From the IMG/VR virus record IMGVR_UViG_3300017917_005108, positions 32,001 to 96,000 of that record: a DNA stretch of 64,000 nt; one strand, 5' to 3'. The notes beneath the pieces are model-generated. The model saw only the letters and a program-made list of their open reading frames with translations, was not told the origin of the DNA and searched no databases. Each line of letters opens with the position of its first letter. Within the stretch, counting starts at the first letter, position 1. The position numbers and the translations under genes were made by a program. This document shows, one piece after another, positions 1-64,000 of the stretch. The DNA comes from a virus.

Positions 1-356
1 TCTGTTATATTTTGCAGCCTTGCTTGCACTCTATTACAAGAATAGGCTGGTGCTACTGCAAAAAAATCATATGTACCTGGAGGCAAAGTAAACTGATTAC
101 TAGCTAGTGAACATATATTGCCTGTATCTAATACTTTAGTATTAAGTGTTCTAGTTCTCCAATCACCGCTAGTAAATGACCCACCGGGGGTGTTTTGAGT
201 TTTTTGATCCTGTAAAACTACTGTATAGTCAACTCTACCGGTTGAAACAGCAGAAGCTAATGTAGTTCTATACGTTACTACCCCAGTTGTTAGTGGAAAA
301 TAGTCAAAACTAGCTGGCTGCTGTATAGGTAAATCTATAATTTTTACGTTTGCCAT
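1..356 (-). CDS. tail fibre-associated protein, partial (runs off left edge)
   Basis: Not in ORF track; my translation from ATG 356: MANVKIIDLPIQQPASFDYFP...QDQKTQNTPGGSFTSGDWRTRTLNT...FTLPPGTY, open to the edge; TAAATA 7 nt upstream. Confidence 0.7.
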   Translation of the reverse strand, partial: MANVKIIDLPIQQPASFDYFPLTTGVVTYRTTLASAVSTGRVDYTVVLQDQKTQNTPGGSFTSGDWRTRTLNTKVLDTGNICSLASNQFTLPPGTYDFFAVAPAYSCNRVQARLQNIT

Positions 357-366
357 ATATTATTAT

Positions 367-2232
367 TTATGGTCCAGTTATTATATAGTCACCGCTATCT
401 GCAATAATAGGATCACTTGCATCTGTTAATAGCTTATCTACTAAAGTAGGTGTAGGAGTGGGTGTAGGCGTAACAGTAGGTGTAGGTGTTGGTGTAGGTG
501 AAGGACCAGGAATTGTTGGAGTAGGTGTAGGAGTTGGTGTGTTTGTAGGTGTAGGAGTAGGTGTAGGTGTGGGTGTGGGTGTAGGTGTTGGTTTTGGAGC
601 AGTAAATCCATTAGTGTCTTTTTCTATTATATTAGTATTAAATAACTGTAACCCTTTTTGAACTAAACTACCTGTTAATGAGTTTAATAGGTTTATACTA
701 AAATCTGGTCCTATATGATGATAGGCGTAATACGTGCCTTTTTCAAATACTAAACTTGAAGGTATGTCAAATACATCAACATAACCAAACAAATCATTAA
801 TATCCTTTACCAAACAATCAAAAACTGAAGTAAATTCAATAGCATTAAAAGTAGATGCAGTCAATGCATTTATATAGGATACTTTTATAGGGTTATAATA
901 TCTGTCTATCCATATTGGTTTAACTTTTGGGTCTAAACTACCAGAAAGCCAAGAGCATAGAAAATCACCAGATGTTTCTTCTAGTGTATTGCCAAAATAA
1001 CTATTTCTTGAATAGTTTCCTTTTTTCTTAAAAATTTTATCACTCTTAAGAGGATGATCACCTGGAATTGCTCCTGCCTCTATTAACCCTGAATCATTTA
1101 TATTAAGTTTTGTAAATGGATAAAATATTTGGGGTATGTGAAAATAAGTAACTTTATCTTTTTTAAGAATTATATTTGAAGTATAACTTTCATATCCAAC
1201 AGTTATATTATCATTTCCTAGTAATTGGTTAGATCCTGTAAACAGTTTTTTATAATCTCTTTGAACAATTCTTTGCTCATTAAAAAATGGGTTATTTCTA
1301 GATTGATAATTTTCAGGTGTATTAGAATTCTTTAAAGATAGTAAATTAATATAAATTTCATTGCCAGAAATAGTAAAATATTCATTATTAAGTAAAAAAT
1401 TATCAAATGCATCATTATAGCTTAAACTTTCATTTATTGGTAAAGAATTATTTTTAAAGTTTTTAAGATATGATACCCAGGGGTCTGAAATATCTGTAAA
1501 GTTAGGCCCATAATTTCTTTTAACACATCTAAAAATAGAATTGTTTGTAAAAGCAGCTTGAGTACCTGTAATGGGATCAACTAAAGTTAATTCATCTAAA
1601 TCAGGATTATAAGTTACATATTTTATAATATCATTTATATTTTTTTGCAATACTATAAAATTATCACCTCTATCATAGTTGTAGATAAAAATTTGAGGTG
1701 AATACTGTCCAAAATTATCTGCATCAATATCTTTACACATGCTTAAATTTCCTGTATAATCAAGTGTTAAAAATCTCTTTACACCGTCATTTTCATGAGC
1801 AATTTTACACAATGCATCAGTTAAAAATACAATTTCAAAAAAGTATCTGTTGTCAATTAAGTCACTTTTACCAGAAACTGCTACATTACAATTAAAAATG
1901 TTTGGTGATGGCTCTGCTGCAACCCAAAATTTAGAAAGCGGTGAAATAAAATCAATAGCGTTTACAGCAAGATAGGTAGAAAACCCCTCATCTGGTAATG
2001 GCTCTAATGGTTCTATCTCTAGAACATCAGATAAAAAATTAGTTTTAGAAAGATATAAATTCGAGTAGTTGTTTGTTGAAGTATCATTAGCATCTTTAAA
2101 AACACTTGCAAATGAAAAATTTATACTGTTTTCAGTATAAATGTTTTGTGTTTTTAAATTTAAAGTTTCGTCTAAATTATACTTGGCTGATAAGGGTATA
2201 AAATTAGTAGATGATAAGCCAAATACTTGCAT
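367..2232 (-). CDS. virion structural protein with C-terminal Pro-Thr linker and acidic tail
   Basis: 621-aa ORF, late promoter 5 nt upstream, PT tract, tail-cluster context. Confidence 0.55.
446..597 (-). repeat. Pro-Thr (CCN-ACN)n coding repeat 1
   Basis: Degenerate hexamers gtaggt/gttggt/gtggga on + strand; ends approximate. Confidence 0.95.
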
Positions 2233-2240
2233 ATTATTAT

Positions 2241-4217
2241 TTAAGAAATAGTTCCATATACAACACCTGCCCCTATATTATTTACAGTAGCAGTATATCC
2301 GTTTAAATTAATTGCTTTGCCTGCAGCGCCACCTTGGCCTCCTCCATTTGAAGCTGATGCTCCATTAATACCTAAATTACCACCATTACCGCCAGGAGCA
2401 GCAGACGCACCAGCAGCGCCTCCTGTAAGATAACTGCCAGGGCTTGAAGCTTCTCCTACACCAGATGCGCAATCTCCTAGCGCCAACCCTTGACCAACAT
2501 TTATTCCAGCGCCACCACCTGAGCGACCACCTCTAATTGCTCCAAATATAATATTAGTTGATCTTCCTCCTCCTCCTGCACCTCCACCGCCACCTATAAT
2601 ACCTGAGTTATTAATTGTTAGATTATAGTTTAAGTTAATTGCATTTCCACCAGAATTGCCATTTAAAAACTCACATACGCCATTGCCACCCTTACCAGCC
2701 ACGACACCATTTGCAGGTGAATTGGTTCCATCAGATACAGCTGGTACTACCAATGTAATATTTGATCCAGCAGGCCAGCTACCGGTATCTAATGCTGCTG
2801 TTCCTGTTGAAGTGCTTCCTATATTTCCTATTACAGTAAATGAAATGTTTACTGGGTTATTGGATGAATCACCGGTTTGAGATTCATAAGATGATCTAAG
2901 ATTTACATTATAAGTAGTTGAGCTAGCGGAACCAATAGTTAGATTACTAGGTGTGTTAGTTGGAGTAGGCGTAGGTGTTGGAGTTGGGGTAGGTGTAGGA
3001 GTGGGAGTTGGTGTGGGGGTAACGCAAATTTGCATTACTGCTGGTAGCCCACCAAAAGGATTAGTAAATCCAGTGGCATTGTTGCAATAGTACACAGTAG
3101 CTCCGGAGCCTAAGTCATTACCAACGCCTAAGCTTGGAGCATTTCCAGAAAAATAAATACCCGATAAGCTATCACAACTACCAAACACAAGATCATCTAC
3201 TAGTGTTACACTACTTGGAATGGTAATATCTTTTAAGAGTTTGCAAACTGAAAATGCATTACCCAGAATAGTAGTTACACTGTTAGGTATATTGACGCTT
3301 GAAAGCCCATAAAGATTCCGGGCAAAACAATAATAATCAAGGGTTGTTACACTGTTTGGAATTGTATAAGCATCTTTTCTGCCAGCAGGGTAAGTCAGCA
3401 AAGTAGTTTGATTTTTGTCAAATAGTACTCCATTGATAGAGCTGTAATTAGGATTAGCAGGGTTTACATTGATGCTTGATAGTGAAGTACAGGATGAAAA
3501 GGTACGGCTGGCTATAGATGCTAGCCCGCTACCTAACTCTACAGATCCAGTAAGAGCAAAACAATACCTAAAAGAACTACTTCCAAAAGTGGTCACATTT
3601 TTAAGGCTAGGAATAGTAACTAGATAAGAACATGAGGTGAAAGCTTGTGAACCTATGTTAGTTACGTTAGAGCCACCCTCTACACTTATTAGACTGCCTT
3701 GATTATAAAACGCATTACTACCAATGCTGGTGACACCAGAGCCAATGACTATATTGGTAAGTGTTTTACTTGTATTGTAACTGTTTGATGTTAATGTGGT
3801 ATCAGAACTCTGTGAGGTAGTATTGTCACTATAAAAGAACACAGTATGTACGGGTGGTAGCGTGGGTGTAGGCGTAGATGTCGGAGTATTTGTTGGTGTA
3901 GGTGTTGGTGTAGGGGTAAATGTTGGAGTGGGAGTGGGAGAAGGTGTTGGTGTATTAGTTGGAGTAGGTGTAGGCGTAGGAGTACCTACTGGTGTAAAAT
4001 TAACTGGTATTGTGTTTAAATCAAATACATAATCTTTATTTGGTTCTAATGAAGTTAAAGTATTAGTAACGCTATTTGGGGTAAAAGTAATTAAACCTGT
4101 TCCAGCAGTATTAGGAGTAATAATTCTATTAATTTTATTTTTATCAGGAAAATTAGGTAAGAAGCATCCTTCTGCTTCTGTGTATTTAGTAATTATTTTA
4201 TTTTTGTTTATATTCAT
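2241..4217 (-). CDS. putative receptor-binding protein: N-module, PT, BspA-type LRR, PT, gp38-like glycine-rich adhesin domain
   Basis: [13 protein letters not shown] repeats; C-terminal [28 protein letters not shown]...GGAAGKAI...VYG resembles T-even gp38. Confidence 0.75.
2949..3020 (-). repeat. Pro-Thr coding repeat 2
   Basis: (PT)n tract; ends approximate. Confidence 0.95.
3861..3996 (-). repeat. Pro-Thr coding repeat 3
   Basis: (PT)n tract; ends approximate. Confidence 0.95.
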
Positions 4218-7200
4218 GGTATATACTCATATGTTACTACATTTCTAGATACGTCACCGCCACCTATTATATAGACTTTTTCTGAGCTGTCCTTTGTTAT
4301 TCCCTCTCCGCCGTAACCACCTTGATTTATTGAGGAGGAAACAAAAGATAAAACAGGCTGATTACCATTTGGGTAAACTGGATAGGTAATGACAATTCCG
4401 CTTGCAAGTGTTGTACTCCCTACAGCAATTAATCTTTTTACCCCGCCATTATTAGTGAAAATAGCATTCGATATACTATATGTAAAATTCAATGGAACGT
4501 TGGCCCAGGTAGCCCCGTTATCATTAGAGCATTTAAAAAACTGTGAGGTTGAGGGAAATTTAGCTAATCCCATAGCAACCCAATTGTTACTTCCATCTGT
4601 TGTAACTACTCTAAAATCAAAATTATCTGTATTAGGATCAGGATCTGGCCAGTCGTTCCATTGTAATTTTGACCAAGAGAGACCATTATCTGTAGATCTA
4701 TAATAAGCTTTGCTTAATCCTACAGCAACCCATACCCCATTACCGTAGTCTATAGATCTTATATCGGTGTTGACAGTACCTACTGATGGTTGAGAGATGG
4801 TAGTCCATGTGGCTCCGTTATCTGTCGATCTATATAATCCTCCATTTTGAACCCATGAAGCTATCCATACCCCATTACCATATTTTGCTACAGATTGATT
4901 GAATACCGTACTTTCAAGTTTTTTACTCCAGTTTAATCCATCAGTAGAGTATAGATATCTTGTATAAGGGCCTGGTGTATTTAAATCATCAAAGCTGCCG
5001 CTCATTATCCACAAACCATTACCATAAGCTATATCAAAAGGCTGAGTATTAATTGGAAGATTAGTCATCTTAGTCCAATTAACACCATCTGTTGATGTTA
5101 GATATTCATTATTGCCTGGGGGAGGTGTATTAAAATTAATAGCTGTGAATCTATTGTTACCATAAGCTACTTTATAAACTGCGCCATTAAAAGGTGCAGG
5201 TAACTTATTGCTATATAAAGTAAATCCAAGATCTCCTGGTATTTGTGTAGACGTTGGGGTAGGTGAAGGTGTTGGAGTAGGAGTAGGTGTAGGGGTAGCA
5301 GTAGGCGTTGGAGTGGGTGTGTTAGTAGGGGCAGGTGTAGGTGATGGTGTAGGAGTAGGTGTAGGTGCAAAAGGATCGTAATTAATTATATAAGGAATAA
5401 CTGATGAGTTAATCAAATAATATCTGCCAGCAGAAAGGTATTGCATAGTGCTAGGTCCACCAGGCTTATAAATTAAGAATGTAGTTCCGTTTAAGTCTGT
5501 CCCAGTAATTCCTATGATGTTACTGTTACCATAATATCCTGGCATGAAAATGTCAGTCTGACTATTGTTGTAAACTATTTGCCAGTATTTGTTGACTTCT
5601 ATGCCCAGAGGGTTAAGAGTGGGAGTAGGCGTAGGTGTAGGAGTAGGGGTAGGAGTGGGTGTAGGAGTGGGTGTAGGAGTAGGGCCTTGACGAGGTCTAG
5701 TATATAAATTGTATATTTTTAATATAGAAGATCCAGTATTTGCAAAAGTAAATGAATATAAGCTTTCTTGTGTAGTACTAATGGTTGCATTAGTTGTTAT
5801 ATAAACAGGATTATTATCTATAGAAGTTTCAGAAAAATTATAGGCAGATAGATAATTTTGAGCATATATAGGCGAATAGTTATTAAAGAAAGAATGATTA
5901 GGGAAGGGCGGTGAAATTAAATCTACATCATAGAATACATTAAACGAGGTAACATTTGTAGCTACTGTTATGTTATAAGACTCAGTAGATTTTACAAATA
6001 TATCTAAGCCATTTTTATCTATATAGTATGTAGATTCTTTAGGCAACACTTGATATGAAATTACATCTGTAGAAAGTAATTTAAAGTTTGTAACATAGTT
6101 AGCAGAATCAGCTTCTGCTACAATCATATTTTTATAGATATCATTGCTCAATCCTATTTTGTTTAGAGCGTTTATATTTTCTACATCATAATAAGATAGA
6201 GGTACGGAAGTAAAAGCAAGGTTAAAAATGTTAAAAACTGAATTTCCATTTATAACAGTTACAGAAGGTGTATAAAGTGTTAGGTTTTCATTTTGAGGAT
6301 AATATTCATGCTTTGGATATACAAACTTTGGATTACCTGGCTGATATCCAAAAGTATTAGAAGCATTAGGGTCTATGTTTGTATAATTAACTATAATTTC
6401 TTTTTCTACATCTAATATTTCAGAACCATCTCCAAAATCATATATAACTTTTAAAGTAGTATAAAAAGAATTATCTATAGCTGAGGGTATAAAAGTTAAA
6501 GTATATGGACCTTTTAAAATTCCTAAATTTATATTTTCTATCGTATTTTGTATTTGATATCCCCATGGAAAAAACAACCCACCATATGTAGATAAAGTAT
6601 ATGCAGATGTTTGACCAAATAAAAATGTTGATGTATAATAGTCGTTTAATACTTCTGCCTGTGAGAGCGCGGTGTTATAAATTTTTACACTTTGCACATT
6701 ACCCTTAAACCCCTCTCCGTTTGTTGGATCATTAGTAGGATCAGCTCTTCCTATTAAAAACGGCGCAGTGTTGGTTGCTGATAATGTTGTTGCAGCTGCA
6801 GAAAAATCTAAATCAAAACCACTAATATTTAAAACTAAATTAGTTGCAACATGTGATTGACTAGGACATAAAAACTTTTTAGATCCGTTTACATAGCACT
6901 GTAATATTTTGCTGGACTGATCTACTACTAATGCAACATGGTTATAACCATTTATAATACAGTTATCAATAGTAGTATGATAGATTGCACTAAGTGGACT
7001 CGGACTAAGCCCTGATCCAATACCAACATAAACATTTTTATTAGCAGTTTGTATTATATATCCAGGGCTAAAAAACCAATGTCCTTTATTTACAACTCTT
7101 TGCAAACTACTTCTTCCTGATGAAAAAATAGCAGTAATAGTAAAGCTGTTTTGTTCAAAATTAAATCTTTTATCATTATCAGCTGATAATACGGAAAGAC

Positions 7201-7510
7201 TACTGTAGAGAGTGTTATTTAAAGAATATACTCCAGTATTACTTGTTCTGTTTAATTTTAAATCATTTGTTTGAGTGGTAGAGGTATCATTAGCTGATAC
7301 CGTACTATATCTTGATTCAGGGTCTTCTGTATCTATTTTTAATACTTGAGGTGTTATGCTTGCAGAAAGAACTGTAAAAACACCGCCATCTACGTTATTT
7401 GGATATGTAAAGGCTGTTCCGTATACAGGATCTAAGAAAAACCAGTGATTTAAGTAATTTGGCTTTCCAGATATTTGATAACTGGACAGTATTACATTAA
7501 GAAAATTCAC
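4214..7510 (-). CDS. virion protein with LamG/ConA-like domain, PT linkers and Asp-box (BNR) beta-propeller
   Basis: NHVALV...YVNG...FKGNVQSVKIYNTALSQAEV (LamG); YRSTDNGATW, YRSTDNGLSW, CSNDNGATW (Asp-box). Confidence 0.75.
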   Translation of the reverse strand: MNFLNVILSSYQISGKPNYLNHWFFLDPVYGTAFTYPNNVDGGVFTVLSASITPQVLKIDTEDPESRYSTVSANDTSTTQTNDLKLNRTSNTGVYSLNNTLYSSLSVLSADNDKRFNFEQNSFTITAIFSSGRSSLQRVVNKGHWFFSPGYIIQTANKNVYVGIGSGLSPSPLSAIYHTTIDNCIINGYNHVALVVDQSSKILQCYVNGSKKFLCPSQSHVATNLVLNISGFDLDFSAAATTLSATNTAPFLIGRADPTNDPTNGEGFKGNVQSVKIYNTALSQAEVLNDYYTSTFLFGQTSAYTLSTYGGLFFPWGYQIQNTIENINLGILKGPYTLTFIPSAIDNSFYTTLKVIYDFGDGSEILDVEKEIIVNYTNIDPNASNTFGYQPGNPKFVYPKHEYYPQNENLTLYTPSVTVINGNSVFNIFNLAFTSVPLSYYDVENINALNKIGLSNDIYKNMIVAEADSANYVTNFKLLSTDVISYQVLPKESTYYIDKNGLDIFVKSTESYNITVATNVTSFNVFYDVDLISPPFPNHSFFNNYSPIYAQNYLSAYNFSETSIDNNPVYITTNATISTTQESLYSFTFANTGSSILKIYNLYTRPRQGPTPTPTPTPTPTPTPTPTPTPTLNPLGIEVNKYWQIVYNNSQTDIFMPGYYGNSNIIGITGTDLNGTTFLIYKPGGPSTMQYLSAGRYYLINSSVIPYIINYDPFAPTPTPTPSPTPAPTNTPTPTPTATPTPTPTPTPSPTPTSTQIPGDLGFTLYSNKLPAPFNGAVYKVAYGNNRFTAINFNTPPPGNNEYLTSTDGVNWTKMTNLPINTQPFDIAYGNGLWIMSGSFDDLNTPGPYTRYLYSTDGLNWSKKLESTVFNQSVAKYGNGVWIASWVQNGGLYRSTDNGATWTTISQPSVGTVNTDIRSIDYGNGVWVAVGLSKAYYRSTDNGLSWSKLQWNDWPDPDPNTDNFDFRVVTTDGSNNWVAMGLAKFPSTSQFFKCSNDNGATWANVPLNFTYSISNAIFTNNGGVKRLIAVGSTTLASGIVITYPVYPNGNQPVLSFVSSSINQGGYGGEGITKDSSEKVYIIGGGDVSRNVVTYEYIP
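5252..5367 (-). repeat. Pro-Thr coding repeat 4
   Basis: (PT)n tract; ends approximate. Confidence 0.95.
5618..5685 (-). repeat. Pro-Thr coding repeat 5
   Basis: (PT)n tract; ends approximate. Confidence 0.95.
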
Positions 7511-7562
7511 TTAATTATTTAATTTTATATTATATTATCCAATATATAAATACATCTTTATG

Positions 7563-9125
7563 TTACTGTAACAATGCAAAGCTTTCTAAAGCTCCAGCTT
7601 GAGCTGCTGACCAGCTACCAGATATCTGACTAAATGCACCTCTTGTTGTTGTATCACCCAGTCCTAATTGACCGTATTCATTATATCCTGTTCCTAGTAA
7701 TACAGTACTATTAGCTGATAATCCTATTGTATGACCTAATCCAGCTCCTACAAATTGAGACCAGGTACCTGTCATTGATGTAAATGTTGTATAATTTGTA
7801 AAGGAACTAAACCCTAGCTGGCCTAAATTATTAGCTCCAGTACCGAATAGTTTATAATAACTACCGTTTGCAGATATACCTATAGTGAATGCACTGCCAG
7901 TGCTTACAAGAGTTGAAGATGAAATTACATGTACAACAGTAAATGTTGTTCTATCTGTAGTATCTCCTACACCCAACTGACCCCTATTATTACTGCCAGT
8001 CCCATACCACCTACAATTTGCAAAAGGTGTACCAGAGGATAGAGCAAGAGTATGGTTATAGCCAGGTGATATACTATCCCAATTTCCAGGTAGTCTATTA
8101 AACCCATTTCTACTAATTCTATCTCCTAACCCGAGTTGACCTGATAAGTTATTTCCTGTGGTAAACCATACACTATTAGGTGTAGCTGATTGTGCAAATA
8201 CATAATTATCACCTGCAAGTACTGTATTCCAACTACCTGTTAGCTGAACAAAGGTATTAGATGTTGCGGGTATATTAGCTTGCAAACTAGTCAAAGTACC
8301 AGCTGCAAACATAGTATTTGTACCAGCAGAAATAGCTACTGTAAATGCACCTGCTGGAGCTATATAATCCCAGTTTCCATTTACAATAGTATAAGTTGAT
8401 TTGTTAGTGTTGTCACCTACACCTAACTGACCTTCTGTATTTCTACCCGCAGCATACCACGTAGTGGTGCCTGTACTTCTAGCAAACGTATATAGATATG
8501 TATTGCTCTTTGTAGATTTAAATATGTCAAAGTTTCCTGGTACATTACCAAATGAATTCATTTGACTACCTGTACCGGATTCACCGTAAATATTAGATCC
8601 TGCTCTTCTAATTATATAAGTTGGTACTGTAGGTGTAGGCGTGGGTGTATTAGAAGGTGTGGGTGAAGGTGTTGGTGTGTTGGTAGGTGTAGGTGTGGGT
8701 GTATTAGTAGGTGTATTAGTTGGGGTAGGCGTAGGTGTATTGGTAGGTGTTGGTGAAGGCGTAATAGTGGGTGTATTGGTAGGTGTCGGTGTAGGTGTAA
8801 TTGTAGGCGTCGGTGTAGGAGTATTTGTAGTAAAGATTGTAGGTGTGGGAGTCGGAGAAGGAGTTGGTGTGGGAGTTGGAGTTGGTGTGGGACAAATAAT
8901 AGTATAGGGAACTGTATTAGAAATAAACAAATAGTCTGTATTTGGAAAAACGTGATTTAAGGTATTTAAAGAACTTAATGGGTTGTATGTTAATAGATAA
9001 TTTCCAGTTGAACCTATTCCTATTATCTTATTGATATTCAAACGACTAGGAAAAGCTGATAGGGGTATAGGTGTAGATGTTGTACACCCTAGATTAACAA
9101 ATTCATATATGTTAGAAATTGTCAT
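7563..9125 (-). CDS. RCC1/BLIP-II-repeat beta-propeller protein with N-module and PT linker
   Basis: Five GxNxxGQLG motifs ([45 protein letters not shown]). Confidence 0.8.
8621..8892 (-). repeat. Pro-Thr coding repeat 6 (longest, ~90 codons)
   Basis: (PT)n with PTNT units; ends approximate. Confidence 0.95.
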
Positions 9126-9139
9126 TTATTATTATATAT

Positions 9140-12100
9140 TTATAACACCTGAACAGAGCCAGGTGCAAATATCCCTTCATAATTAGTTTGTGTATTAAAC
9201 TTAAAGTATGTAAATTTTTGACCTAGATATATTGGATCAAAGTTTACAGTAGCAACAAAAGCATTATTAATATAGATATCCATTGTTAATGGTAAATCAG
9301 TTGGATACTTGTTATCATAGGAAAGAATATCGCTTTGATACAATGAAGCAAATGAAACACCATAATAGCCTACAACGCCTCCGGAGATCGGTATCTGTAT
9401 AGAGGAATCAAATGTAGTAGGCTCTACAGGAGTACTATAATCATTATTAAAGTAGCCATTAATATTGAAGTTTTTAATTTTTAATGTAGCAGCTGTTAGA
9501 CCAGAGCTATATGATAAACAAGGTCTAACTGCGTTAGGCGTTAAATCACCAAAATTATAATCAAGATAGGTAGAAAAATCTCTAGCACTTAATTCTTTTT
9601 GTTGAACTATAACTCTTTTACCTAAATCACAAAATCTAATTCTTATTCTTCTATATACAGGCAAATCTGTACCAGTTATTTGTTGATAAATTGAAATTGG
9701 ATTGTCAAAGCTAGATAAAGAGTTAGTTCTTGTTATAACTTGATAGTTATCATAAAATCCGCCTCTTAATGTTATAGAGTTTGATACGCTTGTAGGTAAT
9801 CCAGTTACACCATAACTTGAAGTGCCAAAATTACCAGTTGAGTCAAAGCCTATACCTAAGATACCACTATAAAGACCGTTATAATTTATAAATGCTGCGC
9901 CACCTGTTGAATTAGTACTCAAGTAATTAGCGTTTGTATAATTCAACCCATATCCTGGTGCGCCACCACTTACTATAGGTGTGTAACCTATTAAAGATAC
10001 ACAGAATCCTTCTCCTGCTTGTGTTGTTGAACCGTAGAAAGCATAATCAAAAGTAATTACTATATCTTTTCTTGTATCAAAACCGCTTGTGCTATAAATT
10101 AGAGTGCTTTTTGCACTTACAGGTAACGTATAAAAGCCTGTTGGGTAAATTGTCATGGTTGTAGTGGCTGAACCAGAATAATTACCGTTCACCGAAACAG
10201 CACTTACTGTATAAGAACCTGTTTCAATTGGAGTGACAAAACTACCTGAAGAAAGATAATAGGTTAACAACCCTACACCGGGATAAGAAGGTGAAAACGC
10301 TGACACGCTCTTTGGACTACCTGTATAAACAAAGCTGGTATTTGTAAATTGTATAAAATTAGAAATGTCTAATCTTGTTAGTGTAATATCAAATAAAGCT
10401 GTTGCAGGAGCAAAAACTGTAGTGGATAAAGAGCTTACTAAAACTGTTATTGTACCTGTACCAGATAAAGCAGAAACTGTTGGACTTAAAGTCTTACCAG
10501 GACCACTTAGAACTGTATAAAATGTTTGTAATCTGTTACCCAGGTATGATGCAGTTGCTGATAAGTCTAGGGTTTGTGTGTATTGAAGTGTTGCAGGCAG
10601 AGAAGGCTGAACTATAGATATTTTAGGAACAGGCTGGCTTACAGTATTGTTGGGTTCATCAGGGTATAAGACGACTCCCTGAGTAGACATGTGTGTATAC
10701 TGCTGATTGGAATAACTGGATCTGCCAGTTTTGTTGTTTGTATAATCATAAATGTAAGCGCCACCTGCGCACAGTGAGTAAAATAATGCATCTATAGATT
10801 CTGAATCTAGTAAATTGTTGTTTACATATGCTTCATAGGAAATTTTTGTAGAAGTAAGAACATTTATTGATGTTAAATTATTGTACTCGCAATGAATATA
10901 CTCTAACCCGGTGAGTGGTGTTAAATCTAATGTTGAAATGTTATTGTCTTGAATTTGAAGGTTGGTTATGTTTTTGCTGTAGTTTAAATTAATTGTAGAA
11001 AGATAATTTGTAAATGCTTGAAAATATATAAGAGACGAAAAAGCAGATAAATTGATACTGCTTAGCTGATTAGTATTAGCTGTAAACTCTGTTATACCGG
11101 AACATTTATGCAAAACGGTGAAATTGTTAATTTCTCTTAAACGGTTATTACTAATATTAACTGATGAAAGATTTACAGAGCCAGTAAAATCAAAAGACGT
11201 CAGTCCATTGTTATTGAGGCTTAGATAGGCTAGATTAGGGAGATTAGACAACGTAATGCTGTTAGCGTCTCCGCCTCCAAATACCAGATAGTTTAATACA
11301 GGGTAATTGGAAAAGTTAATAGATGAGATGTTATGATAATAAACATTTATTCGTTCCATTGTGCCTGGTAATGTTGGCAGCGATGTTAAGTTAGTATAAT
11401 AAAGAAAAATGCTTGATAAAACAGTACAATTTGTAAAATCAATAGAGTTTATAGGTCCATAATAATATATTTGATTTAAATTGTAGCAGTTAGAAAAATC
11501 TACAAATTTATTTGAAGATTGTATGCTGAGAAAATAGAAATAATTTAACTGTGGGTTGTTTTTTATATTAATGTTTTTTAATGGAGAGCCATCCATATAA
11601 ATGGTTTTTAAAACAGGAGCACCAGTCAGAGTGAATGCGCTCAACGAATTGTTGTATCTAGTAAAGAAAAAACTATCAAATGTTATAGAAGTTAAACTAG
11701 CAAAATAGTTGTTTTCAGTTTTAACTGCAGAAAGGTGCACATTTCCTGTAAAAACTAAAGTATCTATACTGCTTAGACCTTTAGTTAAATCTATTTCAGG
11801 GGCAGAAGTTCTGCAGTTAAAATATTTTAATGCACTCAATCCAGCTAGCTGCACAGATGATAGACTGTATGAATTAAGTGTTAATGATATTAAATTGTTT
11901 AGTGTATTGTAATTAAAGGAAGTGATAAAACGTGAGTTAGTAAACGCAATATTTTCTAAATTGTTAGGTATTGCAGGTAGAATTAAAGATCTTAGATTAG
12001 ATGTGGCTCCTAAGTCTAAAAATTTGAGGGCTGACAGACTTGATATATCTAATGAAGACAGGGATTGGCTATTAAAGAGGTTTAAAGCTGTTAGAGAGTC

Positions 12101-13246
12101 TGCTAAATTATCTAAATTTAGTGAAGTCAGGGAACAATTTAATGCTGATAAATTTCTAAGCTTAAAAGAAGATGGGTAGTTATTAAAATTTATTTCAGTT
12201 ATAGGATTACAAGATACATCAAGTGTTTCAAGTGCAGATAATGCTGATAGACCTATAATAATGTTTAAAGAACTTAAAGAACCAACAGGAGAAGAAAAAT
12301 AATTATAGCCGCCTACATCTAAATACTGTAATGCTGTTAGACCTGTTACATTAAGTGATGTCAGAGGATTGGTATTCAGATACAAGTATTGTAGAGCAGG
12401 TAAATTTATTAGAACAGGATCAGTAATTAAGTTACCATTTGTTAATCCAAGATTATAGTAAGTAATTGGATCGTACCCACGGCGATCACCGAGGTGTAAA
12501 TAACTCAAAGTAGGTATGTTTTGTAATACAAAAGAAGTTAGCTGGTTGTTATTACAGAAAAGATATCGCAAACTGCTCAAAGGCCCAGTAAAATTAAATG
12601 AGCTTAATCTACTAGTGTAATTGGAATAGATGTTATGAGGCCCTAGATTTAAAGATGCAATACCACTAAGAGCTCTGGTATCAGATAGTGTAAAGTCTAA
12701 TACTTTTAATGGTGTTCTACCTATATCTAATGAAAATAAGCTACAATTATTAAATTTAAATGCACTAAGATAAGAGCTGTCTAGATTAAGGTAAGATAAT
12801 TTAGTACCACTTAAATTAACATACTGATATGATCCATTGCGTATGTCTAGACTAAAGAGGTTTTGTAGTCCTATAACTCTGATGCCTGATATACCGCCTG
12901 TCCATGTGTAGAAATTATATAAAGAAGCATTTTCCCTTAGATCTGCTTCAAACAATGTATTGTTCCCTGCTCCATGAAATGTCACCAGGTTAGGAAATAA
13001 TCTGAAATCTAAATATGTAAGAGACTGCTGAAATGGTAGTTCATAAAGTCCGCTGTATAAATCTGTTACTAAAGCCAATCTAGGTGAAGTGTTTTCAATG
13101 TAAAGTGTATTGTTACCGACGTTTAAGCCTTCTTTTTGCACATAATAATCAGTGCCAGAGAGTAAAGGAGGGTATGGTACAAAAAAAGCAGATATACTAC
13201 TTGTTTGATTGTTATTGCTTGCGGTTGCTGCTCTTACCCATGCCAT
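9140..13246 (-). CDS. large LRR protein with MBG/Ig-like and L-type lectin-like domains (putative fibre/adhesin)
   Basis: LxxLxLxxNxLxxL repeats; YTGSPKSV...GSYTVSAV...NYSGS (MBG-like); GEGFCVSL...GGAPGYGL...LGIGFDSTGNF (lectin-like). Confidence 0.7.
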   Translation of the reverse strand: MAWVRAATASNNNQTSSISAFFVPYPPLLSGTDYYVQKEGLNVGNNTLYIENTSPRLALVTDLYSGLYELPFQQSLTYLDFRLFPNLVTFHGAGNNTLFEADLRENASLYNFYTWTGGISGIRVIGLQNLFSLDIRNGSYQYVNLSGTKLSYLNLDSSYLSAFKFNNCSLFSLDIGRTPLKVLDFTLSDTRALSGIASLNLGPHNIYSNYTSRLSSFNFTGPLSSLRYLFCNNNQLTSFVLQNIPTLSYLHLGDRRGYDPITYYNLGLTNGNLITDPVLINLPALQYLYLNTNPLTSLNVTGLTALQYLDVGGYNYFSSPVGSLSSLNIIIGLSALSALETLDVSCNPITEINFNNYPSSFKLRNLSALNCSLTSLNLDNLADSLTALNLFNSQSLSSLDISSLSALKFLDLGATSNLRSLILPAIPNNLENIAFTNSRFITSFNYNTLNNLISLTLNSYSLSSVQLAGLSALKYFNCRTSAPEIDLTKGLSSIDTLVFTGNVHLSAVKTENNYFASLTSITFDSFFFTRYNNSLSAFTLTGAPVLKTIYMDGSPLKNINIKNNPQLNYFYFLSIQSSNKFVDFSNCYNLNQIYYYGPINSIDFTNCTVLSSIFLYYTNLTSLPTLPGTMERINVYYHNISSINFSNYPVLNYLVFGGGDANSITLSNLPNLAYLSLNNNGLTSFDFTGSVNLSSVNISNNRLREINNFTVLHKCSGITEFTANTNQLSSINLSAFSSLIYFQAFTNYLSTINLNYSKNITNLQIQDNNISTLDLTPLTGLEYIHCEYNNLTSINVLTSTKISYEAYVNNNLLDSESIDALFYSLCAGGAYIYDYTNNKTGRSSYSNQQYTHMSTQGVVLYPDEPNNTVSQPVPKISIVQPSLPATLQYTQTLDLSATASYLGNRLQTFYTVLSGPGKTLSPTVSALSGTGTITVLVSSLSTTVFAPATALFDITLTRLDISNFIQFTNTSFVYTGSPKSVSAFSPSYPGVGLLTYYLSSGSFVTPIETGSYTVSAVSVNGNYSGSATTTMTIYPTGFYTLPVSAKSTLIYSTSGFDTRKDIVITFDYAFYGSTTQAGEGFCVSLIGYTPIVSGGAPGYGLNYTNANYLSTNSTGGAAFINYNGLYSGILGIGFDSTGNFGTSSYGVTGLPTSVSNSITLRGGFYDNYQVITRTNSLSSFDNPISIYQQITGTDLPVYRRIRIRFCDLGKRVIVQQKELSARDFSTYLDYNFGDLTPNAVRPCLSYSSGLTAATLKIKNFNINGYFNNDYSTPVEPTTFDSSIQIPISGGVVGYYGVSFASLYQSDILSYDNKYPTDLPLTMDIYINNAFVATVNFDPIYLGQKFTYFKFNTQTNYEGIFAPGSVQVL

Positions 13247-13252
13247 AAAAAA

Positions 13253-16200
13253 TTAGAAAGTTAGTTCTCCTCCGGTTAGAGTTGGCGTATCACCTATTAC
13301 AACAAAAGTGCTGTAATTTAATAAATTAGTTGGATTACTAAAATTGTTGTGTATTGTTCCTATATTTGGTCTATACATACTACTTTGTATATTAGTTAAT
13401 ATACCGTTAAAGTATTTAAAGTCTGTTACAAATGCATAAAACATATTAGTTGTATCTTTGGCAAGATAGGTAATACTATATATATTTGTTTCAGAATTTA
13501 AAGTCATAATAGGCTTGTCTATAGTAATAATATCAATGTTCTGGTTAGTACCTGTTAGACTAAACTGTACTACGTCAAGATAGTTTACATCTGCAAGCTT
13601 TTTGTAAGGGTAGAGCTGTACTAAACTAAATGTGTTTAAATTTAAAGAATATATAACAGGATATATTGATTTAAAGTTTGAAGCACTAGCTATAGGGTGT
13701 AGTGTTGTTTTTGCAAAAATAAGTTCATTATTCTTTTCATCAAACCAAACAGTGGAAAACTTTTCAAATTCTTTATTAATACCTCTTTCTACATAGGTTT
13801 CGTTATTAGAAGGTGTCCTGACATTATTAGTGGAATAATTAAAATCAATTTTATCAAAAATTAAATGATTTTCTGTTTCAACTTGTAATGTATCATAATA
13901 TACATCAAAATTAATAACACAGTTATTAACCTCTTCTCTTATATGTTGAGGGTATTTTATAAAAATGCTTGAAAGTGCAGAAGAAACTGGTTCTATTAGA
14001 GAAGAATTAGAATTTCTCATATAAAAATCTCCATATGTAGAATATCTAGTATTGTAAATAGAAACTTTACCTGAGGAGCCTGTTAAAGTAGGTACATATT
14101 CAGTTTCTCTATTTTGTAGTCTGATATTAAAGAAATTACTAGGTAATGTAAAATCAGGCTCCTGTGTAAATTGATCATTACAGGGAGTAAATTGATCGGT
14201 AAAACTACTTACAACAAAATAATAACCTAGATATTGTGGTAAAGCAGAAGCTGGGGGTTCAAATGTAAATGAAGCTGCATATGCAAATGTGGGTCTATAA
14301 TCAGGTGCAATAGGATTAGCTCCTGCATCTACAAGCTCATCATAAAAAGTTGGTGTTACATTAGGTACAAATGAGGGGTTATCAGTGCAGGGATCAACTA
14401 ATAAAGTTCCATTTGGTGAGATAAAAGAAAATCCGTCTTTAACATAGCAAATAATTGTAGTTTTAACTATTTCTGAACAAAATCTTTCTGGTTGAAATGC
14501 ATAGGATGCAATGTTATAAGGTGAACCAGAAAGAGCAAATTCTGGTATACCGTCTGTGTACTGTGTTGCTGAAAGCGGTGATATTGCAGTAAGAGATCCA
14601 GAATAAACAAAATAACCTGATCCTGGAGGATAGTTATTAGTTGTTCTTAATATAACACCAGAATAATTTTTTAAAGCATTAATTTCTGTATAATCAAAAT
14701 TAAATCCTGATACAACATCATAAAAAACATGTCCATCTATTATTAAACAATCTTTATCTGTTAAAAGACTACCACTATTTGAGTATGCAGATAAAATACC
14801 GGAAGTGTTTTTAAAGTCACCAGTAATTTTGTATAAACCATAATCATTACCATAGACATCTGATTTAAATTGAACTAATGTTTTGTTAAGTGAAAGTAAT
14901 TTTTCAAGTCTTAAATCTATTGGGTATTGGTTAACAGGGTGGAGAGGATATATATCATCATTTGCCCAAGTATCTTTTTTATAATTTTTAAAAAATTCTT
15001 GAGGGTCTATATATCTAGATAATCCTTGATTAGAAAATGTTATGCTTTGCTCTCTGCTTTGATATCCTCTAAAAGTATGTAATAGAGGGTCACTTTTAAC
15101 ATCGCCGAATTTATAGCCGTTTGTATAATCTATTTGAGTAAAGCTATTATCTTCTATAAAAATTAAGGGTGACTCTTGATCTTGCTGTGTATTACCTGAG
15201 ATATTTCCAAATTTACTTGGATCTGGAAAAATATAAACAGTGTTGGGTGTTAAAGTAGAAACACTTACTGTTGAAGTAAAATTAAAATTATAAAAATTAA
15301 GTAGCCCTAATTTATCTGGTTTAAAAAACAATCCTTGTGCTTTTGGTGTTTTTAAAAGACTTTCTTCGGGTACAAATGCTACAGTTGGAGAAGTTTTATT
15401 TAAATAGTTTGCAAATGGGCTCTCTGCTTTAAATAAAATACCAGAGGTAATATTTGTAACTGTATTTCCGGTTGATACATAATAAAAATCTGTACCCATG
15501 TATTTTTTTGTAACTTCTTTAAGTAAGCTTAGCCTTAAATTATTTTGACTATTATTGTTTATATTATTAATAAAGTCTCTATCTTTAAGAAAGTTTAATT
15601 GGGTTGAATTAATTGTTGGTGTAATAGAGAAATTATTTGTACCTAATTCAACTAAAAAGAATGGGTAGCTTGTGATTGCATTTACTATAGATTTGTCAAA
15701 ATTTAAATAATAATTTGCATCTATATCTAGTAAATTAAGAACAAATTCAGTATTTCGTAATCCTGTTGCCCCGTAGGCTGATGCGGGTAAAGTACCTAAA
15801 TCAAAATAGCTAGAATTATTATCATATAGTTCTTCTAACTCTACTATTATGTTATTTCTTACTGCAGAGGGAGTAATATTTAGAGTTTGAATTAGTTCAG
15901 TTAAATCTTGTGCTTCTAAACTTTTTGATATTTCATTGTAGATTAGTTTTTCTACGCCGTATATACTACCCTTTAGGTTATACTCAACAGCGCTAAACTT
16001 TGCTTTATCACGTAAAGTAGAGAAATATATACAAATATCCTTTATTTTTTTAGCAAAAAATGGAACTGCAATAGCTAAGTCTCTAGGGCTGTTTTTATCT
16101 ATATTTTGTAAGAATCTTCTTTCATCAATAGATGAATAATTTAAAACTATTTCTGTTATAAAGTCTTTATATAATTCGGTAATAGCATCAGAAGATGCTT

Positions 16201-16411
16201 GAGGCGCATAATCTTTAGCTTCAAACCAATTATTAAGATAATTGTTATATCTTTGAAATAATTCTTCTGTACTTAGGGATAAGGTACCGTTATATTTTAA
16301 CCAGTCTATAAATGATATAGGTGTTGTTCTATCAATTGGAAATTCAACTAATGTGTCTTTAGTAATAGAATTATCTAATTTTTCATCTACAAATCTATTA
16401 ACATCTGGCAT
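13253..16411 (-). CDS. putative baseplate-associated structural protein
   Basis: 1052 aa, downstream of gp25/gp6, YNLKGSIYGVE resembles wedge (gp7-like) motif; late promoter. Confidence 0.5.
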   Translation of the reverse strand: MPDVNRFVDEKLDNSITKDTLVEFPIDRTTPISFIDWLKYNGTLSLSTEELFQRYNNYLNNWFEAKDYAPQASSDAITELYKDFITEIVLNYSSIDERRFLQNIDKNSPRDLAIAVPFFAKKIKDICIYFSTLRDKAKFSAVEYNLKGSIYGVEKLIYNEISKSLEAQDLTELIQTLNITPSAVRNNIIVELEELYDNNSSYFDLGTLPASAYGATGLRNTEFVLNLLDIDANYYLNFDKSIVNAITSYPFFLVELGTNNFSITPTINSTQLNFLKDRDFINNINNNSQNNLRLSLLKEVTKKYMGTDFYYVSTGNTVTNITSGILFKAESPFANYLNKTSPTVAFVPEESLLKTPKAQGLFFKPDKLGLLNFYNFNFTSTVSVSTLTPNTVYIFPDPSKFGNISGNTQQDQESPLIFIEDNSFTQIDYTNGYKFGDVKSDPLLHTFRGYQSREQSITFSNQGLSRYIDPQEFFKNYKKDTWANDDIYPLHPVNQYPIDLRLEKLLSLNKTLVQFKSDVYGNDYGLYKITGDFKNTSGILSAYSNSGSLLTDKDCLIIDGHVFYDVVSGFNFDYTEINALKNYSGVILRTTNNYPPGSGYFVYSGSLTAISPLSATQYTDGIPEFALSGSPYNIASYAFQPERFCSEIVKTTIICYVKDGFSFISPNGTLLVDPCTDNPSFVPNVTPTFYDELVDAGANPIAPDYRPTFAYAASFTFEPPASALPQYLGYYFVVSSFTDQFTPCNDQFTQEPDFTLPSNFFNIRLQNRETEYVPTLTGSSGKVSIYNTRYSTYGDFYMRNSNSSLIEPVSSALSSIFIKYPQHIREEVNNCVINFDVYYDTLQVETENHLIFDKIDFNYSTNNVRTPSNNETYVERGINKEFEKFSTVWFDEKNNELIFAKTTLHPIASASNFKSIYPVIYSLNLNTFSLVQLYPYKKLADVNYLDVVQFSLTGTNQNIDIITIDKPIMTLNSETNIYSITYLAKDTTNMFYAFVTDFKYFNGILTNIQSSMYRPNIGTIHNNFSNPTNLLNYSTFVVIGDTPTLTGGELTF

Positions 16412-16419
16412 TGAATTAT

Positions 16420-19400
16420 TTAATTATTGTATACAATATCAACAGTATTAGTAAATAGCTTTAAGCCTTTAGTTAGCTCATAACTTAAAATATTTTGCAT
16501 GATTCCGTTATTCTTTGACCAGTCTTTATAAGAGCTTAATGTGGGAGACAGTAGATTAATTGGGTCATTCCAATTTAAAATATTGTTATAGAAAGAGTTT
16601 TCAGTAATATCATTAAATTGATAGAAGGAATAATAATTTTTAATATTTATACCAGTAAGACTCTTAGGCGCTACTAAGCCCCAGCCCCAGTCATACGTGT
16701 ATGAACTTAAAGGTAATATATCTCCTAAATTATAGCCTTTGATATTAGATGTGTTTACTATTGTATAAAGGTCAGAGAAGAGCTCTAAAGCTACTATAGA
16801 TTTTCCAGAAATAATAGTACCTGACAATACATTTATTTGATTGCCTAAATTTATTCCATATTTTGAGCTATTAATATATCCTTTTTTATCAAAATTTCTA
16901 TTAAACGTATTTCTATCACCCCAAAGTATTTTGTGTTTTATTGATAAAAGATCTACAAGTCTTCTTAATTGAGGTGGAAAGGGATAATTATATTCCTCAA
17001 ACTGTAGACTTAACTCATCGCAAAAAGATAGAAGTTTATCTAAATTGCATTTATCTATATCTGAGTTGTTGGAAACAAAGTTTGCTGTTTTTTCATATAC
17101 TACTTTTCCCAACTCATAAGGTTGAGCACTAATGCTGCCTACTATTGTGCTTAAAAAATTATCAAAAAACATTTTTTTATTAAAAAGAACTTCTTGATAT
17201 CTTAAATCTTTATAAAAATTACCAGCATCAAAATCTTCATTTATTTTTGTAACGTTATATTTACCGGTAGAAGGATATACGTTAAAAAGCGCAGACTCGC
17301 CAGATAGATATCTTGTAACATTAAAAGGAACCATATATTTGTTAATCCATCTTGATCCAATCCAATCACCGTAGGCCTGGAATATTCTTTCTTGGAAAGC
17401 AGATACGGGATTAGATGTTGAATCTGGAGGAAACTCTAAAGTAATACTGTCAACACCTGCAATAGAAGACATGCTTTCGTTAGTAGTGTCAACATAATAC
17501 AATTTGTTTTCAAAATTGTTTATTACCCAAAGATAATTTGCAGTATCACATGCAATACCACCTATACTACCTATATAGTTTGTTGTGTTAACACCGGAAC
17601 CGCCAGGAAAAGAAGTAACTTTTTGAGGATTATTTGCATCTAGCTTTATTATTGTTTCTCTATCATTAACAACATAAGCATTTTGTGCACCATCAACAGT
17701 TATATTGCCTGCTAGTCTAAACCCTGTAAGAGGATATCCTGTGAGAAGGTTACCGTCTTTATCAAACTTATATACAAAATCATTTTTACCTGTTAAAGAA
17801 ACAGAAGGTGAAACAGGATAATTCATATTTAAAGTAGTAAGCCATACATAATTGTTTCTATCAACACAAATTTCTACCGGGGATATTAAACTTGGAAATG
17901 GTATTACTTTTATAAAATTACCTGTATCATCAAATTTAAATAAAAAGTTTGATATTGGATGTGTATAAGCAACCCATATATTATTTTGTGTATCGGTATC
18001 TATAGATGCAGGTAGTAAAGTATTTTCACCAGCAAATCCACTTAGGGGAGCTAAATTGTAATCAGAACTTAAAGCATACACCAGATTTTTATACATAGGT
18101 ACAGCAACAGATTTTGCTTGTCCTGTATATCTATCAATTTTTATTGATGAGACTGCATCAAAAAGTGTAAACCATACATCGCTATTACCGTCCATAACAA
18201 TACTCGCAGGAGCAGCGCTAGATAGTTCTGTTGATCTAAGATCAACATAGTAGGTAGAGTTGTATCCTGAAAAAGGATATGAAGATAAATTAAATGCAGA
18301 GAGAATTCCGCCGTAAATATCAATTTTATAAATTTTATCTGCTTGTCCGTCTGCTACCCATGTTCTATAGTCTTCACCAAACCCTGCTCCAGATGGTGCA
18401 ACTTGAAATGAATAGCTTTCAACACTTCCAGGTGTATCATAATCTGATACATAGGCTGAAAGAAACTCTTCCATTGTACCATCACAGTAATTAAAGTTTC
18501 TAGTTTTAAAAATACGTTTTACCTTGAAGTATTGTGGCATAGATACCCATCCTACTAAACTATCTTTAGGAAAGTTTACCGGGTCAACAACAGTCATGCC
18601 AGCAGTTAATAATAAATTCTCACTGCTAATATGAGGAATAAAATATCCTTTATAAAATCCACCAATGCTTCTTGGTATATCAACAGAAAAATCACTATAA
18701 AAGCTTACTGCAGATATACAGGTGCGAGTTAAGTCATTATTTTGCTTTACTAAGCTTATGGCTAAATCATAAGAAGTGACATTTTGCGCAAGAGTTTCAA
18801 TTGTAGATGATGATAGAGGTGGATATGTTTTTGTAGTATAATTTTCAAAATCTTTCATTCTAATAACAAAAGGTATCTCAGTATACTGCCAACTAATTTC
18901 AGGAATGTTAAAGTTAGTTGCTGACAAAGCACCTTCGCCATCAATACCATTGGAAGTAATGCTCAGTCTACCTGCAGAATTATGTCTAACTTTAATAATA
19001 GGTAGACATGCGGGGTCTAGTTGCTGAAAACCGTAAGGCGGATATCCAACGTAGTCTTGTATGCTAGTAACCATGGAGTATGCATCTTTAAATTTTGCAT
19101 TGTCAAAAGTAGCAAAAATTAAAATTGGCGGTTCTCTTGTAGTGTAATTTTTTGTTCTATCATCAACATAATAAAATTCTGCATATCCGGTGGTACCGGC
19201 AAACCTAGATCCAGTGTCATTCTCTTGACACTGTTGAATATTGTTATTAACTATGTTTGCGTATATTTTTGTATCTTTTGTTATCACTTTATCAACTATT
19301 ACAAATTCATCAAAATCTCCTATTTTTTGAACTTCATAAAGTCGTGACAAACTTCTTAAATGACTCCATTTGTCTCTAATAAAAGAATTATAATCAATAT

Positions 19401-19893
19401 AGTCTCCAGCTGCTCCAGAAGCATAAAGATTTAATGTATATCCTTCTGCACTTAAAGCTCTATAGGACTGCCAACTATTTTGACGTTGTATTGTGAGAGG
19501 CTCTATAATTCTACTAGCTGGTACGTCATATATAAAACGTTTAAAATCTTTGAACCCTAATTTATCTGCAACAAAGTCGTAAATTGCAATGGTTGGTTGA
19601 TAACTAGAATCGTATGCATTACCATAGCTGTCAAATATAACAAGCTTCGGTTTATAAAAACCGGGGAATTTATAATGATGAGTAGCTGTTAAATCGTTTG
19701 AGTAAGTTCCATCACCAAAATGCCATTCAATTTTTTTATTACTAATAACTGTAGATCCGGTTAATAATGGAGAAGAAGTAAAATCAGGAATAAAAGTTAT
19801 AGGTGTTATATCAAGAGAATATGAAGAAAGGGTATTATTTCCTGAGTAATCTCTAGTATAAAAATAGAGATATGTGTAGTTTAAAGATTCCAT
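16420..19893 (-). CDS. putative baseplate wedge protein (PKD-like + beta-propeller + P2-I/gp7-like region)
   Basis: WHFGDG...HHYKFPG (PKD); DxxxNIWV propeller repeats; coupled to gp6 by TAATG. Confidence 0.55.
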   Translation of the reverse strand: MESLNYTYLYFYTRDYSGNNTLSSYSLDITPITFIPDFTSSPLLTGSTVISNKKIEWHFGDGTYSNDLTATHHYKFPGFYKPKLVIFDSYGNAYDSSYQPTIAIYDFVADKLGFKDFKRFIYDVPASRIIEPLTIQRQNSWQSYRALSAEGYTLNLYASGAAGDYIDYNSFIRDKWSHLRSLSRLYEVQKIGDFDEFVIVDKVITKDTKIYANIVNNNIQQCQENDTGSRFAGTTGYAEFYYVDDRTKNYTTREPPILIFATFDNAKFKDAYSMVTSIQDYVGYPPYGFQQLDPACLPIIKVRHNSAGRLSITSNGIDGEGALSATNFNIPEISWQYTEIPFVIRMKDFENYTTKTYPPLSSSTIETLAQNVTSYDLAISLVKQNNDLTRTCISAVSFYSDFSVDIPRSIGGFYKGYFIPHISSENLLLTAGMTVVDPVNFPKDSLVGWVSMPQYFKVKRIFKTRNFNYCDGTMEEFLSAYVSDYDTPGSVESYSFQVAPSGAGFGEDYRTWVADGQADKIYKIDIYGGILSAFNLSSYPFSGYNSTYYVDLRSTELSSAAPASIVMDGNSDVWFTLFDAVSSIKIDRYTGQAKSVAVPMYKNLVYALSSDYNLAPLSGFAGENTLLPASIDTDTQNNIWVAYTHPISNFLFKFDDTGNFIKVIPFPSLISPVEICVDRNNYVWLTTLNMNYPVSPSVSLTGKNDFVYKFDKDGNLLTGYPLTGFRLAGNITVDGAQNAYVVNDRETIIKLDANNPQKVTSFPGGSGVNTTNYIGSIGGIACDTANYLWVINNFENKLYYVDTTNESMSSIAGVDSITLEFPPDSTSNPVSAFQERIFQAYGDWIGSRWINKYMVPFNVTRYLSGESALFNVYPSTGKYNVTKINEDFDAGNFYKDLRYQEVLFNKKMFFDNFLSTIVGSISAQPYELGKVVYEKTANFVSNNSDIDKCNLDKLLSFCDELSLQFEEYNYPFPPQLRRLVDLLSIKHKILWGDRNTFNRNFDKKGYINSSKYGINLGNQINVLSGTIISGKSIVALELFSDLYTIVNTSNIKGYNLGDILPLSSYTYDWGWGLVAPKSLTGINIKNYYSFYQFNDITENSFYNNILNWNDPINLLSPTLSSYKDWSKNNGIMQNILSYELTKGLKLFTNTVDIVYNN

Positions 19894-21755
19894 TAGAACT
19901 CTCTTTCAAAATACTGAATGGAAGGGGTTATAACATTTATTTTGTTTATAAAATCTAATTGATTATTTAAAAATGGAAATTTAAAAAATGGCAGTGCAGT
20001 GTCTTGTGTGATAATCTGTATATCATCATAAGGATACACTGGGTTATATACTAGTAAGCTAACCCCTGGTGTTTCTATTTGATTACCATCTATATTTTTT
20101 ACTGTTTTAATATCCTGTACTCCTTCAATTGCTCTTATTTGATTTGTAATGTCGGTTAGTGATATAGATAATCCAAGATTATCTTTTGTAGTTGAAAAAT
20201 AATTTTGAAATATTTGACTTATTTGTTTTTTAATAGTTTCAGGATTTCTTTTAGCTGTTACTGTGCGTGTTATCTGTAAAAAGGTATTATTAGATAACTC
20301 CGGAGTTAATTCTTCACCGGAAGCTCTTAGACCTAAATCAACTAATACATAAACTGGATCAGTTACAACTAATTCAGCTGTTGCAAGTTTTACATTATTT
20401 AAATCATTTGTAATTAATTGCTTTTGTGCACTATTTAAGTAATTAGCTCTCGTGGTTAGTGAGGTAAGTTTTTCTAATTTTGGTACAGCATATATATAAA
20501 TGTTATTAAAATTACAAGTATCTGAAAACTTTACTTGGTTAAACAATACTCTCGATTCAATATCAGGTTTTTCAACACCAATATCAAAATAATATTTTAT
20601 ATGCTGGCTTAAAAAATCCCAGTTGTTGACAACTTTTACAGATGCTAAAATATTGCTATAGTTTTTAAGAAGATAATTAGTGAAGTCTTCTGAAGTTATA
20701 AGTCTATACTGACTTTTAAAGGTATTAATAGCATTTTGTTTGATGCTAGTTACAGATTCAGCTTCAACAAAATTAGTTGAGGGCTCGGGGTTAGAGAATG
20801 TTAGATAACCTGCTTGTGTTTGAGTTATTAACGTGAGATTTAAAGGAGTAGTATCAATCTGTATTTGTGAAAATCTTGAAGTATTATAAAAAAACAATTG
20901 ATTATTATCAAGCAAGCTATTGCTTATCTGTCCAGATGTTCCATCTGATTTTAGATAATAAATAGCAATTTCATCATTAGCATTAAGCATTTTACCGTTA
21001 ATGTTATTTCCAAATTTTATTTCATACCTGCCATTTTCGTTTAAACGAATTTCATATTTTAATGCATTTGATCTTTCTAAGAATAAAGATGCAGTTGGTT
21101 CATATTTAGCCCATTTTGGATTTTCTATAGTATTATCTTTTACGTAAACATCAACATTAAAATGATCAATTATTGTATTATTATTAGTTGAATCAACAGT
21201 AGTCATAGTAACTACTTCAAAAGGTTCTCCAGTAGCTATATAAGTTGGATATTCAGTATATGTGCCTTGATATAGTAAATACTGAGAAGAAAAATCTTCT
21301 AATACTTCTGTACCTGAAGTTGCTTTAGTAAATGAAATATCATTATTAAATGAGTAGTTTACTCCATTAACAGTAAAATAAGAATATCTTGGTATGGTAT
21401 ATGTTTCAGGTACTAATTGATCGGATGCTGTAGCTATAAATGGTAAAATAGCAGTTTGATAGCCTGTGGGGTTATAATTTATTAATTTTACAATTTTATT
21501 AATATTTTCATATAGCTCAGCGTTTGTAAAAGTGGCTTCTGAACTTGTTCTGTTGAGATAAAAAAGCAGTACATGATATGCATACGCAATTATATCAATT
21601 ATGGAAGATATATTGCTACCTTCAAAATTTTGATCAGTAAAAACAGTATTACTGTTTAGTCTTTTTATAATTAAATTTTTTAAAGAAAGAGCATCAAATG
21701 CAGCGTAGCCATCTACATTCAAATTAAAGTTGTTAAATGTGTTCTGTGTTGCCAT
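19893..21755 (-). CDS. gp6: baseplate wedge subunit gp6-like
   Basis: FTDQNFEGSNISSIIDIIAY, YEIKFGNNINGK, QYRLITSEDF motifs. Confidence 0.88.
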   Translation of the reverse strand: MATQNTFNNFNLNVDGYAAFDALSLKNLIIKRLNSNTVFTDQNFEGSNISSIIDIIAYAYHVLLFYLNRTSSEATFTNAELYENINKIVKLINYNPTGYQTAILPFIATASDQLVPETYTIPRYSYFTVNGVNYSFNNDISFTKATSGTEVLEDFSSQYLLYQGTYTEYPTYIATGEPFEVVTMTTVDSTNNNTIIDHFNVDVYVKDNTIENPKWAKYEPTASLFLERSNALKYEIRLNENGRYEIKFGNNINGKMLNANDEIAIYYLKSDGTSGQISNSLLDNNQLFFYNTSRFSQIQIDTTPLNLTLITQTQAGYLTFSNPEPSTNFVEAESVTSIKQNAINTFKSQYRLITSEDFTNYLLKNYSNILASVKVVNNWDFLSQHIKYYFDIGVEKPDIESRVLFNQVKFSDTCNFNNIYIYAVPKLEKLTSLTTRANYLNSAQKQLITNDLNNVKLATAELVVTDPVYVLVDLGLRASGEELTPELSNNTFLQITRTVTAKRNPETIKKQISQIFQNYFSTTKDNLGLSISLTDITNQIRAIEGVQDIKTVKNIDGNQIETPGVSLLVYNPVYPYDDIQIITQDTALPFFKFPFLNNQLDFINKINVITPSIQYFEREF

Positions 21756-21756
21756 A

Positions 21757-22236
21757 TTAATTATTAAAATAGAATCCAGAATTACTTAATGTTCCAATCA
21801 GTCTGAACGAAGAGTTTATAATTCTAGGAACAGTTATTGTTAAAGTTATTATGTATTCTTGTTTGTCTACATTTACCACAACATCAACATTATTAACTGT
21901 TACTCTTGGTTCAAATTTATTAATGCCTTCTACTATTTCTTGACCTATAAGATAGCCATTGTTCTGGCTAACTGGCTCAAACAAGTATTGAGCTAAATTA
22001 AGACCATAAACAGGGTTCAACAGCTTTTGACCGGGTATAGTAGTAAAAAGGTTGTAAATACTGTTTCTTATTGCATCATAGTCTAGGCTATTTACAGAAT
22101 CCTTAATTTCTTTATTTTTAAGTAGTTCGTTGTTTCTTGTATAGTCAAACTCTAAATCTAATGTTATGTCTGAATACGTAAATCCTTGGTATGTTTCAAC
22201 TGGTTTTCTTATTGATTTTACATTAATAGAGGCCAC
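21757..22236 (-). CDS. gp25: baseplate wedge subunit gp25-like
   Basis: AIRNSIYNLFTTIPGQKLLNPVYG...LFEP...FEPRV; GTG start. Confidence 0.9.
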   Translation of the reverse strand: MASINVKSIRKPVETYQGFTYSDITLDLEFDYTRNNELLKNKEIKDSVNSLDYDAIRNSIYNLFTTIPGQKLLNPVYGLNLAQYLFEPVSQNNGYLIGQEIVEGINKFEPRVTVNNVDVVVNVDKQEYIITLTITVPRIINSSFRLIGTLSNSGFYFNN

Positions 22237-22295
22237 AAAATTATTTATTATAAAAATTAAATAAGAAACTCATATTGAATAAGATAAATATTTCT

Positions 22296-22898
22296 ATGGA
22301 AAAGAAGTTTGTTAAGCTATATGAAACAACATTAAGCAGATACAATAGAGGAGGCTTTCTTACTAGCGATAGAGTTAAGTTTATTGATAATGTTTTACGT
22401 AACGATTTCTTTAAAAACCAACCAGACTCTGTAAGAGATGCTGTAAAAGGGTTAATTGATTCAGGTCTTAACTTAAGAGTTAAGAACGTAAAATCATATT
22501 TTCCTACAGCTATGGGTGCTGGTAATACTGATTATAATGGATATAGCTATACAGTAGAAATAGTGCCTGAAATAGCTCCTGGAAGATTTGATGTTAATAA
22601 GACTGTAGTAGTCCCTGCAAGCTTACTAACACATCAAAATGATGGTGTAAATCTACCTCCTGTACCTGATCAATTTAAATATAACAACAACGTTAAAATT
22701 AAGCCTGAAGAGCCTGAGATAGCTGACACAAAAAATTATTTAACACCTAAACAACAAACACATAATTCTGATGTAAATGGTAAAATGGTACCAGGTGATA
22801 GAGAGTTGGGCGATAAAAATGTAAAAATTCCTTCCTCACCTGCTGAAGGTCAAAAAGACCCTGCTGCTTATACAGCAATGTATTTACCTAAAAACTGA
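22296..22898 (+). CDS. late hypothetical protein (candidate head/internal protein)
   Basis: Start revised to ATG 22296, 5 nt after TAAATA (22285-22290). Confidence 0.6.
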   Translation: MEKKFVKLYETTLSRYNRGGFLTSDRVKFIDNVLRNDFFKNQPDSVRDAVKGLIDSGLNLRVKNVKSYFPTAMGAGNTDYNGYSYTVEIVPEIAPGRFDVNKTVVVPASLLTHQNDGVNLPPVPDQFKYNNNVKIKPEEPEIADTKNYLTPKQQTHNSDVNGKMVPGDRELGDKNVKIPSSPAEGQKDPAAYTAMYLPKN

Positions 22899-23834
22899 AA
22901 ACAACGCAGGTTCAGTTAAAAGTATAAAACAACTAAAACAGTTAATTTCTTGATCTACTACAAAACTAGATCTATAGAGATGCTCAGCAATAATTATTAA
23001 TGATTTCTTTTTCTGTTCTAGATTGCTTTCATTTTCTTCGATATACTTAAACAAGGTTCGTAATAACGAAACATAATCTGAATTAAACGATCCTTCATTT
23101 TCAATTAAAGCTTTTCTTAGTGCATTTATGTTTTTTGCTTTTATTTCTTTATAAATTAGTGTTACTAGTTCTTCATTTTTAAAATTATAGATTTTTAATT
23201 TACCTGTAGAAGAATATTTCTGTAATTCGTTAATACATGACCTTAGGTCTGGATAACAAGACTTAATAAAATCTAAGAGTATACTCTTTTGCTCACTATC
23301 AATTTCAACCTTTTCTTCCTTAAGAATAGATACACATCTTTTTATTGATCTATCTAACGGAGGCGTTAAATCTAAGAACTGACATCTGCTTTGCAAAGCA
23401 GGTATAATTCTATATTTGTAGTTCGCTGTTAGTATAAAGCGCGTAATAGAGGAAAACTCCTCCATGGTATTACGCAATGCTCTTTGTCCTTCTAGTGAAA
23501 TACCGTCTGCTTCATCTAAAATAACAACCTTTATATTACCATCTATGCTTTTTGTTTGAGAAAATTGAGTTACTTTTGTTCTTATAGTATCGATACCGTT
23601 TTCATCGCTTGCATTTATATAAAGATATTGACACTTTAAAATATCGTTTACAATAATTTTAGCTAGTGACGTTTTTCCAAGACCTTGTTTACCTGCTAAG
23701 AGCAAATTAGGTATTTGACCTTTAACAGAAAAGCTATTAACTATTTCTAAATTTGAATCTGATATTACAAAGTCATCTAGCTTTTTAGGTCTATACTTCT
23801 CTACCCACAAACTTGATATATCACTTAAATTCAT
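22884..23834 (-). CDS. gp44: clamp loader AAA+ subunit (gp44/RFC-small-like)
   Basis: LWVEKYRP, GKQGLGKT, ILDEAD, LQSRC. Confidence 0.93.
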   Translation of the reverse strand: MNLSDISSLWVEKYRPKKLDDFVISDSNLEIVNSFSVKGQIPNLLLAGKQGLGKTSLAKIIVNDILKCQYLYINASDENGIDTIRTKVTQFSQTKSIDGNIKVVILDEADGISLEGQRALRNTMEEFSSITRFILTANYKYRIIPALQSRCQFLDLTPPLDRSIKRCVSILKEEKVEIDSEQKSILLDFIKSCYPDLRSCINELQKYSSTGKLKIYNFKNEELVTLIYKEIKAKNINALRKALIENEGSFNSDYVSLLRTLFKYIEENESNLEQKKKSLIIIAEHLYRSSFVVDQEINCFSCFILLTEPALFSVFR

Positions 23835-24298
23835 TTACCAGAACTACCAAAACCCTTTTCACCTCTAGATGTTTCATTAATTTCACCCCATTCTATCTGC
23901 ATTCCTATATTAAAATATACAACGAATTGTGCAATACGATCACCAGCTTTAATAGAATAGTCGGTATCAGATAAATTATACAGCTTTACACCTGCATCTC
24001 CTCTATATCCATTGTCAATAATACCTGGATGTGCGAGTATGCTATGTTTAAACCCAAGGCCACTTCTACTTTCTACTTTTACCCAGTATCCTTCCGGTAT
24101 ATCTGCAAATTTTAACCCAACACTCACCACGGCGTTACCTTTTGCGGGTATTATCTTGTCTTCTACTGAATAAACATCGTAGCCTGTATCAGATTCGTGG
24201 TTCTTAGTGGGTAATTTTGCATCTTGATGTGTCTTAGCAAACTTTAACACTGGTATATACGCAAAATTAGGGTCTAATGCAGTGGTAGAAGAGATCAT
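23831..24298 (-). CDS. dut: trimeric dUTPase
   Basis: GYDV, SRSGLG, GIIDNGYRG, GDRIAQ, RGEKGFGSSG. Confidence 0.97.
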   Translation of the reverse strand: MISSTTALDPNFAYIPVLKFAKTHQDAKLPTKNHESDTGYDVYSVEDKIIPAKGNAVVSVGLKFADIPEGYWVKVESRSGLGFKHSILAHPGIIDNGYRGDAGVKLYNLSDTDYSIKAGDRIAQFVVYFNIGMQIEWGEINETSRGEKGFGSSGK

Positions 24299-24304
24299 AC
24301 CACT

Positions 24305-24332
24305 ATAATAAGATAAGTTTATAAAAAATCAA
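24305..24332 (-). promoter_or_regulatory. sigma70-like promoter TTGATT-N16-TATTAT, ATG 6 nt downstream
   Basis: Read directly; same geometry as nine other sites. Confidence 0.7.
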
Positions 24333-24349
24333 TTGTAATAAGTAATAAT

Positions 24350-24826
24350 ATGAGTGATGAGCTTAATGAAATGGTAGGAGATCTTCTAAATCAATTGGAA
24401 GATGCTAATAAAAAGGCTAAAGATATTGAAAAAGAACAAAATACATTAAAAAAAGAAGATCTAGAGAGGTTTGTTGTTGAAAAGGCAGGGTCACTAGTAC
24501 AAGAAAGCCTGGAAATGTTAAAAAATGTAAAAGATTATATTGTAAGTGCGCCTGAAAGTAAGGATGTAGCCTCTTTTAGTGAATTAGTTGCAGCAACTTC
24601 TACAGCTTTAGATACCCTTAACAAAATTTTAGTAAGTGATAAAAAGAATGAAACGATTGTTAATGTTAAGAAAATGGATATTGATGCTAGAAAAGAATTA
24701 AAACAGGAAGATACTACACAAAAAATGTTAGCTACAAGAGAAGAAGTGTTTAAAATGCTTTTAAATAATGTAAAGACCGCTGAAAAGGAAGTTATTGAAA
24801 TAGAATCTGAGAATACTAGCAAGTAA
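24350..24826 (+). CDS. possible terminase small subunit (gp16-like)
   Basis: Helical 158 aa; SELVAATSTALDTLNKI and C-terminal ATREEVFKMLL loosely match gp16 layout; late-promoter variant TAAGTA 5 nt upstream. Confidence 0.45.
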   Translation: MSDELNEMVGDLLNQLEDANKKAKDIEKEQNTLKKEDLERFVVEKAGSLVQESLEMLKNVKDYIVSAPESKDVASFSELVAATSTALDTLNKILVSDKKNETIVNVKKMDIDARKELKQEDTTQKMLATREEVFKMLLNNVKTAEKEVIEIESENTSK

Positions 24827-26498
24827 ACAGATTTTTATATAAATCTTCAAACGTTTTTGTTATATTATCCACAAAGTTATCTGCAGCATTTTCTAATACT
24901 TTGGATAAATCAAAACTATCGATACCGAATTTAGGAAATATGTTTAAAATCTTAAAAAAGGAATCAAAGAAATTAGCAGGAAAATCAAAATTAGGTGCAG
25001 TAAATGTTGGTAACTGAAAGTTACACAGTGTTGTTTTAAGTTGCTCAATTGAGTTAAATATAGCCATAGGATCTGAAGGTAGTCCTCCATTAAAGGACGC
25101 TGCTAATCCTGCTAGTTCTCCAAATGACCCCAATCCAAAGCCGGGTAAAAATTGGTTAGATGTTGCAAAACCTGTAAACTGGTTTAATAAACTAGGATCT
25201 AGAGATGGTAAAAAGTTAGGAACTGAGGGTAAGCTGAGCTCAGGTATTATAGTGTTTAAATTTAATGACTGTAAAGGTGTATTTTGAAATACATTTCCAG
25301 CAAATTGAGTAGGAAAATTTAAAAATTGATTAACATCACCTATTGCGGTATTAAAGAATTGATTTGGCAAATTCAAGTATTGGTTAGCTTGACCTATAGT
25401 ACTATTTAGTAATTGGTTAGGTTGATTTAAGTAATTTGTAAAATCTATATTAAAATCAAATTTAGGTAGCTCTAAGCTTGTAGGCGAAGGTATAGATGTC
25501 TTTGAAACACTTGGATTCAGATTTAATTGATTTGTTGACCTGTTGTATGCATACGTATTTCTTGTCTTTGGATTAGATAGAGTATTTTTAATTGTTTTGT
25601 CGCTTAAAACTAGCTGAAGTTTGTTGAGCAAGAAGTCAACATTTTGAGTTACATTTTCAACATTAATATCAAAATAAAAATTGTCTACTTTCTGTGCATT
25701 AGATTTATCTAAATCTCTCAGGTTACATGCAATATCGTTTTTTATGTTACTATAATATTCAATAAATGTAAAAAGCTTATTATAATAATCCATTAAAGAA
25801 ACAAATAATCTTGCTAAAATATTTGTATAATCAATAAAAAACTTATAATCACTAACTAAATTCAACCCATGTGATACAGTTGAATCAACATATGGAGGAG
25901 TATTTGGTGAAACATAGTATATATTTCTTAAATTAGTTCTAATCCTAGATGTAGTTTTACTGCTTAACTCATTACTAATATTTGCAGTTATCTCAGATAT
26001 TTTATTTCTAAGCTGTACTGGTATATAGTTAGGAGCACCATATATATTGCAATATATATCGTATGTAGGTGTTGTTGAATCATCTAATTTATTTTCTGTA
26101 TTAACTAGTAAACCTATAGAATCAGAAACAGATGTGTAAAAATTTTTCTTTTTTCCTATCTTTTCTAGCACTTTTTGCTTTATAGGCTCTATAGAACTAT
26201 AAAATCTTTTAGACCAAAATTCTATAAATTCATTGTCTATTTGTTCAAATTTATTATCGTTTAAATCTAAATAAAATTCAGTTAGCTTAGTTACTGGGTC
26301 ACAATCTTGTATATTATTATAGTAAGCTAAGCTTATATTAATTTGATCTTCTATATTTTTAATATTTTCTACATATGTGGAGAATTCTTTAATTATATCT
26401 AAATTAGATGCATAATTTATATCTGCTAGCTGTGGTTGTACAGTCTTCAGGGTTGTTTTTTTGTTACTAGTTTTTTTAGCTGTAAATTCAGGTATCAT
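24816..26498 (-). CDS. hypothetical tail-cluster protein with F/N/Q-rich repeats
   Basis: Coupled (ATGA) to hub gene. Confidence 0.5.
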   Translation of the reverse strand: MIPEFTAKKTSNKKTTLKTVQPQLADINYASNLDIIKEFSTYVENIKNIEDQINISLAYYNNIQDCDPVTKLTEFYLDLNDNKFEQIDNEFIEFWSKRFYSSIEPIKQKVLEKIGKKKNFYTSVSDSIGLLVNTENKLDDSTTPTYDIYCNIYGAPNYIPVQLRNKISEITANISNELSSKTTSRIRTNLRNIYYVSPNTPPYVDSTVSHGLNLVSDYKFFIDYTNILARLFVSLMDYYNKLFTFIEYYSNIKNDIACNLRDLDKSNAQKVDNFYFDINVENVTQNVDFLLNKLQLVLSDKTIKNTLSNPKTRNTYAYNRSTNQLNLNPSVSKTSIPSPTSLELPKFDFNIDFTNYLNQPNQLLNSTIGQANQYLNLPNQFFNTAIGDVNQFLNFPTQFAGNVFQNTPLQSLNLNTIIPELSLPSVPNFLPSLDPSLLNQFTGFATSNQFLPGFGLGSFGELAGLAASFNGGLPSDPMAIFNSIEQLKTTLCNFQLPTFTAPNFDFPANFFDSFFKILNIFPKFGIDSFDLSKVLENAADNFVDNITKTFEDLYKNLFTC

Positions 26499-28054
26499 AG
26501 TGTATTTGATGTTAAGAATATATTATTGTTTGCATAAGTTTTAACACATACCAAATCATTAAAATAAGTAGCATTTTCAAAAACATGTTTCACATTTACA
26601 ATAAAATATACACCTAAAAGCTTTGAATCAAAATCTGACTGAGGTAAGTTAGTATCTCTACTAATTGAAATAAATCTTCCTGCTTGTCTGTGTGTTGATC
26701 CATAAACTCTAAAAATTACAACGTTACTATTCATTACATAGTCATATATTACATTTGATCTTCCAATTGAAAGTCGCTGTTCAGGAGTGCTCTCAAGAGG
26801 ATAAAAAATGTGTTTTATATTTTTATTTTTATCTCTAAATTCTCCTGGTATAATATTAGCATAGTTTGAATTAAAAGGTGTACAAAAATAAGCTATTATT
26901 CTTTTAAAAGTTTCTTTAGAAGAATTTTGTTCATAATCAATCTCAAACATTTTATCTGTATAGCTATAATAATGTACAGCTGTGGGTATTATTTCATCTT
27001 GACTGTGATCTCCTGGCATATTATCAAAAGAATATGAAATAATGTTACCTAGTGTTCTAAAGTAAGGAGCAAACTTTGGTGAATAATTATTTAAAACAGC
27101 ATAATTAGATTGTGTTTGTCCATCTGCGTAACCAGCTAAACGATAGTCTTCTAAATAATATCTGCCTGGTGCCATACCATCTCCAGTTTTTCTAACTGCA
27201 TTTACAAAATAATCACTTAAACTTATTAAAGAAAATTCTTTTGGATATCTCTCTAGTCTTAATATACTAGGCTCATAAGCTGCTCCATCAGAAACTTGTA
27301 AAGAGACGAGGTAATTTAAACTGTCTATAGCTTTATATTTAGCGGGGGCAGAAAAAAATATACTTGTAGCACCCTCATTAAAGTCATCACTAAATGTAAT
27401 ATTAAGATTTTCTTCCTGGTTAAGTGATTGTCTTAAGAGTTCTTTTATTGCTATACCGGTTTTAAGAGAACGCTGCGAATTAGATAAATCATATACTTGA
27501 CCCTGTGTTTGCGGTTCAGAATTATCTGAGTTTATATTAGCAGTAGAAAAATAAGAATCTTTTTCTTTTAAAATTTCATAGTGAATATCCCAAAAATGTA
27601 GTGTTTTGGTTTTATCTGATATATTTTTACCTGCAGAGTCTTCTTCATGATATATAATAAATTCAAAATCTAGTAAAAAATATTTTAAAGACTCTTCATC
27701 TATTGTATCAGCTCCTTCAGTTAGTTTTGGCATTATCTGTATTTTTAATACATCTCTACTATCTCCTTTTAAAATAAATCCTCTATTTTGTTGATTACTC
27801 TCTTCTAATTTTGTTTGTTCTAAATTATCAAAAGAGTTATCAAGCACAACAAATCCTTTGTGAAACGGTGTAGTTAGATCATCTTCTATTACTAATTTTT
27901 TTATGGATTGTGGATTTAAAACTTTTAATCTACCATCAAATGTAGCGATAGAAACACTAAAAATATAATAGTTGTCATTAATTACATAATTAAAGCCTTC
28001 GCTTAAATTGTAGGTTTTTAAAAATGAATTGTTTGAAGGCTGTGTTGAGTTCAT
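26495..28054 (-). CDS. baseplate hub protein (gp27/late-control-D-like)
   Basis: C-terminal GRFISI...GVYFIVNVKHVF...CVK motif; follows gp53. Confidence 0.65.
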   Translation of the reverse strand: MNSTQPSNNSFLKTYNLSEGFNYVINDNYYIFSVSIATFDGRLKVLNPQSIKKLVIEDDLTTPFHKGFVVLDNSFDNLEQTKLEESNQQNRGFILKGDSRDVLKIQIMPKLTEGADTIDEESLKYFLLDFEFIIYHEEDSAGKNISDKTKTLHFWDIHYEILKEKDSYFSTANINSDNSEPQTQGQVYDLSNSQRSLKTGIAIKELLRQSLNQEENLNITFSDDFNEGATSIFFSAPAKYKAIDSLNYLVSLQVSDGAAYEPSILRLERYPKEFSLISLSDYFVNAVRKTGDGMAPGRYYLEDYRLAGYADGQTQSNYAVLNNYSPKFAPYFRTLGNIISYSFDNMPGDHSQDEIIPTAVHYYSYTDKMFEIDYEQNSSKETFKRIIAYFCTPFNSNYANIIPGEFRDKNKNIKHIFYPLESTPEQRLSIGRSNVIYDYVMNSNVVIFRVYGSTHRQAGRFISISRDTNLPQSDFDSKLLGVYFIVNVKHVFENATYFNDLVCVKTYANNNIFLTSNTL

Positions 28055-28416
28055 GTAAGAGAGGTGCTTATTTCAGAAAGCACATTTTTTAAGTATGAGG
28101 GATTTAGTACTTTTAAAACTGTTCCTATATCTGGAGCTCTTATAGGGTTTTCTATTTTATTTAACAGACATATAAGCCACCAAAGTTCTGTAGTACCGTA
28201 CGTATTATAGCTTATAGTTGTCCAAGGCATTTTTTGTCTTACTGTTACATAGCCTAATTGAGTTGAATCAAGTTCTTCTGGAAAATTAATAGCTTTTTGA
28301 ATATTATAATAAAATTGACCTGTTTTTAACTGATACATTTTAAAGATATTTTCATATCTTATATTGCTTAATTTAGACAATTGAGAAACCTCGTTTTGGT
28401 ACTTACCTAAATCCAT
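28051..28416 (-). CDS. gp53: baseplate wedge gp53-like (LysM-like)
   Basis: TTISYNTYGTTELWWLICLLNKIENP. Confidence 0.8.
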   Translation of the reverse strand: MDLGKYQNEVSQLSKLSNIRYENIFKMYQLKTGQFYYNIQKAINFPEELDSTQLGYVTVRQKMPWTTISYNTYGTTELWWLICLLNKIENPIRAPDIGTVLKVLNPSYLKNVLSEISTSLT

Positions 28417-28441
28417 AGAAGTATTTATAAGTAAATTATTA

Positions 28442-29884
28442 TTATACAGTAATGCCTGTATAATTAGGTAACCTAGTTGGAGAATTATTTAGTACTTCAG
28501 AGCTAGTAGTATTTTGTGGGTTTAGCGTAGTGCTTGTTATTAAATCAGTGCTTCCGGAAGCAAAACTATCTGCTAAAGATGTTTCTCCTGAGCCACCGCT
28601 AGAAGCGCTTTCTCTTACTGTAATTTTATTTGTTTGTGACTTTAATTTATATGTGTATGCTAAGAAATTTTTAGTTTCGGATAGTAAGGATCTTAAAGTT
28701 ATTTTAACTTGATATGCATCAGGAATAATAGCTTCAATAGTACTAGATGTATAGTTTACTTGCGATCCTACATTTTGATTGTTTGGCATATAAGGTGTAG
28801 GTGAATCAGATGTTGGTGTTACAAAGAGTGAGTTAGGACCCTGTGGAAGATTAAATTTTAATTTTCTTCTAGCTCCTTTAAAAGTAACTACCATTTCAGA
28901 GATATAGCAAAATGGTATAAATTTTTGGCCTGGTATTTCAGCTTCATAAATTACAGGGGGTTCAATAACCGTTCTATTAATTCTTGATGGCTTGTTTTGA
29001 TATAAAAGTAAAAATAAAAATTGCCAGTTTTTAATAACATCTTCAAAAGTAGCACTTCCAGTATTGATAAGAGGAAAATTAATTACAAATTCTTCACCAT
29101 TTTGATCAAAATTATAAAATTTTGCTCTCTCTTGAAAAGAAAATCCAAATGATGATTGTAGTGACCCTATAACATCTGCTGCAGTTACTAATTTAGCTCT
29201 AGTTGGTGAAAATATATTTAAAGGAGCATCGTCACCAAATGTTACATTACTTGCGTTGTAGTAATCTTCAAAGTAAGGAAGTCTGTAATTAAACCCTGTT
29301 GGTTCAGTTAAGTATAAATCTTTATAAGCCCTTAGAAGATCGTCATTAAGTCTAGGATTATCATCTGTGGTATAGTTTTTTATATCTTCTGCAATTCTTG
29401 AATTAGATACAGACTGCCCTAGATTACCTATTTGCTGACCAACACTTTGTGCTATATTTGTAGATGCTATTCTTGTTAAGAAAGATGTAAAACTGCTAGA
29501 GACATTGCCTAGAGGTGTATTTACATTTAAATAATTTACAATATTAGATATACCTTCAACTGATGCTCCAAAAGATGATTTAATTTGAGCTATAACTGAA
29601 TTTGTTTTTAAGCGTTTCTCACTTAAAAAAATAGAAGGCACCTCTAATCTTGCAGGTTCACCTTTTTTAGAGTATGTCCAATAGAAATCTTTAACAACAT
29701 CAATAATAGTATATTTTCTATTTGGTCTTAGAACTGGTGGAATACTTTCAAGTCTAACATTTGAAGTAGAAGAGTTGTTCTGCGCAACATAATTTGTATT
29801 AAAATTGCCACCTAGCCCACCTGCGGTGTTTCCGTTAGAATTGTAAGCAAGTTCAGGGCCTGAAACTACATAATCTGTTGGCAT
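28442..29884 (-). CDS. putative baseplate/tail-tube cap protein (gp48-like)
   Basis: Between tape measure and gp53; PPVIYE...CYISEMVVTFKG tube-fold-like segment. Confidence 0.45.
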   Translation of the reverse strand: MPTDYVVSGPELAYNSNGNTAGGLGGNFNTNYVAQNNSSTSNVRLESIPPVLRPNRKYTIIDVVKDFYWTYSKKGEPARLEVPSIFLSEKRLKTNSVIAQIKSSFGASVEGISNIVNYLNVNTPLGNVSSSFTSFLTRIASTNIAQSVGQQIGNLGQSVSNSRIAEDIKNYTTDDNPRLNDDLLRAYKDLYLTEPTGFNYRLPYFEDYYNASNVTFGDDAPLNIFSPTRAKLVTAADVIGSLQSSFGFSFQERAKFYNFDQNGEEFVINFPLINTGSATFEDVIKNWQFLFLLLYQNKPSRINRTVIEPPVIYEAEIPGQKFIPFCYISEMVVTFKGARRKLKFNLPQGPNSLFVTPTSDSPTPYMPNNQNVGSQVNYTSSTIEAIIPDAYQVKITLRSLLSETKNFLAYTYKLKSQTNKITVRESASSGGSGETSLADSFASGSTDLITSTTLNPQNTTSSEVLNNSPTRLPNYTGITV

Positions 29885-29894
29885 ACATTAATAT

Positions 29895-32066
29895 TTAAGC
29901 ATAAACTGTAGGTCCCTGTAGACCTACACGGTTTCTAAAAGATGTTGAAGTATAAGAATCTACATTTATTAAATTGTTATTAACAGCTGTATTAACCATA
30001 CTAACATTATTTCCTTCCTCAGTTAGTATTTGGTTTAATTCTGCTATTTTTTCTAAAAGAGTTGTTTGCTTTTTGACTTCAACAGTTGTTTCAAAAGTTC
30101 CTTTCTTTTGCTGTTCAACTAACTGTTTAAGAGCTTTTTCTACATTTTTATAACTTTCAGCTATTTGATCCTTCAGTGGATCAAAGACTCCTGCAGATTT
30201 AAATGCTAATATATTATCTTCTGAAGAAAACATTATTGGTGGTTGATTAGGTCTAGAGAGAAAGTCTTGTGCGACTCTTGTTTTATTACCAAATAGCTGT
30301 CCAAAGGGGCCCTGCTCTTTCCCAGGTTGCGTAGGCGCTGGCACGGAAGCTATATTACCTAATTTATCAAATTTCAATTTGTTTAAGTTTTCTACTGCAT
30401 TTTTAACTGAATCTGTACCGCCTGATCCTAAAGCTTTAAATATATGTTCTATAGCTTTAGCATTTCTGTCTAATTTATCCCCATCTATTTTTTCAAAATC
30501 TTTAATTATATCTAATGCAGATTTTTGACCGGTTAATTTACCCCAAAAATTAGTAAAAGTATTTGCAAGTGTTTGTGTTACACCAGTAAATGATTGTAAG
30601 GTTAGAGCACCAACTAAAGCAGAAATACCACCTGCAACTAATAGTAAATTACTGCCATTCATTTCAGAATATGACTTAAATAAATCTCTCAGCCCCTCAA
30701 AACCAGGCATTCCTTCTTCTAATGCTTTACCAATTAAATAAATAGAACCTGCTACCGCAGCACCACCTAAGAAAAATACTCCAAGCCCGGCTAAAACTAA
30801 CGGATCTGCTAAAACTGCACCAAATTTTCCCAATGCTACTAAACCGACTCCTAAAGCTCCTAATGCTGTACCAGCCTTTCCTATAGTTTCCCAGTTTATT
30901 GTATCCCACCCTTCTAAAGCAGCTTTAATTCCTTTCAAATAAAATATAATGCCTGCTCCTACACCTCCAGCCACTAAAAACGGTTTAATATCATTAAAAG
31001 TTGGGCCCATTTTGGAAGTAAAAAACAACACTCCAAATAAACCACCTATTGCTGCAGTGGCTTTACCTATTGTTTCCCATGAAATTTCCTCTAATGTTTT
31101 AAACGAATTAAAATAATACCCTAACGAATATACCAAAGCTGCAGTTGCAGCAGCATTTAAAACTCTTAGAGGTTTTGTAATAGCAGCAATTGCTGCGATT
31201 AAACCTACCGGTAAAGATAGTGAAAATAAAAATAATAAATTTTGATAAAAACTATTTTCAGATAGTTTTTTACCTAAATCATTCATATCATTTAAAAATC
31301 CAACAATCTCCTGTCTAATAACTGGAATATTTTTAAGCAATAAGTCAAATAAAACAGGTAATTGATTTAAAAGGCTATCTATTGTATCTAGTGTTCTATC
31401 AAAAAAGTATATTGCAGTGTCTGTAAAATCATCCCAAAATGGAAACAAATTCTTTCTCAAAGAGTCTAAGATATCTGGTAAATTTTGTTTTCCTGATTTT
31501 AAAACCATATCAATACTTTTTGCTATTTTTTCTATATTTTTTACAATATAAAATGCTAAGGCTATGCCGCCTGCTGTTAGCAATAAAGGTATTAGCTTAT
31601 TAAATGATCCTAGAAATCCAAATGCACCACCAATTAAATCACCTAGAAATCCTAATACGCCTCCTTTTTTTGCTGTTTTTTCTTTAGTTACTTTACCTAT
31701 TGCTTCAGCAATATCAGGTATAACTTTTTTAATAGTACTCTCTATACCTCTAAAAGTTTTTTTATCAAAAGTTACGGTTAATGCTTTTGATTTTTCAATT
31801 CCTTCTTCTTCTTTATTTGGCTCTAAATTTTCAAATAAATCTTTAAATTCTGTTTTATAAATTTTTGCTATTTTTTGTATTCTTCTTTTTTCGTTGCCCT
31901 GTACCCTTACATCATTCCTGTCCTCTAATAAAGCTTCTTTAACAGAAGATGTTATCCCTGTTTTTTGTTCTTTAGTTAAAGAGGTGTCTTTATTTAAAAA
32001 TGATTCTAAGCCTCTTGATAATTTATCAAGTTTTTCTAAAAGCTTCTCAAATAAAGCCTCATCCAT
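29895..32066 (-). CDS. putative tape measure protein
   Basis: Helical, hydrophobic Ala/Gly-rich centre with repeated WETIGKA; position in tail cluster. Confidence 0.7.
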   Translation of the reverse strand: MDEALFEKLLEKLDKLSRGLESFLNKDTSLTKEQKTGITSSVKEALLEDRNDVRVQGNEKRRIQKIAKIYKTEFKDLFENLEPNKEEEGIEKSKALTVTFDKKTFRGIESTIKKVIPDIAEAIGKVTKEKTAKKGGVLGFLGDLIGGAFGFLGSFNKLIPLLLTAGGIALAFYIVKNIEKIAKSIDMVLKSGKQNLPDILDSLRKNLFPFWDDFTDTAIYFFDRTLDTIDSLLNQLPVLFDLLLKNIPVIRQEIVGFLNDMNDLGKKLSENSFYQNLLFLFSLSLPVGLIAAIAAITKPLRVLNAAATAALVYSLGYYFNSFKTLEEISWETIGKATAAIGGLFGVLFFTSKMGPTFNDIKPFLVAGGVGAGIIFYLKGIKAALEGWDTINWETIGKAGTALGALGVGLVALGKFGAVLADPLVLAGLGVFFLGGAAVAGSIYLIGKALEEGMPGFEGLRDLFKSYSEMNGSNLLLVAGGISALVGALTLQSFTGVTQTLANTFTNFWGKLTGQKSALDIIKDFEKIDGDKLDRNAKAIEHIFKALGSGGTDSVKNAVENLNKLKFDKLGNIASVPAPTQPGKEQGPFGQLFGNKTRVAQDFLSRPNQPPIMFSSEDNILAFKSAGVFDPLKDQIAESYKNVEKALKQLVEQQKKGTFETTVEVKKQTTLLEKIAELNQILTEEGNNVSMVNTAVNNNLINVDSYTSTSFRNRVGLQGPTVYA

Positions 32067-32095
32067 ATTAATACTTATAAAGAAGTATTAAGTTA

Positions 32096-32869
32096 TTACT
32101 CTTTAAAAAATAACCCTGAATCAATAACTAAATTAAAAGTATCTTCTCCATTAACAACTTCTAGAAGACGTTTTTCCTCATTGCGCACTATAGTAACAAC
32201 ATCTACTAGCTTATTGTTAATTGACATGGGAAGTGTTTCAAAAGCTTTTGCTTTTTGTTCAAGCGTTAAATCATTAAAATCTATTTTATTTTCTTCTGTA
32301 TCAACTTTAAAGCTAATACTTTTAATAAACTTTAAAAGCTCTACAACAAAAAGTTCACCTATAATTTCTCTTATTTTTTCTTCGTCTTTATACTTTTCAA
32401 ACAGCTTTTTAACTTCAGTATTTATTTTTATATCGTCTTCTATAGTTGGTAGTTTAGTTGATACAGTAATATTGCCTTCAGTCAAATCAGTCTGACATGC
32501 ATTTAAATCTATAGATGGCTTATAATTGTTTATTATATCTGTAATTGTTGTTTGAAATTTTTTATCTCCTTTTAAAAGTGTTATACTATCTCCAACACAG
32601 CTTTTTCTTAGGTTTAATAGTATAAGAGACCTATCTATAACAAGAAAATTATGCTGTGCTGTAGAGTTATTTTTTATAATATTATTAGTAACTATAGAAA
32701 AACTTATTGGAGACAGAATACCATCCATTGCTGTTTTAATTAATTCTTTCTGCTGCTTAATATTGATAGGAACAAAATTTACCTTATTATTTGTAGATAG
32801 AACAAAGCTTTCAACTAAATTTCCAGTAGATGCTTTTTTAAGTTTTTCAAAAATGTTGGTTTCTACCAT
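32096..32869 (-). CDS. baseplate hub assembly protein gp26-like
   Basis: VNFVPINIKQQKEL, IDRSLILLNLRKSCVGD. Confidence 0.6.
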   Translation of the reverse strand: MVETNIFEKLKKASTGNLVESFVLSTNNKVNFVPINIKQQKELIKTAMDGILSPISFSIVTNNIIKNNSTAQHNFLVIDRSLILLNLRKSCVGDSITLLKGDKKFQTTITDIINNYKPSIDLNACQTDLTEGNITVSTKLPTIEDDIKINTEVKKLFEKYKDEEKIREIIGELFVVELLKFIKSISFKVDTEENKIDFNDLTLEQKAKAFETLPMSINNKLVDVVTIVRNEEKRLLEVVNGEDTFNLVIDSGLFFKE

Positions 32870-32887
32870 AGAAGTATTTAAACAGGG

Positions 32888-33760
32888 CTATTGTTTATCA
32901 ACGTTTTTACCAATAGGTATATTTTTCTGTTCTGAAGCTTTCTTTATATCTTCTTGTTCTTTTAAATAAAAAGATAGTATTAAGGTTGATTCGGCTGGCG
33001 TAAGATTGAAATATTCGGATAAACTAATATTAAGCTTATTACAAAATATATAAATTAAGTTATAAAAATTTAGAAGATTGTCTTTATACAAGCTAGCTAA
33101 AAGTCCAAACCCTGTATTTTTTACTATGCTAAAAATAATTTTATTAATATTAAAGTTTTCATCATTTTCTATTAAAGTAATACTGTTTAAATCATTCTCT
33201 ATCTTATCTAAAAATTCTTTGGATTTTACAAACACGGTTCCTGGTAAGCTTTCTAATAATTTTTGTTGGTCGTATTCAGATTGAGAGTTTAATTCAATTA
33301 CTTCGTTGTTTATATAGATCTTATCAATACAAGATTGTATTAGCTCATCTACAGAAGAAAAATAAAGTTGTTTAGGTAGACAGAAGGTAATCTTTAACTC
33401 ATTATTAATATTAAAAAAATCTGTAGCAGATATATTTTCTAGTTGTTTGTATATCTTGCTAATTGGTATTTTTTTTGCATACTTAAATTGTTTTTTGTTT
33501 TCAAATTCAATATCAGGTGAAATACAAATACTTCTTATGTTTAAAAGGATAATGATTTTATCTATAATGTTAAGTTCATTTAAAATATTTTTATCTACAA
33601 TAATTTCATTTAATAAATTTTCAAAAAATAAATTTAATGTTTTAAAATCTTGATTTTGTATTATTTTTAAAAGATTAAAAAAATGTTTGTTTTTTAATTC
33701 ATAAAAATTTACGGTTCTATTGCCTGTAATTTGTATAGGTATAGAAAAAGCATCTATCAC
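32888..33760 (-). CDS. gp26-like protein with C-terminal gp51-like segment
   Basis: IDKIIILLNIRSICISPDI; C-terminal SLSEYFNLTPAESTLILSFY. Confidence 0.55.
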   Translation of the reverse strand: MIDAFSIPIQITGNRTVNFYELKNKHFFNLLKIIQNQDFKTLNLFFENLLNEIIVDKNILNELNIIDKIIILLNIRSICISPDIEFENKKQFKYAKKIPISKIYKQLENISATDFFNINNELKITFCLPKQLYFSSVDELIQSCIDKIYINNEVIELNSQSEYDQQKLLESLPGTVFVKSKEFLDKIENDLNSITLIENDENFNINKIIFSIVKNTGFGLLASLYKDNLLNFYNLIYIFCNKLNISLSEYFNLTPAESTLILSFYLKEQEDIKKASEQKNIPIGKNVDKQ

Positions 33761-33793
33761 AAATATATTTAAAAGTAAACTTTGATATTACAA

Positions 33794-34702
33794 TTATAAG
33801 AAGCCAAGCGGGTTTATACTTCCAATTCCATTTTGGAAGCTAGTAATTCTTGGTATTTCACCATTAGAAATTCTATTTACTATATCTGCTACAGGTAGAT
33901 ATAGACTATTTTCAATAGTATAATTACTGTAAGTCCAGTTTGTTGAAATAATCTGCTGTTTCTCTTCTGTATACTCTAATGATTGTGTATTAATTCTATA
34001 CGGTACGCAATTATAAAATGTATATACTTTTCTTGGTATCATAGAAATTGCATTTAAAGTTCTGGTATACTGTAAAAGTGTCATATTACATTTTATATTC
34101 ATTGGATCTTTTCTGTTGTTAATATCTCCAGGTCTTGCAGCAAATCCTAAATGTGAAGCTAGTATTGTCCAAGGCTTTAAAACAAAATCTATAAAAGAAG
34201 TATTTGTTTCGCGAAATTCAATTTGTAAATCATTGCTTGTATTAACTCTTGGCCCTGCTAATGTGCCAGGAAGGTATCCTCTATTATTAGGTACAGATAC
34301 TCTTTCAACTTCATATTCTTCAGAGGGTATAGTTGCACCATAAGCAAATAAACAACCTATTATTTTTTGTAATGGAAAACTAGCTAAAATAGTTTTAGCA
34401 GTAGATACATCAAAACCTTTCTTACCTCCATCAACTCTTTCTAATCCCTGCATAACTTGTGTTCTAATAGCAGCAGGGTAATTATCTATTACCACAATCC
34501 ATTGCGTAGACATGGGAATCGCAGTAAACCAAGATTCCATTTGTACTAAAAAATAATCTCTTGGACTTACTATAGGGACACCAGGAATATTAAATCCAAA
34601 TAAATTAGTAACTTGCGGAGCAAATAGCGGATTAGTACCGTTTCCAATACCTTGAAGGTTATTAGTAAATCCTTGGAGTGCTGAGGAGAACGGATCGTTC
34701 AC
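33794..34702 (-). CDS. tail-tube-fold protein (gp54-like initiator)
   Basis: LQIEFRET...W...YTFYNCVP tube-fold pattern; follows gp19. Confidence 0.55.
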   Translation of the reverse strand: MNDPFSSALQGFTNNLQGIGNGTNPLFAPQVTNLFGFNIPGVPIVSPRDYFLVQMESWFTAIPMSTQWIVVIDNYPAAIRTQVMQGLERVDGGKKGFDVSTAKTILASFPLQKIIGCLFAYGATIPSEEYEVERVSVPNNRGYLPGTLAGPRVNTSNDLQIEFRETNTSFIDFVLKPWTILASHLGFAARPGDINNRKDPMNIKCNMTLLQYTRTLNAISMIPRKVYTFYNCVPYRINTQSLEYTEEKQQIISTNWTYSNYTIENSLYLPVADIVNRISNGEIPRITSFQNGIGSINPLGFL

Positions 34703-34726
34703 CTAATTATTTAATCCGTAACTATA

Positions 34727-35275
34727 TTATGTTGTGTTTCTCCAGTAATGATAGGAGATAGTAGCGGTAAATTCAACCGTATTACCTGTGCCTTCAGAAA
34801 TATTGAATGTCATAGGTCCAACACTTCTAACGGAAACGCCTACTAATTGATACTGTGCTACTCTGTTCATTTGATTGTCTAGCTGTACAAGATCAATAAC
34901 GGCAGTCTGCTTAGGAGCAAAATAATTACCTGTGCTAGTCCCGTCATTGAAAACAGCTTGTGACCATTGTTCAAATTTTTGACGAATTTGAGATTTTGAG
35001 TCAGCATAGAATGTTAATGTATATGCATCAGAACCAGGATATACAGCGTTACCTGGGACATTAAAATTTAATCCCATATATGGTACTGGAATATTTGTAA
35101 TAGCTCTTTCAGGGAGTGTAGCTGTCTTTACATATACTAAGTCATTATCATCAAATGTAATGTCGCTAACTCCTCCAGTATTAATAGATAATACTCTAAA
35201 GTTATAATCACGTGCAAATTCACGTGTCTGTGCTACTCTATAGAAGTCTTGAATAAGTTGATTTACGTCTGCCAT
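34727..35275 (-). CDS. gp19: tail tube protein gp19-like
   Basis: ATLP...VPYMG...IRQKFEQW...VQLD...EFTATISYHYW. Confidence 0.88.
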   Translation of the reverse strand: MADVNQLIQDFYRVAQTREFARDYNFRVLSINTGGVSDITFDDNDLVYVKTATLPERAITNIPVPYMGLNFNVPGNAVYPGSDAYTLTFYADSKSQIRQKFEQWSQAVFNDGTSTGNYFAPKQTAVIDLVQLDNQMNRVAQYQLVGVSVRSVGPMTFNISEGTGNTVEFTATISYHYWRNTT

Positions 35276-35290
35276 ATAAATTATTTATTC

Positions 35291-37576
35291 TTATGAAACA
35301 ATCTCCTGGAAGTTTGTTCCTGTTCTTGTTGCATAGAAGTTAGCTAAGATATATTCAGCTGTTCTTACAGGCTTAATATAAATGTCAACTACTAATGAAT
35401 TGTCATCAATTACAGCAGCTGTATTATTACGTTCATCACATATGATGAGGTAATCATATATACCTTGTGTATTCTTAGCATTTTCAAACAAAGGTGTCAA
35501 TGTATTGACAACTTGTGTTCTTGTAAAGAGTGTATTTGGCTCAAAGACAAACAACTTAACAGTGTCGCGGGTAGCTGTCTCAAGATTTAAGAACAATCTA
35601 CGTACGTTAATTCTGTCAAATGCACTTGGTACTTTCTGTAATGTCTTTTGACCAAAGATTACAAATCCTTCAGCAGGGAAGAATGCAATAGGATTAATAT
35701 TAATCTTGTAAAGATCATCTCTTTGCTTTTGCTTAGGATAATAAGCTGTATCTGTTACACCTTGAATAAGACCGCGTGTAAACCCTGCGGGTGCGTACCA
35801 TGGTTGATAATTTGTATCTGTATTAGCCATTGCAGCTGCTACAAATCCAGAAGATGGTACCCATACCGGTAGGTTAGAAGCAATATCAGTTACTCTTACG
35901 CAAGAACCAAATGTGCAAGCATAGCTTGTATCAATACCTGTAAATTGATTCTTTAATGGCCAGTATATATCAGTAGAGAATGATTTTGTAGGTTCATCAA
36001 TTGTCTTAATACCACCAGATACTAATATATTGGTAAGAGGATCTAGTATAGCAAGATTATCTTTACGCTTTACACCTGCAAAGGATACAAATTCACTTGC
36101 TACTGCAAGATAATTGCTTGCTGCAGCAGGAAGAGAAGTTGCTCTCTGTGCTGTTAGTGCATTAAAGGCAGAATCATAAGTTACCGTATCATCAAAGTAA
36201 CCTGATGTGGCGGGGTTAAATGAGTTTACATAAACTGTACCAAGACCAGCTTCAACAACAAGATTAATTGGATAAATGTCAACATTTTCAACTTTATCAA
36301 ATAGCTTGCTAACCTTAGTAGGTACACTGCCAATTATCTTTGTGGATAGATCAGCATTAGAATAATCACCAATTGCAAACAATGCATCGGTATCACCATA
36401 CTGCGTACGCATTTCATTAACAACGGCTTGTGGTGCACCTACTCTTGCTGTATAGTCTGAACCAGATTCACCGGCAAGAGGAGCTCCTAAGCGAGGTGTT
36501 AGGAAGCGAACCTTCTTTGTTGGTACCCCATCAATGTTAAGCCATGTGTTAGCTCCCTTATTGGAAATATAAGGATTAATTAAAGTAACTACCTGCAAGG
36601 AGCTATCATCCAATGTTTCAATAGAGAAGCTTTGTGCAGGGCCTCCGTTGGTAGAATTTCTTTGTCTATTAGCATCAAAGGAACCAACATAGCTTTCATC
36701 AAGAACATAACCTAATGCAATTGTATCAGGTGAAAATACTGATTGACGTAATTTAAACACTGTTAATATTGCAGTGTCGTCATAATCATTTCCGGAAATA
36801 TCAAAAGAAGGAACATCTTCAATTACTTGAGATATGCTATTACCTGGCCCTGTAGAAGAAGCAGATAGAGTGAAATCTAATCTTGCATCAGGAAGTGTAA
36901 TATAATTTGTAATTGATGCATTAGTAGAATTAATTGATAGTACTCTATTTACATCGTCATATTCTGTAGCAGGATTTAAGTTAGTATTATCAGAAAATCC
37001 TAGATAATACCCTTCATATCTGGTATTAATTGTGGATTGAGATTTGTTTAGAACAATAACGCCTGCAGCACTTAATGAAGTAACACCACTAAATACTTTA
37101 GTTCCAGATGTATTGTTGGACCATGTAAATCCGTCGCCCTTGAGAATACTAATATACTGCTCTTGTGTGAGCTTTAAGTGTGTTGGTTTACCGAAGAAAT
37201 AATTTGCAGAAGGTGCAACTAGGCTTGTTGAAGAAAGCCCGTTGATATAGGAAACAACAGGATAGACTAATGCACTGTAACTATCGGATGTATCTGCCCC
37301 AGCACCAACGCCATATGGTAGTCTATATACTAAAACGTCTGCAGGGCTTTGAAAAGAGGCTTTAACAGAATGATAAAAATATCTTTCAGCGGCATTTGTT
37401 GGTTGGCCGTAAATTTGTTCAAATTCTGATAAGCTGCTAACTTTAATTGGTTCGGAAACAGGACCTTTTGGAGCAAAACCGGGTACTAATATTGTAGTTA
37501 CTGGGTTAGCTGCTGCTCGCAATGAAAGATCTACTTCACTAATTTGTACACCTGGACTTTGTATTTGACGGGCCAT
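35291..37576 (-). CDS. gp18: contractile tail sheath protein gp18-like
   Basis: SPGVQISEVDLS, PWYAPAGFTRG, FDRINVRRLF, FEPN, IKPVRTAEYI. Confidence 0.96.
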   Translation of the reverse strand: MARQIQSPGVQISEVDLSLRAAANPVTTILVPGFAPKGPVSEPIKVSSLSEFEQIYGQPTNAAERYFYHSVKASFQSPADVLVYRLPYGVGAGADTSDSYSALVYPVVSYINGLSSTSLVAPSANYFFGKPTHLKLTQEQYISILKGDGFTWSNNTSGTKVFSGVTSLSAAGVIVLNKSQSTINTRYEGYYLGFSDNTNLNPATEYDDVNRVLSINSTNASITNYITLPDARLDFTLSASSTGPGNSISQVIEDVPSFDISGNDYDDTAILTVFKLRQSVFSPDTIALGYVLDESYVGSFDANRQRNSTNGGPAQSFSIETLDDSSLQVVTLINPYISNKGANTWLNIDGVPTKKVRFLTPRLGAPLAGESGSDYTARVGAPQAVVNEMRTQYGDTDALFAIGDYSNADLSTKIIGSVPTKVSKLFDKVENVDIYPINLVVEAGLGTVYVNSFNPATSGYFDDTVTYDSAFNALTAQRATSLPAAASNYLAVASEFVSFAGVKRKDNLAILDPLTNILVSGGIKTIDEPTKSFSTDIYWPLKNQFTGIDTSYACTFGSCVRVTDIASNLPVWVPSSGFVAAAMANTDTNYQPWYAPAGFTRGLIQGVTDTAYYPKQKQRDDLYKININPIAFFPAEGFVIFGQKTLQKVPSAFDRINVRRLFLNLETATRDTVKLFVFEPNTLFTRTQVVNTLTPLFENAKNTQGIYDYLIICDERNNTAAVIDDNSLVVDIYIKPVRTAEYILANFYATRTGTNFQEIVS

Positions 37577-37619
37577 ATAAAATATTTATTGAAATCAAGA
37601 TAAAGTTTTTGAAAAAAAA

Positions 37620-38240
37620 TTATAAGCTTTCAACGTTTTCCTGTAAATTTACAACTAATTGTGCAAAAGCAAAGGTAAAAGATGTCTCAACTTCATCGGG
37701 AGTCCTGTAATTAAATGAAATACCGCCTAAAGAAACAGGAAAAGCTTGAATATATTTAAATTCAGCAACTCTCTTATTATATTCATCTAGTGCAAAAATA
37801 GATATATTAGATTTGTATTCAGCATTAAAATCGGTTGTTATTAATTTTCTTTTAGCAGGATCTCTAGTTAATCCATCTTTATCATACATACCAGTCTTTG
37901 CATCGTTAAGTAAATTTAACCAGGAATATATGACCCAGTAATTATTAAATCTGTTGTCTACAGTAAAATTAACTGTAACAGGGTCATAAGGTGGTCTGGT
38001 AAGACTAGATGTAGTAAGTGTTTGACCGGAGTAAGATATGTCTAGTTTAGGAATATTAATATCTGGTACAATGCTTCCAAAAACAGAAAATTGTAGTGTA
38101 TCGGGGTTTACTGTTGAATCTGCCCTTACAAATTTTTTTGAGATAGATTTTAAAGCATCGGGCAAATTTAAAATTAATAAAAATTTATCTTTACGCTGCT
38201 TATTAAAAGGACTTTGAATGTACGGTTCTACATTAGGCAT
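37620..38240 (-). CDS. gp3: tail completion / tube terminator gp3-like
   Basis: YDPVTVNFTVDNRFNNYWVIYSWL, AFPVSLGGISF; start revised to ATG 38240 (TAATG overlap with terminase stop). Confidence 0.7.
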   Translation of the reverse strand: MPNVEPYIQSPFNKQRKDKFLLILNLPDALKSISKKFVRADSTVNPDTLQFSVFGSIVPDINIPKLDISYSGQTLTTSSLTRPPYDPVTVNFTVDNRFNNYWVIYSWLNLLNDAKTGMYDKDGLTRDPAKRKLITTDFNAEYKSNISIFALDEYNKRVAEFKYIQAFPVSLGGISFNYRTPDEVETSFTFAFAQLVVNLQENVESL

Positions 38241-39940
38241 TATATTTTTCTCCATCCCTGTGATTCAAGGTCAGCAATGTCATTGAAATCTTGGTTATTA
38301 TTTCCCTGCATAATAATAGGCAGGGGAGTGTATGCTGTTTTATTTCTTTCATTGTTATATATGCTTGCAGGGTTCACATAATATTTAATACCATAATCTA
38401 ATTGTTTTATTTTAAGAGGTTTTTTATTTTCGTCAAATTCTACTACTTCAAAATATTTTTCAGACAGCTCATTTTCAAGTATGATTAAGCTCCATACTAA
38501 ACTCATTACTCTGTCATCCCAGTTATCAGCTCCTGGCTTTGCACCCCATGTGCCATTTGCATAACGTATAAAATTTTTAAGCTCTATTAAAGTGTTTATA
38601 TCATGGAGCTTGACTGCTCTAATTTCATTAATCCAATATCTCATATTAGTAACACCTTTATATTTGGTGTTAGTATGTGCTTGTACACCTATCTTATTAG
38701 CATTAACAGTATTCTTTATGCCATATGAAACAATATTCTCGTAATGATAAGTGTTTTTAAGCTGGTCAACAACTTGCGCACCGCAATTATTTCTTTCTAT
38801 TAATGCTAGTGGTGATCCCCAATGCTGCAGAATATCATTTAATTTAGCAGTAAAATTGTAAGGTGAAATATTTCTATCATGGTAAGTAGCTACCTGCTCA
38901 ATACTTCTTAAATTTGTTATGTCTAATATTTGTACAACGCTTGCAGCTTCACCGACGCCCTCACTTATGTCTACGCCTGCTACATATATATGATCTTGTT
39001 TGTATGAATCCCAAAGTAGATACTTTCCATCTTCGTATACAAAATCAGGATCTCTCACTTCAGTTTTTAATTCTTCAAAAAGTTTTTCATTTATTGAACT
39101 CTCACCTGTCTGTAAAAACTCATTACAAAATTCTTGTTGAAATGCTTCTACGCTGCCAAGTGTTCTAATTGTCTTCTCTTTCCAGTCTTCATCTCTTCCA
39201 GGAACTTCCCACCAATCAACTCTTTCAGGATGCCAGCCATTTTTACCTTCAATAGCTCCTGTATATAACTCATGAAACAAATTTCCTGTACCATTAGGGG
39301 TACTTGCAATAAAAATTTTTGATTTTTTAGAAGATGAAATAATTGGATAAACAGATTTCCAAAACTGCTCTACCAAATGATTATCAATAAATGCCAACTC
39401 GTCCAATATTAAGCAATTAACAGAACTGCCTCTACCTGCATCAGAGGATGTGGTCGAAATACCTATTGAGCTTCCATTACCAAGAGTCATTGATGTCTTA
39501 CCATATTCCACTGCTCCGGGTTTTAGATAATTTGGTAATTGCTCATAAGCTAATCTTATTCTTTTAAAAATATTAATTGCTGTACTCTCTTTATTTGCTA
39601 CAACTAAAATATTTTGATCTTCATTAAAGCATGCAATCCATAATGCATATATGGTCATCATTGTACTTTTACCGCTTTGTCTAGATGATAGTAAAACAAC
39701 AAATCTATTATCTCTTAATGCTCTTAAAATTTTTCTTTGATAATTATGCAGTTTGATCTTTATTCTTCCTTGATCGAGGTTTACAATATAGAAAAAGTTT
39801 TCTGCAAAATATAGAATGTTTTTTCTACATTTATCTATATCTTTTACCCATTGAGGGTTTTCGGCATAATTAAAAGCAGCATCAGGTCTTGGTAGGTTTT
39901 GATTACCTAGATAAAATTGTTTGCTGTTCTTCTCACTCAT
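38240..39940 (-). CDS. gp17: terminase large subunit gp17-like
   Basis: SRQSGKS, LILDELAF, ASTPNG, FQQEF, GVDISEG, DDRVMS. Confidence 0.96.
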   Translation of the reverse strand: MSEKNSKQFYLGNQNLPRPDAAFNYAENPQWVKDIDKCRKNILYFAENFFYIVNLDQGRIKIKLHNYQRKILRALRDNRFVVLLSSRQSGKSTMMTIYALWIACFNEDQNILVVANKESTAINIFKRIRLAYEQLPNYLKPGAVEYGKTSMTLGNGSSIGISTTSSDAGRGSSVNCLILDELAFIDNHLVEQFWKSVYPIISSSKKSKIFIASTPNGTGNLFHELYTGAIEGKNGWHPERVDWWEVPGRDEDWKEKTIRTLGSVEAFQQEFCNEFLQTGESSINEKLFEELKTEVRDPDFVYEDGKYLLWDSYKQDHIYVAGVDISEGVGEAASVVQILDITNLRSIEQVATYHDRNISPYNFTAKLNDILQHWGSPLALIERNNCGAQVVDQLKNTYHYENIVSYGIKNTVNANKIGVQAHTNTKYKGVTNMRYWINEIRAVKLHDINTLIELKNFIRYANGTWGAKPGADNWDDRVMSLVWSLIILENELSEKYFEVVEFDENKKPLKIKQLDYGIKYYVNPASIYNNERNKTAYTPLPIIMQGNNNQDFNDIADLESQGWRKI

Positions 39941-39943
39941 TAC

Positions 39944-39955
39944 TATAAATATTTA
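39944..39955. promoter_or_regulatory. palindromic bidirectional late promoter (TA)TAAATATTTA
   Basis: TAAATA on both strands in the 16-nt gap between divergent start codons 39940 and 39957. Confidence 0.7.
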
Positions 39956-39956
39956 C

Positions 39957-40847
39957 ATGAATAAATCACGTGAGCTAGTAGAAATGGGAAATCTTTATAC
40001 TGAAAAGGTTACGTTTCCTCCAAAAGGAACGTTTGAACTCGCATCAGATACTAAAGAAAAAAAGAAACCATTTGTTGGTAAAACTTCAGGTCCAGAAGCA
40101 GCTGACGGGTTTAAAAAAGAAGCAGTTACAGATCCTAAGGTTACAAAAAATAAAGAAACCTTTCAAGATGTAAAAAACTTTTCTTCAGAAAAATTTAATG
40201 AAAATGTTGGAAAAAGTGAAACGAAGAATATAAATAATTACATGAGCAACATATTTGATAAACTTTTTGAAGATGTAATGGGTCTATCCCAGGATGATCA
40301 GGATGCAAAAGATCTAGGTCTAACTCCTGAAGTAGGTGGCGAAGTAGCCCCTGAGGTAGGCGGTGAAGAAGTAACTATTACACTTGATAAAGCTACAGCT
40401 CAAAAGCTTCATGATTTGTTAATGGCTGCTATCGGTGGTGAAGAAGAAAAGAAAGAAGATGAAGGTTCTGATGAAGGTGAAGCTTCTGATGAATCAGAAG
40501 ACGCCGAAGAAAATGCCGAAGAAAAGAAGAAACACGGTGAAGATGAAGAAGAAGAAGAGGATGCCGAAGAGATTGCTGGTGAAGCAACTGAATTAAAGGA
40601 AGTTCCTGCCTCTGCTGGTCATTCTTTACAGAGCAAGAATAACAAGGTTGGCGATGTAACAGCTGGTCTTGTTGCTAAAGGTGGCGGTGATGGTAAAGTT
40701 ACCGATAAGGTAGGTAATGACGGTGATAAAGGACATGCACTAGTAGGTGCAGGTGTAAAAGGTGGCGCTCCTACATCACCAAAGGGTAAGGCAAACGTTG
40801 TACCCGGTAAGGCTTCCAACGTTGGTCAGTACATCACACAGAAATAA
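39957..40847 (+). CDS. acidic late protein, candidate prohead core/scaffold-like
   Basis: Long Glu/Asp tract; start revised to ATG 39957; internal promoter and ATG at 40229/40242; terminator follows. Confidence 0.55.
   Translation: MNKSRELVEMGNLYTEKVTFPPKGTFELASDTKEKKKPFVGKTSGPEAADGFKKEAVTDPKVTKNKETFQDVKNFSSEKFNENVGKSETKNINNYMSNIFDKLFEDVMGLSQDDQDAKDLGLTPEVGGEVAPEVGGEEVTITLDKATAQKLHDLLMAAIGGEEEKKEDEGSDEGEASDESEDAEENAEEKKKHGEDEEEEEDAEEIAGEATELKEVPASAGHSLQSKNNKVGDVTAGLVAKGGGDGKVTDKVGNDGDKGHALVGAGVKGGAPTSPKGKANVVPGKASNVGQYITQK
40229..40236 (+). promoter_or_regulatory. intragenic T4-type late promoter TATAAATA, in-frame ATG 5 nt downstream
   Basis: TATAAATAATTACATG at 40229-40244. Confidence 0.7.
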
Positions 40848-40864
40848 TTAAATATTTCTAAATT

Positions 40865-40896
40865 AAAAAGCCTAACGAAAGTTAGGCTTTTTTTTT
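40865..40896 (+). terminator. intrinsic terminator
   Basis: AAAAAGCCTAAC-GAAA-GTTAGGCTTTTT perfect stem, GNRA loop, T9 run. Confidence 0.92.
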
Positions 40897-40910
40897 GATT
40901 AAATAATGTT

Positions 40911-41219
40911 ATGGACTCTTTTAATAAATTTTTCAATATAAATCTCGGTCCTAAGAAGAGATATATGCATCCAACATTAGATACAAAGAGACCGCATGAA
41001 ACTGTACCTGTTATGCATAGAACTAAACACGACGTATATAAGTTTAAGATATTGAAAGGTAGAAATAAAGGCAAATTTAATATAACAGATAGAGAAGCTT
41101 CTGAATTAATGAAGAAATTTAATGTAAGGTTTTCACAGTCTGAAAGAGCTACTTTAGGTAATACTGGTATTATGCTTTACAAAAACCTTGATGGCGGGGG
41201 TTATATTATACAAAAATGA
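40911..41219 (+). CDS. late hypothetical protein (basic)
   Basis: TAAATA 5 nt upstream; coupled to neck gene. Confidence 0.6.
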   Translation: MDSFNKFFNINLGPKKRYMHPTLDTKRPHETVPVMHRTKHDVYKFKILKGRNKGKFNITDREASELMKKFNVRFSQSERATLGNTGIMLYKNLDGGGYIIQK

Positions 41220-41956
41220 CAAACGAAGATTGTACGAATTATTATAAAGGCAATATTGAGATATTAACATATCCTGCTGCTAATGGTAATACTAATGAAT
41301 GTTTTTCTTTTGTTGATAAAAATCAAAATTCTAGCAATATAACGCTATACGACAATTATTGGAAAGAACAAATTAATCTTTACGGTCAAACGGTTGGTTA
41401 TATTGTTAATAATACAACTACTTTAAGTGCTGATATGTTATATGGTGAACAACCTACACAGGCATATTCACCTCCGGTTTATATTAAGATGTTAGTTGAG
41501 TTAAATGATAATGCATTAATGCTTTCTAAATATGGACTTCAATCTGATGATGAAGTTACTGCCTTCATTCATATATCATCTTTTTATGAAGTTTTTGGTT
41601 ATCCAAACGAACCAAAGTCAGGAGACTTATTTCAATTAACTGAATTTGGTAATGATAGACCAGGCGGTAGAACCGGTAAGATATTTGAAATTACAGAAAG
41701 ATTAGATGAAGATTCAGCTAGAATAAACCAATTGATGGGTCATTATGTATGGTTAGTAAAAGCAAAGAGATTTGAATATAGCTTTGAACCGGGTTTATCT
41801 GGTGGTGAAACAGTAAATCAACAAGTATATGATGATACTAAAAGCCCTGGTGTATCGGGTGCTGATAAGCCATATAATTATGATGTTAACAATGCAGGTA
41901 AGAAAGTGTTTGACTATAGTAAAACTGACTACGGTGGTGTATACGGTGGCTATTAA
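41216..41956 (+). CDS. gp14: neck protein gp14-like
   Basis: LSKYGLQSDDEVT, EPKSGDLF, IFEIT, YVWLVKAKRFEYS. Confidence 0.78.
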   Translation: MTNEDCTNYYKGNIEILTYPAANGNTNECFSFVDKNQNSSNITLYDNYWKEQINLYGQTVGYIVNNTTTLSADMLYGEQPTQAYSPPVYIKMLVELNDNALMLSKYGLQSDDEVTAFIHISSFYEVFGYPNEPKSGDLFQLTEFGNDRPGGRTGKIFEITERLDEDSARINQLMGHYVWLVKAKRFEYSFEPGLSGGETVNQQVYDDTKSPGVSGADKPYNYDVNNAGKKVFDYSKTDYGGVYGGY

Positions 41957-42207
41957 TCTAAATTAGAAGTATATACAGGCAGTTTCTCATTTCTAATAGA
42001 AGAGATAAAATTATCTGCTTCTTTACAGCTAGTAAATGTTAATACAACTTTACTACCTATCTGATGAAGAAAATGATATTCAAATTTATTATCTACAGGT
42101 TTAATATAGATAAGCTTGTATATACCTTCCTTTAATGGATGATATTTTTTGGTTAACTTAAAATTAGTCTGATCTATTTTAAAATAGGTTCCGATGATGT
42201 AGTGCAT
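41953..42207 (-). CDS. hypothetical protein
   Basis: ORF at end of overlapping minus-strand run. Confidence 0.55.
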   Translation of the reverse strand: MHYIIGTYFKIDQTNFKLTKKYHPLKEGIYKLIYIKPVDNKFEYHFLHQIGSKVVLTFTSCKEADNFISSIRNEKLPVYTSNLD

Positions 42208-42491
42208 GTTGTAATTTGAGTAAGACCTGTAGTGGTAGGAATATCTTTTTCGTGCATTTCAACTTCATCAACCATAGATTCAAATCGTTCTGTAATATAT
42301 TTTTGAAATGCTAGAGGTTTAATCCAATCAAAATCTTTACTATTATCAAGCTTCATTTGTTGAGCTTTTTTTGTTACTAATTCTATACCTTCAATAAGGC
42401 TTAACCATCTTGCATACTCCTGCAAAGACAGACTATGCTCTTTTGTTTTGGACTTAATGTTAATTACTTTTTTGGACATTTGAGATTGCAT
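42174..42491 (-). CDS. hypothetical protein
   Basis: ORF; real start may be 42479 (MSKK). Confidence 0.55.
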   Translation of the reverse strand: MQSQMSKKVINIKSKTKEHSLSLQEYARWLSLIEGIELVTKKAQQMKLDNSKDFDWIKPLAFQKYITERFESMVDEVEMHEKDIPTTTGLTQITTCTTSSEPILK

Positions 42492-42903
42492 ATCCTATTA
42501 TTATCAGGAAAAGCTTACGGGCGTCAAATACTTTCTTATTTATTTTCAAGATAGTTAGAAAATTATCATAAAGCTTCATGCTACTCTCAAAGCTCTTGCA
42601 AATGTTGTCTAAATTTTCATTAATAATGTCTTGTTTCTCCACTTCAACATATGACTCTTTGAGAGTATTCTTTATAAAGGTGGTATAAAGGTAGAATACA
42701 TTTTTTATAAATGTAGCATCATCATTATTAGACGATTTATAAAAATTAAAGCCAAGATCAAAATACTTCTTGAGATCTGATGGTACTGCATCAGAAACAG
42801 TGTCAAGTAGTTTTGCTGTGTCTAGTACTGGCGGTTTTTGAGGGTTGAGAGGAGATGAAGCAACCTCTGTTGTAATTGCTTCAATACTGTTGTTTGATTG
42901 CAT
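42460..42903 (-). CDS. hypothetical protein
   Basis: ORF overlapping neighbours. Confidence 0.55.
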   Translation of the reverse strand: MQSNNSIEAITTEVASSPLNPQKPPVLDTAKLLDTVSDAVPSDLKKYFDLGFNFYKSSNNDDATFIKNVFYLYTTFIKNTLKESYVEVEKQDIINENLDNICKSFESSMKLYDNFLTILKINKKVFDARKLFLIIIGYAISNVQKSN

Positions 42904-43309
42904 TTGTTAAAATATCTGGCTTAGTTGTATCGGTATCAAGAATTGGTTCTGTTGCTATAGCTGTATAAGCATCAGCAAAAACGGATACTGTCTTGTTGCA
43001 TTCTCTACATTTATATTTGTTCTCTGTATTAAATCTAAAGGGTATAATATCTCTAATCTTCTCATGACAAGGGCACTCCACTACAACACCTTGGTAGGAA
43101 AATTCTTTTATCCTTTCGTTTTCTAGCTTTTTGTTTTGAAGGTTTATATATGCATTTACAAACTGTGATATTGCATAACTAAAGATAAATTGAAATGAAG
43201 CACCAAACGCTAATCCAAAAATAAAGTTTAACCCAAAATGGCTGAAAATACAACCAAAGGCAATTGTAAGAAATACAAATAAACTGGCTCTAAATATAAC
43301 TGACCCCAT
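42881..43309 (-). CDS. membrane protein with Zn-ribbon-like CxC...CxxC
   Basis: Two hydrophobic N-terminal segments; CPC and CREC. Confidence 0.6.
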   Translation of the reverse strand: MGSVIFRASLFVFLTIAFGCIFSHFGLNFIFGLAFGASFQFIFSYAISQFVNAYINLQNKKLENERIKEFSYQGVVVECPCHEKIRDIIPFRFNTENKYKCRECNKTVSVFADAYTAIATEPILDTDTTKPDILTNAIKQQY

Positions 43310-43701
43310 TAACTAATATTAACGGTAATTTTTAAATTATCAAGGCTATTTACTGCTTTAGTTATTGATTTGGAAGCATCTTCTAAACTTTTCAAAGCTT
43401 CTTGTAGGTTTTGAGCATTATTGTCTTCACTAAAAATAGGAAAAGAGTTGGAGTTTTTAACCAAACTTAAAGCTATACTTAAATTAGCAATTACTGTTCC
43501 TAAAGAAGGAATTAGATTGGGTAATGGATATGGTAATGCATTATTGTTAACTACTTTATTAGGATACTGATCAGATTCATTTGGTCTTCCTAGCAAATCC
43601 CTTAAAAAAACCTTTTGGGCATTAAATTCTCTTGAAGCTATACCTTGTACCCATTTATTATAATTCATTACAGAATCTTCGTTAATAACGGTATTATTCA
43701 C
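43309..43701 (-). CDS. late hypothetical protein
   Basis: GTG start 5 nt after TAAATA (43707-43712). Confidence 0.6.
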   Translation of the reverse strand: MNNTVINEDSVMNYNKWVQGIASREFNAQKVFLRDLLGRPNESDQYPNKVVNNNALPYPLPNLIPSLGTVIANLSIALSLVKNSNSFPIFSEDNNAQNLQEALKSLEDASKSITKAVNSLDNLKITVNIS

Positions 43702-43733
43702 AGAAATATTTAATCAAACAAATAAATAATTGT

Positions 43734-44156
43734 ATGGAATTGTTTAAAAAGGCGTTTAGCCTATCTTTAGAAGCTGTTGATAATGATGTAGAAGATATTG
43801 AAGCTGCTGGTAAAGCAGCAGCACCTTCTAGTGATAAAGAAGCTATGGCACAAAAGCTAGATACAGCAAAGCCAAATGATTTTGATGTAAAAGGAACTAC
43901 AGTTACAAATGTAGATGCTATTAAGAGAGAGCAGCAAGTAAAGCTTAAGAATTGGATAGGAAAGATAGATGAATTTATAGAATACTTGAATGGTACTAAT
44001 AATGATTCTATTCAAACTCAATTGCATTCCGCTGTATGTGAAACAATGTTTCAAGATATAGCTAGAAGTGAGAAAAAGAAAATAGCTAGATTAGCAGCAG
44101 AATTAAGCTCTTTAAGTGAGTCATTAAAGGGCTATCTTATCTCTTCCAACGATTAA
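43734..44156 (+). CDS. late hypothetical protein (candidate head protein)
   Basis: TAAATA 5 nt upstream. Confidence 0.6.
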   Translation: MELFKKAFSLSLEAVDNDVEDIEAAGKAAAPSSDKEAMAQKLDTAKPNDFDVKGTTVTNVDAIKREQQVKLKNWIGKIDEFIEYLNGTNNDSIQTQLHSAVCETMFQDIARSEKKKIARLAAELSSLSESLKGYLISSND

Positions 44157-45180
44157 TATCTACCATTAGAAGGTCAGCCTTCAAACCAGAGTAGGAATTC
44201 TCTTTTATAAAGTCTGGTGAAATACTATCTAGGTTTTTTGCTATACAGTATTCATTAATATCCTTAAATGTCTTACCCATTTTTTCTGGCCATATAAAAA
44301 CAGTACACCCTTTATCTATAAGTTTTTTTGTCTTCTTTCTACTAGCACTATCATTCCACTGACTGTCGAGTACCCATATTTTTTTATATAGTTTAAAGTC
44401 ATTAATCTGCTCTTCTTGTATCTTAGTAAAGGTATTAGAACTATTTTCTTGAACACCTGCAACTGCAGTACCATTTTTAATAAAAAATGAATCAATTGGA
44501 CCTTCAAATATAAAAATAGAATCTAAATTTGAACTAATATTGTTGATATTATAGAGAGATTTATCACTATTTACTTTTGAGAGATATTTGGGATAAAGAC
44601 GTGTATCGTCATTTAGTATTGTACGTGATTGATAAAATACAATATTATTATTTTTATCATAGAAAGGTATTACTAGTCTGTTTTTATGAACTCTATCAGT
44701 GAGAGAAATCCAAAGGGTTTTAGGTTTGTTTATAGCAGTATCGAGTCTTCTTTTTTTAATTAGTTTGATAGCTTCACTGACAATAGAGTTATCTTTATAA
44801 TAATTTACTTGCTGTTCATCAAAAAGATTAATTGAGTCTTTAGGAAGGGTATCTGTAATAATTTTCTTTTGGGTATCAGGTTTTTCTAGAAGTAGATCTA
44901 ACGGTAATATATCATAGTTTTTAGATTCTTCATATATTTCTTTTGGTGTTAACCCTGCAACAGTTTCAATCCATTTAGATGGGTTACTATGCCAGCCACA
45001 ATTATGACAGCATATATAATTTTTCTCTATAATAAAATAGCATCTGCGCTTTCTACCCCATGACTTGCCTTCTCTACAGATAGGGCAGCCAGCTTCGTAT
45101 ACATTGGTTATCTTTTTAAATTTTGGATAGCCAGCGTATTGATAGAACTTTTGAACTACATAGTCCTTAGGTAGAATCAC
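44137..45180 (-). CDS. gp61: DNA primase gp61-like
   Basis: CPIC...CHNCG Zn finger, RLVIPF, FEGPIDS TOPRIM, KDINE. Confidence 0.93.
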   Translation of the reverse strand: MILPKDYVVQKFYQYAGYPKFKKITNVYEAGCPICREGKSWGRKRRCYFIIEKNYICCHNCGWHSNPSKWIETVAGLTPKEIYEESKNYDILPLDLLLEKPDTQKKIITDTLPKDSINLFDEQQVNYYKDNSIVSEAIKLIKKRRLDTAINKPKTLWISLTDRVHKNRLVIPFYDKNNNIVFYQSRTILNDDTRLYPKYLSKVNSDKSLYNINNISSNLDSIFIFEGPIDSFFIKNGTAVAGVQENSSNTFTKIQEEQINDFKLYKKIWVLDSQWNDSASRKKTKKLIDKGCTVFIWPEKMGKTFKDINEYCIAKNLDSISPDFIKENSYSGLKADLLMVDINRWKR

Positions 45181-45186
45181 ACTTCT

Positions 45187-45214
45187 ATTATACTAGAAAT
45201 TACAACAAAGTAAA
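45187..45214 (-). promoter_or_regulatory. sigma70-like promoter TTTACT-N16-TATAAT, GTG 6 nt downstream
   Basis: Read directly. Confidence 0.7.
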
Positions 45215-45215
45215 C

Positions 45216-45404
45216 TTATTTCTTTTCTGGAGGAGGCAAATCTCTCACAGAGACAACGCCTTTTTGAATAAAAGCACCACTTGCTGGATCAATCCATTCA
45301 GCTTCTGTAATTTCCTTCTGTCCGCGAATGTAAGTACGTAGTCTAGGTTTTACAGGCTGACCGCTAATCGGTGAATTTATGATTTTTGGCTGAACCATAT
45401 TCAT
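45216..45404 (-). CDS. small hypothetical protein
   Basis: 62-aa ORF filling the gap in an operon. Confidence 0.55.
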   Translation of the reverse strand: MNMVQPKIINSPISGQPVKPRLRTYIRGQKEITEAEWIDPASGAFIQKGVVSVRDLPPPEKK

Positions 45405-45408
45405 ATAA

Positions 45409-45699
45409 CTATTTACTCTCTAATGCAGGAATTCTATACTCAGAAATGTTTTTATTATATTGTAATTTGCAGATATTATAGACTTTTTTAGGCAATCTTT
45501 CAACTATGTCAATTATTTTGCTATCTAGACCAAGCTTAAATTTGTCTGTAGGTACCGTTCTAATTTTCATATCTGGAAGAGATAGAAAGTAATACATATC
45601 TCCTTTTTTTTCAATATGCACAAAAAGTTCACCTAGGTACGTGCCTTTTGTAATAGCGTACACAGTGCCTTCTTTAGGATGTTTTTTTGAAAAAATCAT
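45409..45699 (-). CDS. hypothetical protein
   Basis: ATGA-coupled ORF. Confidence 0.55.
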   Translation of the reverse strand: MIFSKKHPKEGTVYAITKGTYLGELFVHIEKKGDMYYFLSLPDMKIRTVPTDKFKLGLDSKIIDIVERLPKKVYNICKLQYNKNISEYRIPALESK

Positions 45700-46544
45700 A
45701 AATTAGCTTTAAGCTGTTTTACTGCTTGTTCTACTGAACTAAATGTATCAGATAAACTATAACCTATGTTAGAAATTTTAGTTGAAGATAGTACGCAGTT
45801 TGATCTGCCAGCTATAATATTAAGGTCTTTTATTTCCACAAATCTCCAATTAGGGTTAACAAGATTATTCTTTTTAAATATTTCAATAATTTGTTGAGCA
45901 TTAATTTTCTGTGAATTAACTACATTAAAGATACCTGGATAAAACTTGTTAATCATTTTGTATATAAAGTTGCAAAGATCATTGACATTAGTCAAGCTAT
46001 TATCAAAACTAATTAGATCGTTATACTTATATAATTTATAGAGATAGTTTTTATTCTCAGGGTTACCGTCAAAAGGCATTCTAATTCTAAGTATAGAAGA
46101 GTTTGTGAAGTCAAATATGGTTTCAAGAATATGCTTTGTCTTTGAATAAAAACTTGAATCGGGATTAAAGAGGCCAAAATTAGGAATGTCATTTTCTGTA
46201 AACTGTTTCTCGTACCCAGTATATATACACCCACTAGATACACATATATGATTAATCTTATACTCTGTACAGAGCTTGTTAATTAATAGACCTATTTTTA
46301 CGTTATAATAATAACACAATTCTTTATTTGACTCACATCCATCTACATTAGGCGATCCTGTATATCCACTGCAATTAACTACACAGTCAAAAACACCATT
46401 AGAAAGTATTCTTCTCAATTCAGATTCAGAAGTATAATCTAAGATTTTTTGTGAATATGCTGTTACTACAACATTCTTTTCTTCTAGAAATGTCTTAAGT
46501 TTTGAGCCTATATAGCCAAGGCCTAAAATAAGTACTCGAGGCAT
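45696..46544 (-). CDS. NDP-4-keto-6-deoxyhexose 3,5-epimerase/4-reductase (NRS/ER, RmlD-related SDR)
   Basis: GLGYIG, TGSPNVDGCESNK, SSGCIY, FYSKTK, LRIRMP. Confidence 0.8.
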   Translation of the reverse strand: MPRVLILGLGYIGSKLKTFLEEKNVVVTAYSQKILDYTSESELRRILSNGVFDCVVNCSGYTGSPNVDGCESNKELCYYYNVKIGLLINKLCTEYKINHICVSSGCIYTGYEKQFTENDIPNFGLFNPDSSFYSKTKHILETIFDFTNSSILRIRMPFDGNPENKNYLYKLYKYNDLISFDNSLTNVNDLCNFIYKMINKFYPGIFNVVNSQKINAQQIIEIFKKNNLVNPNWRFVEIKDLNIIAGRSNCVLSSTKISNIGYSLSDTFSSVEQAVKQLKANL

Positions 46545-46550
46545 TAGAAT

Positions 46551-46578
46551 AGTTTAAAGTATAAAAAAACTATATCAA
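46551..46578 (-). promoter_or_regulatory. sigma70-like promoter TTGATA-N16-TAAACT, ATG 6 nt downstream
   Basis: -35 box contains the upstream gene's TGA stop. Confidence 0.7.
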
Positions 46579-46895
46579 CTATCTTCTCTATTATTACAAT
46601 GTATAAAGAATTTATTAACTAACGTAGCAAGAGAATCGGCTTCTTGCTGATTGTGTGCAGATATAATATTGATTGGCTCACCGTTTTCAGTATAACCTAA
46701 AATAATAAAACAGTTTAAAAACTCTTGAATAGTGTTAGTTAATGCTTCTAGATCTTTACGCTTCTCAACCTTTTCTTTAAGCTTTCCAGATAGAAAATTA
46801 TAAATCGCTTTGTTTGTAAGTTCTTTTACTTCTTCGTGTTTTGAAGGGTCAAAGTCGTTTAAATCACTTTGCGAGTTCTTTTGGTTCTTCTTCAT
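46575..46895 (-). CDS. hypothetical protein
   Basis: TAAATA (46902-46907) 6 nt upstream, inside previous gene. Confidence 0.6.
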   Translation of the reverse strand: MKKNQKNSQSDLNDFDPSKHEEVKELTNKAIYNFLSGKLKEKVEKRKDLEALTNTIQEFLNCFIILGYTENGEPINIISAHNQQEADSLATLVNKFFIHCNNREDS

Positions 46896-47247
46896 TTAAA
46901 GTATTTAATGATCTATTACTGCTATATCTGTTTTTTCCAGGGTAGTCAGAATTACAAATACCATGTTTTATAAGAAAATCTACAACTACTTGCATACTGT
47001 CAGTCTTTAGGTAGAAGTTCTTTGGTATATTAACACCACCGTCATCTAATTCAAAAAGCGTTTCACCAATTTCTGTTTTATTTGTATAACAAGTACAAAT
47101 AACAGAGTTAAAGCTAGGATTTATCATTACTGTCCATCTTCTAGGATCTGCCTTGCTATATACAGAGAATAATCTTATTACAACAAAACCATTATCTCTA
47201 AGTCTTTTGATAAAATACCCTGGTGTTCTTAATTTATTTTTTGACAT
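46864..47247 (-). CDS. hypothetical protein
   Basis: Starts 1 nt after clamp stop. Confidence 0.6.
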   Translation of the reverse strand: MSKNKLRTPGYFIKRLRDNGFVVIRLFSVYSKADPRRWTVMINPSFNSVICTCYTNKTEIGETLFELDDGGVNIPKNFYLKTDSMQVVVDFLIKHGICNSDYPGKNRYSSNRSLNTLNEEEPKELAK

Positions 47248-47248
47248 A

Positions 47249-47980
47249 TTAATTAGCTAATGCTGAAACAATAAACTTAATATCTGTATTAGGTAGGTTT
47301 GTTTCAAACACATATACTCCTATTTTTGTAGAAAATGAACATTTTAAGTCTTTGAATCTCATAGAAGAAATTATTCTAAAAATTTCAAAGTTCAACGGCG
47401 TGGGTATGGCTAGCTGTGGCCCAGTATAATCAGAAGAAATCTGTAGACCATATGAGTCTACATTTGGCCTTGTCTTGTCTGTTAATTCACCAGTAACAAA
47501 ATTATCCTTAAAGCTAAGATATATCTTATTAGTATCTGTGGCTATAGAACTTCCTTTAATTAACTTAATCAAATCTGCATACGTAAGAGTGAATTTACCG
47601 TCAAACTGCAGGTTATTAAGTTTATCCATGCTAAGTTTTGGTACAGTAATAATGCCGTTCTCAAACAAATGGTATTTAAATCTGACATCTGCAGATTTGT
47701 AAGATAGAGAATTATTATCAAGCGTTAACTCAATACTATCTTTATCAATAACTGAAATAATACGTGTAAGCTTTGATAGGTCAGGTATATTAAGCGTTGT
47801 ATCGACTAGCTCGTCTTCTGTGGTATACTGTGCATTTAATATAATTGTATTATCTGAGGTTGAGATAAGTGTTGAGATTTTTTTATCTTTTAGCTTAAAG
47901 ACAGCGCTATTAGTAACCTTGCTTACTGGTATTAGAAAGTTATTTAAAAACCCGTTTCTATCTTTAACTGAAACAATCAT
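47249..47980 (-). CDS. gp45: sliding clamp (gp45/PCNA-fold)
   Basis: 243 aa, LNIPDLSKL motif, beta-rich, near SSB. Confidence 0.7.
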   Translation of the reverse strand: MIVSVKDRNGFLNNFLIPVSKVTNSAVFKLKDKKISTLISTSDNTIILNAQYTTEDELVDTTLNIPDLSKLTRIISVIDKDSIELTLDNNSLSYKSADVRFKYHLFENGIITVPKLSMDKLNNLQFDGKFTLTYADLIKLIKGSSIATDTNKIYLSFKDNFVTGELTDKTRPNVDSYGLQISSDYTGPQLAIPTPLNFEIFRIISSMRFKDLKCSFSTKIGVYVFETNLPNTDIKFIVSALAN

Positions 47981-47987
47981 TTAAACT

Positions 47988-48015
47988 ATTCTAAAATAAA
48001 ATTTTAGAAGATCAA
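47988..48015 (-). promoter_or_regulatory. sigma70-like promoter TTGATC-N16-TAGAAT, ATG 7 nt downstream
   Basis: -35 box contains upstream TGA stop. Confidence 0.7.
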
Positions 48016-48464
48016 CTGTCTTGATTGCTCAGAATCTTATCCAGCTTGTTCTCTAATGATTCTACTTTAACTAAAAGTTTGTCGACAATATTATAAATTT
48101 TCTGCGCTGTTGCACTGTTATCAAAATCAAACTCCAATTGATTACTATCTACTCCTGGTTGTTGATATGTAATATTAGCGCTTTGTTCTATAATATTATT
48201 ATTTGGTTGTTGATAGATTGTTGCAGCAGGTTGAACGTAAGCTGAGGGTTGAGATTGCTGTCTAGGTACAGAAATCTGTACACTTTGACGGGGTACAGGA
48301 ATAGACTTAACAACCTCTACCGGGTTCATAGTTAACCCTTGTAATGTTGGGTTTTTGTCTATAACTCTACTATCAAGATCTTTAAGAGCACCTAAGTTTT
48401 GACCAATAAATTGAATAGTGGCCAATCTTACTTCTTCAGCTGTAGGTTCTCTAAATGCTGTCAT
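48012..48464 (-). CDS. hypothetical protein, Gln-rich linker and C-terminal coiled coil
   Basis: ORF between SSB and clamp. Confidence 0.6.
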   Translation of the reverse strand: MTAFREPTAEEVRLATIQFIGQNLGALKDLDSRVIDKNPTLQGLTMNPVEVVKSIPVPRQSVQISVPRQQSQPSAYVQPAATIYQQPNNNIIEQSANITYQQPGVDSNQLEFDFDNSATAQKIYNIVDKLLVKVESLENKLDKILSNQDS

Positions 48465-48466
48465 TA

Positions 48467-49333
48467 TTATAGATCTTCAAGCAGTTTCTGTAAAGATTCA
48501 TCTTCTGCAGTTGAAGTGCTAGATGGCTTAGTAGTCTCAACCTTTACAGCTTCTGTCTTCGGTGTAGGAAGACTAGCATTTTTAGTCTTTGCTGATTCGT
48601 CTTTTTCAACTACATCAACATCTACGTTGCAATGATAATGCTTGCTGAGTAGATCTTTTAATTCATCATACGACTTAACAGTAAGGTATGATTCAAGATC
48701 AAATACACTGTTATAAATCTTGCTATATGAATCTTCATCTAGACCTTCAACTTCTTTAGGGGAGGTAAACTTAGAGGAAACATATGTAGGATAGTCACCC
48801 TGCTTTTCTACCTTAATCTTAAAGTTTACGCCTTTAGGGCTTAAATCAAAAATACGAGGGCCAAGTTCTTCTGCTTCTTCACCCTGCATTGCATCCATAA
48901 TAATCTTATGAAGCTGGCGACCAAAACGAAGAATTTTAACTTTATTGTTATTCTCTTCGTTCACTGGGTCATTGATAACATAACAGTTAACAAGCCAACG
49001 CTCTGTACGTACAATGCCTTTTGCCTTTTCCTTCTCCTTATCAGTACCGTTTCTTAAGATTCTATAACGCTCCTCAGCAATAGGATCACGCTGATTCCAG
49101 GTGGTAGGGCTTACTGCAGTAATAAGCTGACCAGTAGAAAAGCTATTCCAGCCATAGGAATAGTAGTGCAAAAAGGTTTTAGTAGGATCCTTGGTAAAGG
49201 GTAGAAGTCTAACCGTATAAGTATTGCCTACCTCAGTGCGTAAAAAGTCCTTAATCTTATTTGAACTATTGCTAGTTTCTTTAGTGAGAGCCGATCTAAT
49301 GCTTTCAAACATCGAGTTGGTAATGGAATTCAT
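48467..49333 (-). CDS. gp32: single-stranded DNA-binding protein gp32-like
   Basis: VRLLP, DPI, YVINDP...KVKILRFG, IFDL...GVNFKIK...YPTYVSSKF, acidic tail. Confidence 0.88.
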   Translation of the reverse strand: MNSITNSMFESIRSALTKETSNSSNKIKDFLRTEVGNTYTVRLLPFTKDPTKTFLHYYSYGWNSFSTGQLITAVSPTTWNQRDPIAEERYRILRNGTDKEKEKAKGIVRTERWLVNCYVINDPVNEENNNKVKILRFGRQLHKIIMDAMQGEEAEELGPRIFDLSPKGVNFKIKVEKQGDYPTYVSSKFTSPKEVEGLDEDSYSKIYNSVFDLESYLTVKSYDELKDLLSKHYHCNVDVDVVEKDESAKTKNASLPTPKTEAVKVETTKPSSTSTAEDESLQKLLEDL

Positions 49334-49339
49334 ATTAAA

Positions 49340-49367
49340 ATAATAGTATATAGAGAGATAATATCAA
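49340..49367 (-). promoter_or_regulatory. sigma70-like promoter TTGATA-N16-TATTAT, ATG 6 nt downstream
   Basis: -35 box contains upstream TGA stop. Confidence 0.7.
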
Positions 49368-50005
49368 GCATTTTCTTTAATTTTTTTTATACCTTGTTCT
49401 ACAAAAACTTTACACTTTTTAGAATTTAGAAACTTTACCTTAAAAGTGTCAAAATTATTAACAAAATCCTCACCAAGCATAAATCTAACTACTTCTAAAT
49501 CTGATTTTTTAAAATTTTTTTCAAATGTATTAAAACCAAATAATGAATAAATGTTAATTTTTCTTTCTTTTAAGTGTATTAAGAAATAATGTAAATTGTT
49601 AGATACTTTATCAGTATATAGTTCTAATGGAATGTTTTCTTTACTGCAAAACTCTCTTATAAAAAGAAGAGAATTTTTTGTAAAAGCTAACTGTTCATCT
49701 GAATCGGGGTCAAGCTTTTCTCTTTGTTTTTGTACAATTGTATATGCTTTAGTAGCTTTTAATGTAGAGAAGTGTTTAAGATCTAAAAACGGCGAATCTT
49801 TATACACAATAAATGATGCACTAAAAAAATCTTCAGGCTTAACTTCTTTATTTCTATTGAAGAAATTAACTATCTTTTTCAAATATACAAATGCTTCGTC
49901 GTTTAAAGTAGAAAAATCTTTTCTAAGCTTATAAGGCTTATTATTATTTGATCTTAAGACTTTTAGATATGTGTTGTATATGTACTTGTCGAAATCTGTT
50001 ACCAT
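49364..50005 (-). CDS. hypothetical protein, possibly gp59-like helicase loader
   Basis: Basic 213-aa helical protein directly upstream of gp32, the T4 position of gene 59. Confidence 0.4.
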   Translation of the reverse strand: MVTDFDKYIYNTYLKVLRSNNNKPYKLRKDFSTLNDEAFVYLKKIVNFFNRNKEVKPEDFFSASFIVYKDSPFLDLKHFSTLKATKAYTIVQKQREKLDPDSDEQLAFTKNSLLFIREFCSKENIPLELYTDKVSNNLHYFLIHLKERKINIYSLFGFNTFEKNFKKSDLEVVRFMLGEDFVNNFDTFKVKFLNSKKCKVFVEQGIKKIKENA

Positions 50006-50208
50006 TTATAATACTTCCACTTGTTCCTAAGAACTTGTGGCTTTATCTTTTTCAGCATGCTTGGTTTGAGGTATGTACGTTTAAGGCGAAGCTCTTCCAT
50101 AATAAAAGATCTGCTTACTTCGCTTGAAAACTTTTTTAACATTCTTTCAAAATATTCTTTATCAGAACATCTTTCTTTCTTTAATTTTACTTCGGCTTTT
50201 ATAATCAT
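49999..50208 (-). CDS. rpsU: ribosomal protein bS21-like
   Basis: 69 aa, basic; FERMLKKFSSEVSRSFIMEELRLKRTYLKPS matches bS21 pattern (E-x-x-L-R/K-R/K-F...I-x-x-E-x-R-x-x-x-x-Y-x-K-P-S). Confidence 0.72.
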   Translation of the reverse strand: MIIKAEVKLKKERCSDKEYFERMLKKFSSEVSRSFIMEELRLKRTYLKPSMLKKIKPQVLRNKWKYYKW

Positions 50209-50480
50209 ATTGAGTTAAAGTTTTTGGAATTTATAAATTTCATTATATATTTACTCTTATACAATGTTGAATCAAATTGTAAAAAGTACTTAAGAGCATA
50301 GTAGTCATTTTTAAAGTCGCAATAATTCTTTAAAAGATCTCTGAATTTTTTATTTTTTAGTACAAGTAAGAATACATTAGCTAGATTCAATTTTTTTGTA
50401 TCAAGTAGTGTACAGAATGTACAGAAAGACAAGAAAAGATGATTTACTTCGTAGTGTGTTATTTTTTCTGATGGGTCCAT
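50205..50480 (-). CDS. hypothetical protein
   Basis: Coupled ORF. Confidence 0.55.
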   Translation of the reverse strand: MDPSEKITHYEVNHLFLSFCTFCTLLDTKKLNLANVFLLVLKNKKFRDLLKNYCDFKNDYYALKYFLQFDSTLYKSKYIMKFINSKNFNSI

Positions 50481-50481
50481 T

Positions 50482-51384
50482 TTAGTTTACCGGATAAAGA
50501 AGTTTTGTAATGTTAAGGAAGTTATCATTAACAGTTCCACCTGCTACAAATGCATCACCACCTCCATTAAAAAGTTTTTTAGCAAAATTTCCTAAATGAA
50601 CATCTACGCTTTTCTTTTTTCTTATACTTAGATTATTTGTTTTTAAATTTACACTTATTACTATATCACAATTATACTTGTCAATCACCATTCTACATAT
50701 CTCTGAAGGGTGTAGCTCGTTAAATGTACTGCATACAGAATACTGCTTACCGCCAATTTTTAAATCGCCCTTAAAAATTTTCAAAGAATTAAAGTGTTCA
50801 TTTAGTTCATCGGTACATATTTTTACAAGAGACTGCTGACCTGTAGTAAATTTAGTAAAGCCATTACTAAACAAGTTATAAAAAGCTTTTGCTTTTTCAC
50901 CTACTAGTGTCCAATACAAGCAATTAAGCTGTAGTGTTTCAGGAAATTTTAGCTCATAGCTATCATAGTCGTCAATTAAAATTAATAACTTCTTTTGTTC
51001 GGGTGTGAGCGGTGTTTTAAATTTTTCTTTTAATTTTTTATAAATTAAGATAGTACAGCTTGAATATTCCTGTGATTCATTTTTAAGGTTTTTTGTGATT
51101 ATATCTTTTTCAGATGAAATAATTCTGTGGTTAATGTAGACTACATTAGGCAAATCTATAATATCTTTACAGCTTTCAATAACAGCTAAATCGCAAATAT
51201 AAATTTTTTTATATTCGTCTTTATTTTTTAACTGTGAAAATTCGTCTCTAAATTTTTTTTCTGTTGTTTGTATAACTTTAAAATCTTTACCAATAAAATT
51301 TCTAAACACATAGTACACACCTGCGCCATCTAAGTCTATATCTGTAAATAGAACTATACTAGGATTAGATGAGGTCTCCACCAT
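50482..51384 (-). CDS. DHH/DHHA1-family protein with degenerate catalytic motifs
   Basis: TDIDLDG, ICDL, INHR (for DHH), IDDYDS, GGGDAFVAGG (for GGGHxxAAG). Confidence 0.75.
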   Translation of the reverse strand: MVETSSNPSIVLFTDIDLDGAGVYYVFRNFIGKDFKVIQTTEKKFRDEFSQLKNKDEYKKIYICDLAVIESCKDIIDLPNVVYINHRIISSEKDIITKNLKNESQEYSSCTILIYKKLKEKFKTPLTPEQKKLLILIDDYDSYELKFPETLQLNCLYWTLVGEKAKAFYNLFSNGFTKFTTGQQSLVKICTDELNEHFNSLKIFKGDLKIGGKQYSVCSTFNELHPSEICRMVIDKYNCDIVISVNLKTNNLSIRKKKSVDVHLGNFAKKLFNGGGDAFVAGGTVNDNFLNITKLLYPVN

Positions 51385-51387
51385 CTT

Positions 51388-51415
51388 ATCTTATATAAAG
51401 GAAGACCTAAATCAA
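51388..51415 (-). promoter_or_regulatory. sigma70-like promoter TTGATT-N16-TAAGAT
   Basis: ATG 3 nt and in-frame GTG 6 nt downstream; -35 box contains helicase TGA stop. Confidence 0.6.
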
Positions 51416-52737
51416 CTCAAGGATAGATTTGTAAGTGTTGATATTGAAGATGTTGAAGCTTCCGTTTCATTATTGATTTCATCTTCAGTTAATGTAAGAG
51501 TTGAGTAGTCAATGCGCATATTAACAGAGCCAAAGTTTGCACCAAATCTATTCTTCATCATACCCATCTTTATTACACCTAATTCTTTATCTGTATCTTC
51601 TTGCCAAATGCTTAATATTACGTCAGCAGTAAAGCCTAATCCCATAGATTCGGATAATGTCTTTAATCCGGGATCACTAACTTCATAGCCTTCTCTATTG
51701 AGCTGTGTAGCAGATATGACAGGAAAATTAAAGACATAGCTCAAAGCTCTCAACTGTTCTGTGACGTATTTAACTCTTTCATATGTGTTATTACCGATAG
51801 TAGTATGAAGAAGATTAACGTAGTCAACAACAAGAGCATCTATTTTAATGCCTTTATTTACAATCTTCTTAATGAATGCTTTTAGGTTATTTGTTGTTAT
51901 AGTCGATGGGGGGAATTCTTTAATAATAATCTTTGATGATGGATTGGTGTTTCTATAGTCCTGTAATTGTTGAAATAGTGTAGTAGATTCACTCTTAAGA
52001 TGGCTAAAAGGTATTTTTGTAATATTAGTACAAAGTCTTTTTGCGTATATCATTTCAGGCATCTCAAGAGATACAAGTAATACTGTCTTACCCTGTGATG
52101 CAATGTTTACTGCAATATTACCTAAGAAGATTGACTTACCGATATTAGTTTCACCTGCAAAAATATAAATAGATCTTCCACTTTCTAGAAAACCACCGCC
52201 AATCTTATCATCAAGCCATTTCCATTTAGAAGATATATAATTCTCTTGCTTATTTAAATCATCAATAATTTGGTTGGTATCTTCAAGCAAATCAAGTCCA
52301 ATATTTGTTGTTAATGATACGTTACAGGCTTTTTCAAATTTATCTAAAACTGCGCTTGTATCTACGGAGTTTTTATTAATATCGTCAACAACCTCAAGCA
52401 TTGTATAGTATACAGATTTCTCTTTTAAGAATGTCTCAGTATTAGAGTTTAATTCATCAGCATTTAAATTTTTATCAAAATTATTAAAACTATTGATTAC
52501 ATTTTTAAAGCTTGTTTTTAATTCTTCTGTAGTAAGATATGTCTTTATTTCTGTTGGTGTAGGCTTCACGCCTCTCTTTTGATAAAATTCTTTTATTACT
52601 GTAAAGATATTCTTTATATCTACATTTTTAAAATAAAGAGGCTTAACATAATCAATAATAGAAGCAAGATAAGTCTCATCAGTAAGAGACTTATACATAA
52701 TGACGTTCTCAAAAAAATCTAAATCAAGCTTCTGCAT
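51412..52737 (-). CDS. gp41: replicative helicase gp41/DnaB-like
   Basis: GETNIGKS, SLEM, IIKEFP, VVDY, SATQLNR, SES, MKNRFG. Confidence 0.95.
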   Translation of the reverse strand: MQKLDLDFFENVIMYKSLTDETYLASIIDYVKPLYFKNVDIKNIFTVIKEFYQKRGVKPTPTEIKTYLTTEELKTSFKNVINSFNNFDKNLNADELNSNTETFLKEKSVYYTMLEVVDDINKNSVDTSAVLDKFEKACNVSLTTNIGLDLLEDTNQIIDDLNKQENYISSKWKWLDDKIGGGFLESGRSIYIFAGETNIGKSIFLGNIAVNIASQGKTVLLVSLEMPEMIYAKRLCTNITKIPFSHLKSESTTLFQQLQDYRNTNPSSKIIIKEFPPSTITTNNLKAFIKKIVNKGIKIDALVVDYVNLLHTTIGNNTYERVKYVTEQLRALSYVFNFPVISATQLNREGYEVSDPGLKTLSESMGLGFTADVILSIWQEDTDKELGVIKMGMMKNRFGANFGSVNMRIDYSTLTLTEDEINNETEASTSSISTLTNLSLS

Positions 52738-52745
52738 TATCTTTA

Positions 52746-53441
52746 TTATATACCTAAACTAGAATATTCACTAAGAAATTTTTCCTGGCTCTGTGTAAAA
52801 GATGGGTCATTAGGATTTAATAAACCGGGTGATCTATGAATTACCCATATAGGATGAACACCAAGCTTTAATTTTTTGGAATTTGCATCTAAACTACTTG
52901 CAATATCGTAATGATGGAATTTATAATTTTCATTAAACTTCCATCCAGACTTTTTAATTTTTTTAGTATCAATACTTATAAACAGACCATCTAGAATTGC
53001 TACGCGTGAAGGAGTGGCGCCAAAAGTAGTCATAACTAACGATTCGTTATCTGCAAAATGGGCAACAGCTCCTCTAAGATTACCACTACCAAAGCCACCG
53101 CACATTAAATGCCATAAAGCTGGTCTTATTATTTTTGCATTCACACCGCCAGCAAGACCAACTATATCATATCTTGTATGAGCTGCTACAAGCTTATCTA
53201 CGACATTAAAGTCATCTATATAAACATCATCATGAACAAAAACTATATAATCATAATTTGAAATATTATCAAATAATTCTTTATTATATCTTACACTAAG
53301 GCCATCAGTGTTATTGCAAGCATAGTGTATATCAATATCGTGCTGTGTTTTTACTTTTTCTGTTATTTTAGATATACTGTTGTAGAAAAGAGTATTTTCT
53401 ATGCTTGGGCTTCTAGTAGCGCTAAAAAATGCTATCTTCAT
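52746..53441 (-). CDS. GT-A fold glycosyltransferase-like protein
   Basis: YN...VFVHDDV, VGLAG, LDGLFI, FHHYD. Confidence 0.75.
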   Translation of the reverse strand: MKIAFFSATRSPSIENTLFYNSISKITEKVKTQHDIDIHYACNNTDGLSVRYNKELFDNISNYDYIVFVHDDVYIDDFNVVDKLVAAHTRYDIVGLAGGVNAKIIRPALWHLMCGGFGSGNLRGAVAHFADNESLVMTTFGATPSRVAILDGLFISIDTKKIKKSGWKFNENYKFHHYDIASSLDANSKKLKLGVHPIWVIHRSPGLLNPNDPSFTQSQEKFLSEYSSLGI

Positions 53442-54124
53442 GCAGTAAAGAAAGGTGAATTTGGTTTAAATTCACCAACAGATGTGAGCCCTTCCACTGT
53501 TTGTAAAAAAAGTGTACCTTCTTCGAGAGGTTTGAATTTATCGTGCGGTATAGATGAGAAATCATTGCTAATATAATCTGCATATAGCGTGCTTCCAGAA
53601 CGAGCTAGATATACGTTACCGGTTTTGCTATTATATATCCAAAGTCCAAATGTTCCTTTTAAAAGTGATAATGCAGTACAAATACAGTCAACTTCTTTCT
53701 TCGACTTCTCGCAGACAGAATGTATCAGTGCAGGTATAACAGATGAATCTACTTCATTAATGCTTTTATATTTTTTAAGCTGCTTTTTAAGCTCATTATG
53801 ATTTGTAAGAACACCATTATGCGCTACATACCATTCCTTCTCATTAAATGGATGAGTTGTATCGTGTTTATAGTCTCTTTGAGATGAGGTCGGTGCTTGC
53901 GTATGGCCAAGGTAATTCTTAAAATCACTCAAAAGCATAGATTTTTTTCCCTTCAATTGAAGGGCTGGTTTTCCAGAAAAATTAAATGTTCCTTTTACTT
54001 TTACAACAGCGTGTAACTTATTGTCAATAAACACACCTCCATAAGAGAAATTACCTCGTTTCTTATTTTTCTTATATAAAGACACATATCTTTTATAATC
54101 CTTTGATCCGAAGATACCGCACAT
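53438..54124 (-). CDS. class-II (Ntn) glutamine amidotransferase
   Basis: N-terminal MCGIFG, GHTQAPT, HPF, AHNGVLTN, VDS. Confidence 0.9.
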   Translation of the reverse strand: MCGIFGSKDYKRYVSLYKKNKKRGNFSYGGVFIDNKLHAVVKVKGTFNFSGKPALQLKGKKSMLLSDFKNYLGHTQAPTSSQRDYKHDTTHPFNEKEWYVAHNGVLTNHNELKKQLKKYKSINEVDSSVIPALIHSVCEKSKKEVDCICTALSLLKGTFGLWIYNSKTGNVYLARSGSTLYADYISNDFSSIPHDKFKPLEEGTLFLQTVEGLTSVGEFKPNSPFFTA

Positions 54125-54130
54125 TCATAT

Positions 54131-54159
54131 ATTATATGCGATTAGCATAAATAATTCAA
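54131..54159 (-). promoter_or_regulatory. sigma70-like promoter TTGAAT-N17-TATAAT, ATG 6 nt downstream; opposite-strand late TAAATA inside its spacer
   Basis: Read directly. Confidence 0.7.
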
Positions 54160-54160
54160 G

Positions 54161-55030
54161 ATGAATAATGATAGTAAGTTAATATTTGAAGCATATTTAC
54201 AGAAAAAAATGTTAAATGAAGCACCTCCTGCATATGCAATGGGGGATTTAGATATATCTGAACCTAGTCTTAAATCAGCTCCTGGCGGTGGCTATGGCCT
54301 TAAGAAAGCAGCTGCAAAATCAGGTAAATCTATGAAAGAAGTTTCTGATGAATTGGTTAAAAAGATTCAATCACAGCTCTTTAAGCCTGAATCTCACACA
54401 GTTGATGGTGTTGAATATACCCTCTTTTATCCTGGTAATGAAATGAAGCTCCGTAATGATCTACATAGCTTAATTCAAAAAGAACTTGGATTGGGTAAAA
54501 CAGAAGCGGGTTATACAGCTAGAATTGTAAGAAATATGTTAAACATAGTTGTAAAAGATGAAGTAACAGGTGGTATAGCTGTTGCTCCAGAGAAAGTTAA
54601 AGACGCAGTCAAAGCAGGTGCAGCTAAGCCAGTGAAAACAGAAACTGTTTATGAAATTGAAAAAAGTGTTAAAGTTCCAGATAAATCATTAAGAAAATTT
54701 ATTCTATCATTGCCTGACGAAGATGTACCTGAAAAAGAGATTCTAGGTGTTCTAAAAAATGCTATAAAAGAATATAATGATACACCTGGCTTATCAAAAG
54801 AAGATATGCTAAAAATGAGAAGCTTAGAGCTTGTTGATAAGCTTACAGAGCTGGGTGTTTTAAGGACAAAGCAAGTAGAAGCAAAGCAAAAAGAAGGTGA
54901 AGGTTCTGGAGAAGTTGAGACTATTGAAGATTATCCAGAAACTGATACCGCTGGTTCAGTAGCTAGAGAACTTGGTTACATTGGTCGTGGTAGAGGATTT
55001 GATGCTGGTGGCTTTAGTTATAACGACTAA
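54161..55030 (+). CDS. late hypothetical protein (candidate internal head protein)
   Basis: TAAATA 7 nt upstream; N-terminus DSKLIFEAY...LNEA. Confidence 0.6.
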   Translation: MNNDSKLIFEAYLQKKMLNEAPPAYAMGDLDISEPSLKSAPGGGYGLKKAAAKSGKSMKEVSDELVKKIQSQLFKPESHTVDGVEYTLFYPGNEMKLRNDLHSLIQKELGLGKTEAGYTARIVRNMLNIVVKDEVTGGIAVAPEKVKDAVKAGAAKPVKTETVYEIEKSVKVPDKSLRKFILSLPDEDVPEKEILGVLKNAIKEYNDTPGLSKEDMLKMRSLELVDKLTELGVLRTKQVEAKQKEGEGSGEVETIEDYPETDTAGSVARELGYIGRGRGFDAGGFSYND

Positions 55031-55763
55031 TTGATTTACAATTATATTTTTTCCACGGAATTTCCTTACTATAGGGCACTGGATCAATAAAGCCTGCATC
55101 TATAAAACCTTTTATCCTCAAAGAGCATGCAGTACATTCACCGCAAGCTTGCTCTCTTCCTTCATAGCAAGTCCAGGTTTGACTGAAATCTACTCCAAGC
55201 TTAACACCTAATTTTATAATTTCTTCTTTAGATTTATCAATTAATGGTGCTTGAACTGTAATTCTGTTTCTTCTATTAAGAGCTGACACCTTATTAATTT
55301 GCTCAAGAAACTCATCACTCCCGTCCCAAAACCCTGCAACACTATCAGCTTGTGCAGCTCCATGAAAAACAGTACTAGCGCCATAGTTTTCTGCGATTGC
55401 GAGAGAGATACTAAGTAACATTAAGTTTCTGTATGGAACATAGTTTACTGTTTGCGGGTCACCCATTACGTCCTTAGCTTTTGCTACTGCAATCTTACTA
55501 TTAAGAAGTGAAGAGACTTGACATATATCTTTGAAAAACGGTAATTTTATGTGCAAACTGTCGACCGGCATATCAACTGATTCAATCTGAAATGACGCGC
55601 AGTTTATTTCTTTATCACGGTGTTTTTGACCGTAATCATAGTTAACCGTAATTATCTTATCATACCTACTTGCAGCCAAATGAAGTAGGACAGTACTATC
55701 CATGCCCCCAGAAATAGGGACTACTGCTTTACTCGTGTGGTTCTTCTTCTGTTTGCGCTTCAT
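55014..55763 (-). CDS. queC: 7-cyano-7-deazaguanine synthase QueC-like
   Basis: SGGMDS PP-loop, YGQKH, YVPYRN, TWTCY...CGECTAC. Confidence 0.92.
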   Translation of the reverse strand: MKRKQKKNHTSKAVVPISGGMDSTVLLHLAASRYDKIITVNYDYGQKHRDKEINCASFQIESVDMPVDSLHIKLPFFKDICQVSSLLNSKIAVAKAKDVMGDPQTVNYVPYRNLMLLSISLAIAENYGASTVFHGAAQADSVAGFWDGSDEFLEQINKVSALNRRNRITVQAPLIDKSKEEIIKLGVKLGVDFSQTWTCYEGREQACGECTACSLRIKGFIDAGFIDPVPYSKEIPWKKYNCKSISRYN

Positions 55764-56847
55764 TTGAATTATACTTGTATTCTTCGGTTAAGCGCTTGTC
55801 GAGTTCAGGTATAATGAATTCCTCGTAGAAAGCGGGGTCTTTTGCAAAACTCTTTGCATACCCTAGTTTATCACCTTTCTTATATTTTCCACTTGTAACA
55901 CCTACAGTATAAGTAGCACCATTTTGTTCAACAATACCTCTTGCTGCAGCCATTCCTAATAACCCACTATACTTGTTAAGTCCTGTCTTAAAGGACAGAT
56001 ACATTTCTGTCTCTAAGAATGGCGGTAAGAAGCGATTCTTTACAGTTAAAGCACGTAATGTTGTACCGCTGTATTTGTTAGCCTCTGCAATCTTTTTATC
56101 TTCTGCATCAATAGAATCACCTTCACCCTCTTTTTCATGACGCTTAGCAAGCTGTACAAGTATACTAGCCATGTATACTGGACCTGAGCCACCAGCTTGA
56201 TTCTTCACAAGACTAGGAAACATTGCAGCTGGGTCATCATATGTATGGTTAGTAAAGAGAATAGTTACACCAGCTTTTGCAGCTTTGAAAGTTAGAGTAC
56301 GGAATAAACTCTTAAGAGACTTTGCCCTAAGTCCCATATCAGCAGCTGATTTATCCTTTGCAACGTCGTCTAGCTCTTTTTGAGAAGCGAGATTACCTAA
56401 ACTATCAATACTAATAATAAATTTACCTTTAGCATTATTTTCTACTACACTATCAAGAAATGCTGCGATTTGGTTACGACACTGATCAATAGTATCTACA
56501 GGTACGTACTTAGTGTTTTCAGGATCTAAGCCAACACCTTTTGTACTATTTTCATCTATAGCAATTTCTGTGTCAAATATGACCGGTGTAATGCCTTTCT
56601 TTTGAGCATTAGCTAGAATCTTATTTACAATAAATGTTTTACCAGTTTGACTTGGTCCAGAGAATCCTGTTATTCTTCCCTTAGGGACACCACCACCGCG
56701 GCAACTGCCACCAAGTATAGCGTTAAGAGCATAACATCCTGTATCAAACCACTCATCAACTTTACTAAGTGCATTTTCGTTTAAAAAGGAAGCTTCGCTA
56801 TTTAGTTTATCTAGACTTGCAAATATTTTACTAAGGTCTTTGCTCAT
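55729..56847 (-). CDS. uvsX: RecA-like recombinase UvsX
   Basis: DTGCYALN, GPSQTGKT, FDTE, IDSLGNL, DMGLRAK, TNHTY, GGSG. Confidence 0.93.
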   Translation of the reverse strand: MSKDLSKIFASLDKLNSEASFLNENALSKVDEWFDTGCYALNAILGGSCRGGGVPKGRITGFSGPSQTGKTFIVNKILANAQKKGITPVIFDTEIAIDENSTKGVGLDPENTKYVPVDTIDQCRNQIAAFLDSVVENNAKGKFIISIDSLGNLASQKELDDVAKDKSAADMGLRAKSLKSLFRTLTFKAAKAGVTILFTNHTYDDPAAMFPSLVKNQAGGSGPVYMASILVQLAKRHEKEGEGDSIDAEDKKIAEANKYSGTTLRALTVKNRFLPPFLETEMYLSFKTGLNKYSGLLGMAAARGIVEQNGATYTVGVTSGKYKKGDKLGYAKSFAKDPAFYEEFIIPELDKRLTEEYKYNSNEAQTEEEPHE

Positions 56848-56853
56848 AGTTCT

Positions 56854-56881
56854 AGTATATTATAATTTGATAATATATCAA
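56854..56881 (-). promoter_or_regulatory. sigma70-like promoter TTGATA-N16-TATACT, ATG 6 nt downstream
   Basis: Read directly. Confidence 0.75.
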
Positions 56882-56884
56882 CTA

Positions 56885-57244
56885 TTATTCGTCAAAGAGC
56901 TTGATAACTTTTTCAGGCTGAGGGGCAGCTGCAGGTGCAGGCTGCGCAGTAAACAATCTCTTATACTGCTCTAGAAGACGTTCATCATTCTCAACATCAA
57001 CAGCTTCAACAATAGAAGCTCTGTTAAAATTCCAAGTAGAACCAGCTTCACGGTTCTTTTCTGAAATAAATTCTCTAAAATAGAGAGGGATAGTCTGGAC
57101 ATTAAGTTGTCCCTGGGGTGTAGGCTGTACATGAAGAATAGCAGGATTCTTTACCTTTAGCTTATCCTTTGTCTCATCAACAAGTTCAGCAATAATGGTA
57201 CGGCCAATGTGATCAATAAAAGTTACAATATTTTGGTTACTCAT
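56885..57244 (-). CDS. hypothetical protein (possible Sm-like fold)
   Basis: G-x-x-IIAEL...LKVKNPA pattern; own promoter. Confidence 0.55.
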   Translation of the reverse strand: MSNQNIVTFIDHIGRTIIAELVDETKDKLKVKNPAILHVQPTPQGQLNVQTIPLYFREFISEKNREAGSTWNFNRASIVEAVDVENDERLLEQYKRLFTAQPAPAAAPQPEKVIKLFDE

Positions 57245-57250
57245 ACTACA

Positions 57251-57278
57251 ATTTTATTATATTTTATCTAGAAATCAA
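57251..57278 (-). promoter_or_regulatory. sigma70-like promoter TTGATT-N16-TAAAAT, ATG 6 nt downstream
   Basis: Read directly. Confidence 0.7.
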
Positions 57279-58247
57279 CTGTACAATTTCTTTCCAAGCA
57301 CTGTAAGTTTTTTCTTTATCTTTATTATTAACAACTAGGTTATTGTTTTTTAATAACTGCTTTAAATGTGAAAATGAATCAAAATAATTTACACTATACG
57401 TATTGTTATAGAAGTCACATAAACTTAGCCATTTTTCATTTAAAAAATTCTCTCTTTTTCTTCTATCGTCAAATCCTCTAAAAGTTAACTCTGAAAATAA
57501 AGGTATACCTCTATTTGGCCAATTTTGATTGATAAGTTCTAGTATAAACTTCAAACTAGGCATTAAAATAGGTACACCTGCTGTTGTTTGTTCAAACAAA
57601 GACATTGTAGAATTGTGATATGGAAAATGAACGATTGATTTGTAGGAATAAAGATCTTTATATGTATAGTCTCCTAATTTACTTTGATGTATTAGATTTT
57701 CATCCTCTATAAAATTTTTAGAAAAAACTATTGAACTGTTGTGTTTTGGTGTATATTTTTCTTTAGTGTAGTCACATAAGCTTGGTATTAGTTTTATATC
57801 TCTATTAAAAAATAATTTACTGTAGTGTATATCAAATTCATTGTTAGCTATTAAAATGAGATTTTTGTTGTTGTTTAATGACTCTTCTAACCATAATAGT
57901 CTTGATGGGTCATTGTGAAGTGGAAAATCATATCGTATAGGAATAACAACTATTATAGGTTTATTAAACTTTTCGTAGAGTTTTAAAAACGCTGTAGGGT
58001 ATGCTACTATAAATGCATCATATTTGTCTAGTTCATTTTTATGGTGTTTGTAGAAATCATCACACATTTTTTGGTCTATCTTAGACCAGTTGCCATCATT
58101 TATAACTGGAGAGGGGCAAGATGGGTAGTTAAAAATATGTCTATGACCAGAGATTGACCAATGATCAACTTCATGGCCTAAGTGTTCTAGTATATTTTTT
58201 ATATCAGCAATAACAGCAATATGACAATCAATATTAAAAAACTTCAT
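57264..58247 (-). CDS. putative GT-B glycosyltransferase
   Basis: GHEV near N-terminus; VHFPY...MSLFEQTTAGVPILMP; coupled to sugar enzymes. Confidence 0.55.
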   Translation of the reverse strand: MKFFNIDCHIAVIADIKNILEHLGHEVDHWSISGHRHIFNYPSCPSPVINDGNWSKIDQKMCDDFYKHHKNELDKYDAFIVAYPTAFLKLYEKFNKPIIVVIPIRYDFPLHNDPSRLLWLEESLNNNKNLILIANNEFDIHYSKLFFNRDIKLIPSLCDYTKEKYTPKHNSSIVFSKNFIEDENLIHQSKLGDYTYKDLYSYKSIVHFPYHNSTMSLFEQTTAGVPILMPSLKFILELINQNWPNRGIPLFSELTFRGFDDRRKRENFLNEKWLSLCDFYNNTYSVNYFDSFSHLKQLLKNNNLVVNNKDKEKTYSAWKEIVQLISR

Positions 58248-59413
58248 AGATTTTCATTTACTATTTTAATTACATGATCTAAATCTTTTTTAGATAAACT
58301 ACAGTGATTAGGTACATATAATCCCTTTGTATGAATTACATCTGCATTTGGAAGCGATGTCTTACCGTATAGGTTATACCAAAAAGGTTGTTGACCTATA
58401 GATCCACATATTAGAGGTCTGCATTCAACACCGCTATTTCTAAGAGCTTTTACTAGCCTATCTTTATTAGGTGTAATTATTGGATAGCAAAAATTAGAAA
58501 CAAAATTTTCAGAAAGCGGATTAATTTTCCAGTAAGGGTTAGTAATATTCTTATGATAATATTCGTAATTTTTGTTTCTTGTTTCAATTATTTTATCTAG
58601 TTTATTGAGCTGTATTAAGCCTATTTTAGCTTGTAAGTCTGTAGATCTTATGTTGAATCCTGGATAATAAAACGTGTAGAGAGCATTAAAATCATTTATA
58701 TTATATTTTTTTCTAAGCTTTTGTTGTACGGATGGTTCAAGATCTCTATCCCAGCCATGGCTTCTTATACTTGTTATTAAATTATAAATCTCTCTATCAT
58801 TTGTACAAACCATACCCCCTTCAATAGTAGAAAAATGATGACCAAAAAAGAAAGAGAAGGTACTAAAATCACCAAATGTTCCTAGTTTTTTATTATTAAA
58901 GCTTGATCCAATAGACTCACAAGTATCTTCTATGAGTCTTATATTATTTTTTTTACACAATCTTTGAATATATTCAATATTATTGCATGAAAACCCTAAA
59001 ACATGTACTAGTATTAATAGAGAAGGTTGTTCTTTTTTAATAATTTTTTCTAAATGCTCTATGTCAAGACCGAGATCATTCATATTACAGTCACACATAA
59101 TAGGTTGTAAGCCTAGTTGAATAGCAGGTGCTACTGTAGTAGCCCAAGAAATTGCAGGTACAATAATTTTCTTATTTTTAAGTTTATTTGTTTGTATAAG
59201 ACTATACATTGCAGCAAGATTAGCTGATGATCCAGAATTGACAAATACTGCATATTTGGTACCTAACCATCTAGCAAAACTTTTTTCAAATTCTGCAGTT
59301 CTATCTTTTTTAGTAAGTATAGGCGTTGTTTTCAGCCACTTGATGAGAGTGTTAATATCATGCTTGCTGATAGTGTCTTCAGCTAGCTTTACTTTTAAAA
59401 TTTTTGATGTCAT
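58244..59413 (-). CDS. DegT-family PLP enzyme, ColD/E1-type 3-dehydratase
   Basis: VNSGSSANL, IEDTCES, FSFFFGHHFSTIEGG (His in place of the Schiff-base Lys), RSHGW. Confidence 0.85.
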   Translation of the reverse strand: MTSKILKVKLAEDTISKHDINTLIKWLKTTPILTKKDRTAEFEKSFARWLGTKYAVFVNSGSSANLAAMYSLIQTNKLKNKKIIVPAISWATTVAPAIQLGLQPIMCDCNMNDLGLDIEHLEKIIKKEQPSLLILVHVLGFSCNNIEYIQRLCKKNNIRLIEDTCESIGSSFNNKKLGTFGDFSTFSFFFGHHFSTIEGGMVCTNDREIYNLITSIRSHGWDRDLEPSVQQKLRKKYNINDFNALYTFYYPGFNIRSTDLQAKIGLIQLNKLDKIIETRNKNYEYYHKNITNPYWKINPLSENFVSNFCYPIITPNKDRLVKALRNSGVECRPLICGSIGQQPFWYNLYGKTSLPNADVIHTKGLYVPNHCSLSKKDLDHVIKIVNENL

Positions 59414-60164
59414 TAATTGTATCCTGCAGTAGATTGTTGTATCTTATTTTTGTCTTGTGATAGAAGAAATTACTGTGTACAGGCTTTAAATTTTTATCTT
59501 CAAACAAATAATCATCCACATTCATATTAAAATGACTATATAGGTTTGTTATAAATTCTTTTAAATTTACAGGATTACCTGAGCCTACCATTGACATATT
59601 TCGTACAAATTGAGACCTAAAAATCACATACTTAGGATGTACTAGGTCTCTTTTAAAATTTAAATCACCTGTATTAATTTTTTGGCTATTAATAATACTA
59701 TTAAAAATTTTGCTAAATAAAAATCCTTCTTTTCTGTATGGTGTATTAAAGTTGAATGGATGTACGAGATGTATATTGTTTGCTTTTTTATTATCTATAA
59801 ATTCTAATACATTTTCAGTTAAAACATGTTTTGATTTAAGGTAGGGGGAGTATTTATAGTTTATTGGTGTATCTATGGTGACACCGCCTTCATAGTTATT
59901 CCATAAATCGCCAGTACCATATAAATAAAAATCTGTTTTATCGTTATAAAGTTTTTCTAAAATTTCAAAAGTTAAAGCCACGTTTACATTTAGATAATCT
60001 TTCTCTGGTAAATCTAGAAAAGTTCTTTGTTCACAAAAAAAGAAATAAATTTTGTTCGCTTTTTTAGCTATATTATAATCAATGTCATTGGTTGAACAAA
60101 AAACAGTGTTTTCTTTTTCTATATATTGAGCTAGCTGCGAGTTCTTACCTATTACTAAATTCAT
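59379..60164 (-). CDS. NDP-sugar dehydratase/reductase SDR (GMD/RMD-like, divergent)
   Basis: SPYLKSK (YxxxK), FNFNTPYRKEGFLFSKI, GDLNFKRD. Confidence 0.7.
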   Translation of the reverse strand: MNLVIGKNSQLAQYIEKENTVFCSTNDIDYNIAKKANKIYFFFCEQRTFLDLPEKDYLNVNVALTFEILEKLYNDKTDFYLYGTGDLWNNYEGGVTIDTPINYKYSPYLKSKHVLTENVLEFIDNKKANNIHLVHPFNFNTPYRKEGFLFSKIFNSIINSQKINTGDLNFKRDLVHPKYVIFRSQFVRNMSMVGSGNPVNLKEFITNLYSHFNMNVDDYLFEDKNLKPVHSNFFYHKTKIRYNNLLQDTINDIKNFKSKAS

Positions 60165-62746
60165 ACGCCTAATAACTCAAACAAGTCTGCCTGAACTTGG
60201 ACATTTGGTGCTTTGAGCTTCCAGTTAACTGATTCATAGAATCTTTCAATAACAGAGAAAATAATCTTTTCAAACATTTTTTCATGATCTGGTTCAAATA
60301 TGTCAATAAATTCTTTCGGGTAGTAATACTTATAACCTATAATACTAACTCCATATCTATTAGGTTGCTTTACATAAAAATAGCGAACCTTATCACCTGA
60401 TGCCATTTTCTCGTATTTTCTAGCTATTTTAAATTTATCCAAAAGTAAATTATGATAGTAGGCAGCTTTAACATGAATAGGCATATGTTTTGCAACATTA
60501 AAGTTATCACACTGTGCGGCGTATTTTTCGTATCCTTTAATACCCATTACAAAAGCAATATCTTCCACCCCAAGAGTCTTAAACGTTTCGTATGTTTCTT
60601 TAAAAATTTTATTAGTTTCTGCTTGACTCTGTGTCATTAACATTGTTTCTATAATTTTTTTAACATAGGGTTTAATTGGAGTAGGCATCGTAGTTCTAAC
60701 TACTTCTACACCGGTATATTTGAACTTATTACATGGTATTCCCTCCTCATCAAGAATATGTAAAACATATCTCTTTTTCTGTAAGAATAAACCTGTATCT
60801 GCTATTACTTCTCTTTTAAAGTTTAATCTGCAATCTTTAGAATTAAGAGATGAGGAGCCCCATTTTTTAATTTCTTCATTGAGATAATCTTCAATCTGTT
60901 GTACTTCTTTATAATATTCATTGGTTACTTTGCCATGTTTATCTAGCATTTTTAATCCAAGCTTTTTAACGAGATGTTTAATAGAAATATAACTTGAGTC
61001 TGTATCATTATAAATGATGGGTGTGCTCTCTTCAATTTCTTTATCTGTAAGAGCTGCTTTATTTTTGATATAATCTATAAGAAGTTTATTTGACTGCTTA
61101 ATTACAGCTTGACCAGTAAGAGTAATGGATTCAGCTAATTCATCATCACCTAATGGGCTATGCTTATTGCCAAAGTATCCATAAATTGTATTAATGAGAA
61201 TTTTAATGGTATGCTGTTGAATGTTTAAATTGTCTACATGGTGTTTAGTTTCATTGTATTCTGGTGAAGATTTTTCTAGCTGAGACAGTTTTCTTTTTGC
61301 ATTTTTAAGGTGCTTTTTTAATTCTACTCTTTTTGCATAATACCAATCTACTGTTTCAGGAATAATACCTTTCTCCTTCTGTGAGAACAACACCTTTGCT
61401 TTAGAGATAGCAATTTGCTCTTTTTCAACAAATTTTAAAAAATTATTAGTGGTTAGCTTGAATGTCTGTCCATTGACGTGTTTAAGTGTCACTTCATTTT
61501 CATCCTTATCAATAATTGTACCAACCTTAGTTTCAGGAGAGAGATTTAACGTAATCATCACGTTAGGGTACAGGCTGTTAGCATCAAAAGAAACAATATT
61601 TTCTTGAAACCCTTTTACAGGTTCACCTACATAAGCACCTGCATTTTGTTCATCATTTTCTTTACCCTTCTTAAAAGTAGGTATGCGTCTATTACGGTGT
61701 CTTGCTCTAATTGCACATAGTCCAGTAATAACAGATAAAGAACCTAATGCACCTTCAAATGTAGTAAGCCCTGCATATGCTATCATTCTTAACAGCTGTA
61801 GGTATTGTAGCTTTTTTTCCAAATTTACAAGCAAGTTAACGTCTTGAATATTATAATCTACAAACAACTCCCAATTATCATCAGCAAGACTAGTCAGATT
61901 TGTATCGCCATAATCAACTTTTCTCTCACCAAGCTCAGTCTCACCGATAGCGTCTAGTTTATAAGACTCGCGTAATACAGGGCAAAAGCGTTTATAGATA
62001 TCAAGATAATCAACACATGAAACACCCTCGATATGCCAATGGACCTGCTCTTTACCAAACTTACCAGTAAATACAACGGGTCTTATATGACCGACAGGTG
62101 AAAGTTTTTTAGTATAATCTTCACCGAGAATTTTTGTAATTCTATTTACAATATAAGGAATATCGAAAAACTCACTATTCCAGCCAGAAAGAATATCGGG
62201 ATAATCTGATTGAAAATAATTTAAAAACTTCTCTAACAACTCTCTTTCAGTCTTGCAGTGATAATAATATGCACCCTGAGACTTTTTAGTATATGGCTTT
62301 AAGCCCCAGGTAAGAAACTGTTGCTTTAAAGTATCATAAACAGTAATAATGTTTATAGGATGCTCTGGATTAGAGGGAGATGGAAAACTGTCAGGGCTAT
62401 ATGTCTCAATATCAATAAATAATACTTTTAAAGGGTGTTTATTAAAATCTTCATCTTCATTGTTTTTCCAGAAATTGTCTATAAGAAACTGCTGCTGTAC
62501 ATTTAAATTTTCAAATACTCTTGTTACACTATTATCTTTGAGATATCTTGCTCTTTCAGCTTGATTTTTAAACTTCTTCTTTTTTAGCTTTGTATTAAAG
62601 ATACTAAGTACATCTGTTTCAAAATTAGTTTCAAGAAAAATATAAGGCTCAAAAGTAGTATCATAACTAATACGGCTACCAGATTCATCCCAGGTAAAAA
62701 GACGTATTACCTGCTCTCTAGGAATATAGGCTACATTTCTAAACAC
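60161..62746 (-). CDS. gp43: family B DNA polymerase gp43-like
   Basis: DIET, GWNSEFFDIPY, YNIQD, SFDANSLYP, KILINTIYG, YNDTDS, KKRY. Confidence 0.97.
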   Translation of the reverse strand: MFRNVAYIPREQVIRLFTWDESGSRISYDTTFEPYIFLETNFETDVLSIFNTKLKKKKFKNQAERARYLKDNSVTRVFENLNVQQQFLIDNFWKNNEDEDFNKHPLKVLFIDIETYSPDSFPSPSNPEHPINIITVYDTLKQQFLTWGLKPYTKKSQGAYYYHCKTERELLEKFLNYFQSDYPDILSGWNSEFFDIPYIVNRITKILGEDYTKKLSPVGHIRPVVFTGKFGKEQVHWHIEGVSCVDYLDIYKRFCPVLRESYKLDAIGETELGERKVDYGDTNLTSLADDNWELFVDYNIQDVNLLVNLEKKLQYLQLLRMIAYAGLTTFEGALGSLSVITGLCAIRARHRNRRIPTFKKGKENDEQNAGAYVGEPVKGFQENIVSFDANSLYPNVMITLNLSPETKVGTIIDKDENEVTLKHVNGQTFKLTTNNFLKFVEKEQIAISKAKVLFSQKEKGIIPETVDWYYAKRVELKKHLKNAKRKLSQLEKSSPEYNETKHHVDNLNIQQHTIKILINTIYGYFGNKHSPLGDDELAESITLTGQAVIKQSNKLLIDYIKNKAALTDKEIEESTPIIYNDTDSSYISIKHLVKKLGLKMLDKHGKVTNEYYKEVQQIEDYLNEEIKKWGSSSLNSKDCRLNFKREVIADTGLFLQKKRYVLHILDEEGIPCNKFKYTGVEVVRTTMPTPIKPYVKKIIETMLMTQSQAETNKIFKETYETFKTLGVEDIAFVMGIKGYEKYAAQCDNFNVAKHMPIHVKAAYYHNLLLDKFKIARKYEKMASGDKVRYFYVKQPNRYGVSIIGYKYYYPKEFIDIFEPDHEKMFEKIIFSVIERFYESVNWKLKAPNVQVQADLFELLGV

Positions 62747-62751
62747 AAATA

Positions 62752-62779
62752 ATTATAACTTTTTATATAAAGATATCAA
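62752..62779 (-). promoter_or_regulatory. sigma70-like promoter TTGATA-N16-TATAAT, GTG 5 nt downstream
   Basis: -35 box contains upstream TGA stop. Confidence 0.78.
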
Positions 62780-63987
62780 TATGTATTAATAGAATTTAAA
62801 TACTTTCTCTCTGAACTATTAACAGGAAAATTATAAAGCTCAAAATATTTCTGAATATTTTCTTCATTTTCAAGCCATCTGCTTTCTGCAACTTTTCTAA
62901 ATTTGGCACACATGTTCATATACTTTCCTTTCTTTGAAAGGGTATCCTCAATACAACCAATCATTTCATCGCCAGTTTTAAACTTAATAGGAGCCTCGCT
63001 ATAGGTGACAAGATCTTGACAAGCAATGGGCAGCCCATAGCAGCAAGCTTCAATATACTTTAAATCACTCTTTGCTTTATTGAAAGTATTATCTTGTAGG
63101 GGAGCAACCATCATATTGACTTTTAGATTATAAATTTTTTCAGGGTATCTGTAAAGCTGTTCCCAAGGGTGAAACTCTACTTTGCGGTCTCTAACAAGAT
63201 GATGCAGGGGTAGAGGAAATGCACCTAGAAATACCCACTGATACTTTTCCCATGTCTTTGATATAACATCACATACATGATGGAAGTCATCATTCTGACC
63301 AACACGATTATCTACGTCAAAGTGAGCACCAGAGCCAGCATATAAAATGCGTGGTTTCTTTTCGCTGATATCATAATTTTCTGATATTCTCTTTTCATTA
63401 TAGAAGTTACCCATCCACCATTTTGGAGGATAATTGGGTATGACTGTTACGTTTTTATTACTTGTCTTTCCTTTATAATAATCGCGCATGAATTCACAAG
63501 TTACTGTTATTTCATCACATAATTCCATTATCTCCTGGCAGTATTTTCTAATACTAGGATCAGTGAATGCAGGCTTAAATTTATTGTAATCTGGAATGTC
63601 CTCACTAAAAACTAAATCATCAATTTCATAAACTATTTTAAAACCAACCTGTCTGCTTATTTCTTTTAAATGCTTAACAAACTTAAGCTGATGTTCTGTA
63701 GCTTGTCTCTGTATTCTTACAGTCTTTACACCTCTATAATAGTTTGGATCTAAAACCATTACCGTACTCCCATGGACTATCATTTTTTGATGTGCGTTTA
63801 AAAGATGTTCTGGCCATATCATTCTCCAAAAACCGCAACCACTATAATCAGCATAGTAGTTTAATGCACGATTTAAACTTAATTCCGGCGGTTGAGGCAA
63901 TTCAGGCTGTTGCTGCACAGGGGCAGGAGCCGGTTGCGCAAAAGGTGATACGAAGGGCGAAGGAAAAGGCAGAGTATTAGAGAACAT
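62776..63987 (-). CDS. GT-B (GT4-like) glycosyltransferase
   Basis: GCGFWRMIWP, YEIDD, VTVIPN, APLQDNTFNKAKSDLKYIEA. Confidence 0.75.
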   Translation of the reverse strand: MFSNTLPFPSPFVSPFAQPAPAPVQQQPELPQPPELSLNRALNYYADYSGCGFWRMIWPEHLLNAHQKMIVHGSTVMVLDPNYYRGVKTVRIQRQATEHQLKFVKHLKEISRQVGFKIVYEIDDLVFSEDIPDYNKFKPAFTDPSIRKYCQEIMELCDEITVTCEFMRDYYKGKTSNKNVTVIPNYPPKWWMGNFYNEKRISENYDISEKKPRILYAGSGAHFDVDNRVGQNDDFHHVCDVISKTWEKYQWVFLGAFPLPLHHLVRDRKVEFHPWEQLYRYPEKIYNLKVNMMVAPLQDNTFNKAKSDLKYIEACCYGLPIACQDLVTYSEAPIKFKTGDEMIGCIEDTLSKKGKYMNMCAKFRKVAESRWLENEENIQKYFELYNFPVNSSERKYLNSINTY

Positions 63988-64000
63988 ATATAATATAAGA

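Follow-up and report, generated by a model that had tools for sequence, protein, structure and literature searches.

A previously undescribed β-rich module in three adjoining genes for tail appendages of an uncultured T4-like phage, most likely a common attachment hub of tethered adhesins

Three adjoining genes with a common module

The DNA analysed here (the window; 64,000 nucleotides, positions 32,001 to 96,000 of record IMGVR_UViG_3300017917_005108) belongs to an uncultured T4-like phage with a genome of 162.5 kb and 646 six-frame ORFs. Three adjoining tail-appendage genes on the minus strand encode proteins of 520, 1098 and 658 aa, and the coordinates given for them in an earlier, sequence-only reading (7563–9125, 4214–7510 and 2241–4217) check out. 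The genes follow a gp6-like baseplate wedge gene and precede further fibre genes, and an island of glycosyltransferase and radical SAM genes adjoins them. Baseplate and fibre proteins nearby are encoded by the ORFs 9140–13246, 13253–16411, 16420–19893 and 19893–21755. The start codon of the 520-aa ORF lies immediately after a stop codon, while the start of the 658-aa protein overlaps the stop of the gene upstream. All features described below lie on the minus strand, and the Pro-Thr (PT) tracts were located by tract mapping.

The 520-aa protein consists of only three parts: a module of about 75 residues (copy M3; 8892–9125, residues 1–78, beginning at Met1), a PT stalk of ~91 aa (8619–8891, aa 79–169) and an RCC1-type β-propeller head (7566–8618). 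The propeller passes the gathering cutoffs of Pfam RCC1 (50 bits, cutoff 21.7) and RCC1_2 (27.2 bits, cutoff 22), and also matches WD40_RLD (E 2e-38) and phrog_7220. In the 658-aa protein, the module (M1; 3987–4217, residues 1–77) is followed by a stalk of ~42 aa (3861–3986, aa 78–119), a BspA-type leucine-rich-repeat head (3024–3860; LRR_5, E 3.3e-33, 114.7 bits, cutoff 27.7), a second PT tract (2946–3023) and a gp38-like, glycine-rich adhesin domain (2244–2945). The latter reaches 27.1 bits against the GP38 cutoff of 25, spans profile positions 31–215 of 218, and is matched by phrog_11439 (tail fiber, 1e-18) and phrog_2056 (host specificity, 4e-10).

The 1098-aa protein is built differently, with the module (M2; 5369–5617, residues 632–714) located between two PT tracts (5618–5686, aa 609–631, and a stalk of ~41 aa at 5246–5368, aa 715–755). 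Its N-terminal 608 aa (5687–7510) comprise a conserved N-terminus of 45 residues, an inserted LamG lectin-like domain (Pfam Laminin_G_3, 35 bits) and a conserved region at about aa 300–494. The first 45 residues are 49–69% identical to those of the module-less proteins P0051–P0056, which also have the region at aa 276–494 in common with the 1098-aa protein and bear other heads. The C-terminal head (4217–5245) appears to be an Asp-box (BNR/sortilin-like) β-propeller: the profile matches are below cutoff (Sortilin-Vps10, E 1.3e-6, 28 bits, cutoff 33; BNR, 16.7 bits, cutoff 27), the sequence contains five SxDxGxxW motifs, and a homologous head occurs in the family protein P0031 (E 2e-34). A neighbouring gene encodes a 621-aa protein whose C-terminal 25 residues (nucleotides 370–444 of the window), of the type ‘LL.D..D.II.D.GD.I’, come after a PT tract; the N-terminal parts of this protein and of the 1098-aa protein were compared and are not homologous.

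The homology of the three segments, as proposed in the sequence-only reading, was confirmed in two ways. In Smith-Waterman comparisons, none of 2000 shuffles scored as high as the observed alignment for any pair of modules (z 13.6 for M1–M3, 5.9 for M1–M2, 5.3 for M2–M3). An independent HMM, built from 64 family domains that include neither the copies in the window nor close relatives of these, detected M1 (E 9e-21), M3 (E 1e-18) and M2 (E 4e-6; HMM positions 2–74, a full-length match) among the 646 six-frame ORFs, with the next ORF at E 0.033. The genome thus contains exactly three copies, and M2, which has the lowest HMM support and the lower z scores, is the more diverged one, in line with the same reading. 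Its description of a PT tract directly after every module, followed by a different head each time, also holds according to tract mapping and the Pfam and PHROG matches; the stalks between module and head measure 40–90 residues in the window. Taken together, this supports the module as a real, shared and independently folding unit, and as the constant element among proteins that are unrelated in their other parts.

Distribution and architecture of the module family

The module family is rare, with 41 clusters among 1.84 billion representatives, and is so far found only in uncultured phages, mostly large ones; related loci likewise lie among structural genes. None of the three modules matches Pfam at E≤10, nor does the module match PHROGs at E≤1 or give anything significant in a sequence profile search of the PDB (best E 0.068). 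Against 50,697 GenBank phage records, tblastn gave no match for M3, M1 or a tandem pair, and megablast of the whole region gave none either. Nor was there a match when IMG/VR was searched for related loci with alignment A1, P0003 and P0009, or GTDB genomes with P0042 and P0019. Metagenome contigs yielded no match to P0050 and one contig of 1.2 kb for P0007, and none of seven chance matches to a degenerate DNA pattern for ‘FISNTVPY’ encodes the module. Some members depart from the common form: P0042 has a signal-peptide-like N-terminus, and P0034 contains four partial module copies. Profile searches gave a weak match to eukaryotic FN3 repeats (P0014) and to fibronectin in the PDB (E 1.9); both matches are due to an ‘LxPNxxY’ strand motif held in common.

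The module is predominantly N-terminal: in 36 of the 41 clusters its start, in alignments that begin at Met1, falls among the first 12 residues, and it occurs either as a single copy or as a closely spaced tandem pair. A P/T/S-rich tract comes next in 25 of the 43 proteins compared, a set made up of the 41 clusters, three additional cluster members and the two further copies from the window, minus three lacking a full module match. The heads behind the module include RCC1 and Asp-box propellers, LRR_5 plus GP38, FGE-sulfatase/C-type-lectin-like domains and the right-handed β-helix (Beta_helix). Internal modules are confined to M2 and four other clusters, and have a head on either side with PT tracts as joints; in P0030, an FGE-like head and a PT tract precede tandem modules. 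The Asp-box head lies on the C-terminal side of the module in the 1098-aa protein and on its N-terminal side in P0031. Because heads can lie on both sides, and the same head on opposite sides, the module is best regarded as the fixed point and the heads as cargo.

Nearly half of the clusters (20/41) carry two modules. The spacing within tandems is 10–16 aa in 21 of 22 pairs, and PT tracts never serve as the spacer. The AF2 model of the tandem protein P0007 reaches a pTM of 0.71 despite ~50 disordered residues out of 223, which, as far as pTM indicates, implies that the paired modules are packed together in the prediction. Moreover, three virus records, of which one is rated 100% complete, contain exactly three modules each, however these are split among genes, a count that represents two independent lineages only, as the records G001 and G002 are related. 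In G001 and G002 the three modules are divided 1+2 between genes, whereas L004 and L006 have N-terminal tandems.

Predicted fold

The AF2 model of M3 is confident (pLDDT 93.2, pTM 0.81) and β-rich, with four β-strands of at least 3 residues and additional shorter strand segments; helices reaching 4 residues are absent. Fold searches with Foldseek against the PDB (best E 0.7 and 0.13) and against BFVD (best E 0.33) gave no clear match, and VIA-align wide returned no clear structural relative, with best Z scores of 4.2 and 5.0 to HPr and RCK_C. The named clusters of the ESM Atlas offered no usable match, and its structure neighbours (TM 0.7–0.78) are unnamed parts of bacterial secreted multidomain proteins. 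One of these neighbour clusters has Cohesin in 13% of its members; cohesin is absent from the matches listed by the fold searches. T4 gp10-like/XD branching domains are likewise absent from these matches, and the module has no Pfam or PHROG match to them. The module of ~75 residues is a previously undescribed β-rich domain.

Dockerins (PF00404) are mainly helical, measure ~70 aa and contain a duplicated Ca-binding F-hand loop-helix motif, while cohesins (PF00963) form a nine-stranded β-sandwich of ~140–150 aa. Neither assignment suits the module, which matches neither family in Pfam at E≤10, lacks the helices of the former in its AF2 model, and is only ~75 aa long, half the size of the latter. 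The label ‘cellulosome-like’, used in the sequence-only reading, is accordingly retained as an analogy only. The likeness consists in the plug-and-play logic of a small shared module, a PT linker and varied functional domains; in contrast to cellulosomes, a separate scaffoldin bearing repeats of a receptor module is missing here, and association, if any, would be homotypic.

Proposed role of the module and alternative readings

The module is most likely a common attachment hub of tethered adhesins. Judged by gene position, we infer a virion location for the three proteins, where the module would fix the PT-tethered heads; the baseplate periphery is the probable site of attachment, because the genes directly follow baseplate wedge genes. 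The copies of the module probably associate with one another as well, which would unite the three proteins in a single adhesin cluster with several flexibly tethered heads. Indirect hints of self-association are the constant, non-PT tandem spacing, the pTM of P0007 and the three modules per record. For the complete proposal, i.e., a hub for interchangeable heads on the virion whose copies join into a single cluster, the chances appear about even. Several observations count against a strict phage-anchor role, namely the leader of P0042, the partial copies in P0034 and the ESM Atlas neighbours in bacterial secreted proteins. A more specific version, which we regard as quite unlikely, is that three modules from two or three polypeptides make up a hetero-oligomeric (pseudo-threefold) knob plugged into the baseplate, which would carry monomeric lectin-like heads, bundled on Pro-Thr tethers that are long and possibly glycosylated.

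The same exceptions would suit a module that acts as a small ligand-binding or spacer domain (Ig-like, FN3-like or CBM-like) and adds avidity or reach, while something else holds the proteins on the virion. Small size, β-rich fold, tandem occurrence and the rare multiple partial copies are in keeping with such a role, as are the weak FN3 and fibronectin matches with their strand motif, the secreted bacterial neighbours and the signal-peptide-like leader. However, the extreme N-terminal bias is unusual for accessory binding modules, the number of copies per record is constant at three, and nothing of Ig, FN3 or CBM type exceeded Z 5 in the fold searches. In addition, the only other conserved candidate for an anchor is the 45-residue N-terminus of the 1098-aa protein. 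This explanation is credible, yet unlikely. That N-terminus is compatible, as far as its sequence goes, with a role of the 1098-aa protein as an anchored ‘scaffold’, onto whose internal module the 658-aa and 520-aa proteins might plug homotypically by their N-terminal modules. Its first 45 residues and aa 276–494, being common to module-less proteins, look like an anchor family of their own; of the three copies, M2 has diverged most, as expected of a distinct role, and both the predicted packing of tandems and the three modules per record would agree with docking. An analogous arrangement is described for Klebsiella podophages, in which RBP1 has a branching domain that binds a docking peptide belonging to RBP2 (PMC13352976). 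Nevertheless, the 1+2 split in G001 and G002 and the N-terminal tandems of L004 and L006 leave no obvious ‘anchored internal copy’, and the N-terminal 608 aa, with their LamG domain, may just be more heads, which makes this arrangement rather unlikely.

Docking could also work in the opposite sense, with the module as receptor for a tethered peptide, such as the C-terminal 25 residues of the 621-aa protein. This peptide is carried on a PT tract and encoded in an adjacent gene, and comparable peptides after Ser-rich or PT linkers end the small tandem-module proteins P0007, P0017, P0024, P0033 and P0043. The similarity of the motif is weak and short, however, and the AF2 model of P0007 places its C-terminal peptide at pLDDT <50, with neither strand pairing nor docking predicted; we consider such a receptor function very improbable.

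Relation to known systems and implications

The proposed attachment hub resembles phages' receptor-binding proteins (RBPs), for which a conserved N-terminal adapter combined with a variable distal domain is described (PMC12692247). M1 and M3 begin at Met1, the module is N-terminal in most clusters, and it forms a conserved unit ahead of differing distal domains, as in the T7 gp17 N-terminus, the dual RBPs of KP32, KP34 and K11, and the T4 gp10-like domains of Ackermannviridae tailspikes. Side-by-side encoding of RBPs, one of which possibly docks on another, is a further likeness (PMC12692247; PMC13352976). In contrast, sequence and fold searches with the module gave no match to these anchor-branch domains. 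A disordered Pro-Thr stalk replaces the trimeric shaft as connector, monomeric-type heads (propellers, LRR) take the place of trimeric spikes, and the module is sometimes internal, flanked by heads. The C-terminus of the 658-aa protein resembles gp38 at the tip of the T-even gp37 fibre (PF05268), given its GP38 and host-specificity matches; unlike the T-even gp38, which is a separate protein on a rigid trimeric fibre, it is fused via a PT tract behind the LRR head and the N-terminal module. The heads are presumably monomeric, and the ‘flexible tethered binders’ of the sequence-only reading fit the combination of constant module, PT stalks and monomeric-type heads. Literature searches brought up nothing relevant on phage fibres that have PT linkers or RCC1 heads.

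The layout of the window is similar to the host recognition cluster in pelagimyophages and cyanomyophages, where the baseplate genes are followed by a hypervariable block with lectin-like putative RBPs, glycosyltransferases and radical SAM genes (PMC7029224). The terms ‘linker’, ‘RCC1’ and ‘PT repeat’ gave no match when that source was searched for them, and it appears not to describe the module or PT-tethered heads (PMC7029224).

The new, confidently folding domain family marks appendage proteins unlike classical rigid trimeric fibres, with monomeric-type heads on long flexible stalks and a module in common. To our knowledge, the way in which the large uncultured myoviruses infecting aquatic bacteria recognise their hosts is essentially uncharacterised. 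If the module is an attachment or assembly hub, its HMM would provide a sequence handle for the receptor-binding proteins of metagenomic phages, and the module would constitute a natural plug-and-play junction. The same role would imply a testable hetero-oligomeric, branch-like RBP assembly beyond the Klebsiella and Ackermannviridae models, and the knob, if true, would represent a new kind of phage appendage, built on a fold without known relative.

Three Copies of One Module and Their Heads

A domain of ~75 residues, the module, occurs on the minus strand in three genes of the window's genome, one copy apiece: M1 (3987-4217) comprises residues 1-77 of a 658-aa protein, M2 (5369-5617) residues 632-714 of a 1098-aa protein, and M3 (8892-9125) residues 1-78 of a 520-aa protein. 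A sequence-only reading had placed three homologous segments here, and two approaches agree with it. Local alignment yields z-scores of 13.6 (M1-M3), 5.9 (M1-M2) and 5.3 (M2-M3), all above every one of 2000 shuffles, and an independent HMM, made from the domains of environmental relatives (64 sequences, none of them from the window or closely related to its copies), recovers M1 (E 9e-21), M3 (1e-18) and M2 (4e-6) (full length), with no further ORF below E 0.03 among the 646 six-frame ORFs of the whole genome. The Pro-Thr (PT) linkers reported in the same reading were mapped directly behind all three modules (~41 to 91 residues); M2 also has a PT tract in front. The heads, i.e., the binding domains tied to the module by these tracts, differ as had been stated: LRR_5 (114.7 bits) with gp38-like GP38 (27.1 bits) and the RCC1 propeller (50 bits) exceed Pfam cutoffs, and the Asp-box propeller is recognized by five SxDxGxxW motifs, its Pfam scores lying slightly under cutoff.

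An Undescribed Domain Family

The profile search of the three copies that had been called for was run on 1.84 billion representative proteins and found relatives in 41 clusters at E<=1e-3 (7 at E<=1e-10), nearly every one with one to four members. All family matches originate from metagenomes or MAG contigs; the match to P0014, a eukaryotic FN3-repeat protein, is probably spurious. Searches of Pfam (even at E<=10), PHROGs, PDB sequences (best E 0.068) and, by tblastn, 50,697 GenBank phage records gave no match to the module. AlphaFold2 (24-sequence alignment) confidently predicts a mostly beta fold (pLDDT 93.2, pTM 0.81), for which Foldseek returned no clear relative (best E 0.7 in the PDB, 0.33 in BFVD); the best VIA-align score among 48,161 representative chains (Z 4.2; HPr, RCK_C) is under the tool's own meaningful level. 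Since neither sequence nor fold searches gave a clear match, the module is an undescribed domain family, whose predicted fold has no assignable relative.

The module starts within the first 12 residues, aligned from the initiator Met, in 36 of 41 clusters, as a single copy in 16 and as a tandem pair in 20; it is internal in the remaining 5. A P/T/S-rich tract lies behind the last module in 25 of 43 proteins (the 41 clusters, three further members of these and the two other copies from the window, minus three lacking a full module match). In 21 of 22 tandem pairs the spacer between the modules is 10-16 residues long, and in none is it a PT tract. Across the family, the heads behind the stalks include RCC1, Asp-box/PSII_BNR propellers, FGE-sulfatase-like domains, a right-handed beta-helix and many domains without assignment. 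A head can stand on either side of the module: the environmental protein P0031 shares its Asp-box head with the window's protein (E 2e-34), but has it N-terminal of the module, and in P0030 the tandem modules come after an FGE-like head with a PT tract. P0004 is closely related to the 520-aa protein (7563-9125), its module being 90% identical to M3, but has an extra ~170-aa domain and a second PT tract between module and RCC1 head, which shows shuffling by domain insertion at the PT joints.

Genomic Setting

The source IMG/VR record (162.5 kb, 31% G+C, completeness rating 77%), of which the window covers bases 32001-96000, is a T4-like myovirus encoding tail sheath, large terminase, clamp loader, DnaB-like helicase and family-B polymerase; the best terminase match, to Sinorhizobium phage phiM9, has only 40% identity. 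Downstream of a gp6-like baseplate wedge gene (19893-21755) follow large, tightly packed ORFs, all on the minus strand: one with PKD (16420-19893), another large ORF (13253-16411), one with LRR and MBG (9140-13246), the three module genes, and a 621-aa ORF (367-2232). At 4214-4217 the 1098-aa gene's stop codon and the 658-aa gene's start codon overlap, and other genes in the block are 8-52 nt apart, which is consistent with one operon. Just beyond the left end of the window lie more fiber genes, matching Mtd_N, Peptidase_S74 and phrog_24210 (L003:8568-18356, genome 22568-32356). This region encodes a 188-aa phrog_24210 tail fiber protein, an NHL-repeat protein and two proteins bearing Mtd_N, of which one also has a Peptidase_S74 intramolecular chaperone; next come genes for a UDP-glucose dehydrogenase-like protein and a glycosyltransferase. 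The layout resembles the "host recognition cluster" of pelagimyophages and cyanomyophages (PMC7029224). Relatives in three IMG/VR records (65-180 kb) likewise sit among virion structural genes. The genome's only other (PT)7 tract is in a 117-aa ORF at genome positions 153985-154335 (+).

A Putative Attachment Hub

On the strongest reading, the module is the invariant part by which tethered adhesins attach or assemble, because it is the sole part common to these proteins, because internal modules carry heads at both ends, and because the genes come after baseplate genes. Moreover, it occupies the extreme N-terminus, where receptor-binding protein (RBP) anchors are also located (PMC12692247). 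A serious rival is that it merely binds a ligand or acts as a spacer.

Exactly three modules are present in each of three virus records searched in full. In each of the two other records, G001 and G002 (the latter with a completeness rating of 100%), one gene has a diverged copy at its N-terminus and the gene after it a tandem pair; since both records are mutually related, the count represents two independent lineages. In related phages, the genes upstream of tandem-module genes (L004:276-1352, L005:5105-6403, L006:8170-9246) begin with a diverged module that contains two insertions and that matched at E 1e-5 to 2e-4 before being included in the model; behind it come another domain, a PT tract and a ~90-aa C-terminal domain. 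An AlphaFold2 model of the tandem protein P0007 reaches pLDDT ~90 in both modules and pTM 0.71 over the whole 223-residue chain despite ~50 disordered residues; these values suggest that a fixed, packed arrangement of its two modules is predicted. A putative module-module association is suggested by how tandem copies are spaced, by their predicted packing and by the number of three per record.

The sequence-only reading, in which an anchored internal copy is the docking site of free adhesins, has some plausibility, as the 1098-aa protein possibly has an anchor of its own: its residues 1-45 (7376-7510, minus strand) share 49-69% identity with the N-terminal ends of six environmental proteins that lack the module (P0051-P0056), and residues 276-494 are also common to module-less proteins, with a LamG domain (~aa 46-300) inserted between the two shared parts. 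By sequence, residues 1-45 are a candidate second anchor family, whose module-less members bear other C-terminal heads (legume-lectin, RCC1). Such docking would resemble the branching-domain/docking-peptide systems of Klebsiella podophages (PMC13352976). However, related phages divide the three modules otherwise, and two of them are without an internal copy. Another idea is that the module receives a PT-tethered C-terminal peptide of the neighboring 621-aa protein, which ends in a 49-aa Pro-Thr tract and a 25-residue peptide (370-591, minus strand), the only terminus of this kind in the genome. Several tandem-module proteins, P0007 and P0010 among them, end in peptides of like pattern, but in the P0007 model the equivalent peptide is disordered and undocked on its modules.

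Relation to Known Systems

The label "cellulosome-like," given earlier to this array, holds as an analogy, with a shared module, PT linkers and varied domains, but not as an identity: the module lacks the defining features of dockerin as well as those of cohesin. Closest among known kinds is the anchor-branch organization of phage RBPs. The domain here is unrelated to theirs, however, it can be central, its tethers are disordered Pro-Thr tracts whereas anchor-branch RBPs have trimeric shafts, and its heads are of monomeric type. This putative anchor-branch-like system rests on a new domain family.

What the first reader, a model, noticed from the sequence alone, without database searches (positions are those of the whole stretch)
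24305..62779. Replication genes have near-identical sigma70-like promoters with a 16-bp spacer and start codon at about +1
Seen: ten sites (dut, primase, epimerase-reductase, clamp, SSB, DHH, GATase, uvsX, ORF 57244, polymerase) read TTGAT(A/T/C), TTGAAT or TTTACT, then N16 (one N17), then TAnnnT, then 5-7 nt, then ATG/GTG (DHH via its second codon GTG). Remaining genes are mostly coupled by ATGA/TAATG overlaps or 1-6 nt gaps; no SD motifs seen. Established: sigma70 initiates about 6-7 nt after -10 and prefers a 17-bp spacer. Inference: early/middle mRNAs are leaderless too; the fixed 16-bp spacer points to a particular host or phage sigma, and the consensus does not match Bacteroidota (TAnnTTTG) promoters.
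Basis: partly seen in the sequence, partly recalled or inferred. Interest (0 to 1): 0.8.

Follow-up and report, generated by a model that had tools for sequence, protein, structure and literature searches.

The report
Phage promoters fused to start codons
In this uncultured T4-like water phage, the replication genes sit directly behind ordinary bacterial-type promoters. These are placed so that the RNA should begin at the start codon itself, with no ribosome-binding leader; related phages share the layout, but it is predicted from sequence and not yet measured.

Summary
Observation confirmed and extended. All ten sites are as described. In the whole 162-kb genome, 28 starts carry TTGnnn-N16(25)/N17(3)-TAnnnT followed by 5-8 nt (17 at 6) and then ATG/GTG. 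About 0.33 would be expected by chance for the N16 form (P~6e-29), and other spacers are at chance. A second class, TAAATA plus 5 nt, precedes 56 starts. Most other genes overlap the gene before them (ATGA), and no Shine-Dalgarno signal exists.

The modal gaps are 6 nt after a -10 box ending at -7 and 5 nt after a T4 late box ending at -6. Both put +1 on the first base of the start codon. Orthologous promoters and gaps are kept in relatives down to 50% PolB identity while the spacer sequence drifts. T4, S-PM2 and C48C1 lack the pattern; Thermus phage phiYS40, experimentally leaderless, shows it.

The only sigma-like gene found is a gp55 homologue; no sigma region 4, AsiA or MotA was found. The boxes are therefore most likely read by the host's main sigma. 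They are not Bacteroidota-type and differ from pelagiphage HTVC008M's. The 16-bp spacer is not fixed across the clade (16/17 mixed in a sister genome). No transcript 5' ends were available and the host is unknown. This scan has noted the same design in other aquatic T4-like genomes.

The parts
24305..24332 (-). E-type promoter of dut: TTGATT-N16-TATTAT, 6 nt, ATG at 24298
   Evidence: dUTPase by Pfam; kept in G001 and G002
43316..43343 (-). It lies inside the preceding ORF, which overlaps as TAATG.
   Evidence: an orthologous site is present in G001 (140-aa ORF); less certain than the others
45187..45214 (-). Primase promoter: (G)TTTACT-N16-TATAAT, 6 nt, GTG at 45180
   Evidence: primase by PHROG; the GTG start and layout are kept in G001 and G002
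46551..46578 (-). RmlD-like gene promoter: TTGATA-N16-TAAACT, 6 nt, ATG at 46544. The TGA stop of the upstream gene lies inside the -35 box.
47988..48015 (-). Sliding-clamp promoter: TTGATC-N16-TAGAAT, 7 nt, ATG at 47980. The upstream TGA stop lies inside the -35 box.
   Evidence: PCNA-like fold; promoter kept in seven relatives
49340..49367 (-). gp32-like SSB promoter: TTGATA-N16-TATTAT, 6 nt, ATG at 49333. The upstream TGA stop lies inside the -35 box.
49999..50208 (-). Phage bS21 gene, translationally coupled (ATGA) inside the operon driven from 51415
   Evidence: Pfam Ribosomal_S21, 31.1 bits against a cut-off of 27; nearest clusters are viral; gaps
51388..51415 (-).
   Evidence: the L013 orthologue starts at GTG 5 nt after its -10 box, which favours GTG as the start
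52745..52750 (-). -10 box TATAAT, 7 nt before ATG 52737 of the 441-aa gene. The -35 is degenerate here (GTGAAT/AGTGAA).
   Evidence: orthologues in L006 and L013 carry full TTGATT/TTGATA-N16 promoters
54131..54159 (-). GATase promoter, the one N17 site: TTGAAT-N17-TATAAT, 6 nt, ATG at 54124
   Evidence: the same N17 layout occurs in G001
56854..56881 (-). UvsX promoter: TTGATA-N16-TATACT, 6 nt, ATG at 56847
   Evidence: kept in ten relatives with changed -35 letters and spacer sequence
57251..57278 (-). ORF119 promoter: TTGATT-N16-TAAAAT, 6 nt, ATG at 57244
   Evidence: kept in all 12 relatives tested, down to 35% protein identity
62752..62779 (-). DNA polymerase promoter: TTGATA-N16-TATAAT, 5 nt, GTG at 62746. 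The upstream TGA stop lies inside the -35 box.

Best explanation
The sites are early/middle promoters read by the host RNA polymerase with its housekeeping (sigma70-family) sigma. Region 4 reads TTGAta and region 2 reads TAtaaT. They are placed so that transcription starts on the A or G of the start codon. The first gene of each unit is then translated from a 5'-terminal AUG or GUG (leaderless initiation). The following genes are translated by termination-reinitiation across ATGA or TAATG overlaps, and no Shine-Dalgarno pairing is used anywhere. The late genes follow the same design with gp55-type TAAATA boxes.

Shown: the motifs, their spacing, their excess over chance, their conservation, and the absence of SD and of a phage sigma carrying region 4.

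Inferred: the exact transcription start, the identity of the sigma, and the mode of translation.
For: 1. Bipartite motif with spacer specificity. Starts follow it at 5-7 nt only for N16 (and N17): 20 observed against 0.33 expected.
2. Two promoter classes have different modal gaps: 6 nt after TAnnnT and 5 nt after TAAATA. The -10 box ends at -7 and the T4 late box spans -13 to -6 (PMC1524935). Both gaps therefore place +1 on the first base of the start codon.
3. Positive control: Thermus phage phiYS40, whose middle/late mRNAs are reported to be leaderless (PMC3594737 citing Sevostyanova 2007), shows the same peak at 6 nt. Negative controls T4, S-PM2, RM378 and C48C1 do not; T4 late boxes lie 13-34 nt from starts.
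4. Orthologous promoters and gaps are kept in relatives with 50-85% PolB identity while spacer sequences diverge.
5. There is no SD. Mean anti-SD duplex energy is +0.44 for E starts and +0.45 for L starts, against -0.96 for background.
6. GTG starts: 21 of 84 promoter-adjacent starts against 3 of 63 coupled ones (p 0.0012). TTG starts are almost absent. 75 of 84 are the first start codon of their ORF. A pyrimidine sits at -1 in 60 of 84 against 33 of 63 (p 0.024), which fits the Y-1/R+1 rule for transcription starts.
7. Gaps before E genes cluster at about 30 nt, just the length of a promoter, and the upstream TGA stop lies inside the -35 box at six genes.
8. The only sigma-like gene is a gp55 homologue. 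No Sigma70_r4, r4_2, AsiA or MotA hit was found in three related records, and T4 scored positive as a control.
Against:
- Terminator-like sites are not clearly above chance (12 against 7.3, sd 2.7). The same start codons must therefore also occur inside read-through transcripts, where another way of initiating would be needed.
- The 5' ends of E and L coding regions are not less structured than internal windows (p 0.18).
- Some orthologues have longer gaps: SSB 14 nt in G002 and L011, GATase 9 nt in G002. The rule is therefore not absolute.
- The host is unknown, so it is not shown that its sigma prefers TTGAta-N16-TAtaaT.
- The records are only 60-77% complete, so a phage factor could be missing from them.
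Confidence: 0.7

Rival explanations
1. The promoters are real, but most translation of these genes comes from longer read-through transcripts. The fixed short gap then reflects genome compaction, or a double use of the AT-rich promoter as an unstructured, SD-independent ribosome landing site, rather than leaderless initiation.
For: - Terminator-like sites are only marginally above the shuffles.
- Genes are packed, with about 30 nt between them and stop codons inside -35 boxes.
- Internal coupled genes also lack SD, so the host must be able to initiate without SD.
- A few orthologues have 9-14-nt gaps.
Against: - Compaction alone does not predict two different modal gaps (5 and 6 nt) that each match the known distance from box to +1.
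- It does not predict the excess of GTG and near absence of TTG at promoter-adjacent starts, or the pyrimidine at -1.
- T4-like phages that are equally compact (T4, S-PM2) keep 13-35-nt leaders.
Confidence: 0.15
2. The E boxes are read not by the host's housekeeping sigma but by a phage-encoded or phage-modified factor: an unrecognised sigma or appropriator, or an alternative host sigma. The 16-bp spacer would be its signature. This would allow a host, such as a member of Bacteroidota, whose own promoters look different.
For: - The strong preference for 16 bp in this genome, 25:3.
- No SD use and a phage bS21, both features linked in the literature to phages predicted to infect Bacteroidetes (PMC9723584).
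- The records are 60-77% complete.
- Many ORFs have no known function.
Against: - No region-4-bearing sigma, AsiA or MotA was found in three related records.
- The boxes are canonical (TTGA.., TA...T with A-11 and T-7).
- The same boxes precede small early-type ORFs, which must be read before any phage protein is made.
- The spacer is mixed 16/17 in sister genomes.
- Bacteroidota-type boxes are depleted, so nothing else is visible that host sigmaA could use for early genes.
Confidence: 0.12
3. The matches are chance products of AT-rich DNA.
For: A generic sigma70 consensus scan is barely above the shuffles in this 31% GC DNA: 105 hits against 91.
Against: - Spacer-specific and position-specific excess with P about 6e-29.
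- A motif-blind scan recovers the boxes.
- Orthologous conservation in relatives.
Confidence: 0.01

Closest known systems
Leaderless middle/late transcripts of Thermus thermophilus phage phiYS40 (Sevostyanova et al. 2007, as summarised in PMC3594737)
   Same: A large, AT-rich myovirus (152 kb, 32.6% GC). Its host-sigma promoters sit 6 nt before ATG or 4 nt before GTG. My scan finds the same peak at 6 nt.
   Different: - phiYS40 is not T4-like; no PolB match was found.
- Its boxes are TTGACA-N17 with a TG extension.
- Its host belongs to a phylum in which leaderless mRNAs are common.
- It has no gp55-type late class.
- In phiYS40 leaderless transcripts are reported from experiment; here they are only predicted.
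[quoted passage not shown]
   Same: A Pribnow box 6-8 nt before the start codon of the first gene of an operon, with ATG or GTG at the 5' end.
   Different: In those bacteria only 25-50% of operons are leaderless and the remaining genes use SD. Here no SD class is visible at all, and the -35 box is strong.
T4 early promoters and T4 late promoters (gp55, gp33, gp45; TATAAATA at -13 to -6; PMC1524935)
   Same: - Same two-tier logic: host sigma first, gp55 later.
- A gp55 homologue and a PCNA-like clamp are present.
- The primase -35 box (GTTTACT) even matches the T4 early -35 consensus GTTTAC.
   Different: - T4 transcripts carry leaders; the late box lies 13-34 nt from the start.
- T4 has MotA/AsiA middle promoters, which are absent here.
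PeSL cassettes (early promoter plus stem-loop) of T4-type phages RB49 and phi1 (PMC2839356)
   Same: Strong sigma70-like promoters repeated in front of many genes. Sister genome G002 has seven near-identical cassettes of promoter plus small ORF.
   Different: PeSLs carry a terminator stem-loop and a Shine-Dalgarno sequence between the -10 box and the ATG. Here there is neither.
Pelagibacter phage HTVC008M (cultured T4-like)
   Same: Twelve TAAATA boxes lie exactly 5 nt before starts, so some late genes have the same design. It is also an aquatic, AT-rich T4-like phage.
   Different: Its host-type promoters are TTGACT-N17(TGn)-TAnnnT, with 9-13 nt to the ATG. PolB identity is only 31%.

Membership tests
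sigma70-type (housekeeping sigma) promoters | -35 hexamer related to TTGACA | tested here: met
   TTG is fixed by the search pattern, A is found at position 4 in 24 of 28 sites, and the consensus is TTGAta. TTGATA at -34 is also recovered by a motif-blind scan.
sigma70-type (housekeeping sigma) promoters | -10 hexamer TAnnnT (A-11 and T-7), consensus TATAAT | tested here: met
   Consensus TAtaaT. TATAAT and TATTAT at -12 from the start are recovered by a motif-blind scan.
sigma70-type (housekeeping sigma) promoters | Spacer of 17 +/- 1 bp | tested here: met
   16 bp in 25 sites and 17 bp in 3. Spacers of 13-15 and 18-20 are at chance. This is within the accepted range but shifted to 16.
sigma70-type (housekeeping sigma) promoters | Transcription by core RNA polymerase plus housekeeping sigma, starting about 7 nt after the last T of the -10 box | not testable with these tools
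   No RNA 5' ends or biochemistry were available, and the host is unknown.
Leaderless mRNAs | Transcription start on, or within about 1-2 nt of, the first base of the start codon | not testable with these tools
   Only geometry is available: 6 nt after the -10 box and 5 nt after the late box. The phiYS40 control behaves the same way.
Leaderless mRNAs | No Shine-Dalgarno sequence or other leader signal before the start | tested here: met
   Anti-SD duplex energy is weaker than background, and 3 of 84 starts carry an SD 4-mer. No SD hexamer is enriched.
T4 middle promoters (sigma appropriation) | MotA box TGCTTtA at -30, together with motA and asiA genes | tested here: not met
   The box is TTGAta at -34 to -29. 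No AsiA or MotCF hit was found in G000, G001 or G002, while T4 scored positive.
Bacteroidota sigmaA promoters | -7 box TAnnTTTG and -33 box TTTG | tested here: not met
   TAnnTTTG occurs 7 times upstream of starts against 14.7 expected. T precedes TTG in only a few of the 28 sites. The reference consensus is from PMC9723704.
PeSL cassettes | Promoter plus terminator stem-loop plus SD before the ATG | tested here: not met
   Terminator-like sites number 12 against 7.3 expected, and none sits at the promoters. There is no SD.
T4-type late promoters (the second, TAAATA class) | TATAAATA-like box, a gp55 late sigma and a sliding clamp | tested here: met
   The box reads aaTAAATAwT. A gp55 homologue matches T4 gp55 at E 5e-10. 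The clamp has a PCNA-like fold. gp33 was not searched.

The most novel reading that the evidence does not exclude
A whole clade of aquatic T4-like phages has given up ribosome-binding leaders. Every transcription unit, whether read by the host sigma or by gp55, would start at a 5'-terminal AUG or GUG, and all other genes would be coupled. Promoter position would then be under translational selection. The phage's own bS21, which is encoded inside one of these operons, may help to bias host ribosomes towards this SD-free mode.
Probability: 0.4. Interest if true: 0.72.

Novelty: new variant of a known kind. Interest (0 to 1): 0.55.

Why it matters
T4 is the textbook model of phage gene expression, and its messages carry leaders with ribosome-binding sites. 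Here a T4 relative appears to run both its host-sigma programme and its gp55 programme on leaderless messages, including GUG-initiated ones, with no SD use at all.

If RNA mapping confirms this:
- It gives a natural, genome-wide system for studying leaderless initiation and its competition with host mRNAs.
- It explains why gene callers that rely on ribosome-binding sites would misplace starts in such phages.
- It offers a sequence rule (box to start codon) for annotating starts and timing classes in thousands of uncultured aquatic phages.
- The promoter consensus (TTGAta-N16/17-TAtaaT, no TG extension, not Bacteroidota-type) becomes a testable clue to the unknown host.

Tried and rejected
- Host identification failed. 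There is no cultured relative above 40% TerL or PolB identity. The bS21 look-alikes are viral. The single genome-contig scan, spent on bS21, gave one weak Gemmatimonadaceae hit. The GMP-reductase-like gene was uninformative.
- A phage initiator tRNA was considered and rejected. The only tRNA is an elongator-type tRNA-Met, with a paired 1-72 and no G-C triplet next to the anticodon loop.
- The generic promoter/terminator scan does not discriminate in this AT-rich DNA.
- The test for less structure at 5' ends was not significant.
- The clamp could not be shown by BLAST or hhalign against T4 gp45. A predicted structure was needed.
- The 'DHH' label was not confirmed by PHROGs, Pfam or PDB sequence search.
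- Literature searches on leaderless mRNAs with T4-like phages, cyanophages or Pelagibacter returned only citations of GeneMarkS-2.
- The Sevostyanova 2007 paper is not held and is cited second-hand.
- One mistyped query and several rejected search terms were errors of mine.
Full report
**What the DNA is.** The window is bases 32001-96000 of a 162,497-bp IMG/VR virus record with 31% GC, estimated 77% complete. It encodes the following:
- a T4-type family-B polymerase, UvsX, a gp32-like SSB and a primase;
- dUTPase, an RmlD-like enzyme, a glutamine amidotransferase and a bS21;
- a tail sheath and a large terminase;
- a 243-aa protein whose predicted structure (pLDDT 87) is a PCNA-like sliding clamp with TM 0.72-0.78.

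No cultured phage exceeds about 31% PolB or 40% TerL identity. It is therefore a distant, uncultured T4-like phage.

**The observation.** All ten sites read as described.
- In the window, TTGAT-N17-TANNNT (a 16-bp spacer) occurs 20 times against 9.5 expected. None of 100 shuffles reaches 20, and the 15-bp and 17-bp versions are at chance.
- In the whole genome, TTGAnn-N16-TAnnnT occurs 74 times, and 21 of these lie 3-9 nt (mode 6) before the ATG or GTG of an ORF of at least 50 codons. Spacers 13-15 and 17-20 give 1-5 such cases.
- The chance expectation for the N16 form at 5-7 nt is 0.33; 20 are seen (P about 6e-29).
- A scan that knows nothing of the motif (first ATG or GTG of each ORF, every hexamer at every offset) returns TAAATA at -11 (36 against 0.2 expected), TTGATA at -34 (7 against 0.18) and TATAAT/TATTAT at -12. 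It returns no SD-like word.

**Genome-wide anatomy.** The 201 ORFs were called with a simple longest-ORF rule and fall into three groups.
- E starts (28): TTGnnn-N16 (25) or N17 (3)-TAnnnT, then 5-8 nt (17 at 6 nt).
- L starts (56): TAAATA, then 5 nt (37), 6 nt (12) or 7 nt (7).
- Coupled genes (62): they follow a same-strand gene with a gap of 2 nt or less, and 35 of them have the ATGA overlap.

E genes are preceded by gaps of 19-37 nt (mode 30), which is just the length of a promoter. At six of them the TGA stop of the upstream gene lies inside the -35 hexamer, T-TGA-nn.

SD pairing is absent. Mean duplex energy to the anti-SD is +0.44 (E) and +0.45 (L), against -0.96 for random positions. 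The few SD-like sites cluster in the last 3 kb of the contig, which also has 40-46% GC.

**Why the start codon is probably +1.**
- T4 late boxes span -13 to -6, and the conserved T of the -10 hexamer is at -7 (PMC1524935). A late box therefore needs 5 nt, and a -10 hexamer needs 6 nt, to put +1 on the next base. These are exactly the two modal gaps.
- Promoter-adjacent starts use GTG in 21 of 84 cases against 3 of 63 coupled starts (p 0.0012), and almost never TTG. 75 of 84 are the first start codon of their ORF.
- The base before them is a pyrimidine in 60 of 84 cases against 33 of 63 (p 0.024). Both features fit the preference of RNA polymerase for Y at -1 and R at +1; that preference is established knowledge, not tested here.
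- The GTG starts of PolB, primase and the 300-aa ORF are kept in relatives.

**Controls.** The same distance scan was run on other phage genomes.

| Phage | Result |
|---|---|
| T4 | TATAAATA lies 13-34 nt from starts; none at 5-7 nt |
| S-PM2 | Late boxes lie 19-37 nt from starts |
| RM378, C48C1 | No peak |
| phiYS40 | Peak at N17 and 6 nt (9 sites), plus 4 nt before GTG |
| HTVC008M | 12 TAAATA boxes at 5 nt; host-type promoters are TTGACT-N17(TGn)-TAnnnT with 9-13 nt to the ATG |

phiYS40 is the positive control. Its middle/late transcripts are reported to be mostly leaderless (PMC3594737 summarising Sevostyanova 2007; the original paper is not held). The host-type promoters of HTVC008M differ from those of this phage.

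**Relatives.** 24 IMG/VR loci carry PolB at 50-85% identity.
- The PolB promoter keeps -35, a 16-17 spacer, -10, a 5-8 nt gap and the start codon, while the spacer sequence changes.
- Over 242 kb of relatives, N16 with a 6-nt gap gives 31 sites and N17 with a 6-nt gap gives 12. Other combinations give 0-3.
- Orthologues of all ten genes keep the layout where they head a unit. Exceptions are SSB in G002 and L011 (14 nt) and GATase in G002 (9 nt). In the most distant pair, L019 and L021, UvsX is coupled instead.
- Spacer preference varies by lineage: 25:3 (16:17) here, 14:5 in G001 and 8:14 in G002. Seven of the N17 sites in G002 are one repeated cassette in front of 62-88-aa ORFs.

**Which sigma.**
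- The only sigma-like ORF is a gp55 homologue just beyond the window: genome 98.9-99.45 kb, E 5e-10 to T4 gp55, and a sub-threshold Sigma70_r2 hit. It accounts for the TAAATA class.
- No Sigma70_r4, Sigma70_r4_2, AsiA or MotCF hit occurs in this record or in G001 or G002. T4 and the control genomes score as expected.
- The E box precedes both small early-type ORFs and replication genes.

The simplest reading is the host's housekeeping sigma. Bacteroidota-type boxes (TAnnTTTG at -12 to -5; PMC9723704) are depleted upstream of starts, 7 against 14.7 expected. A Bacteroidota host therefore looks unlikely unless an undetected factor retargets its polymerase. The host remains unknown.

**Limits.**
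- Terminator-like sites are not clearly enriched, so read-through transcripts must also exist. How the same start codons are used within them is open.
- The 5' coding ends are not detectably less structured than internal windows.

**Comparison and novelty.**
- A -10 box abutting the ORF is a known mode in Actinobacteria and Deinococcus-Thermus (PMC6028130, PMC12340547) and in phiYS40.
- PeSL cassettes of T4-type phages have strong sigma70-like promoters, but with a stem-loop and an SD (PMC2839356).
- My literature searches found no description of leaderless design in T4-like phages.
- Earlier unchecked notes of this scan report the same design in several other aquatic T4-like genomes and in HTVC008M. 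I re-tested the HTVC008M claim.

I therefore class this as a new variant of a known kind: real, clade-wide and probably unpublished, but predicted rather than measured.

Noticed in passing
window 46575-46578, 48012-48015, 49364-49367, 51412-51415, 62776-62779 (minus strand): The TGA stop codon of the upstream gene lies inside the -35 hexamer (T-TGA-nn) of the next gene's promoter. This gives a fixed 29-31-nt intergenic gap at six E genes genome-wide.
   Followed up: partly
window 49999-50208 (-): A phage bS21 gene (Pfam 31.1 bits) is translationally coupled inside the replication operon driven by the promoter at 51415. Its nearest protein clusters are all viral.
   Followed up: partly
genome 158000-162497 (66-70 kb beyond the window end): The last 4.5 kb of the contig has 40-46% GC, against 31% overall. 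It carries most of the SD-like sites and the only tRNA, an elongator-type tRNA-Met. It may be a different module or an assembly chimera.
   Followed up: partly
G002:C1:5684-9600 (L050): Seven near-identical cassettes of promoter plus small ORF: agc-TTGAAA-ttcct...-N17-TATACT-aatagt-ATG, with ORFs of 62-88 aa. They resemble PeSLs but have no SD.
   Followed up: no
Pelagibacter phage HTVC008M (L061-L068): Twelve TAAATA boxes lie exactly 5 nt before ORF starts. The host-type promoters read TTGACT-N17(TGn)-TAGGAT/TATAAT and sit 9-13 nt before the ATG, which implies leaders of only about 3-6 nt.
   Followed up: partly
window 24350 (+), 32066 (-); genome 150274 (-): A variant late box, TAAGTA, also lies 5 nt before start codons.
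   Followed up: no
L032:2900-3559 (-), genome 98900-99559: The start of the gp55-like late-sigma ORF is ambiguous. An in-frame GTG lies 4 nt after the upstream gene's TAA and is preceded by AAGGA, one of the very few SD-like contexts in the genome.
   Followed up: no
window 63987 (-): The 403-aa gene upstream of PolB has TTGAAT-N16-TAAAAT 12 nt before its ATG, which would give a leader of about 6 nt. Its orthologues in relatives have gaps of 4-7 nt.
   Followed up: partly
genome 283-688 (-): A phage tmRNA of the standard one-piece form, with a 33-aa tag ending in LELV.
   Followed up: no

What the first reader, a model, noticed from the sequence alone, without database searches (positions are those of the whole stretch)
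49999..50208. Divergent phage bS21 in a genome of leaderless mRNAs: possible ribosome-reprogramming system
Seen: a bS21-like ORF with altered core (LKKFSSEV, SFI in place of the usual GI) and an aromatic tail KWKYYKW, translationally coupled in a replication operon under a sigma70-like promoter. Established: bS21 lies beside the anti-SD end of 16S rRNA, helps sequester it in Bacteroidota, and is dispensable for leaderless initiation; phage bS21 genes are known. Inference, and the best candidate for a new system here: the phage protein replaces host bS21 early, masks the anti-SD, suppresses SD-led host translation and favours the phage's leaderless and coupled mRNAs.
Basis: partly seen in the sequence, partly recalled or inferred. 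Interest (0 to 1): 0.85.

Follow-up and report, generated by a model that had tools for sequence, protein, structure and literature searches.

The report
Divergent phage bS21 in leaderless-mRNA phage
An uncultured T4-like phage carries a real but unusual copy of ribosomal protein bS21, and its promoters sit directly against its start codons with no ribosome-binding sites, which makes the old question of why phages carry bS21 testable.

Summary
The ORF at 49999-50208 (-) is real and is a bS21 homologue. It passes the Pfam Ribosomal_S21 cut-off (31.1 bits against 27), and its family profile hits only bS21 chains in the PDB. dN/dS is 0.03-0.07.

It belongs to a divergent, virus-only clade: 71 IMG/VR contigs, none found in GTDB genomes. 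The clade keeps the KPS core and ends in a conserved aromatic tail, NKWK[YF]Y.

The 'leaderless genome' claim holds statistically:
- T4-type late boxes (TAAATA) lie 5-7 nt before 51 start codons.
- Sigma70-type promoters end 5-8 nt before 27 more.
- 75 of 194 genes are coupled to the gene upstream.
- SD motifs are at chance level.

Across 11 T4-like genomes, the four with bS21 have 3-51 such late boxes. The seven without have 0-2.

Not supported:
- The Bacteroidia-type anti-SD-masking signature is not at the equivalent position.
- The promoter nearest the gene is indistinguishable from chance.
- Early timing is not general, since a subclade drives its bS21 from a late box.

The host is unresolved. 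That phage bS21 takes over host ribosomes is already a published hypothesis. The link to leaderless mRNAs is not mentioned in the three main phage-bS21 papers read, and remains untested.

The parts
49999..50208 (-). 69-aa divergent bS21 homologue. The KPS core is at residues 48-50 and the aromatic C-terminal tail KWKYYKW at 63-69.
   Evidence: ORF. PF01165 at 31.1 bits, cut-off 27. The clade profile hits only bS21 chains in the PDB, best E 1.9e-8. dN/dS 0.03-0.07.
50205..50480 (-). 91-aa ORF of no known family. Its stop overlaps the bS21 start as ATGA. An ORF of about 95 aa holds this position in all type-A relatives.
   Evidence: No similarity to Syn9 gp33.
49364..50005 (-). 213-aa ORF whose start overlaps the bS21 stop as ATGGTAA. 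It sits where T4-like phages carry gp59, just upstream of gp32. That is a guess from position only.
   Evidence: BLASTP against Syn9 gp59 gives E 0.22, not significant.
50482..51384 (-). 300-aa ORF, first gene after the nearest early-type promoter. It has only weak DHHA1 and exopolyphosphatase-like matches.
   Evidence: DHHA1 E 0.054; phrog_1850 E 0.0018.
51388..51415 (-). Weak sigma70-like promoter, TTGATT-16-TAAGAT, ending 3 nt before the ATG at 51384.
   Evidence: The position is less good than at other early genes.
54131..54159 (-). Sigma70-like promoter, TTGAAT-17-TATAAT, ending 6 nt before the ATG at 54124. It is the best-placed early promoter upstream of the helicase-bS21 unit.
51412..52737 (-). 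gp41/DnaB-type replicative helicase.
   Evidence: PF03796 at 1.2e-27; phrog_19 at 4.7e-72.
48467..49333 (-). gp32-type single-strand DNA-binding protein. Its own sigma70-like promoter (49367-49340) ends 6 nt before the ATG.
   Evidence: PF08804 at 1.8e-17; phrog_224 at 2.1e-40. Promoter.

Best explanation
The ORF encodes a functional, lineage-specific variant of ribosomal protein bS21. It is made from an early, replication-module transcription unit by termination-reinitiation coupling.

Inference, not shown: the protein takes the bS21 site on the host 30S platform, next to the 3' end of 16S rRNA. There it tunes initiation to the phage's own messages, which carry no Shine-Dalgarno sequence and are either leaderless or coupled. 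The conserved KPS core and second helix would anchor it to 16S rRNA. The altered first helix (KFSxE where cellular bS21 has RFKR) and the clade-specific aromatic, basic tail NKWK[YF]Y would change how the anti-SD end and the mRNA exit site behave. The net effect would be to disfavour SD-led host mRNAs relative to phage mRNAs.

Shown: homology, purifying selection, conserved synteny, coupling, absence of SD, and promoter placement.

Inferred: ribosome incorporation and any selectivity.
For: Homology:
- PF01165 above its cut-off.
- The 13-sequence clade profile hits 36 distinct PDB sequences, all bS21 or mitochondrial/plastid S21, with best E 1.9e-8.
- F27, R44, P49 and S50 are invariant. R41, K48, K63 and W64 are nearly so.
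- The AF2 model has pLDDT 83 and three helices.

Selection and spread:
- dN/dS is 0.03-0.07.
- 71 IMG/VR contigs carry the clade, the longest 229,717 bp.
- Synteny helicase / ~95 aa / bS21 / ~213 aa / gp32 is conserved, with the ATGA overlap kept.

Genome architecture:
- TAAATA lies 5, 6 or 7 nt before 31, 12 and 8 start codons. Chance gives about 0.2 per offset.
- The T4 late box spans -13 to -6 (PMC2988020). A 5-nt gap therefore puts +1 on the A of ATG.
- TTGAnn-N16-18-TAnnnT ends 5-8 nt before 27 starts, with a peak of 13 at 6 nt. These include gp32, DNA polymerase, UvsX and a further gene.
- 75 of 194 genes lie within 4 nt of, or overlap, the gene upstream. SD-like motifs are found at 8% of genes. 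In one search GGAG was found at 5% of starts against 2.3% of random positions.
- Relatives share the design.

Comparative:
- Late boxes 4-8 nt from a start number 51, 16, 7 and 3 in the four bS21-bearing T4-likes.
- They number 0, 0, 0, 1, 2, 0 and 0 in seven without bS21. One of these has the same 31% GC and the same box density.

Literature:
- HTVC008M bS21 enters E. coli 70S ribosomes, and such ribosomes translate an in-vitro GFP reporter at about 5% of normal (PMC6375957).
- E. coli ribosomes lacking uS2 and bS21 have a displaced anti-SD, and lambda cI leaderless mRNA is translated better in that mutant (PMC10491246).
Against: - No data show that this protein binds a ribosome. The host is unknown, so its SD usage and its own bS21 cannot be examined.
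- The Bacteroidia ASD-sequestering signature is not at the equivalent position. Residue +12 after KPS is Asn, with W at +14 and Y at +16 and +17. The tail has 7 K/R and no D/E.
- In Bacteroidia, sequestration also needs special bS18 and bS6, which a phage cannot supply.
- HTVC008M, Mosig and Melnitz carry bS21 yet have SD-like motifs at 45-50% of genes. So bS21 does not require an SD-free genome.
- The association rests on two independent bS21 lineages only.
- Leaderless transcription is inferred from promoter placement, not from mapped 5' ends.
- A subclade expresses its bS21 from a late box, so 'early replacement' is not general.
Confidence: 0.4

Rival explanations
1. Plain supplement. The phage bS21 tops up or replaces a loosely bound, exchangeable host ribosomal protein to keep ribosomes initiation-competent during infection, for example after host shut-off. 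It has no preference for any class of mRNA. The leaderless design would be an independent trait of the lineage.
For: - Viruses preferentially carry dynamic, exchangeable ribosomal proteins (PMC6375957).
- Core rRNA-binding motifs are conserved.
- Pelagimyophages carry host-like bS21 (54% identical to the host's), and 45-50% of their genes have SD-like motifs.
Against: - The clade is far from cellular bS21: 31 bits against 61-79 bits for cellular copies and 56-66 for pelagiphage and methylophage copies.
- It has its own conserved aromatic tail, which suggests altered rather than identical function.
- HTVC008M bS21 ribosomes were nearly inactive on the GFP reporter in vitro.
- The separation of bS21-bearing from bS21-lacking T4-likes in late-box placement would be a coincidence.
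Confidence: 0.3
2. Positive helper of reinitiation or leaderless 70S initiation. The aromatic, basic tail contacts the mRNA 5' end or the exit channel. It stabilises 70S complexes on 5'-terminal AUG/GUG, or at stop-start overlaps, and raises phage translation directly rather than by suppressing host mRNAs.
For: - 39% of genes are coupled, and about 40% carry promoters abutting the start codon.
- The tail is invariant across an otherwise diverse clade.
- Huge-phage S21 proteins with extra basic, aromatic extensions were proposed to bind RNA (PMC7162821).
Against: In E. coli, leaderless translation improves when bS21 is absent, so a bS21 that helps would need a gained function. There is no structural evidence. 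Foldseek and VIA searches were uninformative.
Confidence: 0.15
3. Off-ribosome role. This is a bS21-derived small RNA-binding protein that no longer sits on the 30S and acts on phage or host RNA, for instance as a regulator or chaperone.
For: - It falls below the NCBIfam equivalog cut-off.
- bS21 is reported as a component of a non-ribosomal RNP, OLE (PMC12054373; title seen, paper not read).
- It is always coupled to an unknown ORF of about 95 aa in type-A genomes.
Against: The residues kept invariant are those of the bS21 core (R-x-x-R, [YF]-x-KPS), and the length stays in the bS21 range. In the type-B subclade the gene stands alone.
Confidence: 0.1

Closest known systems
Pelagimyophage and methylophage bS21 (HTVC008M, Mosig, Melnitz; Mizuno et al. 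2019, PMC6375957; Zaragoza-Solas et al. 2020, PMC7029224)
   Same: A bS21 gene in aquatic, AT-rich T4-like myophages. These genomes also have late boxes exactly 5 nt before some start codons: 11, 6 and 3 genes.
   Different: - Those proteins are canonical (56-66 bits on PF01165) and host-derived. This clade scores 31 bits and aligns to HTVC008M bS21 at 26% identity over 39 columns.
- Those phages have SD-like motifs at 45-50% of genes. This one is at chance level.
- This record lacks peptide deformylase, which is core to pelagimyophages.
- DNA polymerase is only about 30% identical to that of any cultured T4-like.
bS21 of freshwater Bacteroidota phages (Chen et al. 2022, PMC9723584)
   Same: A phage bS21 with a clade-conserved C-terminus. 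The same idea was proposed for it: substitution into host ribosomes to favour phage transcripts.
   Different: - Those genes sit on the reverse strand in the structural module and are expressed late. They resemble Flavobacteriia bS21 and keep an aromatic at the Tyr54 position.
- Here the gene is co-directional in the replication module behind E. coli-type early promoters.
- The clade profile matches Firmicute and gamma-proteobacterial bS21 better than F. johnsoniae (1.9e-8 against 2.1e-5).
- The Tyr54-equivalent residue is Asn.
Bacteroidia bS21 that sequesters the anti-SD together with bS18 and bS6 (Jha et al. 2020, PMC7797042; McNutt et al. 2023, PMC9976891)
   Same: A bS21 that goes with SD-independent initiation. 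This is the mechanistic model for how a bS21 variant could blind ribosomes to SD.
   Different: The signature Tyr at KPS+12, the less basic tail and the SD on its own gene are all absent here. The partner features of bS18 and bS6 belong to the host and are unknown.
Ribosome heterogeneity through bS21 loss or paralogues (E. coli rpsB11 ribosomes and lambda cI leaderless mRNA, PMC10491246; Francisella bS21 paralogues, PMC9578407)
   Same: Presence, absence or type of bS21 changes which mRNAs are initiated. Loss of bS21 shifts the anti-SD, and that mutant translates leaderless mRNA better.
   Different: Those are cellular cases. Here the variant is virus-encoded, and its effect is only inferred. 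The Francisella paper was seen by abstract only.

Membership tests
Ribosomal protein bS21 (Pfam PF01165 / TIGR00030) | Score above the Pfam gathering threshold | tested here: met
   31.1 bits against 27, E 1.9e-7. 30.8 bits in the six-frame search.
Ribosomal protein bS21 (Pfam PF01165 / TIGR00030) | Score above the NCBIfam equivalog cut-off (same function as cellular bS21) | tested here: not met
   TIGR00030 at 22.5 bits against 28.95. Homology holds, but equivalence of function is not certified.
Ribosomal protein bS21 (Pfam PF01165 / TIGR00030) | Conserved core: R-x-x-R, then [YF]-x-KP[ST], in a basic protein of about 55-75 aa | tested here: met
   R41, R44, K48, P49 and S50 are invariant or nearly so. 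69 aa, pI 10.1. Alignments to solved bS21 chains.
Ribosomal protein bS21 (Pfam PF01165 / TIGR00030) | bS21 fold (helical hairpin plus C-terminal helix) | tested here: inconclusive
   The AF2 model has three helices at pLDDT 83. Foldseek found no match. The best VIA Z was 4.9; a chlororibosome chain at Z 4.6 is not separable from noise.
Ribosomal protein bS21 (Pfam PF01165 / TIGR00030) | Incorporation into the 30S platform beside the 16S 3' end | not testable with these tools
   Needs biochemistry or cryo-EM. It has been shown only for HTVC008M bS21 in E. coli (PMC6375957).
Bacteroidia-type ASD-sequestering bS21 | Aromatic residue at the Tyr54 position (12 residues after the S of KPS) | tested here: not met
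   A Flavobacteriales bS21 has Y at +12. The phage protein has N62 at +12, W64 at +14, and Y66 and Y67 at +16 and +17.
Bacteroidia-type ASD-sequestering bS21 | C-terminal domain markedly less basic than in other phyla | tested here: not met
   The tail after KPS has 7 K/R and 0 D/E, pI 10.5. The criterion is from PMC7797042.
Bacteroidia-type ASD-sequestering bS21 | Strong SD on the bS21 gene itself (autoregulation, Flavobacteriia) | tested here: not met
   The 30 nt upstream of the start hold no SD-like motif. The gene starts inside an ATGA overlap.
T4-type late transcription (gp55/gp33/gp45 acting on a TATAAATA box) | 8-bp TATA-type box at -13 to -6 upstream of late (structural) genes, with no -35 element | tested here: met
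   65 genes carry TAAATA within 40 nt of the start, mainly structural ones such as sheath, tube, terminase and tail-fibre genes. Replication genes carry the sigma70 type instead. The same box is seen in the T4, Syn9 and HTVC008M controls.
T4-type late transcription (gp55/gp33/gp45 acting on a TATAAATA box) | Phage-encoded gp55 and gp33 homologues | tested here: inconclusive
   None was recognised among 28 window proteins scanned with PHROGs, eight of them also with Pfam. No BLASTP similarity of the 91-aa ORF to Syn9 gp33. The record is only 77% complete, and these proteins diverge fast.
Leaderless mRNA | Transcript 5' end at, or within a few nt of, the start codon | not testable with these tools
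   It is inferred from promoter-to-ATG spacing and the known geometry of T4 late promoters. No RNA data are available.

The most novel reading that the evidence does not exclude
Phage bS21 is a specificity switch. Once on the host 30S it makes ribosomes poor at SD-led initiation but fully competent on leaderless and reinitiating messages. T4-like phages that acquired bS21, at least twice independently, rewired their late promoters, and in this lineage their early ones too, so that transcription starts at the start codon. The present clade would be the end-point: an SD-free phage with a virus-specific bS21 whose aromatic tail handles the 16S 3' end.
Probability: 0.22. Interest if true: 0.85.

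Novelty: new variant of a known kind. Interest (0 to 1): 0.62.

Why it matters
bS21 is by far the commonest ribosomal protein in viruses, about 88% of detections in PMC6375957. Its benefit to the phage has been guessed at since HTVC008M was sequenced and has never been shown.

This locus gives a concrete, falsifiable reading. The phages that carry bS21 are the ones whose late promoters are placed to make leaderless mRNAs, and one whole lineage has dropped SD sequences altogether.

That can be tested with cultured systems (HTVC008M or Mosig on Pelagibacter, Melnitz on OM43). It can also be tested in E. coli with paired SD-led and leaderless reporters. Mizuno et al. already saw that ribosomes bearing phage bS21 translate a GFP reporter at about 5% of normal.

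If it holds, it would be a new mode of host translation take-over. It would also be a natural example of ribosome specialisation by exchange of one small protein. Separately, a T4-like phage whose early and late transcription units all look leaderless is unusual in itself.

Tried and rejected
- Close cultured relatives: blastn of 4 kb found nothing. tblastn of the bS21 against INPHARED gave only chance hits at E of 3 or more.
- PHROGs: no family matches the bS21, the 91-aa ORF or the 213-aa ORF.
- Structure search: Foldseek against the PDB gave no match. VIA-align wide gave a best Z of 4.9, which is noise level.
- Cellular members of the clade: the GTDB scan with a clade-specific peptide pattern found none. 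phmmer over 1.84 billion representatives found only 7 at E of 1e-3 or better.
- Host by Gmd: the best hits, 73-77% identical, are scattered over Verrucomicrobiota, Acidobacteriota, Spirochaetes, Bdellovibrionota and Cyanobacteria, so they are uninformative.
- Host by tmRNA: BLAST against 151 Bacteroidota genomes matched only the universal 28-nt 3' end in 20 genomes, plus one 30-nt internal stretch in another.
- Relatives of a virus record cannot be drawn by the genome search.
- Pelagimyophage membership was rejected. There is no peptide deformylase, the bS21 is distant, the polymerase is about 30% identical to all T4-likes alike, and the tmRNA is one-piece, not the two-piece alphaproteobacterial type.
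- A Bacteroidota host was considered because of the missing SD sequences. The early promoters are E. coli-type (TTGAYA-N16-17-TATAAT) rather than what I recall as the Bacteroidota type (TAnnTTTG at -7). This rests on my memory and on reading the sequences, so I now think it unlikely but not excluded.
- Initiator tRNA: the phage tRNA-Met(CAT) has a paired 1:72 position and lacks the three G-C pairs next to the anticodon loop, so it is not an initiator.
- Other translation take-over genes (S1, IF1, peptide deformylase, MazF/PemK) were not found in the 162-kb record.
- gp33 and gp59 identity of the flanking ORFs: no significant BLASTP similarity.
- My first assumption, 'SD-less but not leaderless', was dropped.

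Full report
**The observation.** The window is bases 32001-96000 of a 162,497-bp IMG/VR virus record that CheckV rates 77% complete. GC content is 31%.

It matches Pfam Ribosomal_S21 above the curated cut-off (31.1 bits against 27, E 1.9e-7). It falls short of the NCBIfam equivalog cut-off (22.5 against 28.95). phmmer against the PDB returns only bS21 chains. A profile of 13 clade members returns 36 distinct PDB sequences, all of them bacterial, plastid or mitochondrial S21. The best are Lactococcus and Staphylococcus bS21 at about 1e-8, and Flavobacterium johnsoniae scores 2.1e-5.

The AlphaFold model is confident (pLDDT 83) and has three helices. Structure searches were uninformative for so small a helical protein.

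**The clade.** Only 7 clusters at 90% identity and 7 representatives at 50% identity reach E of 1e-3 or better in the two large protein libraries. A pattern scan of IMG/VR found 71 viral contigs that encode relatives at 38-63% identity, including contigs of 229,717 and 217,413 bp. The same kind of scan of one genome per GTDB species found none.

All members keep [YF]-x-KPS and R-x-x-R. Nearly all end in NKWK[YF]Y, with zero to three further residues.

dN/dS in unsaturated pairs is 0.03-0.07. Cellular bS21 proteins score 61-79 bits on the Pfam model, and the bS21 of pelagiphages and a methylophage score 56-66. The clade aligns to HTVC008M bS21 at only 26% identity over 39 columns. It is therefore an old, virus-specific branch, not a recent capture.

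**Context.** The phage is T4-like. It has a gp41-type helicase, gp32, gp43-type polymerase, primase, large terminase, sheath and tube. It has no close cultured relative: the polymerase is about 30% identical to cyanophage polymerases, and the terminase is 37-40% identical to those of rhizobiophages.

The bS21 gene lies between the helicase and gp32. Its start overlaps the stop of a 91-aa ORF (ATGA), and its stop overlaps the start of a 213-aa ORF (ATGGTAA). This arrangement is conserved in most relatives, which I call type A.

In a subclade, type B (for example L040 and L045), the gene stands alone. In L040 and L045 a TAAATA box lies just before its start codon. So the timing of expression differs within the clade.

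The promoter-like site nearest the gene (50270-50242) cannot be told from chance, because the scan finds 58 sites where shuffles give 49 +/- 7. Better-placed early-type promoters lie at 54159-54131. A weaker one lies at 51415-51388.

**The 'leaderless genome'.** I first read the lack of SD as simply SD-less. Earlier notes on this genome pointed to a TAAATA box near start codons, and I tested that.
- Among 196 crudely called genes, TAAATA ends 5, 6 or 7 nt before the start codon in 31, 12 and 8 genes. Chance gives about 0.2 per offset.
- The T4 late promoter is an 8-bp box whose first base is at -13 (PMC2988020). The box therefore ends at -6, and a 5-nt gap puts +1 on the first base of the start codon.
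- These boxed genes are mostly structural.
- Replication and other early-type genes instead carry TTGAnn, 16-18 nt, TAnnnT. This ends 5-8 nt before the start in 27 genes, with a peak of 13 at 6 nt against about 0.2 expected per offset. That again puts +1 at the start codon. A -35 element has no role in translation, so these are promoters and not ribosome-binding signals.
- A further 75 of 194 genes overlap, or lie within 4 nt of, the gene upstream. SD-like motifs are at background level.
- Relatives share all of this.
- No 5'-end data exist, so leaderless transcription remains an inference, though a strong one.

**Comparative test.** I ran the same script on ten other T4-like genomes whose bS21 status I checked with PF01165.

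| Genome | bS21 | Genes with a late box 4-8 nt before the start |
|---|---|---|
| This phage | yes | 51 |
| HTVC008M | yes | 16 |
| Mosig | yes | 7 |
| Melnitz | yes | 3 |
| C48C1 | no | 0 |
| Pseudoalteromonas phage XG4 | no | 0 |
| phiM9 | no | 0 |
| Syn9 | no | 1 |
| P-SSM2 | no | 2 |
| KVP40 | no | 0 |
| T4 | no | 0 |

In genomes without bS21, the late boxes sit 9-40 nt upstream, with an SD in between. XG4 has the same GC content and box density as this phage, so base composition does not explain the pattern.

The separation is complete, but it rests on only two independent bS21 lineages. The three pelagiphage-type genomes have SD-like motifs at 45-50% of genes, against 8% here.

**Mechanism.** Three published results bear on it.
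- HTVC008M bS21 enters E. coli ribosomes, and those ribosomes translate a GFP reporter in vitro at about 5% of normal (PMC6375957).
- E. coli ribosomes lacking uS2 and bS21 have a displaced anti-SD, and lambda cI leaderless mRNA is translated better in that mutant (PMC10491246).
- In Bacteroidia, bS21 together with bS18 and bS6 sequesters the anti-SD (PMC7797042).

The specific Bacteroidia signature is missing, however. The residue 12 positions after KPS is Asn, and the aromatics are at +14, +16 and +17. The tail is strongly basic, and there is no SD on the gene. Any effect on the anti-SD would have to work differently. I put the selective-ribosome reading at about 0.4, with a non-selective supplement role as the main rival.

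**Host.** It is unresolved. The early promoters are of the E. coli type. The genome carries a one-piece tmRNA (Rfam 96 bits). [quoted passage not shown] Neither a Gmd search nor a tmRNA search pointed to a host.

**What is known and what is new.** Phage bS21 and the substitution hypothesis are published (PMC6375957, PMC7162821, PMC9723584). None of these three papers mentions leaderless mRNAs. Two literature searches found nothing that links bS21 or pelagiphages with leaderless phage transcripts.

What is new here is three things: a divergent virus-only bS21 clade with an aromatic tail, an SD-free T4-like lineage whose promoters abut its start codons, and a small-sample association between the two traits.

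Noticed in passing
G000:C1:282-688 (locus L011:282-688, minus strand; about 31 kb before the window): The phage encodes a full-length one-piece tmRNA (Rfam RF00023, 96.3 bits, model positions 1-374). ARAGORN predicts an unusually long 33-residue tag that starts AEDNF and does not end in the usual ALAA.
   Followed up: partly
G000:C1:159242-159316 (locus L012:1744-1816, minus strand): This is the single tRNA gene, tRNA-Met(CAT). It has a paired 1:72 position and lacks the three G-C pairs next to the anticodon loop. It is therefore an elongator Met or a lysidine-type Ile tRNA, not an initiator.
   Followed up: partly
Whole window, e.g. late boxes before starts at 37576, 34702, 33760, 32869 and 28416; early promoters before 49333, 54124, 56847 and 62746: There are two promoter classes, both abutting start codons. 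T4-type TAAATA boxes lie 5-7 nt before 51 genes, mostly structural. TTGAYA-N16-17-TATAAT-type promoters end 5-8 nt before 27 genes, mostly replication genes. About 22% of the boxed late starts are GTG by my count from the list. That would be unusual for leaderless initiation in E. coli.
   Followed up: yes
Published genomes HTVC008M (NC_020484), Mosig (MT647606) and Melnitz (MZ577097); loci L009 and L176-L194: These cultured bS21-bearing myophages have (T)ATAAATA boxes exactly 5 nt before the ATG of 11, 6 and 3 genes. The remaining late boxes lie 9-40 nt upstream. I found no mention of this in the papers read.
   Followed up: yes
L040, L045, L064 and L071 (IMG/VR contigs up to 229,717 bp): A subclade of the same bS21 family carries the gene on its own, in a different neighbourhood. 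In L040 and L045 a late TAAATA box lies 4-8 nt before its start. There the bS21 would itself be a leaderless late gene.
   Followed up: partly
Window 52746-55763: Next to the helicase lie genes whose orthologues in related contigs are annotated GATase_6/7, Glyco_tranf_2_5 and QueC. RecA/UvsX follows at 55729-56847. This looks like a 7-deazaguanine-type DNA modification set. I did not scan the window's own copies.
   Followed up: no
G000:C1:747-1757 (L011) and C1:13640-20621 (L084): The GDP-mannose 4,6-dehydratase scores 501 bits and is 73-77% identical to homologues from several phyla. A run of radical SAM / SPASM proteins has the SPASM-type domain at the N-terminus in at least two of them.
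   Followed up: partly
Control panel of the genome search: PF01165 is found in 6 of 14 control genomes. It is missing from the four remaining bacterial controls (Thermus, Deinococcus, Thermotoga, Corynebacterium). The archaeal controls lack it too, as expected for a bacterial protein. From memory, the Actinobacteria and Deinococcus-Thermus are rich in leaderless mRNAs, which fits a link between bS21 and SD-led initiation.
   Followed up: no
Window 58244-59413: A 389-aa aminotransferase (phrog_3139, E 5e-77) sits among the replication genes, next to two ORFs of no known family.
   Followed up: no
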